A stretch of 64,000 nt of DNA from Escherichia phage moha. Position numbers and translations under genes: made by a program. Location of the stretch: the sequence record MN850590.1. One strand, 5' to 3'. Shown one piece after another: positions 1 through 64,000 of this stretch. The notes below the pieces were generated by a model. The model was not told where the DNA came from and ran no database searches. It worked only from the letters and a program-made list of their open reading frames with translations. The number at the start of each line of letters is the position of its first letter. Within the stretch, counting starts at the first letter, position 1.

Positions 1-41
1 GTTAGAATTAACTCTCTTATACTGAATTGAAAGGAAAAATA

Positions 42-563
42 ATGGCACACTTTAACGAATGTTCACAACTTATTTCTGGTGTTGATAAAGCAGAAGAAGC
101 TTATTTTAATGCTCTGATTCACGAAGATAAAGACCCACTGCAGGTAATGCTTGATATGCAGAAATCTTTACAGGTTCGTCTGGCAAATGACAAGCCTGAA
201 CATAACAAACATCCTGATGAATTGGTCACTGCTGGCGATGTTGTTGATTGGCTGCGTAATCAGAAAGATTATATTGATGATGAATTCCGTGAACTGCTGA
301 CTTCACTTGGTGGTATGAGCAATGGTGAAAAAGCCGCTAGCTCTGTATGGAAGCCATGGAAAGCACAACATGCTGAATATCGAAATCGTCGTATCGATGA
401 ACTGTCTCCTGAAGACCAGCTTGAAATTAAATTTGAAATGATTGATATTCTGCACTTCGTTCTGAACATGTTCCAAGGTCTGGGTCTTTCTGCTGAAGAA
501 ATCTTTAAACTGTATTATCTGAAGAATGCTGAAAACTTTGCTCGTCAAGACCGAGGTTATTAA
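42..563 (+). CDS. 56: dCTP pyrophosphatase (MazG-like dCTPase, gp56)
   Basis: MazG-like acidic helix motif KFEMIDILHFVLNMF; length and sequence closely resemble T4 gp56 from memory; start moved to ATG at 42 behind an AGGA RBS. Confidence 0.8.
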   Translation: MAHFNECSQLISGVDKAEEAYFNALIHEDKDPLQVMLDMQKSLQVRLANDKPEHNKHPDELVTAGDVVDWLRNQKDYIDDEFRELLTSLGGMSNGEKAASSVWKPWKAQHAEYRNRRIDELSPEDQLEIKFEMIDILHFVLNMFQGLGLSAEEIFKLYYLKNAENFARQDRGY

Positions 564-736
564 TGGCTCGTTTAAATAAACGTCAGCTTAAGAAAGCTCA
601 TAAGAAACGTATTGACCAACTATTTAAAAATGATAACAGTGAGCTTATTTGTAAGCTCCTGTCTAATCAGCTTCAGCATGTTAGTCAATTATCAGACCAT
701 CTACATATGGTTGATTGGGTTGCAAATGAAACTTGA
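563..736 (+). CDS. hypothetical small basic protein
   Basis: ATG overlaps gene 56 stop (TAATG); about 57 codons; below ORF-track cutoff. Confidence 0.3.
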   Translation: MARLNKRQLKKAHKKRIDQLFKNDNSELICKLLSNQLQHVSQLSDHLHMVDWVANET

Positions 737-950
737 TTTTTATGCATGGCAAAAAGCCGGGAGACCGGCTAATAAAGCATTCGGCTCTGATGGATATAAT
801 ACTAGACTCCACTGGAAATTTAATACTCCAGATGATTATTCTCCGGTAATAATTAACGGTGATGTTGTTATATTAGCTAAATTCGGATATTTTATTGTCC
901 CGAAGAAATTCATTATAAATACACCTGTAATTAAACAACAAAGGAGTTAA
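726..950 (+). CDS. hypothetical protein
   Basis: first ATG inside ORF-track 612..950, whose own start is a TTG; overlaps preceding small ORF. Confidence 0.35.
   Translation: MKLDFYAWQKAGRPANKAFGSDGYNTRLHWKFNTPDDYSPVIINGDVVILAKFGYFIVPKKFIINTPVIKQQRS
914..921 (+). promoter_or_regulatory. late promoter TATAAATA upstream of soc
   Basis: exact TATAAATA about 30 nt upstream of soc ATG. Confidence 0.55.
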
Positions 951-952
951 TT

Positions 953-1189
953 ATGGGTGGTTATGTAAACATCAAAACCTTTACGCATCCTGCTGGTGAA
1001 GGTAAAGAAGTTAAAGGTATGGAAGTTTCTGTGCCGTTTGAGATTTATTCAAACGAACATCGGATTGCAGATTCTCATTATCAGACCTTTCCTTCTGAAA
1101 AGGCGGCATATTCTACTGTAGTTTCTGATGCAGCTGACTGGAAAACTAAGAATGCTGCAATGTTTACCCCTACACCAGTAAGTGGTTAA
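953..1189 (+). CDS. soc: small outer capsid protein Soc
   Basis: 78 aa; GYVNIKTF and HYQTFPSEKAAYSTV motifs match T4 Soc as remembered. Confidence 0.8.
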   Translation: MGGYVNIKTFTHPAGEGKEVKGMEVSVPFEIYSNEHRIADSHYQTFPSEKAAYSTVVSDAADWKTKNAAMFTPTPVSG

Positions 1190-1198
1190 ATAATTTAA

Positions 1199-1224
1199 GG
1201 AATCCTTCGGGATTCCTTTTTTTT
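1199..1224 (+). terminator. intrinsic terminator (UUCG tetraloop hairpin plus T-run)
   Basis: ggaatcc-ttcg-ggattcc followed by 8 T. Confidence 0.7.
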
Positions 1225-1233
1225 GTTTCTACA

Positions 1234-1263
1234 GTTTACAACCGCTAAAAACTGTGTTAAGAT
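1234..1263 (+). promoter_or_regulatory. T4-type early promoter
   Basis: GTTTACA -35, about 18 bp spacer, TAAGAT -10. Confidence 0.5.
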
Positions 1264-1291
1264 ATTCTTACTTACTCAAGAGGAGAACAAT

Positions 1292-1519
1292 ATGTTAAAT
1301 CGTTGGATTAAACCTAATAACACATTAGGTGCTTTGATTGCTCAAGAAGTTTCGTTGAAATACGGTCTTGGATATTACGATGATGTAGTCGTACACTCAT
1401 TCATGATGGATGGCGAAGACGTCAAATTTAATGCCGAAATCCGTTGGGATGATGGTGGTGTTCGTTTTGTTCGAGGAACAATTAATGCTTACGATACTGA
1501 AGAAGTTGTTTGCTGTTAA
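1292..1519 (+). CDS. hypothetical protein
   Basis: ATG with AGGAGA RBS; ORF-track start is TTG upstream. Confidence 0.45.
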   Translation: MLNRWIKPNNTLGALIAQEVSLKYGLGYYDDVVVHSFMMDGEDVKFNAEIRWDDGGVRFVRGTINAYDTEEVVCC

Positions 1520-1532
1520 GCCAGGCGAAGGT

Positions 1533-1733
1533 ATGATGCCTATTCCTGATACACACGAAAAAAGTTGGGAATATATCGGTGACGGAATGATGGAAGAAGT
1601 TGTTCGTCCAAAAACAAAACAGGTTAATGCTTCAAGCTCTTCCGATTATAATCATTCATACGTATCGTCTTGGCCTGGTGATTCCGGGTCAAGTTATTCT
1701 GATTGTGGTTCAAGCTCAGGGAGCTGCGAATGA
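1533..1733 (+). CDS. hypothetical Ser-rich small protein
   Basis: first ATG after previous stop, GAAGG RBS. Confidence 0.4.
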   Translation: MMPIPDTHEKSWEYIGDGMMEEVVRPKTKQVNASSSSDYNHSYVSSWPGDSGSSYSDCGSSSGSCE

Positions 1734-1909
1734 ACAAGATAGTTAAATGGTTTAAAAGCTGGGACGATGGTGTCGGTCCAGAAGATTGGCTGGATGTTCT
1801 TGAAGAGAATATGGCTAAAGAATTCCAGAAACATGAAGAAAAGCTCGTCGAAGATGAAGGCGAACGTATTGTAAAACTTTATATGGGTGAACCATCGAGG
1901 AAATTATAA
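1730..1909 (+). CDS. hypothetical protein
   Basis: ATGA start-stop overlap with upstream ORF. Confidence 0.4.
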   Translation: MNKIVKWFKSWDDGVGPEDWLDVLEENMAKEFQKHEEKLVEDEGERIVKLYMGEPSRKL

Positions 1910-2373
1910 TGGATGCTATGTTATTTAAAATGTATTTGCTTGAAGCCAAGTCGTTTAAACATATACCAGTAGAAGATAAGACTCCACTAGAAATAGCTAT
2001 TCTCATTAACAAAAGTCTAAATAATCCGCAATATATCGTAGAAGAATTCTGCAAATTGCAGATTCCTAAAGGTTACAAAATTCGTGTAGAGCGAGTTGGA
2101 GCTATTACTCGTTCTAAAAATTCTCCGTTTAGTCTTGAAGAAGGCATAAAGGACTTAGGTTATGAATCTACGGAAAATGCCGTTTATGCGAATCCTGAAA
2201 AGCGTTTAGACTTGTTTGAAAAGCGAGACCACAAGTATTTTGCCAAAAAATACTTTATTACATCATTAGCAGATTTAATCCATTTGCAACGAGCTATTTG
2301 GAAATTTTTTAAGACAAAAGGTGTAGCACTAGAAACATTCTCTGAACCTGCTAGTTTTTATTTAGGTGAATAA
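1909..2373 (+). CDS. hypothetical protein (at the map position of T4 mrh)
   Basis: 154 aa; TAATG overlap; position between soc and modB-like genes. Confidence 0.5.
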   Translation: MDAMLFKMYLLEAKSFKHIPVEDKTPLEIAILINKSLNNPQYIVEEFCKLQIPKGYKIRVERVGAITRSKNSPFSLEEGIKDLGYESTENAVYANPEKRLDLFEKRDHKYFAKKYFITSLADLIHLQRAIWKFFKTKGVALETFSEPASFYLGE

Positions 2374-2374
2374 T

Positions 2375-2554
2375 ATGGACCTTATGAGTATGTTTGACGA
2401 GCCTGAAGTTGAGGCTCCTAAAGTGCATCGTAGTGAACTTGTTGATGAACTAGATAGTATTATACAGCGTCATGGATTTAGTTTACCATTAGATGTCCTG
2501 AAAGACCTCGCCTCTTATTATGATGACCCTCCACCATGGAGTCCTTGGAAATGA
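2375..2554 (+). CDS. hypothetical acidic protein
   Basis: ATG with AGGTGA RBS. Confidence 0.4.
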   Translation: MDLMSMFDEPEVEAPKVHRSELVDELDSIIQRHGFSLPLDVLKDLASYYDDPPPWSPWK

Positions 2555-2715
2555 AAGAGAAATTGAAAGAGAAATTCTTACTAGAAATCAAGGAAAAAGA
2601 CTTTGAGACATGGTATCGAATGGTGAAAGGGTTGACATTGCTTTTTAAAGCATCCTTATTCATGTTAGAACAACCTGGTCCTGATGGTCCTTTAGTAGGA
2701 AAGCTTAAAAAGTAG
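2551..2715 (+). CDS. hypothetical small protein
   Basis: ATGA overlap with preceding ORF; 54 codons; not in ORF track. Confidence 0.3.
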   Translation: MKEKLKEKFLLEIKEKDFETWYRMVKGLTLLFKASLFMLEQPGPDGPLVGKLKK

Positions 2716-2743
2716 TTTACATTCCCTCCTCTCGTGTTATGAT
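2715..2743 (+). promoter_or_regulatory. T4-type early promoter
   Basis: GTTTAC, 17 bp spacer, TATGAT. Confidence 0.55.
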
Positions 2744-2770
2744 AGGCTTATCTTTAAATGGAGGTCTATC

Positions 2771-3352
2771 ATGACATGTCAATCTGAACTTCAAGAACGT
2801 GAATACCTAACAAATCTGATTGATAGCAAATTCACCCGCCAAGAACAAAACATTCTCTGGGCTTGCACCGATTCTAAGGAAGACCCGGATTTCCACTATG
2901 AATTAGACCATCTTGTTCGTAAGCATATGACTTCTACAGTACCAGTAGAACTCTACCGTGGTGTAACTCCAGAAGAAGTAGAACGTCTTTCACTTCTTTC
3001 TGTTGGATGCCATTGGTCTCCTGGACGAGTAACATCGTTCACAACTGATTTCAGTACAGCTCGTCAATTCTCTGGGAGATGGGAATATCAGACGTACACT
3101 ATTCTTAGTCTCAGGAATGCTCCATTCATTTTTGATTACTACCAAAACATGATTAACATTGTACTCGCCGGAAAGAACCCTAAGCATGTTATGGAAGAAA
3201 AGCGTGTTGACGTCTTAGATATGATTGAATCCGAACAAGAGTACATGGTCTCAGGTATCTCTAGATTTGAGATTGTGGAAATTGAAGACTTAGAATATGA
3301 CCCTTTATCTCGATTATACAAAATCATTCATTTGAAAATGTTGAATTTTTAG
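2771..3352 (+). CDS. modB: ADP-ribosyltransferase, ModB-like
   Basis: paralog of the next ORF; YRG motif; position between soc and srd as in T4. Confidence 0.55.
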   Translation: MTCQSELQEREYLTNLIDSKFTRQEQNILWACTDSKEDPDFHYELDHLVRKHMTSTVPVELYRGVTPEEVERLSLLSVGCHWSPGRVTSFTTDFSTARQFSGRWEYQTYTILSLRNAPFIFDYYQNMINIVLAGKNPKHVMEEKRVDVLDMIESEQEYMVSGISRFEIVEIEDLEYDPLSRLYKIIHLKMLNF

Positions 3353-3382
3353 TGTACAAACTCTTCCAATGATGATACTATT
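3352..3382 (+). promoter_or_regulatory. T4-type early promoter
   Basis: GTGTACA -35 and GATACTAT -10 region. Confidence 0.5.
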
Positions 3383-3410
3383 ACCTTTATCAACCACAGG
3401 AGAAACCTAA

Positions 3411-4019
3411 ATGTTTATGCCGTATAACGAGTGTGAAATTGAAGAAATGGTTCGTCGTGCTCAAAACCCCGAATATCAAGATGTATTGCAGTACGAAATT
3501 GATAGTCAATTCAGCGACATTGAACAAAGTGTACTGTGGCAGTGTATGGAAAACAAGCCAGACTGTATTCAACAGGAGTTAAGTTCAATCGTTCGTAGAA
3601 ATTGGACGTCTTCTGTTCCTGAGACAATGTATCGTGGAATCTCTAAGAAAACTATGGCCACACTTGATGATAAAGGCATTGGTAGTATTATTAAATTTGA
3701 CAGAGTAATGAGCTTCAGCCCAGTGTTCGGTGTAGCACGTAACTTTGCTTCGTATAATTTTTACGGAACATTTAATATGTTCTGCATCAAAGATGCACCA
3801 TTTGCTTTCAACTTCCGTGAACATATGCTTAACATGATTCTGGCTGCGCCATCTTGTGAGTTCAATGGAGCTTTCCCTGAAGCGACAAGACGGTCTAATG
3901 CTAGACTTATATCCGACGAATGTGAATTTATGCTCCCTATAGGGACTACACTGCGTGTAGATTCTATTATTCAGGATGGACGTTATACAATCTGGAATCT
4001 GTCTATTGTCAGTTACTGA
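3411..4019 (+). CDS. modA: ADP-ribosyltransferase, ModA-like
   Basis: paralog of 2771..3352; YRG motif; position directly upstream of srd. Confidence 0.55.
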   Translation: MFMPYNECEIEEMVRRAQNPEYQDVLQYEIDSQFSDIEQSVLWQCMENKPDCIQQELSSIVRRNWTSSVPETMYRGISKKTMATLDDKGIGSIIKFDRVMSFSPVFGVARNFASYNFYGTFNMFCIKDAPFAFNFREHMLNMILAAPSCEFNGAFPEATRRSNARLISDECEFMLPIGTTLRVDSIIQDGRYTIWNLSIVSY

Positions 4020-4093
4020 CTGAATTGGAATAACCGAATGGAACTCAGAACCATTATAACACATAAAAAATTAAAGCATTTTACGAAAAAAGA

Positions 4094-4122
4094 GTGTACA
4101 CTACCTGAGGGCATGATATTAT
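4094..4122 (+). promoter_or_regulatory. T4-type early promoter
   Basis: GTGTAC, 17 bp spacer, TATTAT. Confidence 0.5.
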
Positions 4123-4172
4123 AAGCTTATCAGCTAAATGACCTTAACGTCCGTAAGACAGAGGAAAATATT

Positions 4173-4919
4173 ATGTTATCAAATAATAAAATTAACAAAA
4201 TCAATCGTCGTCTTGACCACACCAGAGCTTCTGCGAAGAGACGCTCTAAGGATTTTAACTTAGACTTTAATTACCTTAAAAACATTCTTGATCAAAAGGT
4301 CTGCGCTTACTCAGGTGAATCTTTTAATAACTCTGTTGAAGGTGAGAAATTATCCTTAGAACGTTTTAATAATGATATAGGCTACATTAAAGGTAATGTT
4401 ATCCCAGTTAAGAAAAAATATAACACGGCTCGTTCTGATTTAACACTAGAAGAACTTATTGAGAAACGTGACGCTGTTGCAAGACGTATTGCTAATCCTT
4501 CTGCCCGTAAAGTAGAGAAACTTAATCTCGACGAGAAGAAATGGGCCCAAATTAAAAAGGTTTACGGTACTATTTTAAAAATCCGAGCAAAACGTGAAAA
4601 TCGTGTTAAGCATATGGCGAACATGATGAAAAATCAACCTTTATCTAACGAATCTAAACTTAGAATTGTTGCTTTGAAAGCACGCATTAATGGCTCACAT
4701 CAAGCAGAAGGCCATGAACTTACTAAACTCAACGTTCTTCTTAAAGGCTCTGACTGGAAAACTAAAACTAAATTAACTGACGCTGAATCGCTTTTCGATA
4801 CATATGATAAAGTTATCCAAGGTCTGCAACGTTTTGAAAAGATTGGTTTCATTGGTAAATTAAAATTGAAACGTGGCTTACCACTTAGCGCATCATTATT
4901 CCAACTGATTAAAGGTTAA
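4173..4919 (+). CDS. srd: Srd-like protein
   Basis: 248 aa; position between modA and dda.1 as in T4. Confidence 0.5.
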   Translation: MLSNNKINKINRRLDHTRASAKRRSKDFNLDFNYLKNILDQKVCAYSGESFNNSVEGEKLSLERFNNDIGYIKGNVIPVKKKYNTARSDLTLEELIEKRDAVARRIANPSARKVEKLNLDEKKWAQIKKVYGTILKIRAKRENRVKHMANMMKNQPLSNESKLRIVALKARINGSHQAEGHELTKLNVLLKGSDWKTKTKLTDAESLFDTYDKVIQGLQRFEKIGFIGKLKLKRGLPLSASLFQLIKG

Positions 4920-4921
4920 TT

Positions 4922-5233
4922 ATGGTTTATGTATATGCAATAGTTTATCGAGATATGGAAGGATTTACTGTCCCGGTTCCACTTGATGAGCATCGTCCTG
5001 CAGTATTTTTTAGAAAGGATATTGCAGATAAAGTTTTCGATACTTTGAAAACACAGTATAAAACAGATTTAAAAATGGGAGTTCTAAGAATGGTCGAAAC
5101 TCCGCGTAAGTTCTGGTTTAATAAGCTTGAAATGAAACACGTTAAACTAGATGCGGAGACGCAAAGATTGTATCAACGAATCCTAGACACAGGCCGTATT
5201 GTTAGTATTCCAATTGCAGGGACTTTACGATGA
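4922..5233 (+). CDS. hypothetical protein (dda.1 position)
   Basis: 103 aa; ATGA overlap with dda start. Confidence 0.5.
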   Translation: MVYVYAIVYRDMEGFTVPVPLDEHRPAVFFRKDIADKVFDTLKTQYKTDLKMGVLRMVETPRKFWFNKLEMKHVKLDAETQRLYQRILDTGRIVSIPIAGTLR

Positions 5234-6543
5234 CATTTGATGATTTGACTGAAGGCCAGAAAAACGCCTTCAACGTTGTTATGGAAGCTATTAAAGAAAA
5301 GAAACATCATGTAACTATTAATGGACCGGCTGGTACAGGTAAAACAACACTTACTAGATTTATTGTTGAAGCTCTTATTTCTTCAGGAGAATCAGGTATT
5401 ATTTTAGCAGCCCCTACACATGCTGCTAAAAAGGTTCTAAGCAAACTTGCTGGTCAAGAAGCATCGACTATTCATAGCATTCTTAAAATCAACCCAACTA
5501 CATACGAAGAAAACGTATTGTTTGAACAGAAAAAGGTTCCCGACTTAGCCTTGTGTCGTGTACTGTTATTTGATGAAGCGTCAATGTGCGACCGTTCTCT
5601 GTTTAAAATAATGTTAGCTAGTATCCCTAAATGGTGTACAGTAATTGGAATCGGCGACAGATGCCAGATTCGTCCGGTAGACCCAGGCGAATCAACTGCG
5701 TATCTAAGTCCTTTCTTCACTCACAAAGACTTCGTGCAATGCAACCTTACAGAAGTTAAACGTAGCAATGCACCAATTATTGATGTTGCGACTGATATTC
5801 GTAATGGCAAATGGATTTATGATAAAGTAGTTGATGGGCACGGTGTTCATGGATATACAGACCTTAAATCGTATATGATGAACTATTTTAACGTCGTTAA
5901 AACTCCTGAAGACCTTTTCGAAAATCGAATGATGGCATTCACAAATAAGTCGGTGGATAAGTTAAATTCAATTATTCGCCGAAAACTTCTTGAAACAGAA
6001 AAACCATTTATTAAAGACGAAGTCATTGTTCTACAAGAGCCGTTTACTAAGACGTACAAGCTAGATGGTAAAAATATGACCGAAATGCTTTTCAATAACG
6101 GGCAATTCGTTCGTATTCGAGATGCTGTAGAAACGTCTACATTCGTTAAAGCACGTGGTGTTTCAGGCGAATATATGATACGATACTGGAATCTTACAGT
6201 AGAAACATATGGTGATGATGAAGAATACATCCGCGAGGATATAAAGGTTATTTCTTCTGAAGAAGAGCTTTATAAATTCAATTTGTTTTTGGCTAAGACC
6301 GCAGAAACATACAAATTCTGGAATAAAGGTGGTAAAGCCCCATGGAGCGAATTCTGGGATGCTAAACGCATGTTCACTAAGGTGAAGGCACTACCTGTAT
6401 CAACCTTCCATAAGGCCCAGGGTATATCTGTTGACACGGCCTTTGTTTATACACCGTGTATCCATTATGCCGATTCAGAATTAGCCAAACAATTACTATA
6501 TGTCGGCACTACTCGTGGTCGTTTTGACGTCCATTTTATTTGA
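5230..6543 (+). CDS. dda: Dda DNA helicase (SF1B)
   Basis: Walker A NGPAGTGKTT; 437 aa versus T4 Dda 439 aa. Confidence 0.9.
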   Translation: MTFDDLTEGQKNAFNVVMEAIKEKKHHVTINGPAGTGKTTLTRFIVEALISSGESGIILAAPTHAAKKVLSKLAGQEASTIHSILKINPTTYEENVLFEQKKVPDLALCRVLLFDEASMCDRSLFKIMLASIPKWCTVIGIGDRCQIRPVDPGESTAYLSPFFTHKDFVQCNLTEVKRSNAPIIDVATDIRNGKWIYDKVVDGHGVHGYTDLKSYMMNYFNVVKTPEDLFENRMMAFTNKSVDKLNSIIRRKLLETEKPFIKDEVIVLQEPFTKTYKLDGKNMTEMLFNNGQFVRIRDAVETSTFVKARGVSGEYMIRYWNLTVETYGDDEEYIREDIKVISSEEELYKFNLFLAKTAETYKFWNKGGKAPWSEFWDAKRMFTKVKALPVSTFHKAQGISVDTAFVYTPCIHYADSELAKQLLYVGTTRGRFDVHFI

Positions 6544-6552
6544 GAGAAAATT

Positions 6553-7230
6553 ATGAGCACTGATGTTATTATAGATTTTGAAACATTCGGCAATACATCA
6601 AAAGCGGCTGTTATTGACCTTGCGGTTATTGCATATAATTCGGACCCTGAAGTTGTTGAAACATTTGAAGAACTTGTTCAACGAGGTAAGCGAATTAAAT
6701 TTAATTTAGCTTCTCAAAAAGGGAAGCGAGTTTTCGCTAAATCAACTATGAAATGGTGGAAAGAACAATCGGCTGAAGCGCGTAAAAACTTGGCCCCGTC
6801 TGAAGACGATGTCACTACGCTTGAAGGCATTAAAATCTTTTTAGATTATTGTCGAGCTAATAAAGTTGACCAATGGAAATCACAGATGTGGTGCCGTGGT
6901 ATGAGCTTTGACTTCCCGATCTTGGTCGATTTGATTCGTGACCTCTATCGTGATGAAGGTGTTCTTGAACCAGATATTGATACTGATAAATTAGAACCTG
7001 TTAAATTCTGGGCTCAACGTGATATTCGTACGGCAATCGAAGCTTACTCGTTGACACGAGGATTAAGTATGTGTCCATTACCGATGGGTACGCTAAAAGG
7101 ATTCGTTGCTCATGATAGTATTCATGATTGTGCTAAAGATATTTTGATGTTAAAATATGCTCAGCGTTATGCGCTTGGCCTTGAAGATGTCCCTGAGAAT
7201 CCTGACCCGTTAAGTGTAAAACAGCGATAA
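6553..7230 (+). CDS. dexA: exonuclease A (DEDD/DnaQ-like 3'-5' exonuclease)
   Basis: IIDFETFG Exo I motif; 225 aa; directly downstream of dda. Confidence 0.8.
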   Translation: MSTDVIIDFETFGNTSKAAVIDLAVIAYNSDPEVVETFEELVQRGKRIKFNLASQKGKRVFAKSTMKWWKEQSAEARKNLAPSEDDVTTLEGIKIFLDYCRANKVDQWKSQMWCRGMSFDFPILVDLIRDLYRDEGVLEPDIDTDKLEPVKFWAQRDIRTAIEAYSLTRGLSMCPLPMGTLKGFVAHDSIHDCAKDILMLKYAQRYALGLEDVPENPDPLSVKQR

Positions 7231-7235
7231 AATCA

Positions 7236-7265
7236 GTTTACAACCAAGGATGGTTGGAGTATAAT
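7236..7265 (+). promoter_or_regulatory. T4-type early promoter
   Basis: GTTTAC, 18 bp spacer with palindrome ccaaggatggttgg, TATAAT. Confidence 0.6.
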
Positions 7266-7296
7266 GAATCTATCTTAACCAAACAGGAAAAACATT

Positions 7297-7791
7297 ATGA
7301 ATATCAATACTACGGCTACTTACATCCTGAAAGACGAAAAACAAATCAACTGGTACGGTGCTTCAGTGCGAGCTTATGAAAAGTTTTGTGAAATTTTAGG
7401 TGCCACTCAAGGTAATAGTTTCACTATTGTTAACTTCATCAAACAAGCTGAAGGCCCTTGGTTATTCTTAGAAATTAAAAATTCACACGGTACAATTTCT
7501 ACTACCGCCATTCCAAGCACCGACTTTGAACTGTTGATTGAAGAAGTAGAACCTGTTAAAGACATCTGTATTGATACGGATATCGCTTGTATGTACGGTA
7601 CTCTGATTAAGCCTATTGAGCCTACTGATTTGCTGTGTAAATATGTTTCAATTCGACGCCCATTCGCTGGTCCAGTAAATGGATGGGTAACTGATCAGTG
7701 GATTGAAGACGGTGTTGAACTTCTGAACGTTGTTCATGCAGGTGATTTTAGTGTAGTTCCACGTAGTGCTGTGGTTAATATTCTAAATTAA
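7297..7791 (+). CDS. hypothetical protein, tandem paralog family member 1
   Basis: C-terminal motif WVTDQWIEDGVELLNVVHAGDFSVVP shared with the next two ORFs. Confidence 0.6.
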   Translation: MNINTTATYILKDEKQINWYGASVRAYEKFCEILGATQGNSFTIVNFIKQAEGPWLFLEIKNSHGTISTTAIPSTDFELLIEEVEPVKDICIDTDIACMYGTLIKPIEPTDLLCKYVSIRRPFAGPVNGWVTDQWIEDGVELLNVVHAGDFSVVPRSAVVNILN

Positions 7792-7793
7792 TG

Positions 7794-7823
7794 TTGTACA
7801 TCCAAGGATGGATGGAGTATAGT
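7794..7823 (+). promoter_or_regulatory. T4-type early promoter
   Basis: TTGTACA, spacer palindrome ccaaggatggatgg, TATAGT. Confidence 0.55.
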
Positions 7824-7851
7824 GAATTCAATTTAAACAAAGAGAGAAATT

Positions 7852-8316
7852 ATGATTACTATTGGTGAAATTAAGCGTGTATCGACAGCGTCTCGTTCTA
7901 AAGCTGCAGGAAAGCTGGTTGAAGTAGTAGGACTTCGTACTAATGGCATGGGCCGTATTAAAGAAGTTAAAGTTCGAATCATTCCTAGTTCTGGAAAAAC
8001 TGAAACTCAGTTCGCCTATGTAAGTCCTAAATTCTTGGAAACTCGTGTAAGTGCCCACTTTGCTTCAAGCGATATCGTTGAGCCTACTACACAGTTCAAA
8101 TGGGCCTTATGTAAAGGTGTTGAATTCCAGACTGATAAAGAATTTGACTTCATCGATGAATACGGTTATCCAAGCAAAACTGATACTATGTGTGGCTTCA
8201 TTAGCGACCAATGGGTTGAAGATGGTAAAAAGCTATACAATATTGTATTCTTAGGTGACTTCCGAGTTGTTGAAGAATCTGAAATCACTCGCTATGTGTC
8301 TCCTCGTAAAGCTTAA
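7852..8316 (+). CDS. hypothetical protein, tandem paralog family member 2
   Basis: shares N-terminal ASRSKAAGKLVEV and C-terminal FISDQWVEDG motifs with member 3. Confidence 0.6.
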   Translation: MITIGEIKRVSTASRSKAAGKLVEVVGLRTNGMGRIKEVKVRIIPSSGKTETQFAYVSPKFLETRVSAHFASSDIVEPTTQFKWALCKGVEFQTDKEFDFIDEYGYPSKTDTMCGFISDQWVEDGKKLYNIVFLGDFRVVEESEITRYVSPRKA

Positions 8317-8325
8317 GGAATTATT

Positions 8326-8745
8326 ATGAATATTGTAAATCTCTCTACAGGTGATTACGTACACGTATCGGATGCTTCTCGCTCTAAAGTTGCCGGGAAG
8401 TTGGTTGAAGTTCTTTCTGTGAGTGATCCGGTTTTTGGACGTAACGAAGTTAAAGTTCGTGACGCCGATGGTAACATTGGTTACGTCTCAAGCCAGTTCA
8501 TTGAACCAGAAGAAAAAGCGTTCAAATGGAAACTGTGCAGGTCAGTTTTAGTTGTAAAAGATCATGAATTTACTATTGCTGCCGCAACTGATGGGTCTCC
8601 ATGGACAACGAATCAAGTCGCTGGTTTTATTTCAGACCAATGGGTTGAAGATGGTGTTAAGCTTTATAACATCGTTTTCGCCGGACAGTTCATGGTAGTT
8701 CCTGAATTCCAAATCAAAGGATATAGCCAAGCATCTTTTGCATAA
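8326..8745 (+). CDS. hypothetical protein, tandem paralog family member 3
   Basis: shares both motifs with member 2. Confidence 0.6.
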   Translation: MNIVNLSTGDYVHVSDASRSKVAGKLVEVLSVSDPVFGRNEVKVRDADGNIGYVSSQFIEPEEKAFKWKLCRSVLVVKDHEFTIAAATDGSPWTTNQVAGFISDQWVEDGVKLYNIVFAGQFMVVPEFQIKGYSQASFA

Positions 8746-8749
8746 AGTA

Positions 8750-8778
8750 GTTTACTTCTCCTCTGGTTTTGATATTAT
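8750..8778 (+). promoter_or_regulatory. T4-type early promoter
   Basis: GTTTAC, 17 bp spacer, TATTAT; lies inside a 13 bp inverted repeat whose distal arm contains the RBS. Confidence 0.55.
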
Positions 8779-8804
8779 AACCATATCAACCAGAGGAGAA
8801 TAAT

Positions 8805-9329
8805 ATGTTAGTTTACCGCGTAGAACGTAGTTTTTGTACTCAACGTGAATCATTACCCGGAATTGCTATCGAAGACGGTAAAGCCGTCAGAATTTGGGAA
8901 ACCTCTTGGAATAAAGAACCTCGCTCGCCGTACGGTTGGTCGGGTACCGACAACTCTGAAGAAACATGGGAGTTCCTTGATAAACACGGAATACTCTCAG
9001 GTAACTTCTACCATCACGGCGACAACTATAATGTCCCTAATCGTCCTACAGTAAATGAAGACAAACTCCTTGAACAAAATATCTTAAGATACTATAGAAT
9101 TGAGCACACATTTGAATTGAGTGAAGATTGGGCTCAAGGGTTCTATTTTGGATTTGAAAGTGTTGACGCGGTTTATACATGGTTTGATGACCAGGTGGAT
9201 GTTGAACTCTTGAAAGCTAAAGGATACTACATCGCGGTCTATGAAGCACCTGATTTCATACTCGGAAGTTGTCAATTAATGTTCAGACGTTCATTAGCAG
9301 AACAAGTTGATTTTATTTTGCTAAAATGA
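8805..9329 (+). CDS. hypothetical protein
   Basis: 174 aa; ATG with AGGAGA RBS. Confidence 0.55.
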   Translation: MLVYRVERSFCTQRESLPGIAIEDGKAVRIWETSWNKEPRSPYGWSGTDNSEETWEFLDKHGILSGNFYHHGDNYNVPNRPTVNEDKLLEQNILRYYRIEHTFELSEDWAQGFYFGFESVDAVYTWFDDQVDVELLKAKGYYIAVYEAPDFILGSCQLMFRRSLAEQVDFILLK

Positions 9330-9359
9330 TGTACAACAACTATGGTCTATGATACTATA
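9329..9359 (+). promoter_or_regulatory. T4-type early promoter
   Basis: ATGTACA -35-like, GATACTAT -10 region. Confidence 0.45.
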
Positions 9360-9386
9360 GACCTATCAAAACAAGAGGAGAATATT

Positions 9387-9614
9387 ATGAAACGTCAAAT
9401 CATTAAAAACGTAACTACTGATTCAAACATCGATGAGTTTGAAGATGTTCTGTTTAATCCTGATTTAGTTGTTGTACAGAAAAACTGGACTGAATTTTTA
9501 TGCTACACTGAAGTGGTTTACGTTTACGAAAAACTCGGCGATGAAATGCCTATCTATGGTATCTTCCGTGAAATCACTGAAAATGGTACAACTTATTGGA
9601 AGGAAACTTACTAA
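9387..9614 (+). CDS. hypothetical protein
   Basis: ATG behind AGGAGA RBS; ORF-track upstream extension covers the promoter. Confidence 0.45.
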
Positions 9615-10027
9615 TGGCTAATAAATTCCGCGTTAACTCACGGTACCAATTTAAAGATAAACGTGCCCAAGAAGAGTTTATTAAAGACCACACTGATAAT
9701 GGGATTTATGCACGACGTCTTGGCATGGAACCATTTAAAGTATTAGATGTTGACCATCTTGGTCGTCCTACTAAAATTGTGACATCTACCGGCATGGTTG
9801 GATACGCAACAGGCGGTGATATCCTTGATGAAAACTTTATCTGGCTCTCCACGAATGAAGCAGAATTCTTTGACGAAGTTGGAAATCCATATCAAGCGTC
9901 CGAAGAGCAAGATTCTGGTGAACTTGATGAATTGTCTGAATTTCCGGTGATGACGATTACTATCGAAAATAACGACCAGGCATGGTCTTTGTATCAAATG
10001 TTGAAAGCTCACTTTAAGGAACAATAA
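9614..10027 (+). CDS. hypothetical protein
   Basis: TAATG overlap; 137 aa. Confidence 0.5.
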
Positions 10028-10206
10028 TGCCGTTATACGACTATAAATGTCAATCTGAAGATTGTGGTCATGAATATGAAAAAATTAAAAGAATTTCTGA
10101 ACGAGAAAACGATGTTTGCCCTGAATGTCATCGTCTGTCTACTCGTCGGGTTTCTGCTCCTAAACATGTGAACGGTGGTTTTTACGACTTACTTAAGAAG
10201 GGTTAA
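10027..10206 (+). CDS. small zinc-ribbon protein (FmdB-like)
   Basis: 59 aa with paired CxxC (CQSEDCGH ... CPECH); TAATG overlap; below ORF-track cutoff. Confidence 0.4.
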   Translation: MPLYDYKCQSEDCGHEYEKIKRISERENDVCPECHRLSTRRVSAPKHVNGGFYDLLKKG

Positions 10207-10208
10207 TT

Positions 10209-10631
10209 ATGGCTTTTAAAGGTTTTGAAGTTGGTAAGAAATATCGTATTATTAAAGGACAGGAAGATAATTTCTTGAGAATTCTTAATACGACTGGTAA
10301 ACGTCTTAACACTACTCTGCATACAGTTTTATTATCAAGAGATTTTATTGTAGAAGAGATGATTGGTTATGGTGTTTCAATGATTGCCGCTGAAACCGAT
10401 GGACCTGGACGTACAATCATTAGTATGCAAGGTGATATTCTAATTTACGGTGCAGAATTTAAATTCTTTGAAGAAGTTCCTGAATCAGATACAGCCGTAG
10501 ATTTCAAAAAAGGCTCTATAGAATTTGTTGATGGTTCGGTGATCGTATCAGGTGATGTGGTCATTACAGTTAAAAGTGAACAAGGGCGTTTGGCTGCAAT
10601 TGATGCACTTCAGAAAATTAAATTTAAATAA
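10209..10631 (+). CDS. hypothetical protein (goF/39.x region)
   Basis: 140 aa directly upstream of gene 39. Confidence 0.5.
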   Translation: MAFKGFEVGKKYRIIKGQEDNFLRILNTTGKRLNTTLHTVLLSRDFIVEEMIGYGVSMIAAETDGPGRTIISMQGDILIYGAEFKFFEEVPESDTAVDFKKGSIEFVDGSVIVSGDVVITVKSEQGRLAAIDALQKIKFK

Positions 10632-10648
10632 GGGCTTCGGCCCTTTTT
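10632..10648 (+). terminator. intrinsic terminator hairpin (UUCG loop) with T-run
   Basis: gggc-ttcg-gccc then TTTTT. Confidence 0.6.
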
Positions 10649-10672
10649 GCTTTAGATTTCGGATGATAGAAT
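10646..10672 (+). promoter_or_regulatory. middle promoter (MotA box plus -10)
   Basis: TTTGCTTTA MotA box, 12 bp, TAGAAT; upstream of gene 39. Confidence 0.55.
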
Positions 10673-10694
10673 ACCTTCATAACGAGGAGACAAC

Positions 10695-12512
10695 ATGATT
10701 AAAAATGAAATTAAGGTATTGTCAGATGTAGAACATATTAAGAAACGTAGTGGTATGTATATTGGTTCTTCTGCTAAAGAAGCACATGAGCGTTTTTTGT
10801 TTGGTAAATATCAACAAGTTGAATATGTTCCTGGTCTGGTTAAATTAATCGATGAGATTATTGACAACTCGGTTGATGAATCTATTCGTACATCATTTAA
10901 GTTTGCAAATAAAATTGATGTGCAAATTAAAAATAATCAAGTTTCGGTGGAAGATAACGGACGTGGTATTCCTCAAGGTTTAGTTACCGACCAAACAGGT
11001 GAACAAATTCCTGGGCCTGTAGCAGCCTGGACTATTCCAAAGGCTGGTGGTAACTTTGGTGATGATTCTGAACGCAAGACTGGTGGTATGAACGGCGTCG
11101 GGAGTAGTTTAACTAATATCTTCTCTACGTTGTTTACAGGCATCACGTCAGATGGCGAAAATGAAATCACTGTTAATTGTTCAAACGGAATGGAAAACAA
11201 ATCATGGTCTTCTAAGAAATCTAAATGTAAAGGCACTAAAGTAATCTTCACTCCTGATTTCTCTTCATTTGAAGAGCATAATTTATCTCAAATTTATTTA
11301 GATATTACTTTAGACAGACTTCAAACATTGGCAGTCGTTTATCCTGATATCAAGTTCACATTTAATGGTAAAAAGGTTGATGGTAATTTTAAACGATTTG
11401 CTAAACAATTTGGTGAAGATAACATCATTCAAGAAAATGATAAAGTCTCTATAGCATTCACAACATCACCAGATGGCTTCCGTCATTTAACTTATGTGAA
11501 TAACATCCATACTAAAAATGGTGGTCATCATGTTGAATGTGTAATGGATGATATCTGCGAACATCTTTTGCCCGGTATTAAAAAGAAATATAAGGGTATT
11601 GAAGTCACTAAAGCTCGTGTTAAAGAATGTCTCACAATGTTGATGTTTATTAGAGACATGAGCAACATGCGTTTTGATTCTCAGACTAAAGAACGTTTAA
11701 CGTCAACGTATGGTGATATTCGTAATCATATCCAATTAGATGCTAAGAAAATTGCTCAGGCACTTCTTAAAAACGAAGCCTTGATTATGCCTATTGTTGA
11801 AGCAGCATTAGCTCGTAAATTGGCAGCAGAAAAGGCTGCAGAAACTAAAGCAGCTAAAAAGGCAACTAAAGCTAAGGTTCATAAGCATATTAAAGCTAAC
11901 CAATGTGGTAAAGATGCAGATACGACATTGTTTTTAACAGAAGGTGATTCGGCAATTGGTTATCTCATTGATGTTCGTGACCGTGAACTACACGGCGGAT
12001 TCCCATTACGTGGTAAGGTGATGAATAGCTGGGGTATGTCATATGCTGATATGATGAAGAACAAAGAGCTCTTTGATATCTGTGCTATCACGGGTCTTAT
12101 TCTTGGTGAAAAGGCAGAGAATACGAACTATCGTAATATTGCAATTATGACCGATGCCGATCATGACGGTCTTGGAAGTATCTATCCGGCTTTGCTTGCT
12201 TTCTTTAGTAATTGGCCTGAATTGTTTGAACAAGGACGTATTCGCTTTGTTAAAACACCTGTAATTATTGCACAAATTGGCAAAGCTCAAAAATGGTTTT
12301 ATACTGTAGCTGAGTATGAAGAAGTTAAAGATACACTGCCTAAGCATAGTATTCGATACATCAAGGGATTAGGCTCCCTTGAAAAGTCAGAATATCGTGA
12401 AATGATTCAGAACCCTGTGTACGACGTAGTTAAACTTCCTGAAAATTGGAAAGAACTCTTTGAAATGTTGATGGGTGATGATTCAGAACTTCGTAAAGAA
12501 TGGATGTCCTAA
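10695..12512 (+). CDS. 39: DNA topoisomerase II large subunit (GyrB-like ATPase plus TOPRIM), fused 39/60 form
   Basis: GHKL N-box IIDNSVDE, TOPRIM LTEGDSA, 605 aa continuous ORF. Confidence 0.92.
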   Translation: MIKNEIKVLSDVEHIKKRSGMYIGSSAKEAHERFLFGKYQQVEYVPGLVKLIDEIIDNSVDESIRTSFKFANKIDVQIKNNQVSVEDNGRGIPQGLVTDQTGEQIPGPVAAWTIPKAGGNFGDDSERKTGGMNGVGSSLTNIFSTLFTGITSDGENEITVNCSNGMENKSWSSKKSKCKGTKVIFTPDFSSFEEHNLSQIYLDITLDRLQTLAVVYPDIKFTFNGKKVDGNFKRFAKQFGEDNIIQENDKVSIAFTTSPDGFRHLTYVNNIHTKNGGHHVECVMDDICEHLLPGIKKKYKGIEVTKARVKECLTMLMFIRDMSNMRFDSQTKERLTSTYGDIRNHIQLDAKKIAQALLKNEALIMPIVEAALARKLAAEKAAETKAAKKATKAKVHKHIKANQCGKDADTTLFLTEGDSAIGYLIDVRDRELHGGFPLRGKVMNSWGMSYADMMKNKELFDICAITGLILGEKAENTNYRNIAIMTDADHDGLGSIYPALLAFFSNWPELFEQGRIRFVKTPVIIAQIGKAQKWFYTVAEYEEVKDTLPKHSIRYIKGLGSLEKSEYREMIQNPVYDVVKLPENWKELFEMLMGDDSELRKEWMS

Positions 12513-12535
12513 GCTCCTTCGGGAGCTTCATTTTA
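12512..12535 (+). terminator. intrinsic terminator hairpin (UUCG loop)
   Basis: agctcc-ttcg-ggagct then T-rich. Confidence 0.55.
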
Positions 12536-12554
12536 ATTTTAATAAGGCTTAATT

Positions 12555-13655
12555 ATGAAAGTTATGTTTATCCCATCTCGTGCAGTCCCATTTAACCCAG
12601 AACGTGTACAAGGTGGTCTTGAAGCAGTACATTTAAATGTGTTGAAATATCTTGTGTCCATCGGTGCCGATATTGATTATATTGGTTTTGATAATGACAC
12701 ATTTGGTGATTGGAAGGTTAATCATCATCCTGTTGGTCATCTGACTAAATTCAGTCTAGGTATGAGTTATACTATGGCTCGTAAGATTGTTGAACTAGCC
12801 GGCATCCATGAATACGATTTTGTTGTTACTATGGAACCGACTAAACTAACCGTTCAGGCAATTAAAGACGCAGGTCTCTCTAAAGTTCATAAGAATTTTA
12901 TGGCAACACCATTTGAACCGGTATCTCGTGGCATTGTTCAAATTTGGGACCAGACTATTCAAATTCATAAGAATGGTGGTAAGAGTTATGCTCCTACTAA
13001 AGCCTTCCGTGAATTTGAACGTAAATATTGTTATATGACTTCAGGTCTGACTGACAAAATTGATTATGATTATTGGCGAGCAAATCCTTTGTTTGAAGCC
13101 GAAGATTATCCGGTTATTTGTTTGACTGAAAAGCCAGAAGTTCTTCCGGCGACGGATCTGATTATTAGTGCACAACGTTATGACACTAAAATGCGTCGTA
13201 CTGATGTTGCTCTTGAAGCGATTAAAGCACTAGGCGAAAATGGTGCAGGATACTGTCCAAGCAAATGGGCGCCACCGGCTAAATATCCTGTTATTATTGA
13301 TGCTCCACACAGTGAAATTATGGAACGTCTTAAAACAGCTAAAGCACTTATTAATACGTGTCCTGACACAGGTACGGTAGAGAATAGTTCTATTGAAGCC
13401 ATCTCTAAAGGTGTCCCTGTAATCCAGTTAGTTTTTAAGGATTATCCTCATGCGACATTTGAATACGACCCAGATACTGTGCGTGTAGAAATTGATTCCT
13501 CTACTCCTAAGAAAGAAGTAGTTGCGCTTTACACAAAAGCTGTATTAGAATTCACTGACACATACGAAGCTCGAGTTAAACGTGCTGAAGCAGTATGGAA
13601 GAAGTATAACCGAGATGCAGTTGTTGCGATGTGGGATAAAATCTTCACAGCGTAA
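12555..13655 (+). CDS. GT-B fold glycosyltransferase (GT4-like), candidate DNA sugar-modification enzyme
   Basis: N-terminal MKVMFIP...GGLE motif and C-terminal E-x7-E-like block TGTVENSSIEAISKGVPVIQ; 366 aa. Confidence 0.7.
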   Translation: MKVMFIPSRAVPFNPERVQGGLEAVHLNVLKYLVSIGADIDYIGFDNDTFGDWKVNHHPVGHLTKFSLGMSYTMARKIVELAGIHEYDFVVTMEPTKLTVQAIKDAGLSKVHKNFMATPFEPVSRGIVQIWDQTIQIHKNGGKSYAPTKAFREFERKYCYMTSGLTDKIDYDYWRANPLFEAEDYPVICLTEKPEVLPATDLIISAQRYDTKMRRTDVALEAIKALGENGAGYCPSKWAPPAKYPVIIDAPHSEIMERLKTAKALINTCPDTGTVENSSIEAISKGVPVIQLVFKDYPHATFEYDPDTVRVEIDSSTPKKEVVALYTKAVLEFTDTYEARVKRAEAVWKKYNRDAVVAMWDKIFTA

Positions 13656-13670
13656 ATCCTGAATAGCCTG

Positions 13671-13723
13671 AGGCACTATTACACATAAGATGATAGATTA
13701 TACGGTCTTTAGTAATAGTGCCC
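13671..13723 (+). repeat. inverted repeat (11 bp arms, about 29 nt loop)
   Basis: ggcactattac ... gtaatagtgcc between GT gene and rIIA.1. Confidence 0.5.
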
Positions 13724-13747
13724 TAGGAATCTACTGAAGAGAATATT

Positions 13748-13948
13748 ATGAGAACATATAACGTGGACTTGGAACTTTTTGATAAAGCAGTGCTCCGGGA
13801 ATTCCGGCTTATCCAAAGATTTTTTGATATCGAATCAGCAGAGTCCTTTAAAGAACGCTTTAAAGAAATTCGATATAAAATACAAACCGATACAGCTACT
13901 AAAGAAGAACTTCTTGAAGTAGCAGAAATTTTTAAACGTAACTTGTGA
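13748..13948 (+). CDS. hypothetical protein (rIIA.1 position)
   Basis: 66 aa directly upstream of rIIA. Confidence 0.55.
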   Translation: MRTYNVDLELFDKAVLREFRLIQRFFDIESAESFKERFKEIRYKIQTDTATKEELLEVAEIFKRNL

Positions 13949-13960
13949 TGAGAGAAAAAT

Positions 13961-16174
13961 ATGATTATTGAAACGGCTAAAGAAACGATTATTGGTTCAG
14001 GCGGTAAGAGCACAGCATTCACTATTCAAGGCAATAGCAAAGTTTATAAGATTTTGTCTAATGACCTTTATACAAACAAAGAATTGGCTTGTGTACGTGA
14101 ATTAATCACAAACTGTATCGATGGACAAATTCTTAATGGTTGCACTGATAAGTTTATTGTTCAGGCTCCAGGTCGTTTAGACCCACGTTTTGTAGTTCGA
14201 GACTTTGGTCCTGGTATGAGTGATTTCACCATTCGAGGTAATGACGAAGAGCCAGGAATCTATAACTCATATTTTGCTTCAACTAAAACATCGAGTAACG
14301 ATTTCATTGGTGGATTCGGACTCGGCTCTAAAGCTCCATTAGCATATACCGATACGTTTAACCTTACGTCTTATCACAACGGTGAAGTTCGTGGTTACGT
14401 AATCTACCAAGATGACACTGGTCCACAGATTAAGCCAACCTTCGTAGATAAGATGGGTCCTGATGACCGGACCGGCGTTGAAGTAGTTGTACCGGTTAAC
14501 CCAGAAGATTTTGAAAAGTTCGCATCCGAAATTGCATATGTTATGCGTCCTCTAGGTGATATTGCAGAAGTTCGCGGTGTTAAAGATATCAAATACTTTC
14601 CTGAATTCGATGATGTTTATTTAGCCAAGGAAGCTCCATGGGGTGAACGTGGTAATATCATGGCTGTTTATGGTGGTATTGTATATCCAATCGGAAGTGT
14701 TATTAAAGAACAAACATGGATGATGACGCGATGCACTACAGCTTATATTAAATTCCCTATGGGTGAACTAGATGTAGCCCCGTCTCGTGAAGCATTGTCA
14801 TTTGATAAACGTACAGTAGCAAATATCCATAAACGCGTTGCAGAAATCGATGCTAAATTGTTCGCTGAAGATTCTAAGAAATGGATTGATTGTAAATACC
14901 CACGTCATGTGTTCCGTGAAATTGATTCTCTTGGCTATACCGCTCGTAAATACATGGAAAAGGCTGGGTCTAATATTGAATCACTGAAATACTCTAAAGA
15001 ACAACTAACTTATTCCGAGTTGTACAAACGTTTTAAAATGGGACCCGAATGGTGCAACCTTGGCGTTGTATATGATATCGTTTCAGACCCACGACTTCGT
15101 CGTATTCGTGAAAGCGGAAGCTCGTCTGCAACTATTTCAATTAATAGCCTGCTAGGTATTAGTCGTAAGCATATTGATATCGTTATTGACGATGTGAAAG
15201 GCCGCGTACCAATGATGCGTGCTCTGAACGATGCTTTGACTTCCACCGATGCATCAACACTCGTTGATAAGGTTCCTTCCGGATGGGGTAGTAGCGTATT
15301 ATTCATTAACCCGGAAGATGAAGTTGCAATGAAACTTCTGGAACGATTAAAGGTTATTTTCGCTGGTGATAGCCTTAAATTTTATAAGACCTCTGAAATT
15401 CTTGCATTAGTTAAACCATGGATTGAAGTTAAAGAACGTTCATCGCAGCCTCGTCCTAAATCCCCAAGTGCTCATCGGTTCTTTAAGAATGAAAACGATG
15501 TTTGGGTATCGGAAGATCTCTTTATTCCAGCGAGTGAAGCTGGTGAAATCCAAGGTTATGCTATAGTTCGTAATCGTTCTAATGCTGAATGTCTTGACGC
15601 AGATAAAGGTTGGTTGAACTATGACTCTAATTTCTTGACCCGTATTGCTGATTTGTCAGATATTAAAGAGTTCACTGTAGTCCGTCCACAGATTGCTAAG
15701 AAAGTTCGTAAACTTGGTGAAGTAGAATGCTTGTTCGAAAAATCAATTAATGACTATATTACGCTAATCGATAAAGTAGATTATGATGAGTATGTATCAC
15801 CAAGTCGTAGAGCACAGCCCTATCTAAACCATATTACTCGTAATGAAGAGCTTAACTTCCTTAGTAAGTATTTTAGCTCTAAGAACAAAGAAATCAGTAA
15901 AGATTTTGCAAAACTCTCCACAGTAAATAATCGCTGGGGATGGAATCGATTCGCAGGTGCTACTAATACAGACCTGAATAAGAAGTTAGAATTGTGTGCT
16001 AAAATTTTCGATAAGCTTAAAGATAATGCTTACGATAATGATGATAAAATGATTATTGAATTCGAAACCAATTATCATATTGTGTCAGAATACATGGGAC
16101 GACGTGGTACTCTTTCAAAAGAACAGGTCGCTCAAATCGTTAAATTCATGAAGGCCGTGGAAGCGGCCAAATAA
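13961..16174 (+). CDS. rIIA: rIIA membrane-associated protein (GHKL ATPase-like)
   Basis: N-terminal region with ELITNCIDG motif closely resembles T4 rIIA as remembered; 737 aa. Confidence 0.9.
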   Translation: MIIETAKETIIGSGGKSTAFTIQGNSKVYKILSNDLYTNKELACVRELITNCIDGQILNGCTDKFIVQAPGRLDPRFVVRDFGPGMSDFTIRGNDEEPGIYNSYFASTKTSSNDFIGGFGLGSKAPLAYTDTFNLTSYHNGEVRGYVIYQDDTGPQIKPTFVDKMGPDDRTGVEVVVPVNPEDFEKFASEIAYVMRPLGDIAEVRGVKDIKYFPEFDDVYLAKEAPWGERGNIMAVYGGIVYPIGSVIKEQTWMMTRCTTAYIKFPMGELDVAPSREALSFDKRTVANIHKRVAEIDAKLFAEDSKKWIDCKYPRHVFREIDSLGYTARKYMEKAGSNIESLKYSKEQLTYSELYKRFKMGPEWCNLGVVYDIVSDPRLRRIRESGSSSATISINSLLGISRKHIDIVIDDVKGRVPMMRALNDALTSTDASTLVDKVPSGWGSSVLFINPEDEVAMKLLERLKVIFAGDSLKFYKTSEILALVKPWIEVKERSSQPRPKSPSAHRFFKNENDVWVSEDLFIPASEAGEIQGYAIVRNRSNAECLDADKGWLNYDSNFLTRIADLSDIKEFTVVRPQIAKKVRKLGEVECLFEKSINDYITLIDKVDYDEYVSPSRRAQPYLNHITRNEELNFLSKYFSSKNKEISKDFAKLSTVNNRWGWNRFAGATNTDLNKKLELCAKIFDKLKDNAYDNDDKMIIEFETNYHIVSEYMGRRGTLSKEQVAQIVKFMKAVEAAK

Positions 16175-16183
16175 GGAAACATT

Positions 16184-17131
16184 ATGTACAATATCAAATG
16201 CTTGTCCCAAGAAGAACAGTTAGAAGCTTACGGCCTGGTTGAATCAGGCAAATGGACTCGTAAAGAAATTGCCGATTACTTCGACATTTCAACAGATACT
16301 CTTCGTAAGATTGTTAAGAATTTTAAAGCAGAAGGCGTTGTCCCTGAAGCAAACGATGCCTCTTATGTAATCGAAGAAGTTCCAGAAAATGATGAACCTA
16401 TTATCGGCGGCCATCGTCCTGAAATCGTATGGAACGCGTCATCTAAATTTATTTCAATTATTGAAGGACGCGTAGCATACAATGCGACTCCATCAAGTCA
16501 TGCAAATTTTGAAGAAATTAAAGCTAATCTGGTCGCAGGAAACCTTAGTAAAGCTGTCGAACTTATTAACATCAAGAAAGCTATTAGTAAGTTTGTTGAC
16601 GGTAATGTTGTTATTGAAGGTGGTAGTTTATTTTATCAAGGTATAGAAATTCGTTCAGGACTGGTTAATCGTATTATTGATTCCATGGAAAAAGGCGAAG
16701 ACTTTAAATTCTATCTGCCGTTCCTTGAAAACCTGTTAGAAAACCCAAGCGAAAAAGCTGTACAACGTTTATTCGACTTCTTGGTTGCAAACGATATTGA
16801 AATCACTGAAGATGGTCATTTCTATGCGTGGAAAGTAGTTCGTAAGGACTATTTAGACTGCTATAGTGGTACATTTGATAACTCCCCAGGTAAAGTTGTT
16901 TCAATGCCTCGTACTCGAGTTAACGACGATGATACTCAAACCTGTTCTCGCGGTCTCCACGTTTGTGCTAAATCTTATATTCGCCACTTTGGTTCAAGCT
17001 CAGATAAAGTTGTGAAAGTTAAAGTTCATCCACGTGATGTTGTATCCATCCCGGTTGACTATGGTGATGCTAAGATGCGTACATGTCGTTATGAAGTAAT
17101 TTCAGACGTTACTGAATTATTTGCAGAATAA
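16184..17131 (+). CDS. rIIB: rIIB protein
   Basis: 315 aa immediately downstream of rIIA; T4 rIIB is 312 aa. Confidence 0.8.
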   Translation: MYNIKCLSQEEQLEAYGLVESGKWTRKEIADYFDISTDTLRKIVKNFKAEGVVPEANDASYVIEEVPENDEPIIGGHRPEIVWNASSKFISIIEGRVAYNATPSSHANFEEIKANLVAGNLSKAVELINIKKAISKFVDGNVVIEGGSLFYQGIEIRSGLVNRIIDSMEKGEDFKFYLPFLENLLENPSEKAVQRLFDFLVANDIEITEDGHFYAWKVVRKDYLDCYSGTFDNSPGKVVSMPRTRVNDDDTQTCSRGLHVCAKSYIRHFGSSSDKVVKVKVHPRDVVSIPVDYGDAKMRTCRYEVISDVTELFAE

Positions 17132-17136
17132 TAATT

Positions 17137-17160
17137 GGGGACTTCGGTCCCCTTTTTTCT
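17137..17160 (+). terminator. intrinsic terminator
   Basis: gggga-cttcgg-tcccc then TTTTTT. Confidence 0.7.
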
Positions 17161-17172
17161 TTAGGGGTAATT

Positions 17173-17460
17173 ATGATTCATCCATTTGACGTATCAGAAT
17201 CCAAAATCGCTAATCTTCGTGGCCATCATAAATGTAAATCAGTGTATTGCGCTAAATTGGTAAAACACCCAGGTGATGCACACTATGGCTGGTTAGAATG
17301 TGACGAAGTTGTTATTGAAATCCCACCGGTAGATGCAGAATATCTTGAAGAAGGTGACCGCATTTATTTTGGCGAACTACACATTAGAGGTATCTATGGT
17401 AAAGACGAACTTGGGACTGTTGAGGCTGAAGAGTCTTCCGACATTTATCCTGTCGAATGA
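17173..17460 (+). CDS. hypothetical protein
   Basis: 95 aa ORF. Confidence 0.45.
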   Translation: MIHPFDVSESKIANLRGHHKCKSVYCAKLVKHPGDAHYGWLECDEVVIEIPPVDAEYLEEGDRIYFGELHIRGIYGKDELGTVEAEESSDIYPVE

Positions 17461-17476
17461 GTTTTTGACTAGCGAA

Positions 17477-17953
17477 ATGAAGGTTAAGATCGCTGATACT
17501 GCTCGGTACTCGTTGAAACAAGATCCAGGTCAAATAAAAGAAGACGTTGTTCGACGTTGTAAGGTTGCAGTCTTTGCAGAGTATGTAGTAGCAAATTGGC
17601 TAGACGGATATGTTAATAAAGGTAATGAAGACGTAGAAGACCCGTACACGTATGCATGGGACGTTTTAGCTCATCCTAAGTACTGTGGTCTACGCGTAGA
17701 AGTAAAGACCCATCAGATGGATTCGAAATGGATTTCGGTTACCACAGGATACGGTGGTGATTATCCGGGTGGCAACGGAATAAACATAGGGCCCTTCCTT
17801 AATCATCGAGTCGCTGACTGTATTATTATATTGAATGTCAAAGAAACCTCACCTGACGTCTTCTCTTATTCTATAAAGTTTGTGGGAGACCATGAAGACC
17901 TAAAGAAAATCGTCCGCAAGAGCAACTACAACGGGTGGTATCTTCATCTTTAA
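17477..17953 (+). CDS. putative PD-(D/E)xK-like nuclease (possible denB-region gene)
   Basis: candidate D ... EVK motif (AWDV ... RVEVKT); 159 aa; located after rIIB where T4 carries denB. Confidence 0.45.
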   Translation: MKVKIADTARYSLKQDPGQIKEDVVRRCKVAVFAEYVVANWLDGYVNKGNEDVEDPYTYAWDVLAHPKYCGLRVEVKTHQMDSKWISVTTGYGGDYPGGNGINIGPFLNHRVADCIIILNVKETSPDVFSYSIKFVGDHEDLKKIVRKSNYNGWYLHL

Positions 17954-17965
17954 TTTCATAAAAGT

Positions 17966-17995
17966 GTTTACAACTAAGTAGGACTATGATATATT
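17966..17995 (+). promoter_or_regulatory. T4-type early promoter
   Basis: GTTTACA, TATATT; palindrome taggacta/tagtccta flanks -10. Confidence 0.55.
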
Positions 17996-18021
17996 AGTCC
18001 TATCTAAAAGAGGATAACATC

Positions 18022-18285
18022 ATGAAATTTAAATTTTTCTACGCAAAACATAAAGTAACAGGCGAATTTGTTTCAATGTACAACACTGCAGATGACGAAG
18101 GGATGATTTATACCCATTTGGGTCTATCTCATTGGGACTCAGACGTGCCTTATATGTCATCTGAAGCCGAAATAACTCGTTTAGTTAACGGACATATGAA
18201 CGACCATTTTAGTGTTATTCTTTCTAAAGACCTTAAAGAGGTTATCAACAAAGGATATATGGAACTTGCGGAAGTTGAGATATGA
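18022..18285 (+). CDS. hypothetical protein
   Basis: 87 aa; GAGGA RBS. Confidence 0.45.
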   Translation: MKFKFFYAKHKVTGEFVSMYNTADDEGMIYTHLGLSHWDSDVPYMSSEAEITRLVNGHMNDHFSVILSKDLKEVINKGYMELAEVEI

Positions 18286-18474
18286 GCTCTAAAATGTGGA
18301 TCGGAATATGGTTGCTTAGTATCCCTATGATTTGTATAATATTTTCAATTGCATTGAGGTACTTATGAAAAATGCACTTATTGTATTAAGAACAATTTGT
18401 GATACGGGTTTTTACATTGCATGTTCGTTCACTGGAACATGGATGGCTTTAACATATTTTAATGTAATTTAATT

Positions 18475-18504
18475 GTTTACATCACGGTAGGATTATGGTA
18501 TAGT
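18475..18504 (+). promoter_or_regulatory. T4-type early promoter
   Basis: GTTTACA, 18 bp spacer, TATAGT. Confidence 0.55.
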
Positions 18505-18532
18505 AGTCCTACTGAAACATGAGGAACACAAA

Positions 18533-18733
18533 ATGGCTAAGCTTTTTAAAGATGTTGAAATTGGTGAAAAATTTGTTCTGAATAATGGTCAGCAGCTTAT
18601 TCGTGTAGCTTCTATCGCCGGACAAACTCATAACTGTATCGCCCCAACGTGTTGGACTCGATTCTTTATTGAAGATGACACTGAATGTTTAACTGTTGAA
18701 GAGCTTTTTGAACGTTCTGATATGACCGAATAA
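18533..18733 (+). CDS. hypothetical protein
   Basis: 66 aa; GAGGA RBS. Confidence 0.45.
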   Translation: MAKLFKDVEIGEKFVLNNGQQLIRVASIAGQTHNCIAPTCWTRFFIEDDTECLTVEELFERSDMTE

Positions 18734-18735
18734 AA

Positions 18736-18765
18736 TTGTACAAACTCTTGAGAGCAGAGTATAAT
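18736..18765 (+). promoter_or_regulatory. T4-type early promoter
   Basis: TTGTACA, TATAAT flanked by palindrome gagagca/tgctctc. Confidence 0.6.
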
Positions 18766-18809
18766 GCTCTCATGGATTACAAAAACATTAATCAATTGAG
18801 GAAATTAGC

Positions 18810-19256
18810 ATGTCCAAATATTTAACTCGTAAAGACCTTCTGGCAGTTGGCGGTGAAGTTGTTGCAGTAGTTCGTAATGGCGAATACGGTTCTGAAGTTT
18901 CTAAAGAGTTTCGTTCTCGTGAAGGTTTTTACTTCTTCGTTAAAGGTTCATCTGATTGGCGACAAGTAGCAGCACGATTCTTTGTAGGACGTCAACGTTC
19001 TAAACAAGGGTTGGATGCAATTCTTTCTCACATTCGTCAAGGCCGTTCGCAACTAGCCCGTACCATGGGCACTAACAATATTGAATATGATGTAATCTTT
19101 GTTGCAGCTAAGAACATGAAACCACTGACCACTGGTTATGGTAAAGGTCAATTGGCTCTGGCATTCACTCGCAATCATACATCAGAATATCAAACACTCA
19201 CCGAAATGAACCGTCTTCTGGCCGATAATTTCAAATTCATTCTGCAGAGTTACTAA
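18810..19256 (+). CDS. ndd: Ndd nucleoid disruption protein
   Basis: 148 aa; C-terminal [20 protein letters not shown]...[11 protein letters not shown] matches T4 Ndd as remembered. Confidence 0.85.
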
Positions 19257-19308
19257 TTTATACGGACCTATTAAGTTGGGCCTTTAATTTATTTTTGAGG
19301 TAATTAAA

Positions 19309-19455
19309 ATGGTAGCATGGATTATTGCATTGCTGTGTTGGTCGTTTTTATTCGTTAACACTTTAGTTACGGGCGAAACAACAGTATTTCAACAGGCCGT
19401 ATCACAAGGTACCTTAGCGGTCTTAGCTCTTATTAACGTGTTAAAAGGCGAGTAA
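19309..19455 (+). CDS. small hydrophobic membrane peptide (ac-like position)
   Basis: 48 codons, single predicted TM helix; below ORF-track cutoff. Confidence 0.35.
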   Translation: MVAWIIALLCWSFLFVNTLVTGETTVFQQAVSQGTLAVLALINVLKGE

Positions 19456-19595
19456 TGATTAAGAAAATCTTAGCAGGAGCCTTCGGGCTCTTGTTGTTGC
19501 TTACGGTTCTGTACTACGGTGTGATGTTTGGACTAATCCAAGTAGTGCTTTTCATTTCAGATGTTATAATGGTTATTCGTTCATTAATATGGTGA
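19455..19595 (+). CDS. small hydrophobic membrane peptide
   Basis: 46 codons; TAATG overlap; ends 4 nt before gene 52. Confidence 0.3.
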   Translation: MIKKILAGAFGLLLLLTVLYYGVMFGLIQVVLFISDVIMVIRSLIW

Positions 19596-19599
19596 AAAT

Positions 19600-20925
19600 A
19601 TGCAATTGAATTCTCGTAATCTAAAAAGTATTATTGATAACGAAGCCTTAGCATATGCGATGTACACCGTTGAAAACCGTGCAATCCCAAACATGATTGA
19701 TGGATTTAAGCCGGTTCAACGTTTTGTGGTCCATCGTGCGTTAGATTTGGCTCGTGGTAATAAAGAAAAATTTCATAAACTTGCGTCAATTGCAGGCGGT
19801 GTTGCAGATTTAGGTTATCACCATGGTGAATCTTCTGCACAAGATGCAGGTGCATTGATGGCTAACACATGGAACAACAACTATCCACTGTTAGATGGCC
19901 AAGGCAACTTTGGTTCTAGAACAGTCCAAAAAGCTGCAGCATCTCGTTATATTTTTGCTCGTGTAAGTAAAAATTTCTATAACGTATATAAAGATACTGA
20001 ATATGCTCCAGCTCATGAAGATAAAGAACACATTCCACCAAAATTTTATCTTCCTATTATTCCGACAGTTCTTTTGAATGGCGTCTCTGGTATTGCAACC
20101 GGTTACGCAACAAATATTCTGCCTCATAGTTTTAAATCAGTCAAAAAGGCTGTATTACAAGCTCTTCAAGGTAAAAATGTCACTAAGCCAAAAGTTGAAT
20201 TCCCGGAATTCCATGGCGAAGTACATGAAGTTGATGGGCGTTATGAGATTCACGGAACATATAAGTTCACATCTCGCACTCAAATGCAGATAACTGAAAT
20301 CCCATATAAATTCGACCGTGAAACGTATGTGAGTAAGGTTCTTGACCCATTAGAAGATAAAGGTCTAATCTCATGGGAAGATGATTGTGGTGAACACGGC
20401 TTTGGGTTTAAGGTGAAGTTCCGTAAAGAGTACTCGCTTCCAGATGACGAAGAGCTACGTCATGAAAAAATCATGAAAGATTTTAGTCTCATCGAACGTC
20501 GTTCACAAAACATCACAGTGATTAATGAAAAGGGTAAATTAGCGGTCTACGATAATGTAGTAGACTTAATCAAAGATTTTGTTGAAGTCCGTAAGACTTA
20601 CGTTCAGAAACGTATTGACAACAAAATCCTTGAATCTGAAAAAGCATTTAAACTGGCTTTTGCTAAGGCGCACTTCATCAAAAAAGTTATCAACGGTGAA
20701 ATTGTGATTCAGGGCAAGACTCGTAAAGCTTTGACTGAAGAGCTAGCACAAATCGAAATGTATAAAGAACATGTCGATAAACTGGTAGGTCTTAACATCT
20801 TCCATATCACTTCCGACGAAGCACGTAAACTAGCAGAAGAAGCTAAAGCTAAGAAAGAAGAAAATGAGTATTGGAAGTCTACTGATGTTGTGACAGAGTA
20901 CACTAAAGACTTGGAGGCACTTTGA
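19600..20925 (+). CDS. 52: DNA topoisomerase II medium subunit (GyrA-like)
   Basis: GyrA-like N-terminus NMIDGFKPVQRFVVHRA; 441 aa. Confidence 0.9.
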   Translation: MQLNSRNLKSIIDNEALAYAMYTVENRAIPNMIDGFKPVQRFVVHRALDLARGNKEKFHKLASIAGGVADLGYHHGESSAQDAGALMANTWNNNYPLLDGQGNFGSRTVQKAAASRYIFARVSKNFYNVYKDTEYAPAHEDKEHIPPKFYLPIIPTVLLNGVSGIATGYATNILPHSFKSVKKAVLQALQGKNVTKPKVEFPEFHGEVHEVDGRYEIHGTYKFTSRTQMQITEIPYKFDRETYVSKVLDPLEDKGLISWEDDCGEHGFGFKVKFRKEYSLPDDEELRHEKIMKDFSLIERRSQNITVINEKGKLAVYDNVVDLIKDFVEVRKTYVQKRIDNKILESEKAFKLAFAKAHFIKKVINGEIVIQGKTRKALTEELAQIEMYKEHVDKLVGLNIFHITSDEARKLAEEAKAKKEENEYWKSTDVVTEYTKDLEAL

Positions 20926-21001
20926 GTGCCCTAGCCTTAGGATTTCTCGGTGCAATAGCTGTACTAGTGATTTGGCTGTATTGGTTGGACAAACATGATT
21001 A

Positions 21002-21023
21002 GGGAGCTTCGGCTCCTTTTTTG
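21002..21023 (+). terminator. intrinsic terminator
   Basis: ggagc-ttcg-gctcc then TTTTTT. Confidence 0.7.
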
Positions 21024-21043
21024 TGCATTTTTCTCACAAAACA

Positions 21044-21072
21044 GTTTACATGTGCTTCAAACATGATATTAT
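21044..21072 (+). promoter_or_regulatory. T4-type early promoter
   Basis: GTTTACA, 17 bp spacer, TATTAT; upstream of motA. Confidence 0.6.
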
Positions 21073-21111
21073 AGACCTATCAAAACAAAACAACCAAATT
21101 GGAGAAATAAA

Positions 21112-21744
21112 ATGTCTAAAGTTACTTACATCATCAAAGCTTCTGAAAACGCTCTGAATGAAAAAACTGCTGCAATAATGGTTTATATCATTAAGAACAA
21201 CTTCACCACTGCTGCCAATGTCCGTGAAGCTCTGGAAGCGGAATACAATGCATCAGTTGTTAACTCTAACATTGGTGTATTGATTAAGAAAGGTTTAGTC
21301 GAAAAATCCGGTGATGGACTTATAGCAACAGGCGAAGCAATGGATATTATCCAAAAAGCTGCAGACCTATTTGCTCAAGAAAATGCTCCAGAACTTCTTC
21401 AGAAACGTAACACCAGAAAAGCACGTGGAGTTACTCCTGAAATGCATGAACTAGCAAACTTTGTTTTTGAAAATATTAAAGATAAAGTTGAAGTTAAAGA
21501 AATTGGTGAAAACCGTAGTAACTTAGAAGTTCGATTTGCAAAACGAGTTCTAGGTATTCGTCAGATCGAAATTCGTCGAGATGGCGCTCTTAGAATCTTT
21601 GCATACAACATGTCAGAAACTGAATCAAAACTGTTTACTTCTCTTGAAAATGATGTTAAGATTAAGATCGGTGGTAAATATACTTACATTGACTTCCCTA
21701 ATGTGTCCAAAGAAATCATTACCCTTGTAACTAACGTACTGTGA
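21112..21744 (+). CDS. motA: MotA middle-transcription activator
   Basis: 210 aa; N-terminus MSKVTYIIKAS...VNSNIGVLIKKGLVEKSGDGLI matches T4 MotA as remembered. Confidence 0.9.
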   Translation: MSKVTYIIKASENALNEKTAAIMVYIIKNNFTTAANVREALEAEYNASVVNSNIGVLIKKGLVEKSGDGLIATGEAMDIIQKAADLFAQENAPELLQKRNTRKARGVTPEMHELANFVFENIKDKVEVKEIGENRSNLEVRFAKRVLGIRQIEIRRDGALRIFAYNMSETESKLFTSLENDVKIKIGGKYTYIDFPNVSKEIITLVTNVL

Positions 21745-21754
21745 GGAATACATA

Positions 21755-22084
21755 ATGAATAAGCTGAATATTATTAACGAACTTCGTAAATGTGCAGAAC
21801 CTACTCAGGAAGGATGGGATATTTGGTACCACGGGGCTTATTTAGGGACAATTGTAAAGATTAAAGCAGGCCAATATACGGTTATTCGTGAAAATAATGA
21901 CGCGCCATTTGGCCTTCGTAAAAACTACATGGCCGCGATCAGTTCATTTGTTGATGCAGCTTATGAAATCTATAAAGAAGATTATAAAGAATATCAGCAG
22001 TCACAACCGGTTATTCGTTCAATTGGTGTTAACAAAGCTCAGCAGAAAACTTTGTGGCAACGTATTAAAGGATGGTTTAAATGA
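21755..22084 (+). CDS. hypothetical protein
   Basis: 109 aa. Confidence 0.5.
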
Positions 22085-22542
22085 AAACTTTTAAAGAACG
22101 TTTAGCTCTGTTAGATAAAGCTTTGTCGCGTGAGACTCCGGAAAGTCTGGCTGCTAAATTAGCTTCTTACGGTGGTGAATATACAGAACAAAATGTTTTA
22201 GATGAAGTTCCTGAAATCTGTTGGCAGACTCTGTATTGGGATGAAAACCAAAAGTATCAACGACGAATTGTCTGCGCAGCCAACCGTTTTAAATTAAAAG
22301 ATGGACGAACTCTTATTATTCCAGGTGCTCGTCATTATTCTAAAGATATGGCAGAAGTTTTAGATGTAGTTAAACCTCAATTAGTTACTCAACAAGTTTG
22401 TGATGATGACCAAGGGTTTATTGACCAGTATAGTAATTATTGGACACGTGAAGAAGCAATGATTATTGCAACTTACGCTGGACAAGTACGTATTGAACGT
22501 GGTGGTAATGAAAAAGAACTTTACTCTGAGGACCTTTACTAA
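22081..22542 (+). CDS. hypothetical protein
   Basis: 153 aa; ATGA overlap. Confidence 0.5.
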
Positions 22543-22823
22543 TGAATCTTAAACAACTCCAGATTGATGCTATTGAAGCCCACATTAATCATATCAAACG
22601 CCTGAATGCTATGATGGAAGAAAATTATGGTATGTATGCTAATCAGCCTGGTTGGGATGCTTTAGACCATCCTTATTTGGTTAATTTATGTAAAGGTGAT
22701 ACGTTAGCAATTATTCGTGATGGGTTAAAACCTTTCTTGCGCGACATGTATATTAAAATGAACGAAGAAATTATTAGCTCGTTTCAATATCAATTAAGGA
22801 AATTAGACGATGAGAATAATTGA
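22542..22823 (+). CDS. hypothetical protein
   Basis: 93 aa; TAATG overlap. Confidence 0.5.
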   Translation: MNLKQLQIDAIEAHINHIKRLNAMMEENYGMYANQPGWDALDHPYLVNLCKGDTLAIIRDGLKPFLRDMYIKMNEEIISSFQYQLRKLDDENN

Positions 22824-23034
22824 TTCTAAAGCAGATTATTTTAATTCTGTTAATGATAAGAATAAAGCTTTAATTCGTCACTTTATTACTGAGATGGGAT
22901 ATACTGACTCTAAAGATTTGAAAGAGCACATTATCGAATGTTCTGTGGCTAAAAAGTTTTCTTTCACAGACAAATGTTTAAATGAGGTTATAAATCATTA
23001 TGAACAATCTTGTAGCAAAACACGATTTCAATAA
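22810..23034 (+). CDS. hypothetical protein
   Basis: 74 aa. Confidence 0.4.
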   Translation: MRIIDSKADYFNSVNDKNKALIRHFITEMGYTDSKDLKEHIIECSVAKKFSFTDKCLNEVINHYEQSCSKTRFQ

Positions 23035-23108
23035 GGCTTCTGTCCATAAGGACAAAAAGAAATCAGAACTTCAATCTAAACGTAAACAAAAACATAAGGG
23101 TAAAGACT

Positions 23109-23408
23109 ATGCTTACTAAAATCAAAGAAAATCCTGCCACTGAACTTGTTATTCGATGTGAAGAACTTGCAGAGCTTTATCAGGTTAACCGAGAAGTGTG
23201 TCGTAGTGTTATCGTAGATATGGAAGATGAAGTCTGTTCTCGTATTCCTTTTAGTGTCGATTTCAATCACATGAAGCCCGGTGAAATCACTATCGTCTTT
23301 GGTTCTGACTATACTGAAGAACGGGCTCTTAACGTCCTAGAATATGAAATGTCGTTTTTCGACATACAGGACTATATTGATAGTTATAAGGAACGATATG
23401 AGTCATAA
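23109..23408 (+). CDS. hypothetical acidic protein (at the position of T4 arn)
   Basis: 99 aa, acidic; position upstream of asiA. Confidence 0.4.
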   Translation: MLTKIKENPATELVIRCEELAELYQVNREVCRSVIVDMEDEVCSRIPFSVDFNHMKPGEITIVFGSDYTEERALNVLEYEMSFFDIQDYIDSYKERYES

Positions 23409-23559
23409 TCTTCAGAACGTAGTAGAGGCCGAACGTGAGCGTGAGGCTTTAGTCTATAATGAACTATTAGTTCAATTCTTGGTCTTACACTCGTATGAAC
23501 AGGAAGACTATACCAATTACGTTAAAAGCGTAGAAAAAGCCGTTTACAATCAACACTGA
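23398..23559 (+). CDS. hypothetical protein
   Basis: first ATG in ORF-track 23344..23559. Confidence 0.35.
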   Translation: MSHNLQNVVEAEREREALVYNELLVQFLVLHSYEQEDYTNYVKSVEKAVYNQH

Positions 23560-23605
23560 TAATGGTACTATATCCATATCAACTAAGTGGAATGAATAAA
23601 ACGTT

Positions 23606-23878
23606 ATGAATAAAGATATTGAAATCGTACGTGAAATTATTACTATTGCTTCTATTTTGATTAAATTCTCTAGGGAAGATATTGTTGAAGACCGAGCAAG
23701 TTTCATCGGATTCTTGAATGAGATTGGAATTAAAAAAGATGGTCGGCAGCTAAATCAGAATTCGTTCAGAAAACTAATTACAAATTTAACTGCCGAAGAA
23801 AAGAAAACACTGATTAGTGAATTCAATGAAGGTTTTGAAAATATTTATCGTCATTTAGCGATGTATTCTAACAACTAA
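23606..23878 (+). CDS. asiA: AsiA anti-sigma-70 factor
   Basis: 90 aa; near-identical to T4 AsiA as remembered. Confidence 0.92.
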   Translation: MNKDIEIVREIITIASILIKFSREDIVEDRASFIGFLNEIGIKKDGRQLNQNSFRKLITNLTAEEKKTLISEFNEGFENIYRHLAMYSNN

Positions 23879-24538
23879 TTATTTAGCCCTTCCTAGTATT
23901 CGGACCGCTTGGTTGCATATAGCCGCTAAGCGATCTTCCTCAAGTATATTATTCCCCTTATACCAATACATCGTCACAGTTCCAGCATAGATGTTATCCA
24001 AATTAAAGTATGGACAACTATACATATAAGAAAGTTCGGCAGTCTTAGATTTTGTAGGCAAAAATGCAAATTCTGATTTAGATGAGAAATGACGGCCACT
24101 TAAATGAATTATATATTCATTGGCCGTTTTATCCACCGGGAATCCGCCAAGGGACTTTTCAGAAATTGTGCTAGGTAGTTTGCCTTCATAAGCTATAAGG
24201 TCGACAAAATAATTTAAGTTTTTAGGTCTGAAAGAATACACAGCACTAAAATCTGCACCAGATGAGATATGAACTATTTGCAGTTGTTCTAGAGCCGCAG
24301 ATTCAAAACGTAAAGCTCGTTCTTTTTGGATTATTTCAGTATAAGTATCATACTTAGCTCTTACATAATAATCCAGCAAAATACTTCCTTTGTACCATAT
24401 TAGTGCCATTAGGAACAAAAGAATAATTACCGCTACTCGGGACATTAAAACCTTTCCAGTAGCGTTATCTTTGAAAATACGATCTAGCAACCCAAATAGA
24501 ATATCACTAGGCGAAAATGACACTTTTGGTGTTGCCAT
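23879..24538 (-). CDS. t: holin T
   Basis: 219 aa; N-terminal TM region and overall sequence match T4 holin T as remembered. Confidence 0.92.
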   Translation of the reverse strand: MATPKVSFSPSDILFGLLDRIFKDNATGKVLMSRVAVIILLFLMALIWYKGSILLDYYVRAKYDTYTEIIQKERALRFESAALEQLQIVHISSGADFSAVYSFRPKNLNYFVDLIAYEGKLPSTISEKSLGGFPVDKTANEYIIHLSGRHFSSKSEFAFLPTKSKTAELSYMYSCPYFNLDNIYAGTVTMYWYKGNNILEEDRLAAICNQAVRILGRAK

Positions 24539-24547
24539 AATACCTCC

Positions 24548-25099
24548 TTACTTAAAGATATTTATAATCGCTTTGATAATAGATTTGTTTTCAAGGTCAG
24601 GGAATTTAGGGAATTCACCGCCAAGATGTTCATGTTTTTCTAAAAGGGCAAAGAATTTTTTGAGCTCTTTAAATTTTCGTTTTTCTTCTCTATTAGCAAC
24701 CTCTGCGTCAATAAGAGAACTTAAAACACTGAATAATTTATAGAGTTCATGAATTTTCTTATCACGTTGAACTACGCGTTTATATGCTTCATCTTCCTTC
24801 CACCCGTCACCGGTCCAAATGTCAAATTCACCAGGTTCTTCTGTAGTAACATTTTGAAGAGCACCTGGAGTGTCAATAACAATTTTTTGCTTATCATAAG
24901 TCCATACTGTTTTTCCACGATGGTCTTCAACATACACCCATTCTTGTTCGCGTTCATCAAATAAAACAGCATAGCCTTCTTTAGGGTCTAAAGGTTTTTT
25001 AGATGTCGAGTGAGCTGGAAGACCCATACCTTTAATCGGTTTGTAATTTTCTTCTTTGTAAAATTCTTTAGTGTCAAAATAATAATGATATATTTTCAT
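24548..25099 (-). CDS. 38: gp38 long tail fibre assembly chaperone
   Basis: 183 aa, same length as T4 gp38; immediately downstream of gene 37. Confidence 0.8.
   Translation of the reverse strand: MKIYHYYFDTKEFYKEENYKPIKGMGLPAHSTSKKPLDPKEGYAVLFDEREQEWVYVEDHRGKTVWTYDKQKIVIDTPGALQNVTTEEPGEFDIWTGDGWKEDEAYKRVVQRDKKIHELYKLFSVLSSLIDAEVANREEKRKFKELKKFFALLEKHEHLGGEFPKFPDLENKSIIKAIINIFK
24559..24566 (-). promoter_or_regulatory. late promoter TATAAATA for holin t
   Basis: minus strand reads TATAAATA inside the 3' end of gene 38, about 20 nt upstream of the t RBS. Confidence 0.5.
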
Positions 25100-25104
25100 A
25101 TTTA

Positions 25105-25120
25105 GAAGGGGCCGAAGCCC
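25105..25120 (-). other. UUCG tetraloop RNA hairpin between genes 37 and 38
   Basis: aggggc-cgaa-gcccct on plus strand; no T-run. Confidence 0.5.
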
Positions 25121-25126
25121 CTCTCC

Positions 25127-28100
25127 TTATGCTAAACGAACGATATAGTTAAAAGCAACGTTTTTAACTGTGTTTTCTGTATTTCCTGTGGCATTTACAG
25201 TTATTGTATGTCCATGGGAACCAATCGCTACCGAATGAGAGTGGGCACCAATACCTACAGTATGTGTATGGGCACCGATACCCACAGTATGAGCATGGTT
25301 ACCTGTGGTACTTGTAGTTCCTGACCAACTATGGGTGTGGGCACCATCTGAAGAAGTTTTGGCCATATTCGACGATGCAGTAGCACCGCTCACGGTTGCA
25401 GTGAATTTAGCGTTGCCGTTTGGACCCGCACTATTGTATCCATCATAGAATATGCTAGTGGGTATGCCGCCTTGTACCTGAGGACCTGAACGCGCGTGTT
25501 GGTGCGCACCAGCGGAACTAGTATTACCACTCACTGTATGGCTATGGTTGCCAGTGGTATTACTGGTCTTAGTACCATAATCAAAGCTTGAAGTCGTTTT
25601 GCTACCGTAATCAAAACTAGAAGTGGTCTTAGTACCCAAATCTGTGCTTGATGCACTTGCACTATGGCTATGTGACTTAACACCGTCTGCTTCTGTACTC
25701 AATACATCACGCCCAGATGGTTTACCCTTAATAGTTTGCCCACGCATATCAGGAATAGTACCTGTTGGATACGCTGCCGCTAGTTTAGGATATGCAGACT
25801 TATCAAAGGTTTGACCTTCCATTAAAGCGAACCCGGCTGGAACTGAATCACTTGGCCATGGAATCGGAGCACCGACTGGATAAGGTATTTGAGCATCAGA
25901 ATACATCATATACACTTGACCAACGAGATGACCAGCGGGTAATTCTGTTACTGGTGTTTGATATCCACCATTAAGTCCAATTACCGAAATATAACGGGTA
26001 TTTTCTGTGGCGTCATATTCAACTATAAGTTTGTCTGCATAAGTCCCAGCATACAGATAAACGTCATAATCATCACCGGAGGTATTAATTGTTGCTATAT
26101 TAGTAAATCCATTACCCGTGCGCCCCCATAAAGTGGCGTTAATACCTTTAGGATTGTTATTACTGGTACGAAGAACTACTTCAGTAATTGTAGCCTGTTC
26201 TGGTGAATTGGCATTATATCCATTACCACCTATAATCTTAAATTGGACGGTAGAAACTGATTGTGGCATAGTTACAGTAGCAAATTTATACCATCCTGCA
26301 GTTGAACTACCGGACCAAGTTCCGACCTTAACTCTACGTTCTAAAGTTGTGTTCAGGTTAGCAAAATTACCAGAACCACCTGTGATGTTACCATCGGTTC
26401 CAATCTGGGTTGAACCTATTCTAAGAGGTTTAGCTATATCAACCGTATCAGAGTTTAATGCAATACCATGGGAGTAGGTGTAACTATGCATACGAACGAC
26501 GTTTCCGCCATCGCCAATACCCAAATACCATTTTGTGACATCTGCTTTACGTCCTTGGATGAAGTTAGAAGACTCTTGTGTTGGAGCATTTATTCTAATA
26601 GCATCTGATGCTGTATTTATTGTTATACGCTGACCTGCTGTAGTACCGGATGCTTCTACTTTAAATCTACCGCCACCGATATCTACATCATGATCCATGG
26701 AAACTTTACCATTACTTAATGCAATATAGAACGGACGTAAATTAGAAATACCACCTGTTTCACCAGCGTTCTGCGGAGTTGGAATAATATAAAGCTTATC
26801 TTCAGAACGACGGAAAATAGCACCATATTCGGCATTCCAAATTCTTAATGCATCTGCTGTTCCACCAAATTTAGCTTGTCCGTTTACAGATAATCCATTA
26901 TTTGCAACTAAACTTGATTCACTAACAATAGAACCGGCCGATATAATACCACCACCCACACGTAAAGCGCCGGAAATTCTAAATTGGAGAGAACCGACAG
27001 TTTCAGAACCTGTTGGAGCTAAACGTTGAGAATAAAAATGATAGCCCTGGCCGTCATACAATTCAAATACGGTTTCACGATTACCGGCAGTGGAGTCGAA
27101 TGCATTACCCCAAGCTTTCATAGTTAAATAACTTTTATTTTGTCCTGCACGGGACCCGGCATTCCACTGGATAGTTCTCGAGCCATCAACTTTGCTAGGG
27201 GCGCCAAATTTAAGTCCTGCAGTATTATTAGAACTATTTAAAAATAATTCGTTGTCCAATTTAACAGGTTGGATAGAAGAAATAGTGCCATCAGCATAAA
27301 ACTGTACATTATTAGAGCCAGTTACCAATTTCAAAATACCCGGGTTAATTTCCATACCTTCCTGTGTATTAATGTTGGTTTGGCCTTTACCACGGAAATA
27401 ATGGGAAAATTTACCGCCAGAATTATATCCAATGTGGGTTTGACCATCACCTGCATTGTTTGTATCAGCCTGGGTTTGAACCGATAAAAGCGCGGCGTTG
27501 ATTCCAGGCATGGTCCAGGTTCCGCCTTGGTCTTCTGAGCGTCCAAATAACGCTTTACGAGTACTACGGAAACTGTCAGGTGTAATAGAAGCAACAGAAT
27601 TCCAATTACCTACTAAATCATAAACGCCTTGCTTAATATATTTTAAACCAGTTGCAGCATCGCCCAAAGCAATATATCTTTCTCCCATTGGAGTAGGAGA
27701 GCCGTAGTTGTTAGTATTTTCGTCAGCAGTAATTGTGCCAATAGCAAGTGAACGACGTAATACCATTGCTCCATCATTACGAAGACCCATTAATTTAGTA
27801 GTAAGTGTATTTCCGGTCCACCAAGAAATTTCATCATTCTTACCAGTTTGAGCTGAAGCGATTTCATGGTAAATGGTTCCACCTGATTTAGCTCGAACTT
27901 TACGAAGATAGTTTATACCATTTTCTTCACCTGTTCCAGGATAAACATATTGAACTAATGACTGCGAATCGTATTGTCCAAATGCTTTTGTGTCTAAAAC
28001 AATGGTTTTCGTATTAACTTGTGGAGCAGAAACTATACCATTAGCGGAGTTAATATTGCCTGACGCAGAAATATTACCTTTGCTGACAAATAAATCACCA

Positions 28101-28618
28101 GTGTCAACTTGGAAATTACCATTACGATTAAAAGTCCAATATTTCGAATCCCCAGTTTCATCAATATAATGGAACTTAAAACTGCCTTCAGCAACCAATG
28201 TACCCGCTGAAAACGTACCATCTTTATAACGTTGCTTAATGAGTGGATGATATTCTGAAATAGAAGTAGTTGAACTTAAATCTGTAAAGATAGGAGCTTT
28301 ATTTAGGTGTTGATTTGCCCACGCGCCATTACCAGCTGTTTTAGGTAAAAATTCAATATATTTTCCTGCATAAACAAACTGATTTCCATTGAGATTATAT
28401 GTGCCGTTTTGTAAATAATCACCATTTTGAGTTACATTACCGTTAATATCCCCGCCCTTAGCAAAGCCTAGGCTAATAATATTACCGAGGTCATCTTTAG
28501 TAAAAAGAGTTCGATCTTTTAAGTTTATCGCTAATTCGCCTTCGGCTAATTGTGCTGCAGTAGGATTAACTCCTGCCACTTTGCTTCTTTTAAATTGTAT
28601 CTGTTTTAATGTAGCCAT
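25127..28618 (-). CDS. 37: gp37 long tail fibre distal subunit (receptor-recognising)
   Basis: 1163 aa; C-terminal His-x-His repeats and terminal [11 protein letters not shown]. Confidence 0.92.
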
Positions 28619-28626
28619 AAGTCCTC

Positions 28627-29289
28627 TTAATAATAGCCGAAATCTTGAACAGAATCTTTAATTACAATCTGGTCGAAACGAGGAACATGATTAGCCTCAG
28701 ACGCCGGATTCTGTGAGAAAAAGTTTGGTGCTGTTAAAGTACCAGTCATGGTATCGCCTTTACGCAATACACGAGAATTTGCGTTATCCGTAACAATATT
28801 TATTCGTCCATCAACATAATCTTTTCTTGTGAGATCATTTGCTGCAACCGGAGCAGTAGCGTTAGAACGGACAGGACCAATTGCATAAAAACCGCCCTTA
28901 GTGCTGATATCACCGGTACGAGCGTTAATTACAACAGTTCGGTCTGCTGAACCTTGTGATGACTTAAAACCAATACCATTCCACGAAACGATGTCAATAT
29001 TTGCCATATCAAAAGTAGCTGCATCACCGTTACCTGGATAAACACCACACTGTTGACTACTACCTACAGTAGGAACATGTACTCCTCCATTAAATCGAAC
29101 AGTTGCAGCGTAAGTACCACCATTAGCTTTAGAAACGAAATCGTTATCAGCCGCTTGTGGTTTATTATATTCTGAATAGAGTTTAAACGTTTTATACAGG
29201 ACGTCATCACCTGCTGGCATTAAAGGGAAATTACCTTGATGCCATATGACAGCACCGCCAGTTGTACTACCAGCTTTTAAATCGGCCAT
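28627..29289 (-). CDS. 36: gp36 long tail fibre small distal subunit
   Basis: 220 aa; between 35 and 37. Confidence 0.8.
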
Positions 29290-29313
29290 AGTTGTCTCCT
29301 TATATGTATACCA

Positions 29314-29321
29314 TATTTATA
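29314..29321 (-). promoter_or_regulatory. late promoter TATAAATA for gene 36
   Basis: minus strand TATAAATA followed by AAGGAGA RBS and ATG. Confidence 0.55.
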
Positions 29322-29322
29322 C

Positions 29323-29346
29323 AAAAATGGGAGACCGAAGTCTCCC
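29323..29346 (-). terminator. hairpin (UUCG loop) after gene 35, putative terminator
   Basis: gggagac-cgaag-tctccc. Confidence 0.45.
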
Positions 29347-29351
29347 TAAAT

Positions 29352-30479
29352 TTATTCTGATGCTTCTTTAAATTCTTGTCCAAATACCTTACCAGTATCA
29401 GTTGAAGATTGAGTAGGTAGTGTCATTATGTCTGGGGCACTTAAAGATTCTGAAACATAATTTACACGAATACCATTTATACCAAACTCCGCAGGTTTTG
29501 AAACGCTTCCATTGCATGATACTTCAGTTAATATAACGTTTCTTAATCCACCTTGCCCGACTGGAGCTGTACGATAACAATAAATCGTGAACCCGTCAGC
29601 ACCAGCAGGAATTTCTATGTAGTCTTCATATATCTTCCATTCACCTGCGGCCCCATCAAAGTTTGTATCCTTAAATGAAATAGGTGAAGTAGAAGGAGAT
29701 TTAAAGAAACGAATAGAAAGTCGTGTCGTCCCTTGTGCTAACAAATCGGCATCTGCCATTAGTTGGAATTTCATATAAAGGAAATCTCCAGGCTTCAATT
29801 TATACCCAGCGAGAGGTGTAATAATGGACGGTGTAGGCATCCTTTTAATTTCATTATTAGTACCTCCAACGGCAGATAAAAATGTGTCTGACGATTCATA
29901 CGTACGACTAGGGAAGCCGGTAGCACCAATATCATCTATAGTGTCGTACACAACATCAAGTGGTGTACTATAGTCGGTTGAAGTTTTCTTATTACTATAC
30001 TTAATATGTTCTAGTGCTATAGCATTCTTACCAGAAATATAAAATGCAGAATAAGAAATGTCCACTATATTTAAAACTTGTTGAGCTAATGGAATAACAG
30101 AACTCCCAGCTTTAGTAAACCATGTGAGAACTTCTGGTGGAAAGTTTGTTTTAGAGTTAGTAACAAGAGCAAATATAAAATTTGAAGCATATGTGTCCAT
30201 GTAAGTAACAAATGCACTTGACGTGGCGTCGTTTTCAGTAGAGAAATTATATGTCTTAGATTCAACTACTGCACCCGTTGTAGGATTTATTACACGAACG
30301 TTTAATCCAACGGAAAAAACCTGGGACCCAAGTGGATTATCCTGGAACTTAATATAAGCAGGAGATGTTGATAGCGGACAAGAGCCCGCTATGCTTAATT
30401 TAAATCGTACTGAATTGCTTTCCGATAAAAATGGCGTTTGGACGTATCCTTGTCCAAACTTAGCCATAAATTTTTCCAT
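29352..30479 (-). CDS. 35: gp35 long tail fibre hinge connector
   Basis: 375 aa; between 34 and 36. Confidence 0.8.
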   Translation of the reverse strand: MEKFMAKFGQGYVQTPFLSESNSVRFKLSIAGSCPLSTSPAYIKFQDNPLGSQVFSVGLNVRVINPTTGAVVESKTYNFSTENDATSSAFVTYMDTYASNFIFALVTNSKTNFPPEVLTWFTKAGSSVIPLAQQVLNIVDISYSAFYISGKNAIALEHIKYSNKKTSTDYSTPLDVVYDTIDDIGATGFPSRTYESSDTFLSAVGGTNNEIKRMPTPSIITPLAGYKLKPGDFLYMKFQLMADADLLAQGTTRLSIRFFKSPSTSPISFKDTNFDGAAGEWKIYEDYIEIPAGADGFTIYCYRTAPVGQGGLRNVILTEVSCNGSVSKPAEFGINGIRVNYVSESLSAPDIMTLPTQSSTDTGKVFGQEFKEASE

Positions 30480-30487
30480 AATACCTC

Positions 30488-33400
30488 TTATTCAATCCAC
30501 TCGAATTTAACAGATTTATTCACAGGGTCCGGAATAATGCGGACGTTACCAATCCTTAAGAAATCCCTTATTGTCAAGTTTCCGATTGTTGCATTATCAG
30601 AAGGTAAAGCACCAATATCAGATGGCTGAGGAGGGTTACCCCCATCAAATACTTGAACAAAACTTGACCAAGAATTTTTAGTTTTCTGCCATGTACGAGT
30701 CCAACGGGTTGTACGTGCTTCTGGGGTTGTTGGATAAGTAATCCAATCTTGGTAAAGTGAATCAAGTGTGTTACCAAACTGAGTCAGTGTACCAGGAGAT
30801 TTAACTTCTTCGCCACGTTCTAAGTATGGAAGCCCAGTCACTTCATTAGTTTTTTCAACCATTTTAAAATAACCTGGGAACTGGTTATAAGTGGCTGAAT
30901 CGTTAATATCAATTGACCAGAATCCTACATTATCAGATGTTGGCGCACGGGTATATAAATCGGATGTTTTAGTACCCTGAGAACGAATTCTTGAGTTAAC
31001 AGTCAAACCGCCAGAATTTATAGTAGCACCTTTGGCAATGATTAAGCTTTCACCAATCGTAACTTGACCGGATTGATTATTAATTGATAATGGACGTAAT
31101 CCATTAAATCCACCGGTCTGATCACCAGATGCAGTAAGCATAAAATATGTGCTGCCGCCATCATTGCGAATAAAGAATCCGTAATCACCACTAATTGCTC
31201 TGAAAGCATTTGCAGACTTGCTAATGAATTCGCCATTGGCTGTAACTGAACGTCCAAATGTTGCAATGCCATTCGCATTTAACGTGCCTGAAGCGTTAAC
31301 ATTTATTGGCATCAAAGTACCATTAATGCTAAACGTTATATTCCCAGCTTTATTACGTTGAGAATAAAAGTGATTAGATGTTTCATCACCAACTTCAAAT
31401 ACAGTAGAACGTGTTGTATCTGAACCACCACCACCAAATTCATTTCCCCAAACTCTGATAGTCATCGTCTGTGCTGGGTTAGTTCCAGTTTGAGGTCCTT
31501 TCTCAAAAATCAGACGAGTTGCCGTTCCAGTATTAGAAATAGTTAATGTACTATTTGCCGAAACTGAACCACCAAACGTAGCAGTACTAGTTGATACAAG
31601 AGGGGCACTCAGATTCGTTTGTTGGGTTAAGGTTAGTGAACCATTAACCGTCTGTGCAATGTCCCTACGAATGAACTGAGATGAATCTAGGCCATCTAAT
31701 AAATTACTATCTACGGCTTTAGCTTTCAATGGCAAATAGTTAGCAAGTACACGGTTTAATTCATATGGTGATACTGCATAGCTATTTTTCTCATATGATT
31801 CTAAAGGTTGTGTTGAACCAACTGTATCATTACCAACAAATGTAATAGAACCGGATGAAGTTTTAACGAATCCACGAATCGCCGTAGTAGCAGCCCATGT
31901 TGGTTCAGACTGGACAATCCATTTTAAATTCTTAGGAGATACAGCAGTATTAGCAGAAGTTCCTGTTACAGTTTCAGCCTGAGTAGCAACCTTAATTACG
32001 CCTTCAGACGTTTCAGTGGACTTAGTCCCTAAAAGCTTTTTAGGAGTAATAAGAACATCATCTAAAGTTCCTGCATTAGATTCTGCTTGGGTCGCTACAC
32101 GAAGTGTACCACGTTGTGTTTCATTTGCTTTAGAAATATCAAGAGTATAATGGTTCCACAAGGTTCCTTCTTCAATAAGTCCGGAATCAGAATTAACACT
32201 GGTACGGTCAGAAGAATCAAAATGAGTTTTAATTTTCAGTGGAGTCGAGATACGAGTATCATCAGTTCCAGTATCAAATTCAACTTGCGTAGCAAGTTCG
32301 GCTATGCCGGATAATCCTTCCGTAGCTTTCCTATCATTTAACGTCTTAGGCGTTACTGCACGTGTATAATCAGTCCCAGCATTAGTTTCTGTTTGCGTAG
32401 CAATTTCAATTAAACCAATACGTCCATCAGTAGAAGTTTTCTTATGTAGTGTTTCAGGAGTTACTACAGCGTGAGAATAACCTGCTTGTGATTGACCGGC
32501 AATCACTTCACTATCAACAGCTAAAATTACTGCACCTTGTTGAGCATAAGTTGCTTTATATTGGTCAAGGGCTTTAGGAGAAATAGTTAAATTATTTACG
32601 GTTTTATTATAAACGTTAGTGCCTGCAGCACCACGAGTTTCAGCAGGAGTAGCAGAAGTAGTTGATACATATTTAACTATACCTGATAGTGTTTCAGAAC
32701 CCTGACGTGCCTGCAATTTCTTAGGTGTAATAATCGTTGTGTCATCAAGACCAGCATCGGTTTCAGTCTGAGTAGCAATTTCAGCAAGACCGCGGCGAGT
32801 TTCAGTTGCTGTACGCTCATTTAGTTTTTTAGGCGTAACAATAGTATCGTCCACAAATGATGCTGTGGAATTCTGGTTAACTTGTGCTGTTGTAGCAATT
32901 TTAGCGATACCACGTCGAGCTTCAGTTGCTGTACGATTTGCCAACGTTTCAGGAGTAATAGCAACTTCTTTAGCCGGAGTATTCTCTAAATCAACATTTG
33001 CTTGCGCTTGAGTAGCAAGAGCAATAACACCTAAACGAGCTCTAGTTGTATCAGTTCCAGCATCGACACGTTCTACAGTTGGGACGTTTTGTTGAACAAC
33101 CCAATAACTTGTACCAGCAACAGTGTCTTCGATATACGCTAATTCTAATACAGGAACATATGAAGTAGTGCCATTGAATTCTAGTTCAGTAACAGAGACC
33201 CATTGAGCATCAGGTGGATATTCAGAACGTTTAGGGAACTGAAGCAATGCAACAGAAGAAGCAATTGTATCACCTTCGGCAGCTTTAATTTTTACTGTTT
33301 GGCCTTTACGCATGTAGTTCATTGAAATTTTAACAGTGTCACCACTCAAAATTCCTGTAGGCAGCGTAAGATTAATAGTTCCGGCTGTAGCGTTATTTGT

Positions 33401-34366
33401 GCCAAAAATAAGAACTTCTTCATTTGGACGAATATTTGAATCCGCACGGATAATACGAAGACGCGATTTCTGGTCGCCTTCCCATATACGCCATAAACTA
33501 CTTGCAGCATCAAAAACAAAAAACGCGTCAGAGTCATTTCTGCCTTCGGCAATATGAGTCCCGACTTCACCAATAGACGTTGTATCATCAAATGTTTTAA
33601 CAATTGTATGATACAGTGGGTTTAATTTATCTAAATCAACTATGTGGATTATATCACCATTATTAGCATTACGTGGAAGTGTAATGTTGATTGGTGCTGC
33701 ACTAGTAAAACGACGAACGATAAAATCATTTGCTTGTGCTTGATATGGTGTCGCAGGTGTAACAGTGATTGATTCTTTACCATAATCGGTAATATACATC
33801 TGCCACAAACGATTACTAAACACAAACAATAGTTGTGAACGCGGACGCGTCATTAAAACTGTACGAACCTGTTCACCTCTAAAGTTTAAAATGCTCTGCA
33901 CAGACGCGTTAATCTGTACTTTAACTGTCCCGGTTCTTCCACCAATATCAGCCAAAACAACAGTATCACCATCAACCGGCGTATTTGGCAACGTGAAAAC
34001 CATATCATTGCCGGCACCAGTGTTAACCGAAATAGATTCACCTGAAGAAAGTTGATAAGTCCCAGAAGCGACAGTTATCCATTGTGCATCAGTACGAACT
34101 GCACGCCATTGTAAAAGGTTAAATGCCCCGGAAGGAGACACGATATCATTTATTGCTTGATATAAACGGTTGTCATAAAGAACAACAAATCCTTTGTTAT
34201 ATCCACGCGTAGAATCATATACTTGAACGGTGTTTTCTTGTACCAGGAAGTCAACGTTTACGCCATCAGTACCTACTGTACGGTCGGCTAATGCTACGTT
34301 AACAATCTTGTCGCCACCGGCGTCCAGACCGTCTTCGGCTCTGAACTTACGTTTGATGTCGGCCAT
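30488..34366 (-). CDS. 34: gp34 long tail fibre proximal subunit
   Basis: 1292 aa (T4 1289); repeated ATQ...TPKKL motifs. Confidence 0.9.
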   Translation of the reverse strand: MADIKRKFRAEDGLDAGGDKIVNVALADRTVGTDGVNVDFLVQENTVQVYDSTRGYNKGFVVLYDNRLYQAINDIVSPSGAFNLLQWRAVRTDAQWITVASGTYQLSSGESISVNTGAGNDMVFTLPNTPVDGDTVVLADIGGRTGTVKVQINASVQSILNFRGEQVRTVLMTRPRSQLLFVFSNRLWQMYITDYGKESITVTPATPYQAQANDFIVRRFTSAAPINITLPRNANNGDIIHIVDLDKLNPLYHTIVKTFDDTTSIGEVGTHIAEGRNDSDAFFVFDAASSLWRIWEGDQKSRLRIIRADSNIRPNEEVLIFGTNNATAGTINLTLPTGILSGDTVKISMNYMRKGQTVKIKAAEGDTIASSVALLQFPKRSEYPPDAQWVSVTELEFNGTTSYVPVLELAYIEDTVAGTSYWVVQQNVPTVERVDAGTDTTRARLGVIALATQAQANVDLENTPAKEVAITPETLANRTATEARRGIAKIATTAQVNQNSTASFVDDTIVTPKKLNERTATETRRGLAEIATQTETDAGLDDTTIITPKKLQARQGSETLSGIVKYVSTTSATPAETRGAAGTNVYNKTVNNLTISPKALDQYKATYAQQGAVILAVDSEVIAGQSQAGYSHAVVTPETLHKKTSTDGRIGLIEIATQTETNAGTDYTRAVTPKTLNDRKATEGLSGIAELATQVEFDTGTDDTRISTPLKIKTHFDSSDRTSVNSDSGLIEEGTLWNHYTLDISKANETQRGTLRVATQAESNAGTLDDVLITPKKLLGTKSTETSEGVIKVATQAETVTGTSANTAVSPKNLKWIVQSEPTWAATTAIRGFVKTSSGSITFVGNDTVGSTQPLESYEKNSYAVSPYELNRVLANYLPLKAKAVDSNLLDGLDSSQFIRRDIAQTVNGSLTLTQQTNLSAPLVSTSTATFGGSVSANSTLTISNTGTATRLIFEKGPQTGTNPAQTMTIRVWGNEFGGGGSDTTRSTVFEVGDETSNHFYSQRNKAGNITFSINGTLMPINVNASGTLNANGIATFGRSVTANGEFISKSANAFRAISGDYGFFIRNDGGSTYFMLTASGDQTGGFNGLRPLSINNQSGQVTIGESLIIAKGATINSGGLTVNSRIRSQGTKTSDLYTRAPTSDNVGFWSIDINDSATYNQFPGYFKMVEKTNEVTGLPYLERGEEVKSPGTLTQFGNTLDSLYQDWITYPTTPEARTTRWTRTWQKTKNSWSSFVQVFDGGNPPQPSDIGALPSDNATIGNLTIRDFLRIGNVRIIPDPVNKSVKFEWIE

Positions 34367-34396
34367 TCGTTTTTCCTTTATTGTTTCAATAATACT

Positions 34397-34404
34397 TATT
34401 TATA
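34397..34404 (-). promoter_or_regulatory. late promoter TATAAATA for gene 34
   Basis: minus strand TATAAATA about 30 nt upstream of gene 34 ATG. Confidence 0.55.
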
Positions 34405-34407
34405 CCA

Positions 34408-34437
34408 GTTTACGCTTTCAAATGAGTGTGTTACTAT
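34408..34437 (+). promoter_or_regulatory. T4-type early promoter for rnh
   Basis: GTTTAC, 18 bp spacer, TACTAT. Confidence 0.55.
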
Positions 34438-34469
34438 AGACAAGTTGACTAACTGAACAAGAGGTTCAT

Positions 34470-35387
34470 ATGGATTTAGAAATGATGTTGGATGAAGATT
34501 ACAAAGAAGGTATTGCACTTGCCGACTTTAGTAACATTGCACTGGCAGCCGCATTAAACAACTTTGAAGACGGCGATAAAATTACAGTTCCAATGGTTCG
34601 CCATGTAATCTTGAATTCAATTCGTAAAAACGTAGTGATGTTCCGTAAGCAAGGCTATACAAAATTTGTATTGTGTATGGATAATGCTACTTCGGGTTAT
34701 TGGCGTCGAGACTTTGCTTACTATTACAAGAAAAATCGTAAAACCGATCGTGAAGCTTCAAAGTGGGATTGGGAAGGATATTTTACTGCACTCCATCAAG
34801 TTGTTGATGAGATTAAGAAATACATGCCATACGTTGTAATGGATATTGACAAGTATGAAGCGGATGACCATATCGGTGTATTAACTAAATATTTGTCATT
34901 AGCTGGACATAAAGTATGTATTGTTGCATCAGATGGTGACTTTACACAATTACACAAATATCCTAACGTTAAACAGTGGTCGCCACCACAGAAAAAATGG
35001 GTTAAAATTAAGAATGGTTCTGCTGAAATTGATTGCATGACTAAAATTCTTAAAGGTGACCGTAAGGATGGTGTTGCATCTGTTCGAGTTCGTGGCGACT
35101 TCTGGTTTACCAGAGTTGATGGTGAACGAACTCCGAGTATGAAAACATCGATTATTGAAGCAATTGCCAATGACCGTTCTCAAGCTGAAGTATTATTAAG
35201 TGCAGAAGAATATAAACGGTATCAAGAAAATTTGGTTCTCATTGATTTTGATTATATCCCTGATAATATTGCTTCAACCATTATAGAGTATTATAACTCA
35301 TATAAACAACAACCTAAAGGCAAGATTTATTCATACTTTGTAAAATCTGGTCTTTCTAAATTAACAAGTGTAATTAATGAATTCTGA
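34470..35387 (+). CDS. rnh: RNase H (FEN-family 5'-3' exonuclease)
   Basis: 305 aa, same as T4 RNase H; divergent from gene 34. Confidence 0.85.
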   Translation: MDLEMMLDEDYKEGIALADFSNIALAAALNNFEDGDKITVPMVRHVILNSIRKNVVMFRKQGYTKFVLCMDNATSGYWRRDFAYYYKKNRKTDREASKWDWEGYFTALHQVVDEIKKYMPYVVMDIDKYEADDHIGVLTKYLSLAGHKVCIVASDGDFTQLHKYPNVKQWSPPQKKWVKIKNGSAEIDCMTKILKGDRKDGVASVRVRGDFWFTRVDGERTPSMKTSIIEAIANDRSQAEVLLSAEEYKRYQENLVLIDFDYIPDNIASTIIEYYNSYKQQPKGKIYSYFVKSGLSKLTSVINEF

Positions 35388-35394
35388 GGTAAAC

Positions 35395-35664
35395 ATGGCT
35401 AAGAAAGAAGCAGTTGAATTTAATCAAGATGTGCACGGTGAAGAACTGGCTAAACTAGTCAAGGAAGCTTCCGATAACAAACTTAAAATTTCTGGTTATA
35501 ATGAACTGATTAAAGACATTCGTACTCGTGCTAAAGAAGAGCTTGGTGTCGATGGAAAAATGTTTAATCGTTTGTTAGCTCTTTATCATAAAGACGCTCG
35601 TGACCAATTTGAAGCTGAAAACGAAGAGGTAGTCGAGCTTTATGACACAGTTTTCACTAAGTGA
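35395..35664 (+). CDS. dsbA: DsbA dsDNA-binding protein
   Basis: 89 aa from ATG at 35395; between rnh and 33. Confidence 0.6.
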   Translation: MAKKEAVEFNQDVHGEELAKLVKEASDNKLKISGYNELIKDIRTRAKEELGVDGKMFNRLLALYHKDARDQFEAENEEVVELYDTVFTK

Positions 35665-35980
35665 TATTAAACCGGTTGATGAGGCCGGTTTATCTGAACA
35701 AGAATTAGCAGTAAAACACGATAAAGATGATATCGCTAAATTGCTTGACCGACAAGAAAACGGATTCATTATCGAATCCATGGTTGAACAATTTGGTATG
35801 TCTTATTTAGAAGCAACAACTGCTTTCTTGGAAGAAAATTCTATTCCAGAAACACAATTTGCTAAATTTATTCCTACAGGAATTGTTGAAAAAATTACAA
35901 GCGAAGCAATTGACGAAAACATGCTTCGCCCATCAGTTGCTCGTGGTGAAAAAACTAATACGTTAGATTTCTTATTATGA
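35642..35980 (+). CDS. 33: gp33 late transcription co-activator
   Basis: 112 aa, same as T4 gp33; position. Confidence 0.65.
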   Translation: MTQFSLSDIKPVDEAGLSEQELAVKHDKDDIAKLLDRQENGFIIESMVEQFGMSYLEATTAFLEENSIPETQFAKFIPTGIVEKITSEAIDENMLRPSVARGEKTNTLDFLL

Positions 35981-36630
35981 TTAAAATACGCATGCCTCCT
36001 GATGGAGAACGTTATATTAACGGAAAATCGGTATACAAACTATACTTGATGTGCAAACAACATTTTAATGGTCGGTATGACGTAATCAAATATAACTGGT
36101 GCATGCGTGTTTCGGATAATGCGTATCAAAAACGCCGAGATAAATATTTCTTTGAAAAACTAGCAGAGAAATATAAATTGAAGGAACTCACCTTGATATT
36201 CATAAGCAACTTAGTTGCTAACCAAGACGCATGGATTGGTGAGATATCAGACGCTGATGCATTAGTTTTCTATAGGGAATATATTGGACGTCTCAAACAA
36301 GCTAAAGAGACGTTTGCTGAAGACGTACGTAACATCTACTATTTCAGTAAGAAAGTTGAAGTTAGTGCGCTTCAAGAGATATTTGATTATAATAACAACG
36401 TTCAGTCGAGCTACATATTCAAATTGCTACAAAGCAATATAATTTCATTTGAGACTTTCTTATTGTTGGACTCGTTTTTGAATATTATAGATAAGCACGA
36501 CGAACTCACCGATAACTTAGTCTGGCAAAATTATTCTATCAAATTAAAGGCATATCGAAAAATACTTCAAATCGATGGAAATGCTGCTAAGAAATTGTTC
36601 ATAGAAACAATCAAATCATGTAAGTATTAA
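35977..36630 (+). CDS. 59: gp59 helicase loader
   Basis: 217 aa, same as T4 gp59; directly upstream of gene 32. Confidence 0.7.
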   Translation: MIKIRMPPDGERYINGKSVYKLYLMCKQHFNGRYDVIKYNWCMRVSDNAYQKRRDKYFFEKLAEKYKLKELTLIFISNLVANQDAWIGEISDADALVFYREYIGRLKQAKETFAEDVRNIYYFSKKVEVSALQEIFDYNNNVQSSYIFKLLQSNIISFETFLLLDSFLNIIDKHDELTDNLVWQNYSIKLKAYRKILQIDGNAAKKLFIETIKSCKY

Positions 36631-36654
36631 GCTTTATTTTATCTGTGTTAGAAT
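36631..36654 (+). promoter_or_regulatory. middle promoter-like element (MotA-box-like plus -10)
   Basis: GCTTTA, 11 bp, TAGAAT. Confidence 0.4.
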
Positions 36655-36659
36655 TACCG

Positions 36660-36667
36660 TATAAATA
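36660..36667 (+). promoter_or_regulatory. late promoter TATAAATA for gene 32
   Basis: exact TATAAATA about 80 nt upstream of gene 32 ATG. Confidence 0.55.
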
Positions 36668-36671
36668 AAAC

Positions 36672-36747
36672 ATACCAGCTACGAGGTATAAGTGTCGTAG
36701 CAACCGACTGTAAAATTTAATTAATAATCTAAATAAAGGCAAATAAA
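36672..36747 (+). promoter_or_regulatory. gene 32 translational operator (pseudoknot plus AU-rich site)
   Basis: stem gctacga/tcgtagc with loop bases ggtat pairing upstream atacc; then a long A/U-rich tract up to the AUG. Confidence 0.65.
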
Positions 36748-37647
36748 ATGTTTAAACGTAAAAGTACCGCAGACCTCGCAGCTCAGATGGCTAAACTGAA
36801 TGGTAACAAAGGTTTCTCTTCAGAAGATAAAGGTGAATGGAAGCTGAAACTCGATGCATCCGGTAATGGTCAAGCGGTAATTCGTTTCCTGCCGGCAAAA
36901 ACAGATGACGCACTTCCGTTTACAATTCTTGTTAACCACGGGTTCAAGAAAAATGGCAAATGGTATATTGAAACCTGTTCATCTACACACGGCGATTATG
37001 ACTCTTGTCCTGTATGTCAGTACATTAGTAAAAATGACCTGTACAATACCAACAAAACTGAATATTCTCAACTGAAACGTAAAACTTCTTATTGGGCTAA
37101 TATTCTGGTTGTTAAAGACCCTCAAGCTCCAGATAATGAAGGTAAAGTATTCAAATATCGTTTCGGTAAAAAGATTTGGGACAAAATCAATGCAATGATT
37201 GCAGTCGATACTGAAATGGGTGAAACTCCTGTTGATGTAACTTGCCCATGGGAAGGTGCTAACTTTGTGCTGAAAGTTAAACAGGTTTCTGGTTTCAGTA
37301 ACTACGACGAATCTAAATTCCTGAATCAATCTGCGATTCCAAACATTGATGATGAATCTTTCCAGAAAGAATTGTTCGAACAAATGGTTGACCTTTCTGA
37401 AATGACTTCTAAAGATAAGTTCAAATCGTTTGAAGAATTGAATACTAAATTTAATCAAGTTCTTGGTACTGCCGCTCTTGGTGGTGCAGCAGCTGCCGCA
37501 GCTTCTGTTGCAGATAAAGTTGCTTCTGACCTTGACGATTTTGATAAAGACATGGAAGCCTTTAGTTCTGCAAAAACTGAAGATGACTTCATGAGTTCCT
37601 CGTCTTCTGACGATGGCGATCTCGATGACCTGTTAGCTGGTCTATAA
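36748..37647 (+). CDS. 32: gp32 single-stranded DNA-binding protein
   Basis: Zn-binding H/C cluster [10 protein letters not shown]; acidic C-terminus; 299 aa. Confidence 0.92.
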
Positions 37648-37653
37648 TAAATT

Positions 37654-37676
37654 GGGAGACTTCGGTCTCCCTTTTG
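37654..37676 (+). terminator. intrinsic terminator after gene 32
   Basis: gggagac-ttcg-gtctccc then TTTT. Confidence 0.75.
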
Positions 37677-37702
37677 AGTATCTGTAAATTGCCGAAAAAG
37701 TT

Positions 37703-37731
37703 GTTTACTTCTTACCTGGATGTGTTAGTAT
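37703..37731 (+). promoter_or_regulatory. T4-type early promoter
   Basis: GTTTAC, 17 bp spacer, TAGTAT. Confidence 0.55.
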
Positions 37732-37760
37732 AGACCTATCAACAACATGAGGAAATCAAA

Positions 37761-38153
37761 ATGGAAATCGGAAAATCTTATATCATTAACCCTTTGTTTA
37801 AAGACGACTTTGTTCAAGAAGCACCACACAATAACGCTAAGATGTTAAAATTGATTGAACTCCACGGGCCTAGTTTTGTTGTAAACGGAATGGAACCTGA
37901 TTATGATAGCGATACGCTAAACGTAGTAAGTGTAACTATGGAAGATGGTACTGTATGTTCTGCTGGTGGTGAAATTGAAACTTATTTTGAGATTTATCAT
38001 GATGAGTTCAAATACTTTACTGAGGTAGATTTAGTAAAGCCTCAACCTACTAACGAAGGTGTAACTTTAGGTGTAACAAAAATCCATTGTATCGTAGATG
38101 AAACTAACGTCGACGAAATCATCAAACTTTTGCAAAAAACTTTTAAAAAGTAG
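37761..38153 (+). CDS. hypothetical protein (frd.3 position)
   Basis: 130 aa. Confidence 0.5.
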   Translation: MEIGKSYIINPLFKDDFVQEAPHNNAKMLKLIELHGPSFVVNGMEPDYDSDTLNVVSVTMEDGTVCSAGGEIETYFEIYHDEFKYFTEVDLVKPQPTNEGVTLGVTKIHCIVDETNVDEIIKLLQKTFKK

Positions 38154-38181
38154 TTTATAACAAGATAGGGCTACTATAACA
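38153..38181 (+). promoter_or_regulatory. T4-type early promoter
   Basis: GTTTATA -35-like; -10 region flanked by palindrome tagggcta/tagcccta. Confidence 0.5.
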
Positions 38182-38216
38182 TAGCCCTATCAAATAAAAG
38201 TGAAGAGGAGAATAAA

Positions 38217-38465
38217 ATGAGATTGCAACGCCAGAGCATCAAAGATTCAGAAGTTAGAGGTAAATGGTACTTCAACATTGTCGGTAAAGACGCTGAACTC
38301 CTTGAACAAGCTGAAGAAGCTTTACGTGAAATGGGTTGGAACGAAGAATGTGATGGATGTCCACTCTACGAAGATGGTGAAAGTGCAGGATTCTGGATTT
38401 GCCACTCTGATGTTGAAATGTTCAAAGCCGATTGGAAAGTTGTTAAGAAAAATCTGAGGAAATAA
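38217..38465 (+). CDS. hypothetical protein (frd.2 position)
   Basis: 82 aa. Confidence 0.5.
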   Translation: MRLQRQSIKDSEVRGKWYFNIVGKDAELLEQAEEALREMGWNEECDGCPLYEDGESAGFWICHSDVEMFKADWKVVKKNLRK

Positions 38466-38467
38466 TT

Positions 38468-38716
38468 ATGAATGTTGTTGTTGAATACTCTCAAGGCGCT
38501 GATGTCGGATATGAAGTTTATACTTCAGTTAATTTAGACCATCCGGATTTAGCCGAATTCATTGGTGACGCATTTGATTTGTCTGGGCGATACACAACAA
38601 AACCCCGTGTTTGTGTTACAACATTTGACCAAACCGATGGTTTGGAAATTCAGACAGAACTAGTTTCGTCTAAATCACAAATCCAAAAAGTTATTAAAGG
38701 ACTTAAAAATGCTTAA
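38468..38716 (+). CDS. hypothetical protein (frd.1 position)
   Basis: 82 aa. Confidence 0.5.
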   Translation: MNVVVEYSQGADVGYEVYTSVNLDHPDLAEFIGDAFDLSGRYTTKPRVCVTTFDQTDGLEIQTELVSSKSQIQKVIKGLKNA

Positions 38717-39296
38717 ATTAGTATTCGCATGCGCACCATCTAAAACAGTTGATGATAAACTGGAATATGCTTTTGGATTAGGTGATGGACTTCCATGGAA
38801 GCATATCAAACAAGATATGAGTAACTTTGTTGCTCGCACTAAAAACACTGTAATGGTTATGGGTGCTAAGACTTTTGCATCATTACCTCGTCTACTCCCA
38901 GATCGTACTCATGTGGTTGTCACTGATATGGCCAGAAAACTGCCTAGGACTAAAACTGATGAACTTGCACGGTTCTATATCACCCAATCTGAATTTATTA
39001 CCTTGGTAACAGGTGGTGAAATTAACCTGTTTAGCCCTGCAACTGATGTACCGTTTAAACTTTCTACTGAACATGTTAATGTATCTGTTATCGGCGGTCC
39101 TGCTCTACTTAAACAAGCACTGCCTTATGCCGATGAAATCGTGATGACTAAAATCATTAAGAAATGTCGTGTTAATTCCGATGTTCAACTTGATAAAGAT
39201 TTCATCCAAGATATTATGCTTCAACGTTCTATGGTAGAATCTCATTACTACAGAATCGATGAACTCACCGAAATTACTGAGAGCGTTTATAAATGA
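38709..39296 (+). CDS. frd: dihydrofolate reductase
   Basis: 195 aa; directly upstream of and overlapping td. Confidence 0.75.
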   Translation: MLKLVFACAPSKTVDDKLEYAFGLGDGLPWKHIKQDMSNFVARTKNTVMVMGAKTFASLPRLLPDRTHVVVTDMARKLPRTKTDELARFYITQSEFITLVTGGEINLFSPATDVPFKLSTEHVNVSVIGGPALLKQALPYADEIVMTKIIKKCRVNSDVQLDKDFIQDIMLQRSMVESHYYRIDELTEITESVYK

Positions 39297-40153
39297 AACA
39301 ATACCAATACCTGATTAAAGATATCTTAGAAAATGGCTACGAAACAGACGACCGTACAGGTACCGGCACTATTGCCCTGTTCGGAACTAAATTACGTTGG
39401 GATCTGACTAAAGGATTCCCTGCAGTAACAACTAAGAAATTAGCATGGAAAGCTTGTATTGCCGAGTTACTGTGGTTCATGTCTGGTTCTACCAATGTTA
39501 ATGATTTGCGTATTCGTACTCATGGTAGTCTTATTCAAGGTAAAACTATTTGGGACGACAACTATGAAAATCAGGCAAAAGACCTTGGATATCATAGCGG
39601 CGAACTTGGTCCTATTTATGGTAAGCAATGGCGTGATTTTGGTGGTGTAGACCAATTGGTCAAAACTATCGACCGTATTAAAGCTCTTCCTAATGATCGT
39701 CGTCAAATAGTTTCTGCATGGAACCCTGCCGAAATTGACCAAATGGCTCTTCCTCCTTGTCATATGTTCTATCAATTTAATGTGCGTAATGGACATCTTG
39801 ATTTACAATGGTATCAACGCAGTGTAGATGTTTTCTTGGGCCTGCCGTTCAACATTGCCTCGTACGCTGCCTTGACGCATATTGTAGCGAAGATGTGTAA
39901 CCTTATCCCAGGTGATTTAGTGTTCTCAGGCGGCAACACGCATATCTACAGCAATCATGTAGAACAATGCAAAGAAGTTCTTCGTCGTGAACCTAAAGAG
40001 TTATGTTCTCTTGAAATTAATTGGCCTAGTAATTTTGAGAATTGGCCTACAAAAATCCAAATGGACTGGGTTACCGGAACGATGACACATTCTGATTTCG
40101 TTCTTAAAAATTACGAATCTCATCCAGCTATCAAAGCTAAAATGGCGGTATAA
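39293..40153 (+). CDS. td: thymidylate synthase (intron-less)
   Basis: active-site PPCHMFYQF; 286 aa continuous. Confidence 0.92.
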   Translation: MKQYQYLIKDILENGYETDDRTGTGTIALFGTKLRWDLTKGFPAVTTKKLAWKACIAELLWFMSGSTNVNDLRIRTHGSLIQGKTIWDDNYENQAKDLGYHSGELGPIYGKQWRDFGGVDQLVKTIDRIKALPNDRRQIVSAWNPAEIDQMALPPCHMFYQFNVRNGHLDLQWYQRSVDVFLGLPFNIASYAALTHIVAKMCNLIPGDLVFSGGNTHIYSNHVEQCKEVLRREPKELCSLEINWPSNFENWPTKIQMDWVTGTMTHSDFVLKNYESHPAIKAKMAV

Positions 40154-40154
40154 A

Positions 40155-40409
40155 ATGATTTTACGTTTTATTAATTCATATGGCACCACAATTTTTGAAA
40201 TGAAAAATCCAAGTGAACTGGATATCCCTTCACCAAATAGTGAAATCACAGTTAAAGGTGAACGATTCATTTGTTATTCACATGAACGAATTTATGAATA
40301 TCGTGAATTCTGTGGTGGATTCGGTATAGAAAAAGAACCGTTGGTTTATTTTAATATCACGGTCTTGACTCCTAAAGAATACGAAGAAATTATTGCAGAG
40401 GACATGTAA
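40155..40409 (+). CDS. hypothetical protein (nrdA.2 position)
   Basis: 84 aa. Confidence 0.5.
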   Translation: MILRFINSYGTTIFEMKNPSELDIPSPNSEITVKGERFICYSHERIYEYREFCGGFGIEKEPLVYFNITVLTPKEYEEIIAEDM

Positions 40410-40714
40410 TGAAAATGTGCCGCGTTGTGAATAAATATAAATCCGATTTTGATGTTAATATTCATCGTGGCACATTCTGGGGAAATTATGTAGGCAAGGA
40501 TGCCTCTTCCCGAGAAGAAGCTATTGAGCTTTTCAAAAAGGATTTTATTAAGAGAATTAAGTGTGGAGAAATCACAAAAGCTCATCTAGAACCTTTACGT
40601 GGTATGCGTCTGGGATGCACATGTAAACCAAAAGCCTGTCATGGTGATATAATAGCTCTAGTGGTTAATAAACTTTTTAAAGACGAATTTAATATAGAGG
40701 ACATATGCAAGTAA
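40409..40714 (+). CDS. hypothetical protein (nrdA.1 position)
   Basis: 101 aa; overlaps nrdA start. Confidence 0.5.
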   Translation: MKMCRVVNKYKSDFDVNIHRGTFWGNYVGKDASSREEAIELFKKDFIKRIKCGEITKAHLEPLRGMRLGCTCKPKACHGDIIALVVNKLFKDEFNIEDICK

Positions 40715-42960
40715 CTAAGAGCAGTGGTGTATCACAAAATTTTGATGCACAGAAAATTATTCAAGTCTTAACTTGGCAATGTGAAGGAACACAAATTGAC
40801 CCATATGAATTGTATGAAGAAATTAAGACCCATCTTGTCGATGGGATGAGTACCAAAGATATTCAGAAGATTTGTATTAAAGTTGCAGCTAACTCGATTT
40901 CTGTCGAAGAACCTGATTATCAGTATGTCGCCGCCAAAGGGCTAATGTTTGCACTTCGTAAAGATGTATATGGCCAGTTTGAACCTCCTGCTTTTATCGA
41001 CCATATTTCTTACTGTGTTAATGAAGGCAAATACGATCCTGAGTTGTTGTCTCAATATTCAGCAGAAGAAATCATTTATCTCGATTCACAGATTAAACAT
41101 GAACGAGACTTTGACCTGACTTATGCTGGTGCTATGCAGCTTAAAGAAAAATATCTAGTTAAAGATAAAACAACTGGGAAGATTTATGAAACTCCACAGT
41201 TTGCTATCATGGCTATTGGCATGGCCTTACATCAAGACGAAACTCATGACCGTTTGAAACATATTATTCGTTTTTATGACGCCGTTTCTACTCATCAAGT
41301 TTCATTGCCTACTCCAATTATGGCAGGTGCTCGTACTCCAACTCGCCAGTTCTCTAGTTGTGTAGTTATTGAAGCCGGTGATTCGTTAAAATCTATTAAC
41401 AAAACTTCAGCATCAATTATTGAATATATTTCTAAACGAGCTGGTATTGGTATCAACGTTGGTATGCTTCGTGCAGAAGGTTCTAAGATCGGTATGGGTG
41501 AAGTTCGACATACAGGTGTTATTCCATTCTGGAAACATTTCCAAACTGCAGTAAAATCTTGTTCTCAAGGTGGTATTCGCGGTGGTGCTGCTACAGCGTA
41601 TTATCCGATGTGGCACTTAGAAGTAGAGAACCTATTAGTTCTGAAAAATAACAAAGGCGTGGATGAAAACCGTATTCGACATATGGACTACGGAATTCAG
41701 ATTAATGACCTTATGATGGAACGCCTTGGTAAAAATGATTATATTACTTTATTTAGCCCTCACGAAATGTCAGGCGAACTATACTACTCGTTCTTTGAAG
41801 ATCAAGATAAATTCCGTGAGCTTTATGAGAAAGCTGAAAAAGACCCGACAATCAGAAAGAAAAGAATCAAAGCACTAGAACTCTTTGAATTGTTCATGAC
41901 TGAACGTTCTGGCACTGCTCGAATTTATCCACAGTTTGTTGATAACACGAATAACTACACTCCATTTATTCGTGAAAAAGCTCCAATTCGTCAGAGTAAC
42001 TTATGTTGTGAAATCGCTATTCCAACTAATGATGTGAACGGTCCTGATGCTGAAATTGGTTTATGCACATTATCTGCTTTTGTATTAGATAAATTTGATT
42101 GGCAAGACCAAGATAAAATTAATGAACTTGCTGAAGTACAAGTACGTGCACTTGATAACCTGCTAGACTATCAAGATTATCCGGTTCCGGAAGCTTTAAA
42201 AGCTAAAAAGCGTCGAAATCTTGGTGTTGGTGTTACGAACTATGCTGCATGGTTAGCTTCTAACTTTGCTTCATATGAAGACGCTAACGATTTGACTCAT
42301 GAATTGTTTGAGAGATTGCAATATGGCCTTATCAAAGCTTCAATCAAACTCGCCAAAGAAAAAGGATGTTGCGAGTATTATTCAGACACTAAATGGTCTA
42401 GAGGCGAATTACCTATTGACTGGTACAATAAAAAGATTGACCAAATCGCGGCCCCGAACTACGTATGTGATTGGGAAGAACTTCGAGCTGAACTCAAAGA
42501 ACATGGAATTCGTAACTCAACGTTGTCTGCACTCATGCCTTGTGAGTCAAGCAGTCAAGTATCAAACTCTACAAACGGGATTGAACCGCCGCGTGGTCCA
42601 GTGAGTATTAAAGAATCTAAAGAAGGCAACTTCCGTCAGGTTGTTCCTAATATCGAACATAACATGGGTCTTTACGACTACGCGTGGAAACTTGCTAAGA
42701 AAGGTAATAAACCTTATTTGACCCAAGTTGCTATCATGTTGAAATGGGTGTGCCAATCTGCTTCTGCTAATACTTACTATGACCCTGCAGTATTTGAGAA
42801 AGGTAAAGTGCCAATGTCAGTAATGCTTGACGATCTGCTTTACTTCTGGTACTTTGGCGGAAAAAACCTCTACTATCATAACACTCGTGATGGGTCTGGT
42901 ACAGACGACTATGAATTAGAAACACCTAAAGCAGAAGATTGTTCTGCTTGTAAGCTTTAA
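40705..42960 (+). CDS. nrdA: ribonucleotide reductase class Ia large subunit
   Basis: 751 aa; active-site SNLCCEIA; C-terminal Cys pair. Confidence 0.95.
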   Translation: MQVTKSSGVSQNFDAQKIIQVLTWQCEGTQIDPYELYEEIKTHLVDGMSTKDIQKICIKVAANSISVEEPDYQYVAAKGLMFALRKDVYGQFEPPAFIDHISYCVNEGKYDPELLSQYSAEEIIYLDSQIKHERDFDLTYAGAMQLKEKYLVKDKTTGKIYETPQFAIMAIGMALHQDETHDRLKHIIRFYDAVSTHQVSLPTPIMAGARTPTRQFSSCVVIEAGDSLKSINKTSASIIEYISKRAGIGINVGMLRAEGSKIGMGEVRHTGVIPFWKHFQTAVKSCSQGGIRGGAATAYYPMWHLEVENLLVLKNNKGVDENRIRHMDYGIQINDLMMERLGKNDYITLFSPHEMSGELYYSFFEDQDKFRELYEKAEKDPTIRKKRIKALELFELFMTERSGTARIYPQFVDNTNNYTPFIREKAPIRQSNLCCEIAIPTNDVNGPDAEIGLCTLSAFVLDKFDWQDQDKINELAEVQVRALDNLLDYQDYPVPEALKAKKRRNLGVGVTNYAAWLASNFASYEDANDLTHELFERLQYGLIKASIKLAKEKGCCEYYSDTKWSRGELPIDWYNKKIDQIAAPNYVCDWEELRAELKEHGIRNSTLSALMPCESSSQVSNSTNGIEPPRGPVSIKESKEGNFRQVVPNIEHNMGLYDYAWKLAKKGNKPYLTQVAIMLKWVCQSASANTYYDPAVFEKGKVPMSVMLDDLLYFWYFGGKNLYYHNTRDGSGTDDYELETPKAEDCSACKL

Positions 42961-43014
42961 GACTTTTTATTATAATTTACTCATGGATGAGTTAATAACT
43001 AAGTGAGAAATATA

Positions 43015-44193
43015 ATGAGTACAGTTTTTAACACACAACAAGTCGATGTTTTGAATGAACCGATGTTCTTTGGTTCTGGTCTTGGCCTCGCACGGTATGA
43101 TATTCAGCGTCATAAAGTTTTTGAAGAGCTTATCGAAAAGCAGCTCTCGTTCTTTTGGCGTCCCGAGGAAGTAAACTTGATGTTGGATTCGGCCCAGTTT
43201 AATAAGCTTCCACAGTTCCAACAGGACATCTTTACCAACAACCTTAAGTATCAATCATTATTAGATTCTATCCAAGGTAGAGCACCATCTGCGGTACTTA
43301 TGTCATTGCTTTCAGACCCTTCATTAGATACATGGGTTGCTACATGGACTTTCAGTGAAACTATTCACTCTCGTTCATATACTCATATTATGCGAAATCT
43401 TTATACAGATCCATCGAAGGTGTTTGATGAGATTGTATTAGATGAAGCTATTATGAAGCGTGCCGAATCTATCGGACGATATTATGATGATGTTCTGGTT
43501 AAAGCTCGTTATTGGGAAAACGCTAAAGCTGATATCGAATACCAAAAAGAAATTAATGCAGACGAAGACGTTATTGAAGATGCTATTGAGCATGAGACAT
43601 ATTGGAAGCGTGAGCTAATGAAATCTCTTTACCTCTGTTTGCACGTTATTAATGCCTTAGAAGCTATTCGTTTTTATGTATCTTTCGCATGCACCTTTAA
43701 CTTCCACAAGAATATGGAAATCATGGAAGGTAATGCCAAGATTATGAAGTTCATTGCTCGTGATGAACAGCTCCACCTCAAGGGCACTCAATATATTATT
43801 CGTGCTTTACAAGATGGCGAAGACGGTGATGAATGGGTCAAAATTGCTCAAGAGTGTGAACAAGAAGCAGTTGATATTTTCATGGAAGTTAACGCTCAAG
43901 AAAAAGAATGGGCTGAACACTTGTTTAAAGATGGTGCTCTTCCAGGTCTAAATGTTAAAATCCTAAGTGAATTTGTGGATTATCTTACCGTGTCTCGTAT
44001 GCGTAGTTGTGGTCTGCCATGTCCTCTTAAAGACGTATCAACTCGTCATCCTATTCCATGGATTCGTGAGTATTTGAACTCTGATTTGGTTCAAGCAGCC
44101 CCACAAGAAGTTGAAATTAGTTCTTATCTTGTCGCACAAATTGATAATGATGTAGACCAAAATGTAATCAATTCATACAAAAAATATTTCTAA
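43015..44193 (+). CDS. nrdB: ribonucleotide reductase class Ia small subunit (intron-less)
   Basis: diiron ligand motifs incl. ETIHSRSY; start at ATG 43015 (ORF-track start is GTG). Confidence 0.92.
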   Translation: MSTVFNTQQVDVLNEPMFFGSGLGLARYDIQRHKVFEELIEKQLSFFWRPEEVNLMLDSAQFNKLPQFQQDIFTNNLKYQSLLDSIQGRAPSAVLMSLLSDPSLDTWVATWTFSETIHSRSYTHIMRNLYTDPSKVFDEIVLDEAIMKRAESIGRYYDDVLVKARYWENAKADIEYQKEINADEDVIEDAIEHETYWKRELMKSLYLCLHVINALEAIRFYVSFACTFNFHKNMEIMEGNAKIMKFIARDEQLHLKGTQYIIRALQDGEDGDEWVKIAQECEQEAVDIFMEVNAQEKEWAEHLFKDGALPGLNVKILSEFVDYLTVSRMRSCGLPCPLKDVSTRHPIPWIREYLNSDLVQAAPQEVEISSYLVAQIDNDVDQNVINSYKKYF

Positions 44194-44197
44194 GGAC

Positions 44198-44218
44198 GGG
44201 ACTTCGGTCCCACTTTAT
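44198..44218 (+). terminator. hairpin (UUCG loop) after nrdB, weak T-run
   Basis: ggga-cttcgg-tccc. Confidence 0.45.
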
Positions 44219-44219
44219 T

Positions 44220-44630
44220 ATGAAAGATATCGCCGCCGAATATTCCTTTATTAAATATACAGAATTGGAGCTATTAGAAGATGCAACAATTAAAACAGTT
44301 GATGTCCCTAATAAGAAAAATGTCATATATGCTATTGCTATAGATGACGAACTTGTGTATATTGGTAAAACCAAGAATTTAAAGAAACGCATTAACTATT
44401 ATCGAACAGCCATAAATCGAAAAGACCAGACTTCAGATTCAAGAAAATCACTTATGATTTTGGATGCCTTAATGCAAGGCAAAAAGGTTGAATTCTGGGC
44501 CCGCCAATGTTTTGACCTTTCAGTCACCAACGAACTTGGTTCAATGACCATCGCAACAATGGACCTTGAAGAACCGCTTTTTATCAAAAAGTTCAACCCG
44601 CCTTGGAATATCCAACATAAGAAAAAGTAG
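44220..44630 (+). CDS. denA: endonuclease II (GIY-YIG)
   Basis: GIY-YIG core VIYAIAIDDELVYIGKTKNL; 136 aa. Confidence 0.85.
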   Translation: MKDIAAEYSFIKYTELELLEDATIKTVDVPNKKNVIYAIAIDDELVYIGKTKNLKKRINYYRTAINRKDQTSDSRKSLMILDALMQGKKVEFWARQCFDLSVTNELGSMTIATMDLEEPLFIKKFNPPWNIQHKKK

Positions 44631-44659
44631 TTTACATACCACAAGGATTGTGGTACAAT
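44630..44659 (+). promoter_or_regulatory. T4-type early promoter
   Basis: GTTTACA, TACAAT. Confidence 0.5.
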
Positions 44660-44678
44660 TTAAAAAAAAACTAACTGA

Positions 44679-45812
<1,134 letters not shown>

Positions 45813-45814
45813 TG

Positions 45815-45844
45815 GTTTACAAACACCAAGGATGGTGATACTAT
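45815..45844 (+). promoter_or_regulatory. T4-type early promoter
   Basis: GTTTACA, spacer palindrome caccaaggatggtg, TACTAT. Confidence 0.55.
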
Positions 45845-45873
45845 GGGTTTATCAACAACACGAGGAGAAAATT

Positions 45874-46374
45874 ATGAATATGCAATTGATTACTAACGAT
45901 ATGGTCGTAAACGCTTTTGGAGACACAACTGACGGAATCCGGGTCTTTAAGAAAGGACGTCCAGTTGGTTATCTTACTGACCTACGTGTTACACTGGCCA
46001 AAAATCTTAAAAAGAAAGTAAAACAAAAAGAGTATTCAACCCGATACGCTGAAGAGAAACGCGAAGCGATGCCAGAAGCAGTTAATGCTATGGTAGAATT
46101 TCTTCAAAACAATTTGACTAAATATGACGCTAATGTGTTCATTAATATTAGTCAACCAAACGTACATATCGCAGGTATCAAATTCTATATTATTTGCGAC
46201 CCTCTTACCGACAAATTCAACCGTCTCGGAATTTCAAGTCCATATCATACAGCAGAAGAGTTGTGTGTATTGTTTGAATCGTACAAAATCCAGTGTGATG
46301 GTTTGAAAACCGTTCTTATCAATGGATTATCCCGAGATGAAATCATTGAGATTATTAAAACATGCTTAAAGTAA
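45874..46374 (+). CDS. alc: Alc (host transcription shut-off) -like protein
   Basis: about 166 aa from ATG 45874; position between rnlA and spanins. Confidence 0.6.
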   Translation: MNMQLITNDMVVNAFGDTTDGIRVFKKGRPVGYLTDLRVTLAKNLKKKVKQKEYSTRYAEEKREAMPEAVNAMVEFLQNNLTKYDANVFINISQPNVHIAGIKFYIICDPLTDKFNRLGISSPYHTAEELCVLFESYKIQCDGLKTVLINGLSRDEIIEIIKTCLK

Positions 46375-46718
46375 ATCCTATTTACGCTATAGTAGCAGCT
46401 TTTGCTCTAGTTTCTACGGTAACAATAGTTGTCTTAAACAACAAAGTTGATTCGTTGAATACTGAATTAGCTTCTGTCAAAGAGACTGCTAAAAACAATG
46501 CTAAAGTATTAGATGACTTCAAGGTTCAATATCAGTCAATCGAAGAAATGACTTATAAGAACCGTGTTTTAGTTGACCAACTTAAGGCCGAAAATGAAAA
46601 GCTCCGTAAGGATTCGAAGAAGAAGAACGTGGTGGCAAGTAAGCCAGGATTGGTCGAAAAACAAATCAACAGGTCCTTCGATTCCTTTGCAGAAGACCTC
46701 AGGAAGCTCTCAGAATGA
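46362..46718 (+). CDS. i-spanin (inner-membrane spanin, PseT.3-like)
   Basis: N-terminal TM helix then coiled-coil periplasmic domain; 118 aa. Confidence 0.7.
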   Translation: MLKVNPIYAIVAAFALVSTVTIVVLNNKVDSLNTELASVKETAKNNAKVLDDFKVQYQSIEEMTYKNRVLVDQLKAENEKLRKDSKKKNVVASKPGLVEKQINRSFDSFAEDLRKLSE

Positions 46719-47005
46719 TTAAATTAACTGTGGCTGTATTATCTATTGGTCTCCTAGTTGGATGTACTCAGGATGTGCCAGTAAGCCCTAAAGAAACTTT
46801 ACATCCTTCATGGCCTACGCCTATTTCCGAATATAACCAGAAATGGCAAGTAAAGGTTATTGATGGTAACCCATGGGTTGGAATGCCGTTTGAAGACTCT
46901 CAAGAATTTCGTATCTGGTTAAACGACGTAAAAAGATATATACATGACCAGAAGACTATGTTATGTTATTATCGTAGTGGTTTAAAAGAGGAAAAATGCC
47001 AATGA
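46715..47005 (+). CDS. o-spanin (outer-membrane lipoprotein spanin, PseT.2-like)
   Basis: signal peptide with lipobox LLVGC; ATGA overlap with i-spanin. Confidence 0.7.
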   Translation: MIKLTVAVLSIGLLVGCTQDVPVSPKETLHPSWPTPISEYNQKWQVKVIDGNPWVGMPFEDSQEFRIWLNDVKRYIHDQKTMLCYYRSGLKEEKCQ

Positions 47006-47220
47006 CTAAAGAACAGCATGAATACATTAAAGGGCTTATCTATGAATCTGAAATGGCGGCTATGATTTATGGACGCCAGATTCAACGATTAGAATCTTTG
47101 CCTCCGACTAATGACCGCTTGTTAGTTCAGTCTCGTGCTAATCTGAAAAATGAATATCAGAATAAGTGGGCAGTAGCGACTAAAGCTCTTCATGAGTATA
47201 TTGAATCTTTAGTAAAATAG
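46996..47220 (+). CDS. hypothetical protein
   Basis: 74 aa. Confidence 0.45.
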   Translation: MPMTKEQHEYIKGLIYESEMAAMIYGRQIQRLESLPPTNDRLLVQSRANLKNEYQNKWAVATKALHEYIESLVK

Positions 47221-47249
47221 TTTACAAACTCTCGGGAGCAGAGTATAAT
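47220..47249 (+). promoter_or_regulatory. T4-type early promoter
   Basis: GTTTACA, TATAAT flanked by palindrome gggagca/tgctcc. Confidence 0.6.
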
Positions 47250-47277
47250 GCTCCTATGGATAATTGAGGAAATCTAA

Positions 47278-47576
47278 ATGAAAACATTACTAGAGAATTA
47301 CATCAAACGGTCTGATGAGTATATTGATATCTGCCGTGGAATGACACTTGTAGATTATGACAAAGATGCAGCAAAGGCACTAGATGAAGCAGGTAAAGCT
47401 CTTCGTAAAGCTGCTAAAGAAAAAGGGTTGGATTTGCAACAACTCAAAAGTCATATGATTAAATTTATTTCTTCAAACGTTAGAAGTACGTCAATTAATA
47501 AAAACGTTGCTGAAATTAATAAAGACCGGCGCGAACTCAACATTCGTATTCTTGAAGCTTTCTTAGGAATCAAATA

Positions 47577-47577
<1 letters not shown>
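47278..47577 (+). CDS. hypothetical protein
   Basis: 99 aa. Confidence 0.5.
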
Positions 47578-48664
<1,087 letters not shown>

Positions 48665-48856
48665 ATGAAACGATTATATGAAGTGATTGAGGCCATCGAA
48701 CATCATAAAGAATATTTGTTTGTAGCCTGGCCTTTAGTAAATGGACAGTTCGGTATTGATGTGCTGGACTATGAGCATGAAGAACGTTTGGACGGCGGTA
48801 TATTTGATAACGTCGACCAGGCAATTGAATGGTTAAATGAAAACTATGTACGATAA
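48665..48856 (+). CDS. hypothetical protein
   Basis: 63 aa. Confidence 0.4.
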   Translation: MKRLYEVIEAIEHHKEYLFVAWPLVNGQFGIDVLDYEHEERLDGGIFDNVDQAIEWLNENYVR

Positions 48857-49061
48857 ACATCATGAAATCGAAGATGAAGCATACAAAATGCTTCGTAAAC
48901 TAGTGGGACTTAATATGAGTCCTACATTAATCAACAAACTCGCAGGAATTCGTAATGATCTGAATACTCGTTACAAAGGTGAATATCATGTAGAGTTTGT
49001 TCCTGTAGGTGAACCAACCGAGCGATTTGTTGTTCGAGTTAAAGTAAATACTGTGCACTGA
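48837..49061 (+). CDS. hypothetical protein
   Basis: 74 aa. Confidence 0.4.
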   Translation: MKTMYDKHHEIEDEAYKMLRKLVGLNMSPTLINKLAGIRNDLNTRYKGEYHVEFVPVGEPTERFVVRVKVNTVH

Positions 49062-49068
49062 GGTAATT

Positions 49069-49344
49069 ATGTTCCCAACTTATTCTGAAATTGTAAAGGT
49101 AGTCTTCAGTCAGATTATTGCTAATAATATGTTTGAAGTGCTTGATAATGCAGCCGAACTCAGAGTTCATGCTCAAGTAACTCATGTACTTAATGCTTTG
49201 CTCCCAGACCAAGTAGATTCTATTGCTATTACTCTTCTCCCTGGATCTGCACACGTCATCGTGGTATTTGATCTTGACGGCGATTTAGTTATCCAATGTG
49301 ATATCAATTTCGGTACACAAAAAATTGAATGCAAAGCAATTTAA
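49069..49344 (+). CDS. hypothetical protein
   Basis: 91 aa. Confidence 0.45.
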   Translation: MFPTYSEIVKVVFSQIIANNMFEVLDNAAELRVHAQVTHVLNALLPDQVDSIAITLLPGSAHVIVVFDLDGDLVIQCDINFGTQKIECKAI

Positions 49345-49346
49345 TG

Positions 49347-49376
49347 GTTTACAACGCGGTGGAGTTGTGATATGAT
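49347..49376 (+). promoter_or_regulatory. T4-type early promoter
   Basis: GTTTACA, 18 bp spacer, TATGAT. Confidence 0.5.
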
Positions 49377-49405
49377 TAACTCTACCGACAAATGAGGAAA
49401 TCGAA

Positions 49406-49642
49406 ATGCTAAGTGAAAACCCAATTACAGTACACGAATTTCAGATTAAAGTAAAAGAATTTGCTCAAGCACTCATCAATAAAGTGTCTGAACGTTTCCA
49501 AGATGCAACATTACGAGTTATTCAAGAATCTCCACGTTCTTTTCTCATAATCGTTAATCCTAAAGATGGTGACCAGATTACTAGCCTTAAATTAGGCAGT
49601 GACGGTTTAGTTGAAGCAACTCGCGTATACGGAACACTATAA
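49406..49642 (+). CDS. hypothetical protein
   Basis: 78 aa. Confidence 0.45.
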   Translation: MLSENPITVHEFQIKVKEFAQALINKVSERFQDATLRVIQESPRSFLIIVNPKDGDQITSLKLGSDGLVEATRVYGTL

Positions 49643-50223
49643 TGAAAGCTAGCACATATCTTCAGATTGCTTATCTGATTTCTCAAGAATCAAAATGTTG
49701 TTCATGGAAAGTTGGTGCGGTCATCGAAAAGGATGGGCGCATTATCTCTACGGGTTATAATGGGTCTCCTTCAGGTGGTACAAACTGTTGTGACCATGCT
49801 ACCGAACAAGGTTGGTTGAAGAATAAACCAAGCCCGGTCATCGTTGCTGGGCATAAAGAAGGCACTACAGCATTTGGACGGGTGGATAATTTTGTTTTGG
49901 CTAAAGAACATCGGGCCGCTCATAGTGCATGGTCTGCTAATAACGAAATCCATGCTGAATTGAATGCAATTTTGTTTGCAGCTCGTAAAGGTAATTCTAT
50001 TGAAGGTGCTACGTTATATACGACACTTTCTCCATGTCCTGATTGCACTAAAGCTATCACACAGTCAGGCATTAAAAAGGTTGTATATGCAGAATTATAT
50101 GACCGGTCTCCTGAAAATTGGGCAGACATTCTAAAACAAGCTGGTATTGAAGTAATTCAGTACTCTCGTAATAATCTTCGTTCTCTGAATTGGGAACAAA
50201 TTCGAAACTTTTGTGGTGAATAA
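49642..50223 (+). CDS. cd: dCMP deaminase
   Basis: zinc-binding HAELNAI and PCPDC; 193 aa. Confidence 0.9.
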   Translation: MKASTYLQIAYLISQESKCCSWKVGAVIEKDGRIISTGYNGSPSGGTNCCDHATEQGWLKNKPSPVIVAGHKEGTTAFGRVDNFVLAKEHRAAHSAWSANNEIHAELNAILFAARKGNSIEGATLYTTLSPCPDCTKAITQSGIKKVVYAELYDRSPENWADILKQAGIEVIQYSRNNLRSLNWEQIRNFCGE

Positions 50224-50224
50224 T

Positions 50225-50521
50225 ATGATTTTAACTGAACAAGAGACTATGGTTCTTCGTGAACGTATTAAAACTATTCTGTCTGTAGGAGTTCATTGTG
50301 TTGTATTTGAAAAGGCTAACGGTGAGGTACGCACTATGTTTGCTTCTCGCGATGAACTTGAAGTCAAATATGAAAATAACAATCCGGCAACAGAAGTTCG
50401 TTCTGAACCTCGTGAATCAGTTCGAGCATTCGATACCAAGTTAGGTCAGTGGCGTTCTTTCCGCCTTGATAAAGTAATTTCGGTTGATGGTACTCCGGTA
50501 GAACGTTTGCTTCTTATGTAA
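50225..50521 (+). CDS. hypothetical protein
   Basis: first ATG of ORF-track 50213..50521. Confidence 0.45.
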   Translation: MILTEQETMVLRERIKTILSVGVHCVVFEKANGEVRTMFASRDELEVKYENNNPATEVRSEPRESVRAFDTKLGQWRSFRLDKVISVDGTPVERLLLM

Positions 50522-50549
50522 TATGCTTTACGAATAGTATGGTATTATT
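50522..50549 (+). promoter_or_regulatory. middle promoter-like element (MotA box)
   Basis: ATGCTTTA then about 13 bp then TATTAT; upstream of gene 31. Confidence 0.45.
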
Positions 50550-50578
50550 AATCTATCGTCAAACAACAAGGAAATAAG

Positions 50579-50911
50579 ATGTCTGAAGTACAACTCCCAA
50601 TTCGTGCTGTTGGTGAATATGTCATTCTGGTTTCTGAACCCGCTCAAGCAGGTGATGAAGAAGTTACCGAATCAGGACTTGTGATTGGTAAACGTGTTCA
50701 AGGTGAAGTTCCTGAACTATGTGTAGTTCATTCTGTAGGTCCTGATGTTCCTGAAGGTTTTGTTGAAGTCGGTGATTTGACTCCACTACCAGTTGGACAA
50801 ATTCGAAATGTTCCACATCCATTTGTGGCTTTGGGACTTAAACAACCTAAAGAAATTAAACAGAAATTCGTAACATGCCATTATAAAGCTATTCCGTGTC
50901 TTTATAAGTGA
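50579..50911 (+). CDS. 31: gp31 co-chaperonin (GroES-like)
   Basis: 110 aa; close match to T4 gp31 as remembered. Confidence 0.85.
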
Positions 50912-51035
50912 TATAAATAACTATATGAAGAGAACACTCTTCTAAGCGGTAGCCTACAACTGAGAGACTTGTCGAAAGAAGGTGAAATTCAGACGAACGT
51001 GGCTACTAAATATTATCTCGAATTGAGAATTTAAA

Positions 51036-51284
51036 ATGATTAAACAATTACAACACGCTCTTGAACTGCAACGTAACGCATGGAATAATGGTCACGAAAA
51101 CTACGGCGCGTCGATTGATGTTGAAGCCGAAGCACTGGAAATCCTGCATTATTTCAAACATCTGAACCCGGTACAGGCAGCTTTGGCCTCTGAACTGGAA
51201 GCAAAAGATGAACTGAAATATGCTAAGCCTTTGGCTTCTGCAGCTCGTAAAGCAGTACGTCATTTTGTTATTACCCTAAAGTAA
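51036..51284 (+). CDS. rIII: rIII lysis-inhibition accessory protein
   Basis: 82 aa, same as T4 rIII; position after gene 31. Confidence 0.75.
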   Translation: MIKQLQHALELQRNAWNNGHENYGASIDVEAEALEILHYFKHLNPVQAALASELEAKDELKYAKPLASAARKAVRHFVITLK

Positions 51285-51315
51285 GTTAAATCGAGGAGCC
51301 GTCGAACTGTCTGAT

Positions 51316-51335
51316 TAATGATTTGCGAATCATTA
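51316..51335 (+). other. stable hairpin (8 bp stem, 4-nt loop)
   Basis: taatgatt-tgcg-aatcatta just downstream of rIII. Confidence 0.4.
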
Positions 51336-51362
51336 TAGTTTTAAGTCCCCGGCAGTTTTACG

Positions 51363-51391
51363 GTGTACCTCTTGAATGTATTTTGTACTAT
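51363..51391 (+). promoter_or_regulatory. T4-type early promoter with long leader
   Basis: GTGTAC, 17 bp spacer, TACTAT; about 155 nt before the next ATG. Confidence 0.45.
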
Positions 51392-51547
51392 CACGCGTCA
51401 GAAAAAGGTTATCTGTCTAAGTCGTGGTTGGTATGATGACGGGTTTATGGTTATCCTGTCGTTAAATATCCAAAACCTATGTTCCCCTTGAGGGCTTGCG
51501 CAGGCAATGTCAATAAGTCCTGCATTTTCATTTAAAGAGAATTTATA

Positions 51548-51727
51548 ATGGCAAAACAAGCTAAAGCAAAGAAAGCAGTTGAAAAGAAAGTTGATGGTAC
51601 CTCTAAACGCGCTGGATACAAGCGTGGGTCGAACTCTCGTATTAATCAAACAGTTGAGAAGATCATGCGCAGAGCACGTGCAGTTCTTCGAGATGATGCT
51701 TCTCGTTTTGGAAAGGTTGTTGCATAA
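51548..51727 (+). CDS. hypothetical small basic protein (30.9 position)
   Basis: 59 codons, Lys/Arg-rich; followed by a strong terminator; below ORF-track cutoff. Confidence 0.35.
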   Translation: MAKQAKAKKAVEKKVDGTSKRAGYKRGSNSRINQTVEKIMRRARAVLRDDASRFGKVVA

Positions 51728-51732
51728 TTTTA

Positions 51733-51755
51733 GGGAGACTTCGGTCTCCCTTTTG
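51733..51755 (+). terminator. intrinsic terminator
   Basis: gggagac-ttcg-gtctccc then TTTT. Confidence 0.7.
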
Positions 51756-51787
51756 TGCGTTTAGGGCAGAAAAAGTTTAAAAAAAAT

Positions 51788-51816
51788 GTTTACTCTCCTG
51801 TAGGATGTGTTACTAT
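51788..51816 (+). promoter_or_regulatory. T4-type early promoter
   Basis: GTTTAC, 17 bp spacer, TACTAT. Confidence 0.55.
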
Positions 51817-51858
51817 AGACTTGTACCACCTAATCGATAAAACAAACCGGAGAACAAA

Positions 51859-52227
51859 ATGAAAATCAATCTGAACTCATACATCAAATGTAAAGACCAC
51901 GACGGTTATAAAGCTATCGAAATTAAAGAATTCCAGTGGATGTTATACAAAGAGCAATTTGAGTTCGTAGGTTGTATGACCCCTGAAGGTCCTTCAGATG
52001 ATTTCTCTTGGAAAATTGTGTTAGCAAACTTTTTCACAGGTGACACATATGAATTAAAAACTATTATTACCGGTAAAATTCGTTCAGAAACATATGTTGA
52101 CGAAGAAACTGGTTACTCTGAAGATGTTACATGGTATCAAAATGGACGCATTACAGCAGATAACCTGATCGAAAAAATGAAAGCCAAAGGTGTTTTAAAT
52201 TTAGACAATTGGATTAAAGTTGCATAA
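51859..52227 (+). CDS. hypothetical protein
   Basis: 122 aa. Confidence 0.5.
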   Translation: MKINLNSYIKCKDHDGYKAIEIKEFQWMLYKEQFEFVGCMTPEGPSDDFSWKIVLANFFTGDTYELKTIITGKIRSETYVDEETGYSEDVTWYQNGRITADNLIEKMKAKGVLNLDNWIKVA

Positions 52228-52231
52228 AACA

Positions 52232-52260
52232 GTTTACTTTGGTACAGGTTATGTTATTAT
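52232..52260 (+). promoter_or_regulatory. T4-type early promoter
   Basis: GTTTAC, 17 bp spacer, TATTAT; palindrome ggtacagg/cctgtacc spans the -10. Confidence 0.55.
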
Positions 52261-52301
52261 AGACCTGTACCAACAAACAACTTAAACATCTGGAGAATAA
52301 A

Positions 52302-52667
52302 ATGAACTACACCAACTTCGAACGTAAATATGTTTCTAACGGTATTGCTGGTTCTTCTGAAGTTATTTGCTTATGGAAACACGAAAACGGTACAGTTTGT
52401 GAAATCGAACAGTGCATGACTCCTAATTACGTTTATATGCGATTTGAAAATGGTATCACGGTTTCAATCACGATGGAAGGTTCAAATTTTAAAATTGCAT
52501 TAGATGATGATTTCCGTCAGCGTGATTTAGGTACTCATCCTTGCTGGAATGGTGTTAATCGTAAACTTCTGGTTAAAACTTGGATTCGTCATATCCTGAG
52601 CAACCGAGCTAAACCTGAACATCTCGAAGCAATCTTTGATGTAGTTCTTAACGAATTTGATATCTAA
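52302..52667 (+). CDS. hypothetical protein
   Basis: 121 aa. Confidence 0.5.
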   Translation: MNYTNFERKYVSNGIAGSSEVICLWKHENGTVCEIEQCMTPNYVYMRFENGITVSITMEGSNFKIALDDDFRQRDLGTHPCWNGVNRKLLVKTWIRHILSNRAKPEHLEAIFDVVLNEFDI

Positions 52668-52674
52668 ATTAATT

Positions 52675-52690
52675 GGGAGCTTCGGCTCCC
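52675..52690 (+). other. UUCG tetraloop RNA hairpin (no T-run)
   Basis: gggagc-ttcg-gctccc immediately before the RBS of the next gene. Confidence 0.5.
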
Positions 52691-52702
52691 ATTGAGGAAA
52701 TT

Positions 52703-53317
52703 ATGTTTAAAGTTAATACTTTTTATAAAATGAATTTTAAAAATGGGGATATTACTCCACGCCTTAAAAACATGTTCTCATATGACCTTATCGAGCCTTT
52801 TGAAGTTTTAGAAGTTACTGATGCCGGCTCGGTTTGTGAAATTAGAACTTCTGAAGGTAAAATTTATCAGGCCGGTGTTGGTAAATTCAGTAATTGTTTT
52901 ACTTTAATATTCTCGACCGATTTAGATGAGCATTTTATTGAATGTCCTAACCCTAAGGTCTATGAAGTTCCACATCAAGAAACTAAGAAAAATGGACCGC
53001 ACGAATATACGAAGGTTGAAACTCCTCACGGCGTGATGTGGCGACATAACTCTCCTTTTGGAAGTAAAGGAACATTTGCTCAACTGGCTAAGCCCTACGA
53101 CGATGAAAAATATGTAGTAGTCCTTTTATCTGAACAGGGTACTCAAGACCGTGGATGCCAGCGTTCCGGTTTATTGAGTGAACTCGAAGCTCATAACCTA
53201 GCACGTGAATTCGTTGAGAAAAATCCTGGTTCTGAAGCTCTAGTCATGAAAGCAATTACTCAATATATCACTGCTCAACCTGTTGTTCATCCGGTAGAAA
53301 TTAATTTCATTAAGTAG
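52703..53317 (+). CDS. hypothetical protein
   Basis: 204 aa from ATG behind GAGGA RBS. Confidence 0.5.
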   Translation: MFKVNTFYKMNFKNGDITPRLKNMFSYDLIEPFEVLEVTDAGSVCEIRTSEGKIYQAGVGKFSNCFTLIFSTDLDEHFIECPNPKVYEVPHQETKKNGPHEYTKVETPHGVMWRHNSPFGSKGTFAQLAKPYDDEKYVVVLLSEQGTQDRGCQRSGLLSELEAHNLAREFVEKNPGSEALVMKAITQYITAQPVVHPVEINFIK

Positions 53318-53347
53318 TGTACATCCAAGGACGGATTAGAGTATAAT
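53317..53347 (+). promoter_or_regulatory. T4-type early promoter
   Basis: GTGTACA, TATAAT. Confidence 0.55.
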
Positions 53348-53371
53348 GATTTCTTTAGTAAGTGGAAAAAT

Positions 53372-53569
53372 ATGAAATTTTTAATAGCACAAACAGTCCA
53401 ATTAAAAGGTGTTGGAATCCCTGGGATGATTTTTAAAGTTCTCAACGAATTTAAAACTGCCGCTGGAATTATCAATGAAGCGTATGCTGTTCAATGGGTT
53501 GATGGGACTTCTGACATACGTATGGGTAAAGAGTTATCTCCTATTAAAGGGTTGAAACATGTTGAATAA
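53372..53569 (+). CDS. hypothetical protein
   Basis: 65 aa. Confidence 0.4.
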   Translation: MKFLIAQTVQLKGVGIPGMIFKVLNEFKTAAGIINEAYAVQWVDGTSDIRMGKELSPIKGLKHVE

Positions 53570-53777
53570 ATTAATCCAGAAATTGTTTGGTACGGAAATG
53601 ATTGAAGTTACTTATCGTGTAACCGACGTTTTTCCATATTACGCGGAAAACCGTTTAGAACCATACGTTACGTCAATTAAAATGCCTAAAAATGACAGAA
53701 ATTTATCTATCGAAGACCGTATACCTGGATACGGACATTGGGCTGATGTTGAAATTATAAGTGTTAAAGATGTCTGA
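53559..53777 (+). CDS. hypothetical protein
   Basis: 72 aa. Confidence 0.4.
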   Translation: MLNKLIQKLFGTEMIEVTYRVTDVFPYYAENRLEPYVTSIKMPKNDRNLSIEDRIPGYGHWADVEIISVKDV

Positions 53778-54228
53778 ATTAGAAATAAGAAGTAATTTCA
53801 AATGGCCGTCATGTGCATTAAGTAACTTTGCTCAATGGCCTTTTGTTATGGATGGTATTCAATTCGGAGGTCTTGAAGGATTTCTCCAAGGATGTAAGGT
53901 GAAAAATGTTGAACAACAAAGACGTATATTTGGGCTGTCAGGACTGGCCGCACAGCAAGCTGGAAGGTCTTATGCAAGAGCTCAGGACCGTGGGACTCTC
54001 TTCTGGTTAGGAGTTCCATTTTCAAGATACTCTGAAGCGTGGAAAGAATTATACACAAATGCATATTTTGAAGCCGCGATCCAAAACAAGGGGTTTCGTG
54101 ATGCCTTACAAGCCTCTAAAGGAAAAATTTTGAAGCACAGCATGGCCAGCCACCTAACAAAAGATGATACAATATTAACCGAAGCCGAATTTATTGATGT
54201 GTTAAACCTATTAAGAGACTCTTTATGA
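53770..54228 (+). CDS. NADAR/YbiA-like domain protein
   Basis: LSNFAQWPFVMDGIQFGGLEGFLQGCK resembles the YbiA/NADAR core FSNF..WP..DG...E.FQ..K; about 152 aa from ATG 53770. Confidence 0.65.
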   Translation: MSELEIRSNFKWPSCALSNFAQWPFVMDGIQFGGLEGFLQGCKVKNVEQQRRIFGLSGLAAQQAGRSYARAQDRGTLFWLGVPFSRYSEAWKELYTNAYFEAAIQNKGFRDALQASKGKILKHSMASHLTKDDTILTEAEFIDVLNLLRDSL

Positions 54229-55049
54229 AGCCTACTATTTTGACTGATATTGATGGTGTATGTTTAAGCTGGCAATCTGGACTTCCTTATTTTGCCCAAA
54301 AATATAACCTTCCATTAGAACATATTTTAAAAATGATTCAGGACGAAAAATTTATTTCTCCTGGTAAACTGTTCAATACCGACGATAACCTTGGTAAACA
54401 ATTAATAGAAAAATATAATAGCTCTGATTTTATTCGTTACTTAGCGCCTTATTCTGATGCTCTTCGAGTTATCAATAAACTAAAAGAAGACTATAATTTT
54501 GTAGCCGTGACGGCGCTAGGTGATTCAATTGATGCTCGATTGAATAGACAATTTAATTTGAATGCTTTGTTCCCAGGCGCTTTCTCTGAAGTAATGATGT
54601 GTGGTCATGATTCTTCAAAGGAACAATTATTCGAACTAGCTAAAACAAAATATAACGTGATTTGTTACGTTGACGATTTAGCTCATCATTGTGACCATGC
54701 AGCAGAAATTCTTAATGTACCGATTTATTGGTTGGCTCGTGGTGAACGTGATGCCATTCCTCGTACTGCACAACGTGTACACACGTGGGATGATATTGAA
54801 TCTCGTTTGGTTCTGCCTAAGAATAATTCAGATTCAGATCGTGAAGACCTTTTAAAACGATTGGCGGATTTGCTTAAAGAATCTGGTGCAACAAGCCCAG
54901 GTGCATGGCCTAATCAAATTGGTGGCCCCTCGACAACACGTACTCCATATACCTGGCGAACCCCAGGACCAACTGATATGCAGCCGTGGTGGACGATTCA
55001 AAACTTTCCTTTAGATTCGTCTAAATGGACTTGGTCTATAAATTGTTAA
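54225..55049 (+). CDS. HAD-superfamily phosphatase-like protein with Pro/Trp-rich C-terminal tail
   Basis: HAD motif I ILTDIDGV and later VDDL aspartates; ATGA overlap with NADAR gene. Confidence 0.6.
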   Translation: MKPTILTDIDGVCLSWQSGLPYFAQKYNLPLEHILKMIQDEKFISPGKLFNTDDNLGKQLIEKYNSSDFIRYLAPYSDALRVINKLKEDYNFVAVTALGDSIDARLNRQFNLNALFPGAFSEVMMCGHDSSKEQLFELAKTKYNVICYVDDLAHHCDHAAEILNVPIYWLARGERDAIPRTAQRVHTWDDIESRLVLPKNNSDSDREDLLKRLADLLKESGATSPGAWPNQIGGPSTTRTPYTWRTPGPTDMQPWWTIQNFPLDSSKWTWSINC

Positions 55050-55058
55050 GGGTTAATT

Positions 55059-55328
55059 ATGTTTGTAGTTCATGATATTACAGATGGCAAAAATACCACA
55101 CGTGACTACGGTCACGTTAACATGTTCTTTCGAGACTGGCCATTGTTTCGTTCAGTAAAAGACGCAGAAATATTTAAAGAGTGTGTTGAACAAGGGTTCA
55201 TCTACATTTCAGAATACTATGTTGAAGGACTCGGTAAATGGATTACAACTTATCAGAAAACGCTGAAATCGCTTCTAGATGAAGTGGCTTATAATAGAAC
55301 CGTAACCAAAATCGAGGACATCAAATGA
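55059..55328 (+). CDS. hypothetical protein
   Basis: 89 aa; overlaps ligase start. Confidence 0.45.
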   Translation: MFVVHDITDGKNTTRDYGHVNMFFRDWPLFRSVKDAEIFKECVEQGFIYISEYYVEGLGKWITTYQKTLKSLLDEVAYNRTVTKIEDIK

Positions 55329-56818
55329 TTTTAGATATTTTAAACCAAATAGCTGCGATCGGTTCTACTAAAACAAAACAAGAAATCCTTAAGAAAAATA
55401 AGGACAACAAATTACTTGAACGTGTGTATCGTTTAACATATGCACGTGGTATCCAGTATTATATTAAGAAATGGCCAGGACCAGGTGAAAGGTCTCAAGC
55501 GTATGGTCTTCTTGAATTAGATGACATGTTGGATTTTATTGAGTTCACATTAGCCACTCGTAAACTCACTGGTAATGCTGCAATTAAAGAGCTCATGGGT
55601 TATATCGCTGATGGTAAACCTGATGATGTAGAAGTCCTTCGTCGTGTAATGATGCGCGACCTTGAAGTAGGTGCTTCAGTGTCTATCGCGAATAAGGTGT
55701 GGCCTGGACTTATTCAATTGCAACCACAGATGTTAGCATCTGCATATGACGAGAAATTGATTACTAAAAATATTAAATGGCCCGCATTTGCCCAATTAAA
55801 AGCAGACGGTGCTCGTTGTTTCGCTGAAGTTCGCGATGATGGTGTTCAATTCTTTTCTCGTGCCGGCAACGAATATCATGGTCTTACTCTATTAGCGGAT
55901 GAACTAATGGAAATGACTAAAGAAGCTCGTGAAAGACACCCTAATGGGGTTTTAATCGACGGTGAATTAGTTTACCATTCATTTGATATTAAAAAGGCTG
56001 TGAGCTCAGGAAATGACCTGTCGTTCTTATTTGGTGATAATGAAGAATCCGAAGAAGTACAAGTTGCGGACCGTAGCACTTCAAACGGTTTAGCAAATAA
56101 ATCTCTTCAAGGGACTATTTCTCCTAAAGAAGCTGAAGGTATGGTTCTTCAAGCCTGGGACTATGTTCCTTTAGATGAAGTCTATTCTGATGGCAAAATT
56201 AAAGGTCAGAAATACGATGTTCGTTTTGCTGCTCTTGAAAATATGGCTGAAGGCTTTAAACGAATTGAGCCAATTGAAAATCAGTTAGTTCGTAATCTTG
56301 ACGAAGCTAAAGTGGTTTATAAAAAATATGTTGACCAAGGTCTTGAAGGTATTATCCTTAAAAACCGTGATTCATATTGGGAAAACAAACGTTCTAAGAA
56401 CCTAATTAAATTTAAAGAAGTTATTGATATCGCTTTAGAAGTTGTAGGATACTATGAACACTCTAAAGACCCTAACAAATTAGGTGGTGTCGAACTCGTA
56501 TCACGTTGTCGTCGTATTACAACCGATTGTGGTTCAGGGTTTAAAGATACAACTCATAAAACAGTTGATGGTGTAAAGGTTCTTATTCCTTTAGATGAGC
56601 GACATGATTTGGACCGTGAACGATTAATGACCGAAGCTCGTGAAGGTAAATTGATTGGACGTATTGCTGATTGTGAATGCAATGGTTGGGTTCATTCTAA
56701 AGGACGTGAAGGCACTGTAGGTATTTTCCTCCCAATTATTAAAGGGTTCCGTTTTGATAAAACAGAAGCGGATTCGTTTGAAGACGTATTTGGACCGTGG
56801 TCCCAGACAGGTTTATAA
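55325..56818 (+). CDS. 30: ATP-dependent DNA ligase
   Basis: adenylation motif I KADGARC; 497 aa (T4 gp30 487). Confidence 0.92.
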   Translation: MILDILNQIAAIGSTKTKQEILKKNKDNKLLERVYRLTYARGIQYYIKKWPGPGERSQAYGLLELDDMLDFIEFTLATRKLTGNAAIKELMGYIADGKPDDVEVLRRVMMRDLEVGASVSIANKVWPGLIQLQPQMLASAYDEKLITKNIKWPAFAQLKADGARCFAEVRDDGVQFFSRAGNEYHGLTLLADELMEMTKEARERHPNGVLIDGELVYHSFDIKKAVSSGNDLSFLFGDNEESEEVQVADRSTSNGLANKSLQGTISPKEAEGMVLQAWDYVPLDEVYSDGKIKGQKYDVRFAALENMAEGFKRIEPIENQLVRNLDEAKVVYKKYVDQGLEGIILKNRDSYWENKRSKNLIKFKEVIDIALEVVGYYEHSKDPNKLGGVELVSRCRRITTDCGSGFKDTTHKTVDGVKVLIPLDERHDLDRERLMTEAREGKLIGRIADCECNGWVHSKGREGTVGIFLPIIKGFRFDKTEADSFEDVFGPWSQTGL

Positions 56819-57006
56819 TGAAAGCTTATTTAGAAACAGTTATTGTAGCTAAGAAGGATGGTGGAGATGTTTCCACCTCTTGCTCTCAGATTATATTAGA
56901 TTTTCCTAATGAAAATTCGTATCGGGTTTTCGTAGATAACGTTAATGGGTACGAAAAAGGCCCTAATTTTGAAGTTTATCGTACTTTGCTCCCGATTGTG
57001 GATTAA
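56818..57006 (+). CDS. hypothetical protein
   Basis: 62 aa; TAATG overlap with ligase stop. Confidence 0.4.
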   Translation: MKAYLETVIVAKKDGGDVSTSCSQIILDFPNENSYRVFVDNVNGYEKGPNFEVYRTLLPIVD

Positions 57007-57026
57007 GAGCCTTCGGGCTCTTTTTG
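57006..57026 (+). terminator. intrinsic terminator
   Basis: gagcc-ttcg-ggctc then TTTTT. Confidence 0.7.
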
Positions 57027-57061
57027 GCATAAATATAAATTATTACTAAAAGGAAAACACT

Positions 57062-59149
57062 ATGTCTGAACAAATAAACGAAGTGTTTGAATCTGAAGGC
57101 AGTCTTCCTGTCGTCAATTTGAACCCTAAAGCTAAAGTTCCACAAGTCTGGAAAATTGGTGATATCGATACAAATATTGTAGTTCGTTTATTCTCTTACC
57201 TTTCCGAAGGCGACGCTGTAAAACAAGTTAAACTTGGCGACAAATACGCTCATGTTGTTATTATGAGTCTGTCTGAAAAGGGTAATCTCGCTGAATTGAA
57301 AAATGGCCTTGGTCCTGCTCCTATTGATGCAATCAACACCATTTTCAATACAGTATATGAACAAGTTAAAGCTCTTCGTATGGATGCAGTTCTGTTCCGA
57401 TTCCCTACCAAGAAATTGAAAGGACGTGGACAACAGCTTCAAACTCTTCTTGCTCGTTTAGTTTCTACTAAAACCGGTGGTCGTTTTAAAGTATTGTCGG
57501 CAATGTATCAATTCACAGGTAAACACACCTATGTGATGATGGTTCGTAAAAATGCCAACATTGAAGATATTAAAGGCATCCCTAACATTAACACAGAGTT
57601 GTACACGAAAGTAGATTCTGATGTTGGCGAAGTTTATGTGAGTAAAAAGACTGGCGAAACGGTTACCAAAGAAACTGCTATCGCTGGTTCTATTGCCGCG
57701 GTAGAAGAAAAACGTAAAGATAAGCCTGTTATTGCTCGCACCAAAATTTCTCGTCGTGCTATTGCAGCAAGTCAATCTTTAGAAGCTGACCGACAAGAAG
57801 GTGAGTTATTCCAGAAATACGAAAATTCTGCTAAAGAAGTTAGTGGCCCAGCTACAGCCGAATTACTTCCTGAAGCATATGAAATCGTACTAGCCCAAGC
57901 ATCGTCCACAGCAAAAGGCACTTTAGTTGCTGATATCGAAAATAAGATTTATAATCGTATTGATGAATCCTTTAAATTTGCTGATGAAGTTTCTTATGGT
58001 AGTGTTATTAAGCCGACTTTAGAAAAGTTTGCTAAGAAAATTAAAACCGAAAAAACAACATCTGTTAAAGCATTAGCTGCTTTTGTTGAAGCTGCAAATG
58101 AAATTGCAGACTCTATTAAAGACGAATGGTTTGAAGATTTTAGACGTGATAATTTCCAATTGCCTGACGACGTTTTAGCTGAAGTATCTGAAAGAACTTG
58201 GAAACAACGTAAATCAGCGTTCTTGTCTAATGTGATGTATACTTATGCACGAGAATCGGCTAGAGGCACCTTTAATATAACAATGAATCGGGACCCTAAA
58301 CAATACTCTGTTGCTGAAAAACGAGCTATTCGCGAATATGCCTCTTCTGCGTATACCGATATCAATAATATGTTGTTAGGCCGGTATAAACCGGATTTTT
58401 ATGATGTTGCAGATGAAGATGAAGTTAAACGCGCTATTGATGGTCTTGATTCGGCGTTTTTAAATGGAGACCGTTTACCTGAAGGACTAACGTTGTATAG
58501 AGCCCAGTCTATCAGAATGCCTATTTACGAAGCAATGGTTAAAAATAAGGTATTCTACTTCAGAAACTATGTTTCTACTTCATTAGCTCCTATTATTTTT
58601 GGTGGGTTTAAAGAGAACGTTGCCCTTGGACTTGCTCCTGAAGAAGTTCGCAAAGAGCTTAACATTGACAATAATGACGAAGGTGTTACTATTTCTCCTA
58701 GTCAAGTAAGAACAGCTATGCATGCACCAGAACAAATCCGTGTTAACGTTGGATGGGCTATCGATGGCGCCCATAAAGTTAACGTGATTTACCCGGGTCA
58801 GTTGAGTAATCACCCTAATGAGCAAGAAATTATTTTGCCTAGAGGCATTCTCTTGCAGATAAATAAAATTACAGATGCGTCATCTGACACTGGTGCAGGT
58901 TTAGAATCCAACCTTAAATTTATTCAAGCTGAAGTCATGTCCTCGGACCAGTTGGACGAAGCTGTCATTTACGATGGTGATGTTCTCATGGAAACAGGCG
59001 AGGTAGTTGCTATGACGGGTGAAATCGAATCAGATGAGCCGGTATCTTTTGCCTCATTTGTAGAAAAAACTAGTGCACCTAAAGGTTTGAAATTGTTAGC
59101 ATCTTTAATGGATTTAGAATCAGTTCCGTTTAAATTTATCCAAGGATAG
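57062..59149 (+). CDS. alt: Alt-like ADP-ribosyltransferase (virion-packaged)
   Basis: 695 aa (T4 Alt 682); position between ligase 30 and baseplate gene 54. Confidence 0.7.
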   Translation: MSEQINEVFESEGSLPVVNLNPKAKVPQVWKIGDIDTNIVVRLFSYLSEGDAVKQVKLGDKYAHVVIMSLSEKGNLAELKNGLGPAPIDAINTIFNTVYEQVKALRMDAVLFRFPTKKLKGRGQQLQTLLARLVSTKTGGRFKVLSAMYQFTGKHTYVMMVRKNANIEDIKGIPNINTELYTKVDSDVGEVYVSKKTGETVTKETAIAGSIAAVEEKRKDKPVIARTKISRRAIAASQSLEADRQEGELFQKYENSAKEVSGPATAELLPEAYEIVLAQASSTAKGTLVADIENKIYNRIDESFKFADEVSYGSVIKPTLEKFAKKIKTEKTTSVKALAAFVEAANEIADSIKDEWFEDFRRDNFQLPDDVLAEVSERTWKQRKSAFLSNVMYTYARESARGTFNITMNRDPKQYSVAEKRAIREYASSAYTDINNMLLGRYKPDFYDVADEDEVKRAIDGLDSAFLNGDRLPEGLTLYRAQSIRMPIYEAMVKNKVFYFRNYVSTSLAPIIFGGFKENVALGLAPEEVRKELNIDNNDEGVTISPSQVRTAMHAPEQIRVNVGWAIDGAHKVNVIYPGQLSNHPNEQEIILPRGILLQINKITDASSDTGAGLESNLKFIQAEVMSSDQLDEAVIYDGDVLMETGEVVAMTGEIESDEPVSFASFVEKTSAPKGLKLLASLMDLESVPFKFIQG

Positions 59150-59179
59150 TTTACAAACACATGGATGTGTGATACTATC
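59149..59179 (+). promoter_or_regulatory. T4-type early promoter
   Basis: GTTTACA, spacer palindrome cacatggatgtg, TACTAT. Confidence 0.5.
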
Positions 59180-59207
59180 ATCCAATCAACAACATGAGGA
59201 AAACGTT

Positions 59208-59501
59208 ATGAAATCTATGCTTCGCTTTAATGGTCAAGAACTAGTAGTTGAAGATGTTATCCCGGCAGATGATGTTTTTAACGAAGCTGTGATTGACGAA
59301 TTGAATCGAGTATTCCCAGGTGCATTCCATATTGCTATGGAACCTCTTAAAAACTTTCGTGACCCTGAGCACACTGATCAAATTTTTGTCGGTGTAGTGA
59401 CAGGTCATTTAGAAACAGAGGTACCAATGGTCGTATTAGTTAAATACTCTAAAGATGATACTCCATTCCGAGCACCAGCATTCCTTTCATTCCGTAAATA
59501 A
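59208..59501 (+). CDS. hypothetical protein
   Basis: 97 aa from ATG 59208. Confidence 0.45.
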   Translation: MKSMLRFNGQELVVEDVIPADDVFNEAVIDELNRVFPGAFHIAMEPLKNFRDPEHTDQIFVGVVTGHLETEVPMVVLVKYSKDDTPFRAPAFLSFRK

Positions 59502-59507
59502 ACCCCT

Positions 59508-59530
59508 AAAGGGAGACAACGTCTCCCTTT
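59508..59530. terminator. hairpin between convergent genes, putative bidirectional terminator
   Basis: gggagac-aacg-tctccc then TTTTT on plus strand. Confidence 0.55.
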
Positions 59531-59533
59531 TTC

Positions 59534-60496
59534 TTATAGTCCTAAAACTCTTGACGCTGAATTCACCACACCTGTCAATGTGTTTATATTAGACACGCCA
59601 CCAGCAGTCCCACCTAATCTAGAAAGTCTTGATACTGCACTTCCTAGCCCAGAATCATTCTGATTATTTCCAAACATTCCTGAAACACTACTAATAAGTC
59701 CTGATTCCAGCCATTCTAAAGCAGCCTGTCTATTTACAGCACCTGATTGCATAACGCGATAAGCAAATGTTACGTCAAAAACTGTTATCTGATTATCACC
59801 ATCATACGTTAACTCAGGAGAAGAGACACTAACAGGAATACATCCAGTGAACATGACAGCGGTATGTGGTAAACCATTTCGTGCATGTAAATTAACCTGA
59901 ATATCTGCTTCGACGTCTTGTGGTAAAGCACGAAGACCTGTTACAGGGTCTTGGACCGAGTTTACCCAGTCTTGCATTGCTCTAAAGTTAGATGCTTCAG
60001 AATCCATTCTAAAGCTTATTACTAACGGGTCCATTTCACGGCCGGTAATTCGGATGTTCGGTGAGTTATAGTTGAAATCCGTTTCATAAGATAATCGGTT
60101 CTCAGGCATTTTTACAGAATAAATCATTAAACCTGTATTATTATATGCCATATTGAAGAAGTCTATCAGATAAGCTCCTACTGTGAACTCACCTAACAAG
60201 CTTTGTACCGTACGTTGACTCATTGCTCCAATCAGATATTTACTTATACCTGATTTTCGAATTAATTTCTGTGTTCCTGCTGTAATCAGGGTTGTTACGC
60301 CCTGATTGATATCACCTTGAGACAATCCTAGCCAATCTGAATCCAACCCTAAGTTATTATAAGCAAAACTACCAATTGACGAAATTAGTGAAGACGATTT
60401 GGTTGATGGTGTAGTAGCAAATACACAACTAAACATATTGTTTCGTTGGAAATCTGCATTTATAGCTTGGTTATTAAATTCTTCTAAAGAGTACAT
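59534..60496 (-). CDS. 54: gp54 baseplate tail-tube initiator
   Basis: 320 aa, same as T4 gp54; order 54-48-29-28. Confidence 0.8.
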   Translation of the reverse strand: MYSLEEFNNQAINADFQRNNMFSCVFATTPSTKSSSLISSIGSFAYNNLGLDSDWLGLSQGDINQGVTTLITAGTQKLIRKSGISKYLIGAMSQRTVQSLLGEFTVGAYLIDFFNMAYNNTGLMIYSVKMPENRLSYETDFNYNSPNIRITGREMDPLVISFRMDSEASNFRAMQDWVNSVQDPVTGLRALPQDVEADIQVNLHARNGLPHTAVMFTGCIPVSVSSPELTYDGDNQITVFDVTFAYRVMQSGAVNRQAALEWLESGLISSVSGMFGNNQNDSGLGSAVSRLSRLGGTAGGVSNINTLTGVVNSASRVLGL

Positions 60497-61605
60497 TAGA
60501 AAGTCCCCGCATAAAGTGAAGAACGGTTTAATGTAATAATTTCTCGCATTGTTATCTCTAACGTAAATGTTGATGGTAAGTTAGGAGCAACAGCAAGACC
60601 ATTAAATTGTCCATTTGGAGTTTTATCAAAACGTACGCTTTGAATTTGGCATGGACCAAATACGTCAGTTAATCCATCAAATTTAGACGTATAACCAAAG
60701 TTTTTAACCATCCAAATTGTAGGGTTGCTTACAACTAATACATTTGTTAATGACGCAGTAATCTTTTCAAACAATGTCTTATTTTTTACTGCATCATCCG
60801 GCGTCATAGGCTCAATAAACGTTGAACGGTACCATTCGTCTAAATAACTTTTAATCTCTTGGGCGTACTGTGATTTACCGGTCTCACCATATGAGAAATA
60901 GTTAAAATACTGGTAAATGTTTATAATAGCCATAAGGTCTTCAGTTGAACGTGGAGTTAAATCCCATGTAAAGACTTTAGTACGGTTCTCAGCACCACCA
61001 TACATACTACGAGAAGTCGTATAAATCTGTTCGTTATTATCAGCCATAAGCCCTTGAGTAATAGAATCTAATGCACCAAAAACTGCAGTAGAAGCAATGT
61101 TACTTAAAACACCCGTAGCAGTACCTCCACCTTTAGTAATAAGGCTATCACCGATATCATTAAAACGATGTGAAGTTGTATCAACATCAGATTTGGAACG
61201 TGGCAAAAGTATATTAGCAACAGGAGTTTTGTTTATAGTAGACTTATTAGCTCCGGCAGGAAGCAAGCCATTTGAGAATTTAGTCACTGCATCTTTCACG
61301 TTATCAGTTAAATCTGATATGATACCATTAGATGAAGTCCCGGCATACGCCGGACGTAAATTCCTGAGGGATCCTGAATCGCGTGCAGACATATTGTACG
61401 CGGTAAATAATAATCCATTCTTATAAAGGTCTGTTACCTGGAAGTCTCCTGTGGAGTCATTTCCGGCTGCTCTTCCTGTAGGAAATTGAGCAACATAAGT
61501 TTTAGTAGTTGTTTCGGTTTTAGTGCTTTGCCCAGCACTTTCTGAGACTGGGATTGCTTTATTTAAATCCTTTGCATCTACTACTATTTCTTTTACACTA
61601 ATCAT
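60496..61605 (-). CDS. 48: gp48 baseplate tail-tube cap
   Basis: 369 aa (T4 364); position. Confidence 0.8.
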   Translation of the reverse strand: MISVKEIVVDAKDLNKAIPVSESAGQSTKTETTTKTYVAQFPTGRAAGNDSTGDFQVTDLYKNGLLFTAYNMSARDSGSLRNLRPAYAGTSSNGIISDLTDNVKDAVTKFSNGLLPAGANKSTINKTPVANILLPRSKSDVDTTSHRFNDIGDSLITKGGGTATGVLSNIASTAVFGALDSITQGLMADNNEQIYTTSRSMYGGAENRTKVFTWDLTPRSTEDLMAIINIYQYFNYFSYGETGKSQYAQEIKSYLDEWYRSTFIEPMTPDDAVKNKTLFEKITASLTNVLVVSNPTIWMVKNFGYTSKFDGLTDVFGPCQIQSVRFDKTPNGQFNGLAVAPNLPSTFTLEITMREIITLNRSSLYAGTF

Positions 61606-61613
61606 AATAATCC

Positions 61614-63386
61614 TTAATTAACACCGGTGGCATGGAAAATTCCAGGAGCCGTTGTACTTGTTACAGGGGTCATATTCTGGACTACGGTATTCTTTTTGAC
61701 GACATTATTTGTGTTACTAATCGCCGTTACCGGTTGTTGTTGTTTAGACTCAGAAGCACGTCCTTTCTCTATTGACTGAACTTGTTTTGCTTCCGGAGAT
61801 TTAGACGAAGATTCAGGCTTAACTGTTGTCTGAGCTTTTTTGGCTTCAGCCATTTTATTATTTAGCTTTTCAAATCTAGCATCTAATTCCTTTTTAATAA
61901 CAGGAGTTTTATTAAGTTCAGGGTCTTTAATAAGTTTACTTAAATCAGCATAAGACTTCTCGACGTTTTTAGCATTTTCCGGATTAGTCATATCGATTTT
62001 ATCGATATAATCCTCAAATCTAACTAGTGCCGCACGAGTTTCATTAGCTTTTATATACGCCTCTTTACGCTCCTCTTCAGGTAACTCTTTTAATTTTGCT
62101 GATTCCGCAGCACGCTCATCGCTTGTACTAAACTCTTCTTTATTGTCATTACCACGAACCCAGTTAGTAACGAATGTTTTGCCGCGTTGTAACATATCAA
62201 GACCTTTAGAAACGGTTCCTAATTCCCCATCGTCACGTTTCATTTGATATTTAGCGACTTTCTCTTGGTCTTCTTTCTTTAATTTGTTCCCAGTAGTTTC
62301 TTGGAATCCTTCTAAAGCACGTCCTTCTATTTCGTCCGCGGTATCGCCAAAACCTATAGCACGCAATATAGACGCAGAGAGTTTAGCCATTCCTAATTGA
62401 ATTAGTTCACCTAAGTTCATTAATGCTGTTCCTACACCTTTGACAATAGCAACGGTTAAACCACCCCAGTCTCCAGCTTCCCACAATTGTTTTATCGAGT
62501 CAATAGAAGTGAATATATCACTTAAGAATTTGCCCCACTCTTTAGCTTCATCGGAGAATTTAGTAAAGTTTTCATCAAATAAATCCCAGGCAGAAGTGAA
62601 CTTGTCTGTCCAATATTTGAAATGGACTATCAATAAATCAATACCGATAACAATACCAAGAATAAGTGCGGCCATTTTTGCTGCTTCAATAGCAGCCGTT
62701 ATAGTGTATTTGAAAAGCATTCCAGCAATTCTGTCTGAAATTGATATTGATTTATTAAACCCGGTTTGAACTGTTTTGGTGAGCATTGCAATTTTATCGC
62801 TCAATTTAAAGCTAATTCCGCCTTTAGAATCGGAAGTAGAATTAGCACTTTCTTGAACCGGTGCTGGGAAGAAATCTTCGTCTGGTTTATTATCAATCTT
62901 TTCAGGTGTAGGGAATGCTTTAAACAACTCATCAGAAGTTTCATTCTCAACCACTTTAACAGGTATTGCGTTCTCAATTACTTCAAGAGAGGTGCCTCCT
63001 GTATTTTGAATAGCGGTAGATGTTTGTAATTTTTGCTCTAATAATGTAGCTAATCGGTCTAACTTAGAGCTTATTGCACTAGAAACTTCGTTTATACTTT
63101 TAGTGACTTCAGTTTGTTTTTCAATAACTTCTGCGATAAGCTCTGTGCCTTCAGCAGTATTATCTGACGAATTCTTTAAGTCTCCAATTGATTCAATAAT
63201 TCCATTGCCTTTATCTTCTACACTTTGTGATGTGAGTTCAGACGCGGCTTGGACATCGTCTAGTTTTGATGAAATGTCATTCAATGCTTCTAATGAATCG
63301 GTAGCTGCTGTTGCAGCTACTTTTTGTGGTTTATTATCGGCAATGACCTTATTTCTACGCATGGATTTCATTTCTTCAGGTTTCAT
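61614..63386 (-). CDS. 29: gp29 baseplate hub / tail length tape-measure
   Basis: 590 aa, same as T4 gp29; coiled-coil rich. Confidence 0.8.
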   Translation of the reverse strand: MKPEEMKSMRRNKVIADNKPQKVAATAATDSLEALNDISSKLDDVQAASELTSQSVEDKGNGIIESIGDLKNSSDNTAEGTELIAEVIEKQTEVTKSINEVSSAISSKLDRLATLLEQKLQTSTAIQNTGGTSLEVIENAIPVKVVENETSDELFKAFPTPEKIDNKPDEDFFPAPVQESANSTSDSKGGISFKLSDKIAMLTKTVQTGFNKSISISDRIAGMLFKYTITAAIEAAKMAALILGIVIGIDLLIVHFKYWTDKFTSAWDLFDENFTKFSDEAKEWGKFLSDIFTSIDSIKQLWEAGDWGGLTVAIVKGVGTALMNLGELIQLGMAKLSASILRAIGFGDTADEIEGRALEGFQETTGNKLKKEDQEKVAKYQMKRDDGELGTVSKGLDMLQRGKTFVTNWVRGNDNKEEFSTSDERAAESAKLKELPEEERKEAYIKANETRAALVRFEDYIDKIDMTNPENAKNVEKSYADLSKLIKDPELNKTPVIKKELDARFEKLNNKMAEAKKAQTTVKPESSSKSPEAKQVQSIEKGRASESKQQQPVTAISNTNNVVKKNTVVQNMTPVTSTTAPGIFHATGVN

Positions 63387-63916
63387 TCAAGCAATCCAAT
63401 AATTTCTGCTATACCCTTAATAGGACCATTAGGGCCTGGAATAGCAATAGTTGTCGAAAGGTCTTCTGCCCATTTGATTACAAAAGCAGGCATCTCAAGG
63501 AAAGAAATTTCTTTCTCTTCGTCATTAACTTTTATTAAGCAATTTGATAGCATTTCACTGATTGTAGCGAATTGTTCAAATTTGCCTGGGGGTCTAAAAT
63601 AAAAAGTATTACCTTGAAATTGGAATTCTGTTCGTTGGCATACATAGACGTCATCTAGTTTATAAGTGAATCCATCTTTTTCAACTTCAGACTTAAGTTT
63701 GTTATTAAATTCCAATATGTGTAGACATGCAAAATCAAAATCTGCGGGACTCATATTTTTACAAATAGAATCAGCTAAGATTTTCATGTTTTCATCAGGG
63801 CCTTTAACGTCCTTTAAAAGATTATAATGTTTGAGCCCTAATTTGGGAATCATTACCTTTTTATTAGACTGTGGTAGAATTATTTTCTTTAGAGGTAGAA
63901 TCAGATTTAAGTTCAT
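63383..63916 (-). CDS. 28: gp28 baseplate hub distal subunit
   Basis: 177 aa, same as T4 gp28; ATGA overlap with gene 29. Confidence 0.75.
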
Positions 63917-64000
63917 TTTTAACCTTAACTGGGTTAACAGGTTCTAACACCATTGAGTTGGTAAACATGTACAGATGAGTTTGTGAGTTGTTATTTGATA

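Follow-up and report, generated by a model that had tools for sequence, protein, structure and literature searches.

Stem-loops embedded in the early promoters of a Mosigvirus match PeSL elements and probably act in read-through RNA

In a 64,000-nt window (the whole stretch of DNA analysed here) of a Mosigvirus, an RB69-like T4-type coliphage, some half of the 24 early promoters have a genuine stem-loop, preserved in evolution, that surrounds the -10 or sits immediately ahead of it. These stem-loops match the PeSL (promoter-early stem-loop) elements published for T4-type phages. We consider it probable that the window elements are composites of the PeSL type whose hairpin acts in read-through RNA, and not as a DNA signal.

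Early promoters and their stems

A position-weight scan of the window identified 22 early promoters on the plus strand and none on the minus strand. Two added sites, at 18736 (TTGTAC) and 7794 (TTGTAC...TATAGT), bring the set to 24, all on the plus strand and spanning 1234-59178 (Table 1), in agreement with the roughly 24 early promoters that an earlier, sequence-only reading had counted. Its assignment of these sites as T4-type early promoters is borne out. The -35 hexamers are GTTTAC, GTGTAC or TTGTAC, and most of the 24 promoters have a TGn and a TAnnnT -10. The spacer of 17-19 nt, counted from the GTTTAC-type hexamer, equals 16-18 nt in the canonical TTTACA register. The 20 nt upstream of the promoters contain 77.5% A+T vs 62.2% window-wide, the highest value among 2000 random 24-site sets being 69.4%. 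At related loci, all 268 early promoters are on the strand of the early genes; the opposite strand has none.

The gap between the upstream stop codon and the -35 mostly measures -1 to 12 nt, and the leaders are about 20-38 nt long with GAGG/GGAG ahead of the ATG. Downstream of these promoters are classical early genes as well as small unknown ORFs. The +1 was inferred as the seventh base after the -10, and start sites are predicted throughout.

A strong stem lies across the -10 in about nine of the 24 promoters, and a spacer-internal stem is present in four to five. The stems are weak or ambiguous at five promoters (2715, 3352, 23542, 53317 and 59149), and no embedded stem was found at six others in the window (1234, 4094, 21044, 34408, 37703 and 51788). 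All six palindromes cited by the sequence-only reading were found in place. At P8750, the stem encloses the -10 and the +1, the spacer being paired with the Shine-Dalgarno (SD) sequence (GAGGAG) of the gene at 8805, and the fold reaches -23.7 kcal/mol (z -6.1 against dinucleotide shuffles).

Table 1. Early promoters of the window with their embedded stems, and the canonical terminators upstream of some of them
Feature	Position	Strand	Promoter elements	Stem or terminator	z
Terminator, 15 nt upstream of P1234	1197-1218	+		AAGGAATCC-UUCG-GGATTCCTT plus T6	
P1234	1234-1270	+	-35 1234-1239; -10 1258-1263; +1 ~1270	stemless	-0.4
P2715 (modA/modB-like gene)	2715-2774	+	-10 2738-2743	moderate, 2737-2753/2760-2774; -10/discriminator paired with SD and start codon, gene at 2771	
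P3352 (second modA/modB-like gene)	3352-3402	+	-10 3376-3381	weak, CTCTT 3361-3365/AGGAG 3398-3402; spacer with SD	
P4094 (upstream of srd)	4094-4129	+	-10 4117-4122	no significant stem	
P7236	7236-7272	+	-10 7260-7265	spacer-internal, CAACCA 7241-7246/TGGTTG 7251-7256, loop AGGA	
P7794 (motB)	7794-7830	+	TTGTAC; -10 7818-7823	spacer-internal, 7799-7804/7809-7814, ATCCA-agga-TGGAT	
P8750	8750-8800	+	-10 8773-8778; +1 ~8785	18 bp, 8756-8775/8783-8800; perfect 13-bp arms TTCTCCTCTGGTT/AACCAGAGGAGAA	-6.1
P9329 (cef)	9329-9365	+	ATGTAC; -10 9353-9358	9344-9351/9356-9363	-4.1
P17966	17966-18003	+	-10 17990-17995, in loop	17978-17986/17995-18003; TAGGACTA/TAGTCCTA at 17979-18002	-3.7
P18475	18475-18514	+	-10 18499-18504	12 bp, 18485-18496/18503-18514; one sense-strand G·U included	-3.8
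P18736 (ndd)	18736-18776	+	TTGTAC; -10 18760-18765	18746-18756/18765-18776; TGAGAGCA/TGCTCTCA at 18749-18772	-3.75
Terminator upstream of P21044	21001-21018	+		AGGGAGC-UUCG-GCTCCTT plus T-run	
P21044 (motA)	21044-21079	+	-10 21067-21072	stemless	+0.25
P23542 (asiA)	23542-23580	+	-10 23566-23571	weak bulged stem only, 23558-23565/23574-23580	
P34408 (rnh)	34408-34444	+	-10 34432-34437	stemless	+0.74
Terminator upstream of P37703	37654-37671	+		GGGAGAC-UUCG-GTCTCCC plus T-run	
P37703	37703-37738	+	-10 37726-37731	stemless	+0.86
P38153	38153-38191	+	GTTTAT; -10 TAACAT 38177-38182	perfect 10 bp, 38164-38173/38182-38191; GATAGGGCTA/TAGCCCTATC; -16.4 kcal/mol	-7.5
P44630 (RNA ligase gene 63)	44630-44666	+	-10 44654-44659	spacer, 44637-44644/44648-44655; TACCACAA-gga-TTGTGGTA	
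P45815 (alc)	45815-45851	+	-10 45839-45844	spacer, CACCA 45824-45828/TGGTG 45833-45837	
P47220	47220-47256	+	-10 47244-47249	47234-47240/47249-47255; GGGAGCA/TGCTCC	-3.2
P49347	49347-49387	+	-10 49371-49376	11 bp, 49357-49367/49377-49387; one sense-strand G·U	-4.6
Terminator upstream of P51788	51733-51750	+		GGGAGAC-UUCG-GTCTCCC plus T-run	
P51788	51788-51823	+	-10 51811-51816	stemless	
P52232	52232-52273	+	-10 52255-52260	52239-52253/52258-52273; perfect 11-bp arms TTGGTACAGGT/ACCTGTACCAA	-5.0
P53317	53317-53354	+	GTGTAC, 19-nt spacer; -10 53342-53347	weak 4-bp spacer stem, ATCC-aaggac-GGAT	
P59149	59149-59185	+	-10 59173-59178	6 bp, TGGATG 59162-59167/CATCCA 59179-59184; alone not significant	-0.5

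Folding statistics and covariation

The sequence-only reading had made its claim depend on the palindromes being more frequent than the promoter consensus itself would give. As a control, chimeras were made by joining the 5' half of one promoter to the 3' half of another, and the native palindromes exceed them. In the window, the longest inverted repeats sum to 144 vs 114 +/- 4.4 in the half-swapped chimeras (p < 5e-5), and the summed MFE is -225.8 vs -152.2 +/- 12.6 kcal/mol (z = -5.8). Native promoters also fold better than chimeras in 69 independent non-redundant promoters (z = -9.7), in 126 non-redundant T4-type phage promoters (z = -15.8) and in the first 50 kb of T4 (z = -2.6), although such z-scores overstate independence since the promoters are mutually related. 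A folding excess of at least 5 kcal/mol is found in 41 of the 126 native promoters vs 3.7% of chimeras. Nine window sites are individually significant against dinucleotide shuffles, with z from -3.2 to -7.5, and stems of at least 5 bp inside the spacer occur in 20.5% of promoters vs 4.0% of shuffled spacers. The consensus thus does not account for the promoter palindromes, which are a true regularity under selection.

Covariation was followed in the ACAAACTC-N9-GAGTATAAT promoter family, which includes P18736 and P47220 and was retrieved by its non-arm bases only. An 8-bp stem around gagTATAA is retained in this family with 17 distinct arm pairs, and 96% of the cells are paired vs 36-56% when the partner is slid. 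Two-sided change is seen at five of the eight pairs (24 cells), which none of 500 shuffles matches. The alignment holds 17 G·U and three A·C, the A·C at the outermost pair only.

The family occurs in several copies per genome, ahead of unrelated genes, as would be expected if the stems had no function and simply travelled with strong promoters, having arisen when promoter cassettes were duplicated or recombined (PeSL shuffling) or through templated quasi-palindrome mutation. Along the same line, the P51788 3' flank (agacttgtacc) is similar to the P52232 3' arm while the matching 5' arm is absent, so that it looks like an orphan copy, and promoter cores contain more of the alignment breakpoints against relatives than expected (12 of 155 vs 2.8%, p = 0.001), an enrichment that is confounded by gene boundaries. 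However, pairing has been kept through many two-sided substitutions in divergent phages, and neither the sense-strand G·U bias nor the dependence on terminator absence described below is expected of neutral stems. A functionless origin is accordingly judged quite improbable.

Hairpin geometry and strand bias

Measured from the predicted +1, the 41 strong hairpins have the end of their 5' arm at -20 to -10, and the end of the 3' arm is bimodal, at -2 to +7 (28 hairpins) or +12 to +19 (13 hairpins). The loop has a median of 8 nt (range 3-15). The stem register relative to the -10 is variable, with a single main-diagonal column pair above z = 3.

The sequence-only reading suggested that a protein or a DNA structure adds a layer of recognition to the sigma-70 contacts; cruciform or hairpin extrusion, or a dimeric phage or host protein, would then aid or regulate RNA polymerase at the -10. 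This is in line with the commonest symmetry centre, which falls on the first -10 bases (the i+j = 1 diagonal) and leaves the -10 in the loop, and with the minus-strand folds of the window, which also pass the chimera test (p < 5e-5), the stems being energetically fine on either strand. Moreover, Hinton (2010) remarked on an unexplained extra consensus in T4 early promoters. Yet the arms share no common sequence, given the 17 arm pairs within one family, the register is loose, and the loops are long for extrusion. The transcription bubble does not include the 5' arm (about -27 to -15), and a third of the strong stems reach the SD, which would be meaningless for DNA recognition. The imperfect pairs, too, are sense-strand G·T and not A·C: interior mismatches number 16 G·T and six A·C, vs 121:152 in chimeras (p = 0.007). 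Likewise, 56 of the 516 pairs in folds of the sense strand are G·U, compared with 20 of 464 for the antisense strand (p = 1e-4), an excess that could in part come from C-to-T bias of the non-template strand. Finally, a role in promoter recognition does not predict the loss of stems behind an upstream terminator. On these grounds the extra recognition layer is not upheld, and we regard DNA-level recognition as highly unlikely.

Relation to terminators

Stems are absent from the four window promoters that lie behind a canonical terminator and from P34408, the first plus-strand promoter past the minus-strand tail-fibre block, which opens a unit. Strong stems were found at none of 15 promoters behind a canonical terminator vs 24 of 77 others (Fisher p = 0.007), and in a larger set at two of 20 vs 39 of 106 (Fisher p = 0.014; Mann-Whitney p = 0.0014); this anticorrelation was spotted first and tested afterwards, and its significance is only moderate. 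P4094 and P23542 are stemless or weak although no terminator lies upstream. The terminator 18-mers at 37654-37671 and 51733-51750 are identical.

The absence of stems where a canonical terminator exists would also fit if the stems were ordinary Rho-independent terminators of the upstream gene, overlapping the next promoter to save space. The stems lie 0-12 nt past the upstream stop codon, and promoter-terminator overlap is reportedly common in bacteria (Fletcher et al. 2026, bioRxiv 10.64898/2026.08.19.745784). According to Arbiol et al. (2010, PMC2839356), one phi1/RB49 PeSL stem-loop reduced downstream lacZ about as much as rrnB T1. On the other hand, none of the 41 strong hairpins has at least five T in the next 8 nt, where the mean is 1.68 T vs a background of 1.61. 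Since they lack this T-tract, these hairpins are not canonical intrinsic terminators. A terminator scan of the plus strand called no promoter stem, yet it called the UUCG-loop plus T-run terminators of the window. The loops are long and A/U-rich, unlike the GC-rich tetraloop terminators of this genome, and the bacterial promoter-coupled type has another geometry. Overlapping terminators of the ordinary kind are therefore considered unlikely.

Pairing with the Shine-Dalgarno sequence

A spacer pairs more with the leader of its own promoter than with those of other promoters (z = -5.4), and in 15 of the 22 top spacer-leader cases the SD lies within the paired segment. A layout in which the predicted promoter start lies inside a hairpin that would mask the SD is seen in a subset of the window promoters, namely P8750 and, more weakly, P2715 and P3352. 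Among the relatives, 13 of the 41 strong stems have this putative SD-masking layout, as judged by predicted structure and predicted start.

Proposed role in read-through RNA

The variable arms and register, the long loops, the sense-strand G·T among imperfect pairs and the absence of stems after terminators point to an RNA structure in read-through transcripts; an element recognised as DNA or by a protein fits less well. The predicted start always lies downstream of the 5' arm, so that RNA begun at the local promoter lacks this arm and is unable to fold the hairpin. Each element would combine a strong early promoter of the sigma-70 type (UP-like A/T tract, GTTTAC -35, TGn and -10) with a stem-loop packed inside, its 5' arm in the spacer and its 3' arm in the spacer, after the -10 to about +1 to +7, or in the leader. 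In the leader type, the 3' arm would lie 12-19 nt in, over the SD. The hairpin would form solely in sense RNA arriving from an upstream early promoter, where it would most likely mark a cistron boundary, either by read-through attenuation or by 3'-end definition or stabilisation. Its effect on the RNA may be a pause, Rho entry, or 3'-end protection or processing. The lacZ reduction by the phi1/RB49 stem-loop and the SD-sequestering hairpins of T4 are published precedents that speak for this reading. In the long-stem subset, the next gene's ribosome-binding site may be hidden in read-through RNA. Each early gene might thereby rely mainly on its own promoter, and at tight gene junctions the hairpin may replace the separate UUCG-loop terminator used elsewhere in the genome.

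More tentatively, and with some doubt on our part, the stems could be a general 'transcript-origin discrimination' grammar of Tevenvirinae early regions, interchangeable with terminators and masking the SD in their long form. If true, tandem early genes would be insulated from one another at the RNA and translation level. Such discrimination exceeds the published PeSL proposal, which is one of termination or attenuation plus a role in recombination.

Comparison with known systems

Bacterial promoter-coupled terminators have their hairpin over the -35, and their T-tract comes immediately ahead of the -10 (Fletcher et al. 2026). They too place the termination and initiation signals of tandem units in one short intergenic DNA. 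The window stems differ in enclosing the -10 and in lacking a T-tract.

The promoters of the coliphage N4 virion RNA polymerase are short-stem hairpins with a 3-nt loop and conserved bases, read as extruded DNA. The shared trait is an inverted repeat in a phage's early promoter, whereas the window promoters are plain sigma-70 with loops of about 8 nt, arms that are not conserved and a bias towards RNA. An N4-type, structure-recognised DNA hairpin was rejected based on loop length (median 8 nt, 3-15 in the strong hairpins), variable register and variable arm sequence.

It has been established for T4 e, soc, 49 and I-TevI that a promoter can lie within a hairpin that sequesters the SD (Uzan & Miller 2010, PMC3014915). 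There, as in the layout predicted here, the promoter start falls downstream of the hairpin's 5' strand, the 3' strand lies over the SD or start codon, and long transcripts are structurally masked while locally initiated ones are not. However, their internal promoter is a gp55 late promoter and the control is temporal. In the window, the internal promoters are instead of the early sigma-70 type (GTTTAC ... TAnnnT). The two transcript types would be made simultaneously, and therefore the effect would be insulation of neighbouring early units. If the transcript-origin grammar holds, it would extend the e/soc/49/I-TevI trick from late to early promoters.

The closest match is with the PeSLs. The sequence-only reading had allowed that the architecture might partly be known, and rightly so, as PeSLs were described by Arbiol et al. 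(2010, PMC2839356), those of phi1/RB49 being located for the most part in the -35/-10 interval or across the -10; they also occur in PST/T4 and nt-1/KVP40 (Comeau et al. 2014). The window elements have the same make-up: an oriented, strong sigma-70-like promoter, an A/T-rich upstream tract, a stem-loop in or beside the promoter, and an intergenic position with SD and start codon 3'. As in the published cases, stem position is variable with the -35/-10 interval and -10 overlap as commonest classes, G-T pairs are present (they are drawn in the published stems), and the same cassette stands ahead of different genes. Differences are that neither paper treated a Mosigvirus (RB69-like) phage, that the window stems are not of RB49's G(n)...C(n) type, and that the 2014 legend puts the T4/PST stem-loops 'just upstream' of the promoter whereas many in the window and in T4 bracket the -10. 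The covariation statistics, the sense-strand bias, the SD pairing and the inverse relation to terminators are absent from Arbiol et al. (2010) and Comeau et al. (2014). The element type itself is already known from these two papers, and an RB69-like phage now joins the T4-type phages with PeSL elements.

Early promoters of the window

With a 4-kb probe, the window shows ~98% identity to a group of Escherichia/Shigella myoviruses, the best annotated relative being E. coli O157 typing phage 6 (NC_041864), a Mosigvirus (RB69-like, Tevenvirinae). The early genes are located on the + strand, with PHROG matches to modA/modB-like genes, srd, motB, cef, ndd, motA, asiA, rnh, RNA ligase 63 and alc, while rIIA/rIIB, denB and gene 52 were assigned to this region based on the annotation of NC_041864. 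The - strand carries a tail-fibre block. The modA/modB-like paralogues (RNA polymerase ADP-ribosylase) lie in tandem with one early promoter each, whose -35 shares bases with the stop codon of the ORF in front.

A position-weight scan identified 22 early promoters on the + strand and 0 on the - strand. Together with 18736 (TTGTAC) and 7794 (promoters are named by the start of their -35), this gives 24, the number reported by the sequence-only reading. Weak candidates at 1508, 21633, 49102 and 51363 were left out, being within ORFs or scoring poorly. The 20 nt 5' of the -35 has an A+T content of 77.5%, against 62.2% overall. For the related loci (38 around gene 52, with 47-99% protein identity, and 7 around another early gene), a stricter model was limited to the -35 block and the -10 hexamer, so that selection for palindromes is impossible. 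On the early-gene strand, this model called first 166 and then 268 sites; the opposite strand had none.

In most early promoters, the predicted initial transcribed sequence shows strong conservation (ATCAAC, often ATCAACAAC, +1 to +10), and the early leaders are C/A-rich and G-poor as far as the Shine-Dalgarno (SD) sequence. Either start-site choice or initial transcription may favour such a sequence, or the tract may be unstructured and accessible to Rho or RNases.

Coordinates of terminators, promoters and genes in the window
Feature	Position	Strand	Detail
Canonical terminator	1197-1218		C-UUCG-G
Canonical terminator	10630-10645		C-UUCG-G
Canonical terminator	12511-12528
Canonical terminator	17137-17152		C-UUCG-G
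Canonical terminator	21001-21018
Canonical terminator	37654-37671		GGGAGACTTCGGTCTCCC
Canonical terminator	51733-51750		GGGAGACTTCGGTCTCCC
Terminator plus promoter	37654-37760
Terminator plus promoter	51733-51845
modA/modB-like gene	2771-3352	+
modA/modB-like gene	3411-4019	+
Tail-fibre block	~25.1-34.4 kb	-
ACAAACTC-N9-GAGTATAAT promoter	18736-18776	+	covarying stem
ACAAACTC-N9-GAGTATAAT promoter	47220-47256	+	covarying stem
CCAAGGATGG-like spacer motif	7241-7256	+
CCAAGGATGG-like spacer motif	7799-7814	+
CCAAGGATGG-like spacer motif	44637-44655	+
CCAAGGATGG-like spacer motif	45824-45837	+
CCAAGGATGG-like spacer motif	53323-53336	+
P51788	51788-51830	+	agacttgtaccacc
P52232	52232-52273	+	3' arm agacctgtaccaac
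Conserved +1 to +10 region (predicted), examples	8785, 9365, 37738, 45851, 59185	+

Palindromes compared to the consensus

All six palindromes cited in the sequence-only reading were recovered at their positions, with the arms bracketing the -10 hexamer in five. The consensus itself is partly palindromic (rich in G/T ahead of the -10 and in C behind it; TGATA...TATCA), and therefore chimeras, i.e. the 5' half of one promoter joined to the 3' half of another, fold to some extent as well. These chimeras retain consensus and composition and lose only the site-specific complementarity. Summed over the window promoters, the longest inverted repeat reaches 144, compared to 114 +/- 4.4 in chimeras (0 of 20,000 permutations reach 144), and the minimum free energy (MFE) is -225.8 versus -152.2 +/- 12.6 kcal/mol. 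Against dinucleotide shuffles, nine window sites have z-scores of -3.2 to -7.5, and four stem-less promoters are near 0. The 6-bp palindrome at 59149 is individually not significant (z = -0.5). For stems wholly within the spacer, shuffled spacers served as a separate control: a stem of at least 5 bp is present in 20.5% of the 127 non-redundant promoters, compared to 4.0% after shuffling. The palindromes are thus real and go beyond the consensus, as native promoters exceed both chimeras and shuffles.

The same is observed across T4-type phages. Native promoters differ from chimeras with z = -9.7 for 69 non-redundant promoters that resemble none of the window and z = -15.8 for the final set of 126, of which 41 have at least 5 kcal/mol excess stability versus 3.7% of chimeras; since the promoters are related to one another, here as in the G·U and terminator tests, the z-scores overstate their independence. 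In the first 50 kb of T4, where promoters were called with the matrix built for this analysis (the RefSeq record is without promoter features), the feature is also found (z = -2.6), e.g. GGGACCA-gagTATAA-TGGTCCC between motB.1 and motB. Two long T4 stems extend to the SD.

Covarying promoter families

The TACAAACTC-N9-GAGTATAAT family was retrieved from the viral collection by its non-arm bases only. A stem of 7-8 bp around gagTATAA is retained in each of the 27 distinct members. A 22-sequence alignment contains 17 distinct arm pairs, and 96% of its cells are paired, compared to 36-56% on sliding the 3' partner. Five of the eight pairs show two-sided change (24 cells), and none of 500 shuffles reaches the observed covariation. 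Orthologues of promoters 49347 and 52232 behave in the same way. A column-pair covariation map of 92 promoters anchored on the -10 has no dominant register, with one pair on the i+j = 1 diagonal at z > 3 and the top two pairs being artefacts of 17- versus 18-nt spacers. A single fixed helix was therefore rejected and no single covariance model was built.

The ACAAACTC-N9-GAGTATAAT family, also found in T4 at about 7215, precedes unrelated genes: ndd and a 99-aa ORF of unknown function in the window, and motB in T4. Related phage genomes have several copies each, with at least four from one contig, a spread that fits a mobile regulatory cassette. In five promoters, a CCAAGGATGG-like spacer motif has a conserved G-rich loop (AGGA/AAGGA) and covarying flanking arms (CAACCA/TGGTTG, ATCCA/TGGAT, TACCACAA/TTGTGGTA, CACCA/TGGTG), with more variants in relatives. 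P51788 contains a near copy of the P52232 3' arm without a complementary 5' arm; either this promoter is a recombinant or its stem has decayed behind a terminator that was acquired.

RNA or DNA level

An extra layer of recognition by a protein or DNA structure, as proposed from the sequence alone, is not supported. Interior non-Watson-Crick pairs comprise 16 G·T and 6 A·C, compared to 121:152 in chimeras (p = 0.007), and G·U accounts for 56 of 516 sense-fold pairs versus 20 of 464 antisense-fold pairs (p = 1e-4). In the TACAAACTC-N9-GAGTATAAT alignment, G·U is seen 17 times and A·C 3 times, the latter confined to the outermost pair. Moreover, the stem register relative to the -10 is not fixed and the arms have no sequence in common.

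Counted from the predicted +1, the 5' arm of the 41 strong hairpins ends between -20 and -10, and hence is never within the promoter's own transcript, while the 3' arm ends at -2 to +7 (28) or +12 to +19 (13). Spacers pair better with their own leader than with other leaders (z = -5.4), and the SD is inside the paired segment in 15 of the 22 top cases. P8750 is the clearest spacer-leader case in the window, with TTCTCCTCTGGTT paired to AACCAGAGGAGAA (-23.7 kcal/mol, z = -6.1). Taken together, G·U bias, free register, arm geometry and own-leader/SD pairing favour sense-strand RNA over DNA. At the gathering threshold, Rfam has no match anywhere in the 64-kb window, which therefore contains no recognised RNA family.

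Relation to terminators

Canonical terminators, composed of a GC stem, a UUCG loop and a T-run, occur at the tabulated and other positions of the window. Almost all those of the genome carry the UUCG tetraloop with C-UUCG-G closing, and the symmetry of several leads to calls on both strands. Two identical copies of the 18-mer GGGAGACTTCGGTCTCCC are present, the identity extending through TTTTG (23 nt in total), and a similar early promoter, ggatgtgtTA[G/C]TATagac, follows 30-40 nt 3' of both copies. This looks like a duplicated terminator-plus-promoter cassette.

Promoters at most 90 nt past a canonical terminator (1234, 21044, 37703, 51788) have no stem, nor does 34408, which opens a + strand unit. 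The stem is present in most promoters adjoining an upstream stop codon (gap of at most 12 nt). Of the non-redundant promoters, 0 of 15 preceded by a terminator have a strong stem versus 24 of 77 not so preceded (p = 0.007); in the larger set this is 2 of 20 versus 39 of 106 (Fisher p = 0.014; Mann-Whitney p = 0.0014), all p-values being post hoc since the inverse relation was spotted before testing. A reading of the embedded stems as canonical intrinsic terminators was rejected, as none of the 41 strong hairpins is followed by a T-tract.

Possible function and comparison with known systems

The early regions of T4-type phages are long tandem arrays of very strong promoters with few recognisable terminators. 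On balance, the element is probably an RNA stem-loop of the PeSL (promoter-early stem-loop) type, formed only in read-through transcripts and serving as a compact boundary or insulator. The stem-loop would fold in read-through RNA only, where the hairpin would separate one unit from the next. If so, the hairpins would account for each small early gene remaining an autonomous, portable cassette, in agreement with the modular shuffling seen in T4-type phages, and these elements might provide compact promoter/insulator parts for synthetic biology. An alignment-breakpoint analysis for PeSL-mediated shuffling did show enrichment, confounded by gene boundaries. For genome annotation, this means that additional regularity of such promoters is not to be taken for a new DNA-binding site.

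An extra consensus, though no palindrome, is noted in reviews of T4 early promoters. Bacterial promoter-coupled terminators (bioRxiv 10.64898/2026.08.19.745784) differ in geometry from the window stems. The long-stem subset may work like the e/soc/49/I-TevI hairpins (Uzan & Miller 2010, PMC3014915); however, the promoter inside the hairpin is early in the window and late in those systems. According to Arbiol et al. (2010, PMC2839356), PeSLs, as defined in phi1/RB49, consist of a strong sigma-70-like early promoter, an A/T-rich upstream tract and a stem-loop, most often between the -35 and -10 or over the -10. In that study, the drop in downstream lacZ caused by one tested stem-loop was as large as with rrnB T1, and recombination of PeSLs was demonstrated. 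Comeau et al. (2014) added PST/T4 and nt-1/KVP40 to their range. Neither paper treats RB69-type phages, covariation, strand bias, SD pairing or the inverse relation to terminators, and we found no later functional work on PeSLs and no transcript-end mapping for T4-type phages in the literature. Every sequence-level feature that defines a PeSL is present in the window elements, which are therefore filed as PeSLs, in line with the earlier suggestion of partly known T4 early-promoter architecture.

Follow-up and report, generated by a model that had tools for sequence, protein, structure and literature searches.

[quoted passage not shown] The stretch of DNA analysed here ("the window") comprises 64,000 nucleotides of sequence record MN850590.1. 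A preliminary description had taken ORF1 (193 aa) and ORF2 (202 aa) for paralogous ADP-ribosyltransferase-like genes in the modB/modA position, and had named a large alt gene as the third of this kind in the window. All three reading frames are present on the plus strand (Table 1). According to our analysis ORF1 and ORF2 very probably encode Mosigvirus Mod-family arginine-specific mono-ADP-ribosyltransferases of the R-S-E clade, which stem from an old tandem duplication, with ORF1 as the ModB-type copy and ORF2 as the copy in the ModA position.

Table 1. Features of the Mod locus and of alt in the window (columns: feature, position, strand, basis).
Promoter-like site upstream of ORF1: TTTACA, 16-nt spacer, TATGAT; TG before -10, G before -35	2716..2743	+	pattern match
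Shine-Dalgarno GGAGG of ORF1, 7 nt before ATG	2760..2764	+	sequence reading
ORF1, 193 aa, predicted ModB-type Mod-family mono-ADP-ribosyltransferase, upstream "modB" position	2771..3352	+	ORF, PHROG 832, T4 ModB homology
ORF1 Arg63 codon (Y-R-G), equivalent to T4 ModB R73	2957..2959	+	alignment, codon check
ORF1 S89-F-T91, S-x-S/T motif	3035..3043	+	alignment, codon check
ORF1 E155-Q-E157, ExE motif; E157 equivalent to T4 ModB E173	3233..3241	+	alignment, codon check
Spacer ORF1-ORF2, 58 nt	3353..3410	+	sequence reading
Shine-Dalgarno AGGAG of ORF2, 9 nt upstream	3398-3402	+	sequence reading
ORF2, 202 aa, predicted Mod-family mono-ADP-ribosyltransferase, downstream "modA" position beside srd	3411..4019	+	ORF, PHROG 832, T4 homology
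ORF2 Arg75 codon (Y-R-G)	3633..3635	+	alignment, codon check
ORF2 S101-F-S103, S-x-S motif	3711..3719	+	alignment, codon check
ORF2 E170-C-E172, ExE motif	3918..3926	+	alignment, codon check
alt, 695 aa, predicted Alt-type ADP-ribosyltransferase	57062..59149	+	ORF, PF03496, PHROG 802
Alt R480	58499-58501	+	alignment, codon check
Alt S505-T-S507	58574-58582	+	alignment, codon check
Alt E587-Q-E589, ExE motif	58820-58828	+	alignment, codon check

The window derives from a Mosigvirus, an RB69-like T-even phage, and shows ~99% nucleotide identity to deposited genomes. Shigella phage JK36 is 99.2% identical, and its deposited annotation agrees with the coordinates of ORF1 and ORF2. In Mosigvirus genomes of 99% nucleotide identity these genes carry labels such as ADP-ribosylase, RNA polymerase ADP-ribosylase and modB, and in RB69 itself modB is annotated at this locus. 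The order of genes is that of T4, i.e. gene 56, soc, mrh, a modA.2 homologue (E=1e-13), ORF1, ORF2, srd (PHROG match, E=1.6e-99), dda.1, dda and dexA. Comparison of the window with T4, JK36, C6, VR26 and LF82-9, the last of which carries both Mod genes, revealed that the slot between modA.2 and srd, within the early region from gene 56 to dda, is conserved. Synteny with T4 hence bears out the modB/modA position proposed for the pair. An antisense frame of 159 aa (3585-4064), wholly opposite ORF2 and its downstream spacer, matches no PHROG family and looks like a product of chance. Scans of the whole window for tRNAs and Rfam families found nothing.

Both proteins can be assigned to the Mod family as homologues of T4 ModA and ModB. 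PHROG 832 ("RNA polymerase ADP-ribosylase") is matched by ORF1 at E=4e-38 and by ORF2 at E=1.5e-37. ORF1 aligns with T4 ModB at 37.5% identity (E=3e-27, 89.7 bits) and with T4 ModA at E=9e-10 (42 bits), while the corresponding values for ORF2 are E=2e-33 (106 bits) for T4 ModB and, in a full-length alignment with 30% identity, E=6e-20 (70.5 bits) for T4 ModA. By raw similarity, both window proteins are nearer to T4 ModB than to T4 ModA. Mod homologues are encoded in ~1,000 phage records, and each of the two genes occurs at >=90% protein identity in more than 130 deposited genomes; ORF1 is 100% identical to a gene of phage FL31 and ORF2 to a gene of phage WFL6982. The local Pfam and NCBIfam libraries returned no family for ORF1 or ORF2. 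This result is not evidence against membership in the Mod family, since the family model PF26816, the precomputed Pfam family of all 51 database homologues, is evidently absent from that Pfam copy.

The preliminary description had proposed an alignment of the catalytic R-S-E residues, and in such an alignment with T4 ModA, T4 ModB and RB51 Alt the Arg, Ser and Glu are present in ORF1, ORF2 and Alt alike. In the two Mod proteins the catalytic set aligns with R73, S99 and E171/E173 of T4 ModB and with R72, S94 and E163/E165 of T4 ModA, and 53/53 aligned Mod-family sequences share R, G, S, E and E without variation. ORF1 and ORF2 both carry ExE, not QxE. Among R-S-E transferases, ExE rather than QxE goes along with arginine specificity. 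In two reports (PMC10468400; bioRxiv 10.1101/2025.07.11.664405), R73 of T4 ModB is described as required for NAD binding and activity, and R73 and E173 are reported as functionally important.

Sequence searches against the PDB, using single sequences as well as a 51-sequence profile, gave sub-threshold matches only (XopAI and Vis at the ExE region, E 0.07-0.25), because no structures of Mod proteins have been solved, and a comparison of folds was therefore needed. AlphaFold models were obtained with a pLDDT of 89.8 for ORF1 and 94.8 for ORF2. At E up to 0.001, Foldseek found 88 matches in the PDB for ORF1 and 95 for ORF2, and the 50 matches listed for each model are R-S-E ADP-ribosyltransferases without exception (50/50). 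The best match of ORF1 is Certhrax (4fk7, E=3e-6), and the matches of ORF2 include CDTa, iota toxin Ia, C3 and HopU1 (E ~1e-5). Both models also superpose on viral ModA and ModB models from BFVD with TM 0.85-0.86 (ORF2 on Tequatrovirus ModA: 0.86). For both Mod proteins an ADP-ribosyltransferase fold is predicted.

The suggested paralogy of the two genes holds: ORF1 and ORF2 share 33% identity over 147 residues (BLASTP, E=1e-26), far beyond chance. The shared blocks named in the preliminary description stand in part. Q[NS]xLWxC is common to both proteins; VPxExYRG occurs in ORF1 alone, the common form being VPxxxYRG; and YxxxG, although present in both, is found at non-homologous positions (158 vs 115) and does not constitute a shared block. 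Isoelectric point and net charge do not discriminate between the paralogues, all four proteins being acidic. In a neighbour-joining tree with 100 bootstraps ORF1 and ORF2 were never grouped together (0/100), so the duplication must be old. The same value rules out a recent independent duplication within Mosigvirus, and an independent duplication in T4 is unsupported (ModA and ModB grouped in 1/100 bootstraps).

Assigning each copy to one of the T4 genes is a separate matter. A clade of the downstream copies, including ORF2 and leaving T4 ModA aside, was recovered in 100/100 bootstraps, and with T4 ModA added in 22/100. The upstream copies as a whole formed a strict clade in 1/100 bootstraps only, because single-copy genes of other genera interleave. 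Profile scores favour orthology of the downstream copies with T4 ModA. T4 ModB reaches 162.9 bits on a profile of ModB and single-copy proteins vs 121.7 bits on the downstream-clade profile, and T4 ModA 95.0 bits on the downstream-clade profile vs 79.6 bits on the ModB/single-copy profile, a preference of 15 bits; a second ModA-like protein (P0017) prefers the downstream-clade profile by 11 bits. The 282 bits of ORF1 on the ModB/single-copy profile are partly circular, as this profile included P0003, which is 97% identical to ORF1. ORF1 is the ModB-type copy, judged by its sequence and its upstream position. The equivalence of ORF2 to T4 ModA is uncertain, resting on synteny and the 15-bit profile preference and not on support from the tree. 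Outside Tequatrovirus, the labels ModA and ModB owe more to the location of the gene than to its sequence.

This leaves room for a scenario in which both enzymes are active and the ORF2 clade of Mosig-, Dhaka- and Gapriverviruses forms a lineage apart, ModB-like, with its own set of targets and functionally not T4 ModA. Modification of RNA polymerase alpha may then fall to Alt alone, or neither Mod enzyme may carry it out. The higher score of T4 ModB over T4 ModA against ORF2 and the best match of ORF2 in Tequatrovirus genomes, which falls on modB, speak for such a lineage, but the long branch of T4 ModA by itself explains low pairwise scores. The 22/100 bootstraps for T4 ModA within the ORF2 clade likewise fit this scenario; set against them are the preferences of T4 ModA and P0017 for the profile of that very clade, and the near-absent grouping of T4 ModA with T4 ModB, which gives no sign of an independent T4 duplication. 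Finally, T4 modB and modA overlap by 4 nt whereas ORF1 and ORF2 are 58 nt apart, yet the srd-adjacent position of the downstream gene is identical in both phage groups. Weighing these points, we regard a separate lineage that is not ModA-equivalent as unlikely. It is also doubtful, slightly more so, that the downstream copy of these three genera represents a third type of Mod enzyme, distinct in function and with a target other than Arg265 of RNA polymerase alpha. If this were true, targets would have diverged within the T-even Mod family separately in each lineage, and the natural loss of the ModB-type gene from some isolates would point to a turnover still under way. For our preferred reading of ORF2 as the copy in the ModA position, the 22/100 bootstraps make it uncertain whether the RNA polymerase alpha target carries over.

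Both genes are under purifying selection, with dN/dS values of 0.11 (ORF1) and 0.14 (ORF2) next to 0.08 for the neighbouring srd. A direct search with the deletion junction identified a ~503-bp deletion of the ModB-type gene in >=8 Mosigvirus isolates, PHB12 among them, and the gene is therefore dispensable at least in those isolates. Phage p000v, too, is a natural isolate in which the ModB-type gene is deleted. Phage ZQ3, moreover, encodes a ModA-type protein (P0005) from which 17 internal residues are missing. In T4 the mod genes are non-essential, and deletion of modA leaves the shut-off of early transcription unchanged (PMC2988021). These losses, and the dispensability in T4, would fit a reading in which one copy is decaying or catalytically dead (a pseudoenzyme or a gene being lost) while the other alone works. 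In the window, however, both genes are of full length and keep all invariant family residues including R-S-ExE, both folds are confidently predicted, the dN/dS values lie near that of srd, and each gene persists at high identity in the more than 130 genomes mentioned above. A dead copy is thus highly improbable here, and two functional genes remain our preferred reading. For studying the part that the ModB-type enzyme plays in infection, natural Mosigvirus isolates without its gene are already at hand.

Putative signals for expression accompany the pair. A promoter-like site upstream of ORF1 shows 10/12 consensus matches and an extended -10 in a consensus scan with 8 hits of this kind in the region vs 6.5 expected by chance; the site resembles the -35 consensus GTTTAC of T4-type early promoters (PMC1524935). 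The spacer between the ORFs also holds a weak promoter-like sequence (TGTACA-17-TGaTACTAT), seen by eye only and under the threshold of the scan. We infer that ORF1 and ORF2 are most likely early genes. The idea that both are chance reading frames, or that their similarity is compositional, can call on nothing but the missing local Pfam/NCBIfam family, the one weak point, and is refuted by homology (pairwise E=1e-26, PHROG E ~1e-38, ~1,000 phage records with homologues) together with Shine-Dalgarno sequences, purifying selection and confident folds for both genes.

The count of three ADP-ribosyltransferase-like genes in the window was confirmed. Searches of all 249 stop-to-stop ORFs (>=60 aa) with an HMM of the Mod family and with the catalytic domain of Alt, thus covering the Mod and Alt families, yielded only ORF1, ORF2 and Alt. 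Alt belongs to the Alt/VIP2 family. Pfam PF03496 (ADPrib_exo_Tox) scores 97.8 bits over its residues 413-610 (gathering cut-off 23.4), and PHROG 802 matches residues 1-694 of 695 at E=8e-261. The protein is 99.9% identical to the annotated alt product of mar005P1 and 46% identical to RB51 Alt over 700 columns, with full collinearity that includes the non-catalytic N-terminal part (BLASTP). Its motifs align with those of RB51 Alt (blocks YRAQS, VSTSL and E-A-E), and alt is flanked by DNA ligase gene 30 and baseplate gene 54, an arrangement shared with RB51. A phmmer search of the PDB found no solved relative of Alt. Taken by its sequence, Alt is a full-length orthologue of Tequatrovirus Alt.

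The searched literature contained no biochemical data on Mosigvirus Mod proteins. Homology, catalytic residues, predicted fold, synteny and selection are our observations, and it is the enzyme activity and the targets that we infer. ORF1 and ORF2 probably bind NAD+ via the conserved Arg and the Ser-x-Ser/Thr motif, and Glu-x-Glu probably catalyses the transfer of ADP-ribose to the side chains of arginines in host proteins. In T4, Alt is carried in the capsid and enters the cell together with the DNA (PMC2988021; PMC9503650); by analogy, a capsid-borne, injected Alt would begin to modify RNA polymerase before any phage gene is expressed. T4 ModA almost exclusively modifies Arg265 on both RNA polymerase alpha subunits (PMC2988021), and ORF2 would act on the same residue of both subunits if it behaved like its T4 counterpart. 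T4 ModB ADP-ribosylates or RNAylates S1, EF-Tu, trigger factor and L2 (PMC10468400; PMC2988021); its RNAylation of S1 and L2 was assayed with NAD-capped RNA (PMC10468400). On this model ORF1 would act on proteins connected with translation, for example S1 of the ribosome, trigger factor and EF-Tu, and it might also link NAD-capped RNA to these proteins. To assign RNA polymerase alpha to an RB69-like ModA, or the attachment of RNA to proteins to an RB69-like ModB, is an extrapolation from T4. The suggestion that ORF1 and ORF2 may differ in their targets is a reasonable one, because the T4 Mod paralogues have different targets (PMC2988021).

As the preliminary description had put it, this is known T4 biology. 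The three genes are the ordinary ModB-type, ModA-position and Alt genes of an RB69-like phage. The finding is correct but not new, since the genes are already annotated in GenBank, and beyond correct annotation it is of little importance, Alt, ModA and ModB being textbook enzymes of T4 host takeover.

Compared with T4 ModB (UniProt P39423, 207 aa), ORF1 occupies the equivalent upstream slot after the modA.2 homologue, has the Y-R-G, S-F-T and E-Q-E motifs and the predicted fold in common with it, and belongs to a clade that is joined by T4 ModB and by the single-copy Mod genes from other genera. In contrast to T4 ModB, the N-terminus of ORF1 is shorter and the insertion before the ExE region is missing, and ORF1 is nearer to the single-copy Mod proteins of Klebsiella, Enterobacter and Salmonella phages (41-48% identity) than to T4 ModB. 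Because identity to T4 ModB is only 37.5%, the RNAylation ability and the target set of T4 ModB may not carry over. ORF2 sits in the slot equivalent to that of T4 ModA (UniProt P39421, 200 aa), directly upstream of srd, and R-S-ExE is conserved, while W-R-G and S-A-S of T4 ModA are replaced by Y-R-G and S-F-S in ORF2. RB51 Alt (697 aa) has the R, S-T-S and E-x-E motifs in common with the window Alt. The window holds a single alt followed by a 110-aa ORF, whereas in Tequatrovirus RB51 a second large ORF, alt.-2, lies downstream; T4 possesses the alt paralogues alt.-1 and alt.-2 (PMC1524935). The bacterial R-S-E toxins (C3 exoenzyme, iota toxin Ia, CDTa, VIP2, Certhrax, HopU1, XopAI and Vis) resemble the Mod proteins in their predicted catalytic fold and in the R / S-x-S / ExE layout of the active site, yet identity amounts to only 10-17% and TM to ~0.45-0.55. 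A delivery or binding component was not noted at the Mod locus, and the Mod proteins, unlike these toxins, have their own N-terminal helical region. The toxins are secreted, whereas the Mod proteins are most likely phage early proteins and made within the host.

Our analysis confirms the observation that two adjacent plus-strand genes of the window, ORF1 (ModB-type) and ORF2 (ModA-type), encode ADP-ribosyltransferase-like proteins, and it supports the interpretation given in the preliminary description, whose coordinates for both genes were exact. Megablast of 2500-4300 placed the window in Mosigvirus, the RB69-like T-even phages that infect E. coli and Shigella (99.7% identity to phage NicPhage, 99.2% to Shigella phage JK36). 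In these two and many other records both genes are labelled 'ADP-ribosylase', 'modB' or 'RNA polymerase ADP-ribosylase', and identical copies of the ORF1 and ORF2 proteins are deposited in phages FL31 and WFL6982, respectively. The feature formed by ORF1, ORF2 and Alt is ordinary and annotated already. An antisense ORF of 159 aa (3585-4064, minus strand) overlaps ORF2; it is unannotated in the JK36 record, found no family match in a PHROG search and is most likely a chance ORF.

Features of the mod and alt regions of the window
Feature	Position	Strand	Remarks
ModA.2 homologue	2375-2554	+	59 aa; E=1e-13 to T4 ModA.2; PHROG 1647, function unknown
Promoter-like site	2716-2743		just 5' of ORF1; resembles T4 early-promoter -35 consensus, pattern match only
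ORF1	2771-3352	+	193 aa; GGAGG Shine-Dalgarno upstream, normal spacing
ORF2	3411-4019	+	202 aa; AGGAG Shine-Dalgarno upstream, normal spacing
Promoter-like site	4095-4122		5' of srd; resembles T4 early-promoter -35 consensus, pattern match only
srd	4173-4919	+	Srd family PHROG, E=1.6e-99
alt	57062-59149		695 aa; Pfam ADPrib_exo_Tox, 97.8 bits (cut-off 23.4)
ORF after alt	59169-59501	+	110 aa; PHROG 1739, function unknown; sole ORF before gene 54

The paralogy of ORF1 and ORF2 is real, since the two proteins share 33% identity over 147 residues (E=1e-26). Among the blocks they had been said to have in common, Q[NS]xLWxC stands, 'VPxExYRG' is exact in ORF1 only (the common form is VPxxxYRG), and 'YxxxG', though it occurs in both proteins, has to be dropped as its positions are non-homologous. 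Both proteins match PHROG 832 'RNA polymerase ADP-ribosylase' (E about 1e-38) as well as T4 ModB and ModA from the T4 reference locus L001 (ORF1: E=3e-27 and 9e-10; ORF2: E=2e-33 and 6e-20). The catalytic R-S-E residues are present in both, namely Y-R63-G, S89-F-T and E155-Q-E157 in ORF1 and Y-R75-G, S101-F-S and E170-C-E172 in ORF2, aligned with R73, S99 and E171/E173 of ModB and with R72, S94 and E163/E165 of ModA. In the R-S-E clade, ExE rather than QxE accompanies arginine as acceptor, and both window proteins have ExE, not QxE. PMC10468400 and bioRxiv 10.1101/2025.07.11.664405 (both citing Tiemann et al. 2004) describe an R-S-EXE active site in both ModA and ModB; in ModB, R73 is required to bind NAD and for activity, and E173 is essential for catalysis. 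The arginine, glycine, serine and both glutamates are invariant across a 53-member family alignment, the members of which were drawn from a search of 5.8 billion proteins.

No model in local copies of Pfam and NCBIfam matched ORF1 or ORF2, and sequence-only PDB searches with the Mod proteins gave sub-threshold matches only; PF26816 is the precomputed family on all database homologues of the Mod proteins. AlphaFold2 models built from a 51-sequence alignment were confident (pLDDT 94.8 for ORF2, 89.8 for ORF1). A Foldseek search of the PDB (E up to 0.001) gave 95 matches with the ORF2 model and 88 with the ORF1 model, and the best 50 of each were all R-S-E-clade ADP-ribosyltransferases; the matches listed include C3 exoenzyme, iota toxin Ia, CDTa, VIP2, Certhrax, HopU1, XopAI, Vis and Tre1. 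Among predicted viral structures, the ORF2 model reached TM 0.85 to 'ModB' of Serratia phage CBH8 and 0.86 to 'ModA' of Tequatrovirus Sf22.

The genes of the window follow one another as in T4, read in the direction of transcription: gene 56 dCTPase, soc, small ORFs, an mrh-like gene, the ModA.2 homologue, a small ORF, ORF1, ORF2, srd, dda.1, dda, dexA. ORF1 therefore occupies the modB slot and ORF2 the modA slot, as proposed. Orthology was tested explicitly because raw scores placed both proteins nearer ModB than ModA. In a comparison set of 12 other phages, Tequatro-, Mosig-, Dhaka- and Gapriverviruses carry two mod copies in the same order, and Gelderland-, Kanagawa-, Karam-, Winkler- and Krischviruses and Klebsiella phage Roth01 carry one, before srd. 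In a position-labelled neighbour-joining tree (100 bootstraps) the Mosig-, Dhaka- and Gaprivervirus downstream copies fall into one clade (100/100), which T4 ModA, on a long branch, enters in only 22/100. ORF1 and ORF2 pair up in 0/100 and T4 ModA and ModB in 1/100, so the duplication is old and not lineage-specific. In an independent test with one profile per clade, T4 proteins left out, the downstream-copy profile scored T4 ModA at 95.0 bits and T4 ModB at 121.7, and the ModB/single-copy profile scored them at 79.6 and 162.9 bits, respectively. Taken together, position and reciprocal profile preference favour a ModB-type assignment for ORF1 and a ModA-type one for ORF2; the link between ORF2 and ModA is less strong than GenBank labels imply.

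T4 modB and modA share 4 nt (L001 4008-4011), whereas a 58-nt gap (3353-3410) separates the window genes; in Mosig-, Dhaka- and Gapriverviruses, unlike T4, about 47-58 nt lie between the two genes, and this spacer contains a Shine-Dalgarno of its own. The spacer also bears a weak promoter-like TGTACA-17-TGaTACTAT element, and the two signals together hint that the genes may be under separate expression control. Promoter-like sites in the region number close to shuffle expectation. The ModA.2 homologue is labelled 'molybdenum ABC transporter, periplasmic molybdenum-binding protein ModA' in several deposited genomes, evidently a gene-name collision spread by automated annotation. The N-terminal 100-150 residues of Srd also match PHROGs annotated as endonuclease, HNH endonuclease and endonuclease VII (E=4e-18 to 4e-11), and the Roth01 orthologue is annotated 'HNH endonuclease'.

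Comparison with the diverged Mosigvirus LF82-9, at 93% nucleotide identity, gave dN/dS values of 0.11 (ORF1) and 0.14 (ORF2), near the 0.08 of srd, which argues that both genes are kept by selection. Some isolates can nevertheless dispense with the ModB-type gene: PHB12 carries a ~503-bp internal deletion (window 2815-3317) that leaves a 17-codon stub, and its junction (2343-2347 of PHB12 locus L009) is present, unbroken and as a single match, in no fewer than eight distinct isolates (PHB12, phi25-307, p000v, SSE1, S143_2, ZQ3, EP02SG, HY126), which are natural ModB-null phages. The ModA-type protein of phage vB_EcoM-ZQ3 (P0005, 185 aa) is without a 17-residue internal segment, FAFNFREHMLNMILAAP (window equivalent about 3798-3848). 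Because ZQ3 also bears the ModB-type deletion, it may be without either functional Mod enzyme, or its record may contain an assembly error.

The Alt PHROG matches window Alt along its whole length (E=8e-261), and the protein shares 99.9% identity with the product annotated as alt in mar005P1. It is collinear with Alt of Tequatrovirus RB51 at 46% identity, and R480, S505-T-S507 and E587-x-E589 lie within conserved blocks of that alignment, so the R-S-ExE residues are present here too. The count of three ADP-ribosyltransferase-like genes holds, as no further ORF of this kind emerged when the 64-kb window was searched with the Mod-family HMM and the Alt catalytic domain. As in RB51, alt is located between gene 30 (DNA ligase) and gene 54 (baseplate); RB51 has a 685-aa alt.-2 ORF after alt (4601-6658 of its alt locus, L015), whereas the window has just the 110-aa ORF, and Mosigviruses therefore have a single Alt. 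In T4, alt.-1 and alt.-2 are alt paralogues (PMC1524935).

The analysis establishes homology, synteny and purifying selection, together with intact active-site residues and a predicted fold; the searchable literature yielded no enzyme activity or target tests on Mosigvirus proteins, and carrying target specificities over from T4 would span 30-37% identity. By analogy with T4 (PMC2988021, PMC10468400, PMC9503650), Alt would enter with the DNA and modify one RNA polymerase alpha subunit and other proteins, the early ModA-position enzyme would then finish the Arg265 modification on both alpha subunits, and the ModB-type enzyme would modify ribosomal protein S1, EF-Tu, trigger factor and related proteins, to which, as in T4, it may also join NAD-capped RNAs.

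Follow-up and report, generated by a model that had tools for sequence, protein, structure and literature searches.

Three tandem genes downstream of dexA in Escherichia phage moha are members of the MotB family

Directly downstream of dexA in Escherichia phage moha (MN850590.1) lie three consecutive open reading frames of 164, 154 and 139 aa, here called ORF1, ORF2 and ORF3. The original prediction described them as tandem, rapidly diverging paralogs of a fold it did not recognise, and read their divergence and early position as the mark of a host-interaction or counter-defence family. The locus therefore raises two questions: what the three proteins are, and how much of that reading survives comparison with the phage proteins already characterised.

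Gene layout and family membership

The window (the whole stretch of 64,000 nucleotides that was analysed) is from a Mosigvirus, and the region is 98% identical at the DNA level to Escherichia phage APCEc01. The region holding the trio is covered to at least 80% in 147 phage records. Coordinates and lengths of the three ORFs were exactly as first described, and the features of the locus are the following.

7237..7265, + strand: early-promoter-like site 5' of motB.1, TTTACA-17-TATAAT, 11/12 in the consensus scan
7297..7791, + strand: ORF1, the motB.1 ortholog, 164 aa; LSm-like N-terminal domain (NTD), disordered linker and MotB-family C-terminal domain, as predicted
7795..7823, + strand: early-promoter-like site 5' of motB, TGTACA-17-TATAGT, 9/12 in the consensus scan
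7852..8316, + strand: ORF2, canonical motB, 154 aa; basic KOW-like NTD and MotB-family C-terminal domain
8326..8745, + strand: ORF3, 139 aa, a further copy of motB and the ortholog of RB69ORF010c 'similar to motB'
8805-9329: motB.2 homolog downstream of ORF3, placed as the neighbouring gene in the block

The 225-aa ORF directly 5' of ORF1 (6553-7230) is the DexA exonuclease by annotation in APCEc01 and RB69. Gene order in the window is dda, dexA, motB.1, motB, motB-like, motB.2, cef, goF, 39.2, which is the early dda-dexA ... cef-goF-39.2 synteny of the MotB family and differs from T4 only in the position of motB.2. RB69 has the same gene order under the names motB.1, motB and 'RB69ORF010c similar to motB', and homologs of ORF3 are annotated as MotB-like in RB69, RB3 and SA21RB.

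The shared motifs that had suggested paralogy are present. The C-terminal block common to all three proteins reads GWVTDQWIEDGVELLNVVHAGDFSVV in ORF1, GFISDQWVEDGKKLYNIVFLGDFRVV in ORF2 and GFISDQWVEDGVKLYNIVFAGQFMVV in ORF3, and the ASRSKxAGKLVEV block at the N-terminus of the second and third reads ASRSKAAGKLVEV in ORF2 and ASRSKVAGKLVEV in ORF3. A core of the form DQW[VI]E[DE]G..L[LY]N[IV]V..G..V[VI] was found in 3/3 ORFs. Pairwise BLASTP connected ORF1 with ORF2 (E=1e-10), ORF2 with ORF3 (E=2e-32, 44% identity across 148 aa) and ORF1 with ORF3 (E=3e-11), and hhalign of profiles built from homologs of ORF3 (MotB) and of ORF1 (MotB.1) gave a probability of 98% and E=1.2e-13, in an alignment confined to the C-terminal domain. 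These pairwise and profile E-values rule out chance similarity and bear out the claim of tandem paralogs. A six-frame profile scan found exactly these three family members in the window.

All three proteins scored above the 25-bit gathering cut-off of Pfam PF17613 (motB, modifier of transcription): ORF2 with 136.9 bits (E=7.5e-40, residues 1-149), ORF3 with 86.6 bits (E=2.2e-24) and ORF1 with 34.3 bits over residues 87-159, its C-terminal domain only. Among PHROG profiles, ORF2 and ORF3 matched phrog_1671, 'MotB-like transcriptional regulator' (E=1.6e-65 and E=2.1e-51), and ORF1 matched phrog_2333 over its full length (E=2.4e-81), with secondary phrog_1671 matches through its C-terminus. Published MotB homologs, T4 MotB.1 among them, fall into categories with a common C-terminal domain and differing NTDs (Patterson-West et al. 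2021, PMC7827196). The KOW-like NTD signature SRSKxAG...EVKVR of MotB proper (category 1 in that scheme) is carried by ORF2 and ORF3 and not by ORF1, which fits the MotB.1 subfamily (category 2) with an LSm-like NTD and a short C-terminal domain, PTDLLCK...GWVTDQWIEDGVELLNVVHAG. The trio is the motB.1-motB-motB-like cluster of RB69-like, T4-type Mosigvirus and belongs to the published MotB family.

With homology to a characterised T4 family established and the family itself in print, the novelty that the original prediction implied falls away. Databases already label these genes, and the literature covers the family with its domain layout, the duplication behind MotB and MotB.1, and the additional copy of RB69-like phages; duplication has been named as the likely origin, and RB69 has been described with two motB genes and motB.1 (PMC7827196). 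The locus carries little weight for discovery, and three modest points remain for work on MotB: the basic NTD charge lost by the second copy, a probable SH3/Tudor-like C-terminal domain, and the 29-aa 'category 3' peptide of RB69, which is the C-terminus of a MotB.1 frameshifted in the RB69 sequence by two 1-nt insertions.

Two neighbouring genes were also compared with the family. Labels of the type 'MotB x4' or 'transcriptional regulator x4' would make MotB.2 (8805-9329) a fourth paralog; hhalign gave this a probability of 0.1%, MotB.2 had no PF17613 match, and the family profile scan of the window did not find it, so that MotB.2 was rejected as a paralog and is unrelated despite its name. 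For the hairpin upstream of motB.2, sequences were folded singly, and the consensus alignment was poor, with indels. Pairwise BLASTP of the 10209-10631 ORF with GoF and with the MotB.1 NTD was not significant, and the link of this ORF to either exists only through PHROG profiles.

The two early promoters that had been assigned to the genes correspond to promoter-like sites at ORF1 and ORF2, identified solely by their match to the consensus. The spacers of the two sites are nearly alike (CCAAGGATGG[T/A]TGGAG; that of the motB.1 site reads CCAAGGATGGTTGGAG), a motif that occurs twice in the window where 0 copies were expected, and both sites are kept in RB69 and not in T4. Such near-identical spacers, with this pattern of retention, suggest that the duplicated unit probably included the promoter, which would have been copied between motB.1 and motB. 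The consensus scan found no promoter-like site 5' of ORF3, which starts 9 nt past the end of ORF2, and from this gap and the lack of a site of its own ORF3 is predicted to be co-transcribed with motB. A putative internal promoter lies further on, at 8751-8778.

Copy number, distribution and selection

The MotB-family genes present differed among the phages compared.

Klebsiella Marfavirus F48: one MotB-like gene annotated
T4: MotB.1 and MotB
Dhakavirus E33: MotB and an upstream-adjacent 182-aa ORF, annotated hypothetical, of a length like the ~180-aa MotB.1-type variants
Mosigvirus (the window, APCEc01, RB69, WFK): MotB.1, MotB and the 139-aa copy
HY126 (genus not given in the record): MotB.1, MotB and the 139-aa copy, in the Mosigvirus layout
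some Tequatrovirus (RB3, SA21RB): MotB.1, MotB and the 139-aa copy

RB27 and teqhad also have the 139-aa copy, at 90.6% identity. Of the 773 records with any MotB match by tblastn, 207 held the 139-aa copy at 80% identity or more, 0 fell at 60-80%, and the 566 below 60% were canonical MotB. Because the interval between 60 and 80% is empty, the 139-aa copy is a paralog lineage both old and discrete. Sequences of the MotB.1 type were found in 739 records. The family is narrow: only 34 clusters at E<=1e-3 came out of a profile search that covered 1.84 billion representative proteins, and among viral models (BFVD) the named matches at E<=0.001 were all T4-like phage, MotB-family or KOW-domain proteins.

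Between orthologs, dN/dS (Nei-Gojobori) ranged from 0.09 to 0.29 for MotB.1, from 0.15 to 0.51 for MotB and from 0 to 0.22 for the 139-aa copy, with 0-0.07 for dexA. As no pair exceeded 0.51, all three genes are kept by purifying selection. The rapid divergence that had been taken as an arms-race signature is thus not borne out, the 139-aa paralog being in addition old and discrete. Synonymous divergence of the motB genes was high (dS 0.24-0.85 in most pairs, versus 0.03-0.07 for dexA in comparable Mosigvirus pairs), a pattern better explained by old alleles having been exchanged (mosaicism) than by faster protein evolution. Three metagenomic single-copy MotB genes (P0028, P0029, P0031) join a canonical N-terminal half to a C-terminal domain of the 139-aa-copy type, a structure that fits recombination between tandem copies. 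Recent gene conversion between ORF2 and ORF3 was considered and rejected, the longest exact DNA match being 21 nt (the codons of DQWVEDG) and the same codon being used at 40 of the 67 identical residues. The array would have arisen by an old tandem duplication, with the promoter copied between motB.1 and motB, followed by purifying selection.

Domain structure, charge and readings of function

The AF2 model of the 139-aa copy (39-sequence alignment, mean pLDDT 85.7) has two beta domains, with strands at 11-14, 26-32, 41-45 and 51-55 in the first and at 73-85, 92-108, 111-118, 121-126 and 130-133 in the second. In the model of ORF1 (pLDDT 78.6), an NTD barrel at 8-83 (strands 8-11, 42-49, 55-61, 67-73 and 80-83; helix 26-37) is followed by a linker with pLDDT<50 at 86-107 and by C-terminal strands at 116-163. 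Both C-terminal domains and the MotB-type NTD have a three-residue helical turn between strands 4 and 5. A turn at this point is the SH3-like order, whereas in an OB-fold a helix follows strand 3 and precedes strand 4. The best fold matches of the C-terminal domain were SH3/Tudor-like; the aligned ranges of these matches were not reported, and the assignment to the C-terminal domain follows indirectly, from its being the sole part common to both models. On these models a Tudor/SH3-like barrel is probable, unlike the OB-fold obtained earlier with HHpred, in which the domain was itself seen as possibly DNA-binding (PMC7827196). The C-terminal domain of MotB has a 17-18-residue insertion in its first hairpin relative to MotB.1. 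No sequence relative has a solved structure: profile searches of PDB sequences returned only noise at E>0.3. Each protein would then be a small two-domain beta protein, with a variable N-terminal barrel (KOW/SH3-like in both MotB copies and LSm-like in MotB.1), a linker, and a conserved C-terminal barrel of ~55-75 aa bearing DQW[VI]EDG...L[LY]N[IV]V...G.F.VV.

Charge separates the copies. The NTD of canonical MotB was basic in 30/30 sampled sequences (net +2 to +8, pI 9.3-10.7), with the SRSK and VKVR residues invariant; the one exception to the canonical set is the P0029 chimera, and its NTD is likewise basic (+5). ORF2 lies at the upper end (net +8, pI 10.7). The NTD of ORF3 has a net charge of -2 and a pI of 5.2, and with seven other 139-aa orthologs at -1 to +1 the 8/8 copies sampled span -2 to +1; the RIIPxxGxxE loop is missing from them, and the linker is largely gone. 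The 139-aa copy has therefore lost the basic NTD charge of MotB, which is one of the small additions of the present analysis. MotB.1 is acidic throughout (pI 4.6). Net charge of the C-terminal domain ranges from -5 to +3, and the residues conserved there without exception are D, W, E, G, L, N and V, none of them basic. Charge and conservation together favour the NTD as the DNA-binding module, a reading drawn from charge alone, and the C-terminal domain as a module for protein contact or self-association; the 139-aa copy and MotB.1 would on that reading not be DNA-coating proteins. When reducing agent is left out, part of T4 MotB.1 runs as a dimer beside the monomer (Kim et al. 2025, PMC12152347), and the sole cysteine of T4 MotB.1 sits in its C-terminal domain, which together lend weak support to C-terminal self-association. 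AlphaFold3 gave no confident MotB.1 homodimer (PMC12152347), and this weakens the idea.

MotB is said, in work by Son and colleagues from 2021 as cited by others, to compact host and phage DNA and to de-repress genes under H-NS silencing. T4 MotB is toxic and binds modified and unmodified DNA non-specifically; H-NS and StpA co-purify with it, and burst size is doubled (Patterson-West et al. 2018, PMC6070864). A MotB knock-down left early and middle transcripts unchanged, with only mild effects on a few late genes (PMC6070864). T4 MotB alters H-NS footprints, with 75 host genes up-regulated, and the authors detected no DNA-independent contact between MotB and H-NS (PMC7827196). De-repression of H-NS-silenced genes by T4 MotB is described in both studies (PMC6070864, PMC7827196). 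Since T4 MotB binds DNA, alters H-NS binding and releases silenced genes, the host-interaction half of the original prediction is reasonable.

The counter-defence half fares less well, as no link between the family and any particular, named anti-phage defence system is known. In its full form this reading holds that the family evolves fast, each paralog acting against a different host system, with duplication and divergence driven by an arms race. It can draw on the early-region location and promoter-like sites, on a copy number that varies between one (F48), two (T4, E33) and three (Mosigvirus, some Tequatrovirus), on allelic diversity far above that of the neighbouring dexA, on the domain-level chimeras among metagenomic contigs, and on the argument that H-NS silencing of foreign DNA can itself count as defence. 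The dN/dS values show no gene-wide positive selection, however, and the 139-aa paralog forms a lineage that is conserved and discrete; T4 motB and motB.1 mutants have mild or no phenotype on laboratory strains, and the activity that has been characterised is DNA binding of a general kind. We consider it unlikely.

Two further readings are harder still to credit. Database labels would make the proteins transcription factors whose KOW/Tudor-like barrels contact RNA polymerase or Rho (cf. NusG-KOW, CarD/Mfd-RID) and tune phage middle genes; we judge this reading improbable. Just as doubtful is the proposal that MotB.1 acts post-transcriptionally as an RNA-binding chaperone of the Hfq kind, and that the acidic 139-aa copy perhaps does so too. 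Published modelling gives the MotB.1 NTD an LSm-like barrel and relates it to GoF and Frd.2 (PMC12152347), and the NTD in our AF2 model of ORF1 is a beta-barrel with a helix, as such a role would suggest. Against it, MotB.1 had little effect on a gene 41 5'UTR-mCherry reporter (PMC12152347), the protein is acidic overall, and the NTD of the 139-aa copy is KOW-like, not LSm-like.

The locus is very probably best explained as a MotB-family cluster in which ORF2 behaves like T4 MotB and which was built by old duplication and is held by purifying selection. By homology to T4 MotB (48% identity), ORF2 would be an early, abundant product that coats host and phage DNA non-specifically and changes how H-NS occupies it, with release of H-NS-silenced genes and a modest gain in burst size. 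Both MotB.1 and the 139-aa copy have kept the C-terminal domain and have no basic NTD; these two probably have a role other than DNA coating, and may act on the partner that MotB acts on or modulate MotB itself. MotB.1 is dispensable in T4, where its deletion left burst size normal and gave no phenotype (PMC12152347). A more specific version makes the 139-aa copy a charge-inverted, non-DNA-coating paralog that partners, competes with or regulates MotB and MotB.1 through the C-terminal barrel, which would be an SH3/Tudor-like contact module and not the DNA-binding OB-fold proposed from HHpred. This version is speculative and we lean against it; if true, Mosigvirus and some Tequatrovirus would carry a system of three components that all use the same interaction domain.

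Comparison with T4, RB69 and other systems

T4 MotB aligns end to end with ORF2 at 48% identity, with a common basic KOW-like NTD, linker and C-terminal domain, and like ORF2 it lies in a dda-dexA ... cef-goF neighbourhood with an early-promoter-like site; RB69 MotB is 89% identical to ORF2. ORF3 has the same architecture as T4 MotB but is without the RIIPxxGxxE loop, most of the linker and the basic NTD (net -2 versus +5 to +8). Its direct ortholog is RB69ORF010c / RB51ORF010 'MotB-like protein', also 139 aa and also after motB, with no difference of substance. In T4, motB.1 (143 aa) lies directly 5' of motB (162 aa). T4 MotB.1 is 46% identical to ORF1 over the full length, shares its position immediately upstream of motB, and ends in ...PTDLLCKAVYIRRPFANPIGGWVTDQWIEDGVELLNVVHAGEYSVVPRSAVVAILN, nearly identical to the C-terminus of ORF1. 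ORF1 has an extra linker segment of ~21 aa, KDICIDTDIACMYGTLIKPIE, predicted to be disordered and absent from T4 MotB.1; in the 180-aa and 250-aa variants, this segment stands on the N-terminal side of the LSm-like domain to which the NTD of ORF1 aligns.

Beyond the family, the likeness to Tudor, KOW and SH3-like barrels (53BP1 tandem Tudor, Spt5 KOW6-7, NusG KOW, EF-P/eIF5A domain I) is one of fold only and implies no shared function; the PDB profile search detected no sequence relation to them. T7 gp5.5 and T4 Arn have no sequence or fold relation to MotB, and share with it the relief of H-NS silencing as a theme. T7 gp5.5 and T4 Arn bind H-NS directly, whereas MotB associates with H-NS only with DNA present.

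Mosaicism and gene order downstream of dexA

We compared synonymous divergence across window 6553-8745 with the comparison loci L001, L002 (RB69), L005 and L006. Leaving out the very close pair formed by the window and APCEc01, Mosigvirus genome pairs showed a divergence of 0.24-0.54 for motB and its second copy, as against 0.03-0.07 for dexA, only 100 bp away. This marks a sharp mosaic boundary directly downstream of dexA. Gene order also differs between phage groups: T4, RB3 and Dhakavirus carry motB.2 between dexA and motB.1, and in the window, APCEc01 and RB69 it follows the motB copies. Here promoter-plus-gene cassettes have been rearranged locally. The motB.2 loci compared were:

Window 8805-9329, motB.2
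L003 1440-1979, motB.2 (T4)
L004 577-1080, motB.2
L008 1373-1882, motB.2 (Dhakavirus E33)

RB69 (AY303349) 1947-2443, the counterpart of window 7297-7791 (+ strand), is split into "motB.1" (132 aa) and "RB69ORF012c" (29 aa). Relative to the 164-aa ORF, which is intact in the window and in APCEc01, this region carries two single-T insertions, at alignment columns 367 and 418. The "29-aa category 3 peptide" of RB69 discussed by Patterson-West et al. 2021 (PMC7827196) is therefore the MotB.1 C-terminus, out of frame in RB69. The frameshift reflects a sequencing error or else a genuine pseudogene.

Putatively recombined MotB genes and a linker segment of MotB.1

Metagenomic (Logan) contigs carried a lone MotB gene of composite make-up, with a canonical N-terminal half (RB69-type or T4-type) joined to the C-terminal domain of the 139-aa second copy:

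L010 1373-1894, chimeric MotB gene
L011 3001-3492, chimeric MotB gene
L012 2199-2690, chimeric MotB gene
L013 37-528, chimeric MotB gene

In L010, cef follows directly 3' of the chimeric gene, and in L013 an 89-aa ORF stands between the two. These genes look like a tandem pair collapsed through recombination between the copies. They could be assembly chimeras instead, but one chimeric protein, P0029, is present on 5 contigs.

The linker of window MotB.1 (residues 86-107, window 7552-7617) includes a stretch of ~20 aa (KDICIDTDIACMYGTLIKPIE; pLDDT<50) that T4 MotB.1 lacks. In MotB.1-type variants of 160-250 aa, the segment lies upstream of the domain aligning with the window MotB.1 N-terminal domain, and in the shortest of them it sits at the extreme N-terminus; in Klebsiella and Enterobacter phage versions it is again found between the N- and C-terminal domains. 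The segment is a candidate for a mobile short linear motif.

A hairpin preceding motB.2

A strong hairpin (-23.9 kcal/mol, z=-7.8) occupies window 8752-8806, in the gap that separates motB.2 from the second motB copy. The Shine-Dalgarno sequence of motB.2 (GAGGAG) forms part of its 3' arm. Inside the hairpin lies one further feature:

Window 8751-8778, promoter-like site, TTTACT-16-TATTAT with TG

The hairpin could mask the motB.2 ribosome-binding site in read-through transcripts, and transcripts begun at the promoter-like site would lack its 5' arm. The SA21RB record has an overlapping "promoter" and "terminator" annotated at this spot. An equivalent hairpin, different in sequence, is also present in T4 (L003 1424-1480, z=-6.9) and Dhakavirus E33 (L008 1318-1374, z=-5.9).

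goF and the RB69ORF005c-like ORF

Further downstream, both goF (9614-10024, E=1.2e-37) and the RB69ORF005c-like ORF (10209-10631, E=4.5e-19) matched phrog_622; pairwise BLASTP found no similarity between them. The N-terminal half of the RB69ORF005c-like ORF weakly matched the MotB.1 PHROG (E=0.004). The two constitute a second diverged paralog pair within the early block that holds motB, which fits the GoF/MotB.1/Frd.2 LSm-like family already published.

Follow-up and report, generated by a model that had tools for sequence, protein, structure and literature searches.

The window, that is, the whole 64,000-nucleotide stretch of Escherichia phage moha DNA that was analysed (MN850590.1), comes from an RB69-like Mosigvirus, the region considered here being 98% identical to that of JK42, mar005P1 and APCEc01 and approximately 92% identical to that of RB69. 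The gene order is dexA (6553), three MotB-like paralogues (7297, 7852 and 8326) which match Pfam family PF17613, the 8805 gene, cef (9387), several others and gene 39 (10695). The element described below is intergenic, lying between the end of the last MotB-like gene (8745) and the start codon at 8805, inside the dexA-39 dispensable region. The 8805 gene is a homologue of motB.2, its RB69 counterpart being annotated under that name; the MotB.2 protein had no match in Pfam. The features of the locus are as follows:

7852-8316 and 8326-8745, plus strand: the two MotB-like genes 5' of the element
8738-8749, plus strand: A/T-rich stretch 5' of the -35 hexamer, at the usual place of an UP element (read from the sequence)
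8750-8755, plus strand: -35 hexamer GTTTAC, equal to the T4 early promoter consensus
8756-8768, plus strand: proximal arm TTCTCCTCTGGTT, an anti-Shine-Dalgarno within the promoter spacer (inverted-repeat search and folds)
8770-8778, plus strand: extended -10 element, TGa (8770-8772) followed by TATTAT (8773-8778) (consensus scan)
8785, plus strand: predicted transcription start, an A, ±2 nt, placed by promoter geometry at the seventh nucleotide past the -10 hexamer
8788-8800, plus strand: distal arm AACCAGAGGAGAA, carrying the Shine-Dalgarno GAGGAGA (8793-8799)
8795-8805, plus strand: candidate RegB/S1 site GGAGAAUAAUA, a 10/11 match to GGAGRAYARAA
8805-9329, plus strand: the putatively controlled gene, a motB.2 homologue of 174 aa, PHROG 1106 (unknown function)

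Read through in order, positions 8738-8807 are laid out as GCATAAAGTA-GTTTAC-TTCTCCTCTGGTT-t-TGa-TATTAT-aaccatatc-AACCAGAGGAGAA-taat-ATG. In the T4 early consensus GTTTAC occupies -36 to -31 (PMC1524935), and an A-rich region 5' of the -35 is found both in T4 early promoters (PMC1524935) and in PeSL elements (PMC2839356), which are discussed below; here the A/T-rich stretch also includes the TAA stop codon (8743-8745) of the upstream MotB-like gene. The spacer between GTTTAC and TATTAT is 17 nt long, and a consensus promoter scan listed the 8750-8778 promoter with its TG extension. In RB69 an early promoter, Pe:7443 (7394-7443, minus strand), was predicted by Nolan et al. with a hmmer model; it covers the homologous GTTTAC...TATTAT, and the model ends at the position homologous to 8784-8785.

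The two arms (8756-8768 and 8788-8800) are 13 nt long, 100% complementary and 19 nt apart. This result of the inverted-repeat search, together with the raw sequence, agrees exactly with an earlier note made from the letters of this DNA, in which a 13 bp inverted repeat was said to bracket the -10 element and to hold the AGGAGA Shine-Dalgarno (SD) in its distal arm; a gap of 5 nt separates GAGGAGA from the ATG at 8805. Since the proximal arm lies within the promoter spacer, the nested promoter cannot transcribe it and only RNA started upstream contains it, while the predicted start at 8785 falls inside the hairpin, 3 nt 5' of the distal arm. The source of such upstream RNA is likely to be the pair of MotB-like genes at 7852-8316 and 8326-8745, driven by an early promoter at approximately 7795-7823. 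The terminator scan found no terminator-like site between this promoter and the hairpin, and read-through RNA is therefore to be expected.

A 73-nt RNA around the element is predicted to fold at -24.1 kcal/mol (z -5.2, with 0 of 200 shuffles as stable) into a hairpin of 18 bp, consisting of 12 outer pairs (8756-8767 with 8789-8800), a 2-nt bulge and a 6-bp inner helix (8770-8775 with 8783-8788), the 5' half of which lies in the extended -10 element. In a 161-nt read-through context (-36.9 kcal/mol, z -3.35) the centroid is the same hairpin, whereas RNA from 8785 onward (-8.6 kcal/mol, z +0.95) is predicted to be unstructured relative to shuffles. The SD pairing probability given by the partition function is 1.00 in the read-through RNA versus 0.31, i.e., largely open, in the promoter-proximal RNA. 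The earlier note had called for this comparison, expecting transcripts from upstream to fold the ribosome-binding site away and those started at the nested promoter to begin inside the hairpin and leave it free, and at the level of predicted structure both expectations hold. According to de Smit and van Duin, structure of a few kcal/mol at a ribosome-binding site reportedly cuts initiation by orders of magnitude, and a hairpin of -24 kcal/mol is far above that level.

The 8805 gene is the joint highest for SD pairing among the 95 crudely called genes of the window, and its switch between the two RNAs is the largest among the 14 early-promoter-led genes that could be defined there. The high SD pairing of an Alt-like gene (57062) was rejected, being due to the U-run of a nearby terminator and in disagreement with the centroid structure. 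A search of the whole window against Rfam gave no gathering-score match, and the sole match with E <1 in 8650-8900, to an miRNA model, is spurious (19.5 bits against a threshold of 99).

Promoter-early stem-loop elements (PeSLs) were defined by Arbiol et al. 2010 (PMC2839356) and Comeau et al. 2014 (PMC4122927) as consisting of an A/T-rich stretch, an early promoter (TTTACW-N17-TAYWAT in T4/PST), a stem-loop, an SD and an ATG. The stem-loop may lie 5' of the -35, over the -35, in the spacer, over the -10 or just before the start, the spacer and -10 positions being the commonest, and the elements recur in hyperplastic regions, where the roles suggested for them are to end or attenuate transcription and to provide sites of recombination through which ORF cassettes are shuffled (PMC2839356, PMC4122927). 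Every sequence feature of this definition is present in 8750-8805: the promoter reads TTTACT-N17-TATTAT, with TGn and with CATAAAGTA upstream, the stem-loop is made of 13-bp perfect arms and the 6-bp inner helix at -24 kcal/mol, and GAGGAGA (8793-8799) with the ATG at 8805 forms the 3' end. The likeness extends to the setting, i.e., an intergenic position in a hyperplastic early region, with a sigma-70-type promoter and the stem-loop over its -10, and to the repetition of this type of element in the genome. At least 11 further promoter plus stem-loop units are found in the window (7237, 7795, 9333, 17967, 18476, 18737, 44631, 47221, 49348, 52233 and 53318), most of its other early promoters having a stem-loop that lies within the spacer or about the -10.

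In relatives the element is also found at indel and rearrangement boundaries. In ST2, which has no motB.2, the motB.2 PeSL up to ...TCTGGTTT is fused to the cef PeSL from ATGATACTATAGACC..., and Tequatrovirus F2, where motB.2 is likewise absent, has a chimeric PeSL like the ST2 junction with a different crossover point. The place of motB.2 and its promoter-hairpin varies as well: it is found after dexA in T4, Dhakavirus and Kanagawavirus, but after the motB paralogues in the window.

The 8750 element differs from PeSLs as so far described in that the SD itself is the 3' arm and no U-tract follows the stem. The word "ribosome" does not occur in the 2010 paper (PMC2839356) nor "translation" in the 2014 paper (PMC4122927), and a 3' arm containing the SD is not described in either. 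The stems of the other PeSLs of the window end before the SD, with SD pairing of 0.16-0.65, and as these SDs are largely open, the inclusion of the SD is a trait in its own right and does not simply follow from being a PeSL. The reading that we favour, and regard as probable, is therefore that of a PeSL-type early-gene cassette head in which the stem-loop is placed to gate translation according to transcript origin. The element itself is real, and gating, on the evidence of the folding models, is functionally plausible.

It is possible, if rather unlikely, that this is instead an ordinary PeSL, serving as an attenuator or terminator of upstream transcription and as a patch of recombination homology, with an incidental overlap of the SD. 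The element fits the PeSL description, at most early promoters of the window a stem-loop occupies the spacer or surrounds the -10, chimeric PeSLs are present in ST2 and F2, both lacking motB.2, and terminator-like activity was measured by Arbiol et al. for one RB49 PeSL stem-loop (PMC2839356). However, the stem is followed by UAAUAUGUUAG, with no U-tract, and the terminator scan makes no call at this site; the motB.2 stems of T4 and Dhakavirus are not followed by a U-tract either. The missing U-tract speaks against reading the hairpin as an intrinsic terminator. The exclusion of the SD from the other stems of the window also contrasts with the motB.2 leader, where, as set out below, SD pairing has been kept in four genera.

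The exposed form of the SD resembles a RegB/S1 site, in that the SD of an early gene holds GGAG with an A-rich heptamer behind it. RegB needs a single-stranded target with the consensus GGAGRAYARAA and structured sites resist it (PMC1702504); GGAGAAUAAUA deviates from this consensus at position 10 (U in place of A) and is predicted to be open in the promoter-proximal RNA only. Intergenic GGAG/U motifs were tested in vivo for RegB cleavage by Durand et al. 2006 (PMC1702504), and the SD of the T4 orthologue motB.2 was one of only two GGAU sequences cut in vivo, nrdC.8 was moderately cut, and RegB-cleaved sites were also found in RB69, a Mosigvirus (PMC1702504). The cleavage of the T4 motB.2 SD in vivo means that a form with an open SD exists, as expected for promoter-proximal RNA. 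An interplay of hairpin masking with RegB may accordingly be envisaged, in which masked copies would escape cleavage and exposed copies would not.

These data also bear on the idea that the hairpin is primarily an element of RNA stability or processing, e.g., a shield against RegB, a protector of the 3' end of the upstream MotB-like message or an RNase III-type substrate, with silencing as a side effect. The blocking of RegB by secondary structure, the near-consensus RegB site in the SD and the length of the stem (approximately 18 bp) are in keeping with such a role, which we nevertheless judge distinctly improbable: shielding an SD that cannot be used is of no obvious value, a conserved RNase III-type internal loop is absent, and the stem always involves the SD or the SD plus AUG and not any convenient intergenic sequence.

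A hairpin that sequesters the SD is found at motB.2 in four genera, namely Mosigvirus, Tequatrovirus (T4 among them), Dhakavirus and Kanagawavirus. The stem sequences differ, with compensatory changes, and SD pairing is retained across three stem architectures. The MotB.2 orthologues of the other genera are only approximately 30-47% identical. In Tequatrovirus (T4, T6, e112, pSe_SNUABM_01, TH09 and PYps11T) the arrangement is GTTTAC-UUCCUCGG.UAGUUGUGG...CCAUAGCUACUGAGGA (-23.7 kcal/mol, z -5.5), its stem includes G.U pairs, and each of the two substitutions found in it (PYps11T and e112) changes G.U to A-U. In Dhakavirus (Bp7, JS98 and 04086) it is GTTTAC-UUCUCCUCAUG...CAUGAGGAGAA (-19.5 kcal/mol, z -4.6). 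Kanagawavirus CIP9 has another architecture, in which the -10 region AUGAUGACCUC pairs with the SD plus AUG GGAGGUCAUCAU; as AUGAUGACCUC lies 5' of the transcription start, this hairpin follows the logic of the others at motB.2. The motB.2 homologue of Serratia phage WSPA (Muldoonvirus) has no such hairpin.

Within Mosigvirus the distal arm is invariant and substitutions are confined to the proximal half. A C->U change in NHEP11 turns C-G into U.G and an A->G change in the inner helix of PhAPEC2 turns A-U into G.U, the pair being retained in both; in O157 typing phage 6, where the 13th pair is affected by U->A, an alternative inner pairing takes over. A common Mosigvirus variant (JS09 and APCEc01) has a U->C change giving a C.A mismatch in mid-stem, with approximately -19 to -22 kcal/mol depending on the flanks, and this weaker stem implies that the full stability of the hairpin is not strictly required. 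Changes within a genus for the most part leave pairing intact by way of wobble, which fits sense-strand RNA and not duplex DNA. Complementarity rather than sequence is maintained, with wobble tolerated, and this points to selection on pairing in the sense-strand RNA of the motB.2 leader.

A formal count of pairs was also made. A search of IMG/VR with the MotB.2 protein returned three near-identical loci only, useless for covariation, and GenBank phages were used instead. An exact 14-mer scan of IMG/VR gave mostly chance matches in coding DNA, approximately 18 of 122 having the promoter and GAGGAGA. The same head, GTTTAC-TTCTCCTC...GAGGAGAA-N4-5-ATG, is found in front of unrelated genes in Av-05 (2 copies) and in the IMG/VR contigs L051 (2) and L057 (2), with inner stems that vary (TAGTTG/CAACTA, TTTT/AAAA and TTCTTTG/CAAAGAA). 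L057 derives from an environmental phage with a distantly Melnitz-like thyX gene.

The count was based on 11 distinct elements of the TTCTCCTC type. With sequences of the T4 group added, MAFFT wrongly placed UUCCUC against UUCUCCUC; this group was for that reason kept out of the formal count and compared through its folds. Among the 11 elements 90.9% of the cells are paired, versus 45-64% when the 3' partners are slid, changes on both sides occur at 3 pairs (10 cells), and the covariation score is 0.164 versus 0.052 ± 0.021 in shuffles, none of 500 shuffles scoring as high. The eight outer pairs are invariant owing to the collection of the set by a 14-mer and so have no evidential weight.

These comparisons also weigh on two further explanations. 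One is a feature acting at the level of DNA, whether as the operator of a DNA-binding protein that works as a dimer or as a cruciform with an effect on promoter activity; the repeat is perfectly symmetric in the window phage and flanks the -10, and the neighbouring genes encode MotB-like DNA-binding proteins. We consider this highly improbable, since the arms differ between genera with their complementarity kept, and the G.U and wobble changes pair only in sense RNA; a spacer of 19 nt, moreover, disfavours the extrusion of a cruciform. The other is that the repeat arose by chance in intergenic DNA that is rich in A and T. Among perfect inverted repeats with loops of <=40 nt, that at 8756/8788 is the longest of the 64 kb, but its length alone is only moderately unusual: perfect repeats of >=13 bp with such a loop occur at 0.08 per dinucleotide-shuffled window and were present in 8 of 100 shuffles. 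Chance is nevertheless left with almost no probability by the position of the element, its conservation in four genera and the covariation, and is effectively refuted by the comparative data.

Under the favoured reading, that of gating by transcript origin, the following course of events may be proposed. Host sigma-70 polymerase would start at the nested early promoter, at approximately 8785 and inside the hairpin, giving an RNA with a 20-nt unstructured leader and a free SD that could be translated right after infection. Polymerase arriving from the upstream MotB-like genes, by delayed-early extension, would transcribe both arms; in this read-through RNA the anti-SD (8756-8768) would pair with the SD segment (8788-8800) over 18 bp at approximately -24 kcal/mol, motB.2 would presumably not be translated and its GGAG would be hidden from RegB. 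The exposed SD of the own-promoter transcripts, a near-consensus RegB/S1 site, would lead to their inactivation minutes later, and the net outcome would be a short immediate-early pulse of MotB.2, whatever lies upstream. A pulse independent of context would fit an element that moves between genomic contexts. The start site, the read-through RNA, the translational block and the logic of the pulse are what we infer from promoter geometry, gene order and predicted folds. Some coupling is conceivable if ribosomes that finish translating the upstream MotB-like gene, whose stop codon lies 10 nt 5' of the stem, were to melt the lower part of the hairpin.

Promoter-dependent unmasking of a ribosome-binding site is already known as a mechanism, as are PeSLs as a family of cassettes. 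The earlier note had stated that T4 uses such control at a few genes, and this is correct for e, soc, 49 and I-TevI (review PMC3014915), although the promoters concerned are late and that of the 8750 element is early. In these T4 cases a long upstream RNA locks the SD and/or AUG in a helix, and a promoter in the region encoding the 5' strand yields a short RNA with a free ribosome-binding site; the 8750 element is predicted to behave in the same way and its promoter is placed alike. The difference is that e, soc, 49 and I-TevI have gp55-dependent late promoters (TATAAATA) and separate early from late expression, whereas the nested promoter considered here belongs to the early sigma-70 type, and transcripts reading through it would be early or delayed-early too. 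No late promoter motif TATAAATA is found in 8740-8805. With a nested promoter that is early, the regulatory logic is not that of an early/late switch, and as the upstream promoters are early as well, it is harder than in the early/late cases to see what is gained by shutting off the read-through copies; the device would confine expression to immediate-early RNA from its own promoter. A further likeness is seen in mobE, for which a review describes a hairpin between genes of a T4-type phage that blocks the SD of a dispensable gene; that hairpin is associated with a mobile endonuclease gene, and the review's statement on mobE names no nested promoter.

Positions 1-64,000 of T4 were run through the survey pipeline used for the window, and the positive controls were recovered (pairing of 1.00 for the gene 49 SD and of 1.00 for the soc AUG). 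The early-promoter hairpin design was found at approximately 4 of approximately 20 T4 early promoters within these 64 kb:

T4 motB.2: SD paired at 0.99 in the read-through and 0.21 in the promoter-proximal RNA; -23.7 kcal/mol
T4 regB: UUUUCCUCUUGACUG / CAGUUAAGAGGAGAA, with the proximal arm right behind the -35; -23.1 kcal/mol
T4 nrdC.8: anti-SD within the spacer; -25.1 kcal/mol
T4 modB: -10 region pairs with the SD plus AUG; -23.8 kcal/mol

The SD of regB is a known RegB target. The promoter of T4 motB.2 may be P8.1, a T4 early promoter that has been well studied. An arrangement of the modB type is also present in the window at 2716-2773 (-22.5 kcal/mol, z -4.35). In a time-resolved omics study T4 motB.2, regB, modB and nrdC.8 fall into the "early RNA, early protein" class. 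The reviews examined name only e, soc, 49 and I-TevI, together with some homing-endonuclease genes, and in each of these the promoter is late; the early cases may have been described before. Relative to the literature examined, what is new is the early promoter, the conservation at motB.2 in four genera and the recurrence at regB, nrdC.8 and modB.

More tentatively, and as a possibility to which we give somewhat less than even weight, self-insulating early cassettes may form a class that recurs in T4-type phages. Each would carry an anti-SD in the spacer or -10 region of its promoter, would be translated exclusively from the immediate-early RNA which that promoter gives, never from read-through RNA, and would produce a sharp pulse through the exposure of an SD that is a RegB site. 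Candidate members are T4 motB.2, regB, nrdC.8 and modB, 8750-8807 and 2716-2773 in the window, and the cassettes of Av-05 and of the environmental phages; no name for such a class was found in the literature examined. If it exists, modules made of a PeSL and an ORF would be independent of context and freely portable, a translational layer would be added to the PeSL shuffling model, and the RegB resistance of some GGAG sites in long RNAs would be explained.

Gating, if it works as proposed, would allow a dense early region with many strong promoters and no terminators to give each small gene a programme of its own, translation being tied to transcript origin and RegB then erasing the sole translatable copies. 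At least some PeSL stem-loops would in that case have a functional reason beyond termination and recombination. It would also call for caution in annotation, as late-early RNA-seq coverage over such genes need not imply protein synthesis. A T4 specialist would find the arrangement neat rather than surprising, and it can be tested directly in T4, the best-studied phage, where motB.2, regB, nrdC.8 and modB provide conserved and readily mutated test cases.

The nesting of an early promoter in a hairpin that masks the Shine-Dalgarno (SD) sequence, as found upstream of the motB.2 homologue (8750-8807), is repeated at a second site in the window, recognised from the sequence and its predicted fold:

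2716-2773: early promoter GTTTACA-N16-TATGAT with a predicted SD-masking fold

In the predicted fold (-22.5 kcal/mol, z -4.35), the -10 region (CGTGTTATGATAGGCT) is paired with the SD, the AUG and the first codons (GGAGGTCTATCATGACATG). As modelled, this site would share the logic of the motB.2 element, the SD being paired in read-through RNA and free in RNA begun at the nested promoter, but the two differ in architecture. The position is that of T4 modB, for which a leader fold of the same type is predicted at -23.8 kcal/mol. In T4 (NC_000866), predicted folds place an early promoter inside a hairpin at four early genes:

ATG 8161: motB.2
ATG 13130: modB
ATG 53885: nrdC.8
ATG 62740: regB

These hairpins have predicted energies of -23 to -25 kcal/mol and the partner of the SD is the promoter spacer or the -10 region. 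According to the literature, three of the four genes are targets of RegB in vivo, namely motB.2 and nrdC.8 (Durand et al. 2006, PMC1702504) and regB itself (Hinton 2010 review).

Sequestration of the SD and AUG is also retained in the predicted fold of the motB.2 homologue of Enterobacter phage CIP9 (Kanagawavirus), where the SD and AUG pair with the -10 hexamer region and not with the spacer; if the model holds, the solution to the same problem has been relocated. The anti-SD head TTCTCCTC accompanies T4-type GTTTAC early promoters in two IMG/VR contigs (L051 and L057) and in phage Av-05. Av-05 is placed in the Vequintavirinae, outside Straboviridae, and also possesses an rI gene. Because the head occurs in a phage outside Straboviridae and in an environmental contig bearing thyX (L057), its distribution suggests that such promoter/anti-SD cassettes may move horizontally.

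In most T4-type early promoters of the window, a short inverted repeat either lies within the spacer or flanks the -10 element on both sides, which makes them similar to the promoter-early stem-loop (PeSL) cassettes of T4-type phages:

7237, 7795, 9333, 17967, 18476, 18737, 44631, 47221, 49348, 52233 and 53318, + strand: PeSL-like early promoters with a short inverted repeat

One example is the perfect 11-bp repeat at 52239-52249 / 52263-52273. The SDs downstream of these other promoters are mostly unpaired.

Phages ST2 and F2 lack motB.2 and have a chimeric PeSL, its 5' half coming from the motB.2 element and its 3' half from that of cef; the crossover points differ between the two phages:

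9333-9389: cef PeSL of the window

Judged by sequence, these junctions represent a PeSL-bounded indel at exactly the motB.2 element. The record of ST2, a genome of 171 kb, assigns it to Kagunavirus, apparently by a taxonomic mistake. The start of cef was placed at 9387, where an SD (AGAGGAGAA) is present, in agreement with the APCEc01 annotation; ATG 9342 (90 aa, from a mechanical ORF list) was rejected since it lies within the cef promoter spacer.

Three tandem MotB-like paralogues of 164, 154 and 139 aa (Pfam PF17613) occupy 7297-8745; the corresponding place in T4 is taken by motB.2, motB.1 and only one motB gene. The third (8326) starts 9 nt past the second and lacks a separate promoter. 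At 21098-21114, the SD of the MotA homologue (Pfam MotA_activ and MotCF) is GGAGAAAUAAAAUG, which resembles the RegB consensus of T4; it is not masked by a hairpin.

Upstream of the gene for an Alt-like ADP-ribosyltransferase (695 aa), the region 56980-57064 contains a UUCG-loop terminator (GAGCCUUCGGGCUC and a U-run) and a late-promoter-like ATAAATA. The high SD pairing score of this gene in the leader survey originates from the terminator U-run and was discarded as not robust. One further repeat was recorded:

13672-13722: perfect 11-bp inverted repeat, GGCACTATTAC ... GTAATAGTGCC, whose arms enclose a loop of 29 nt
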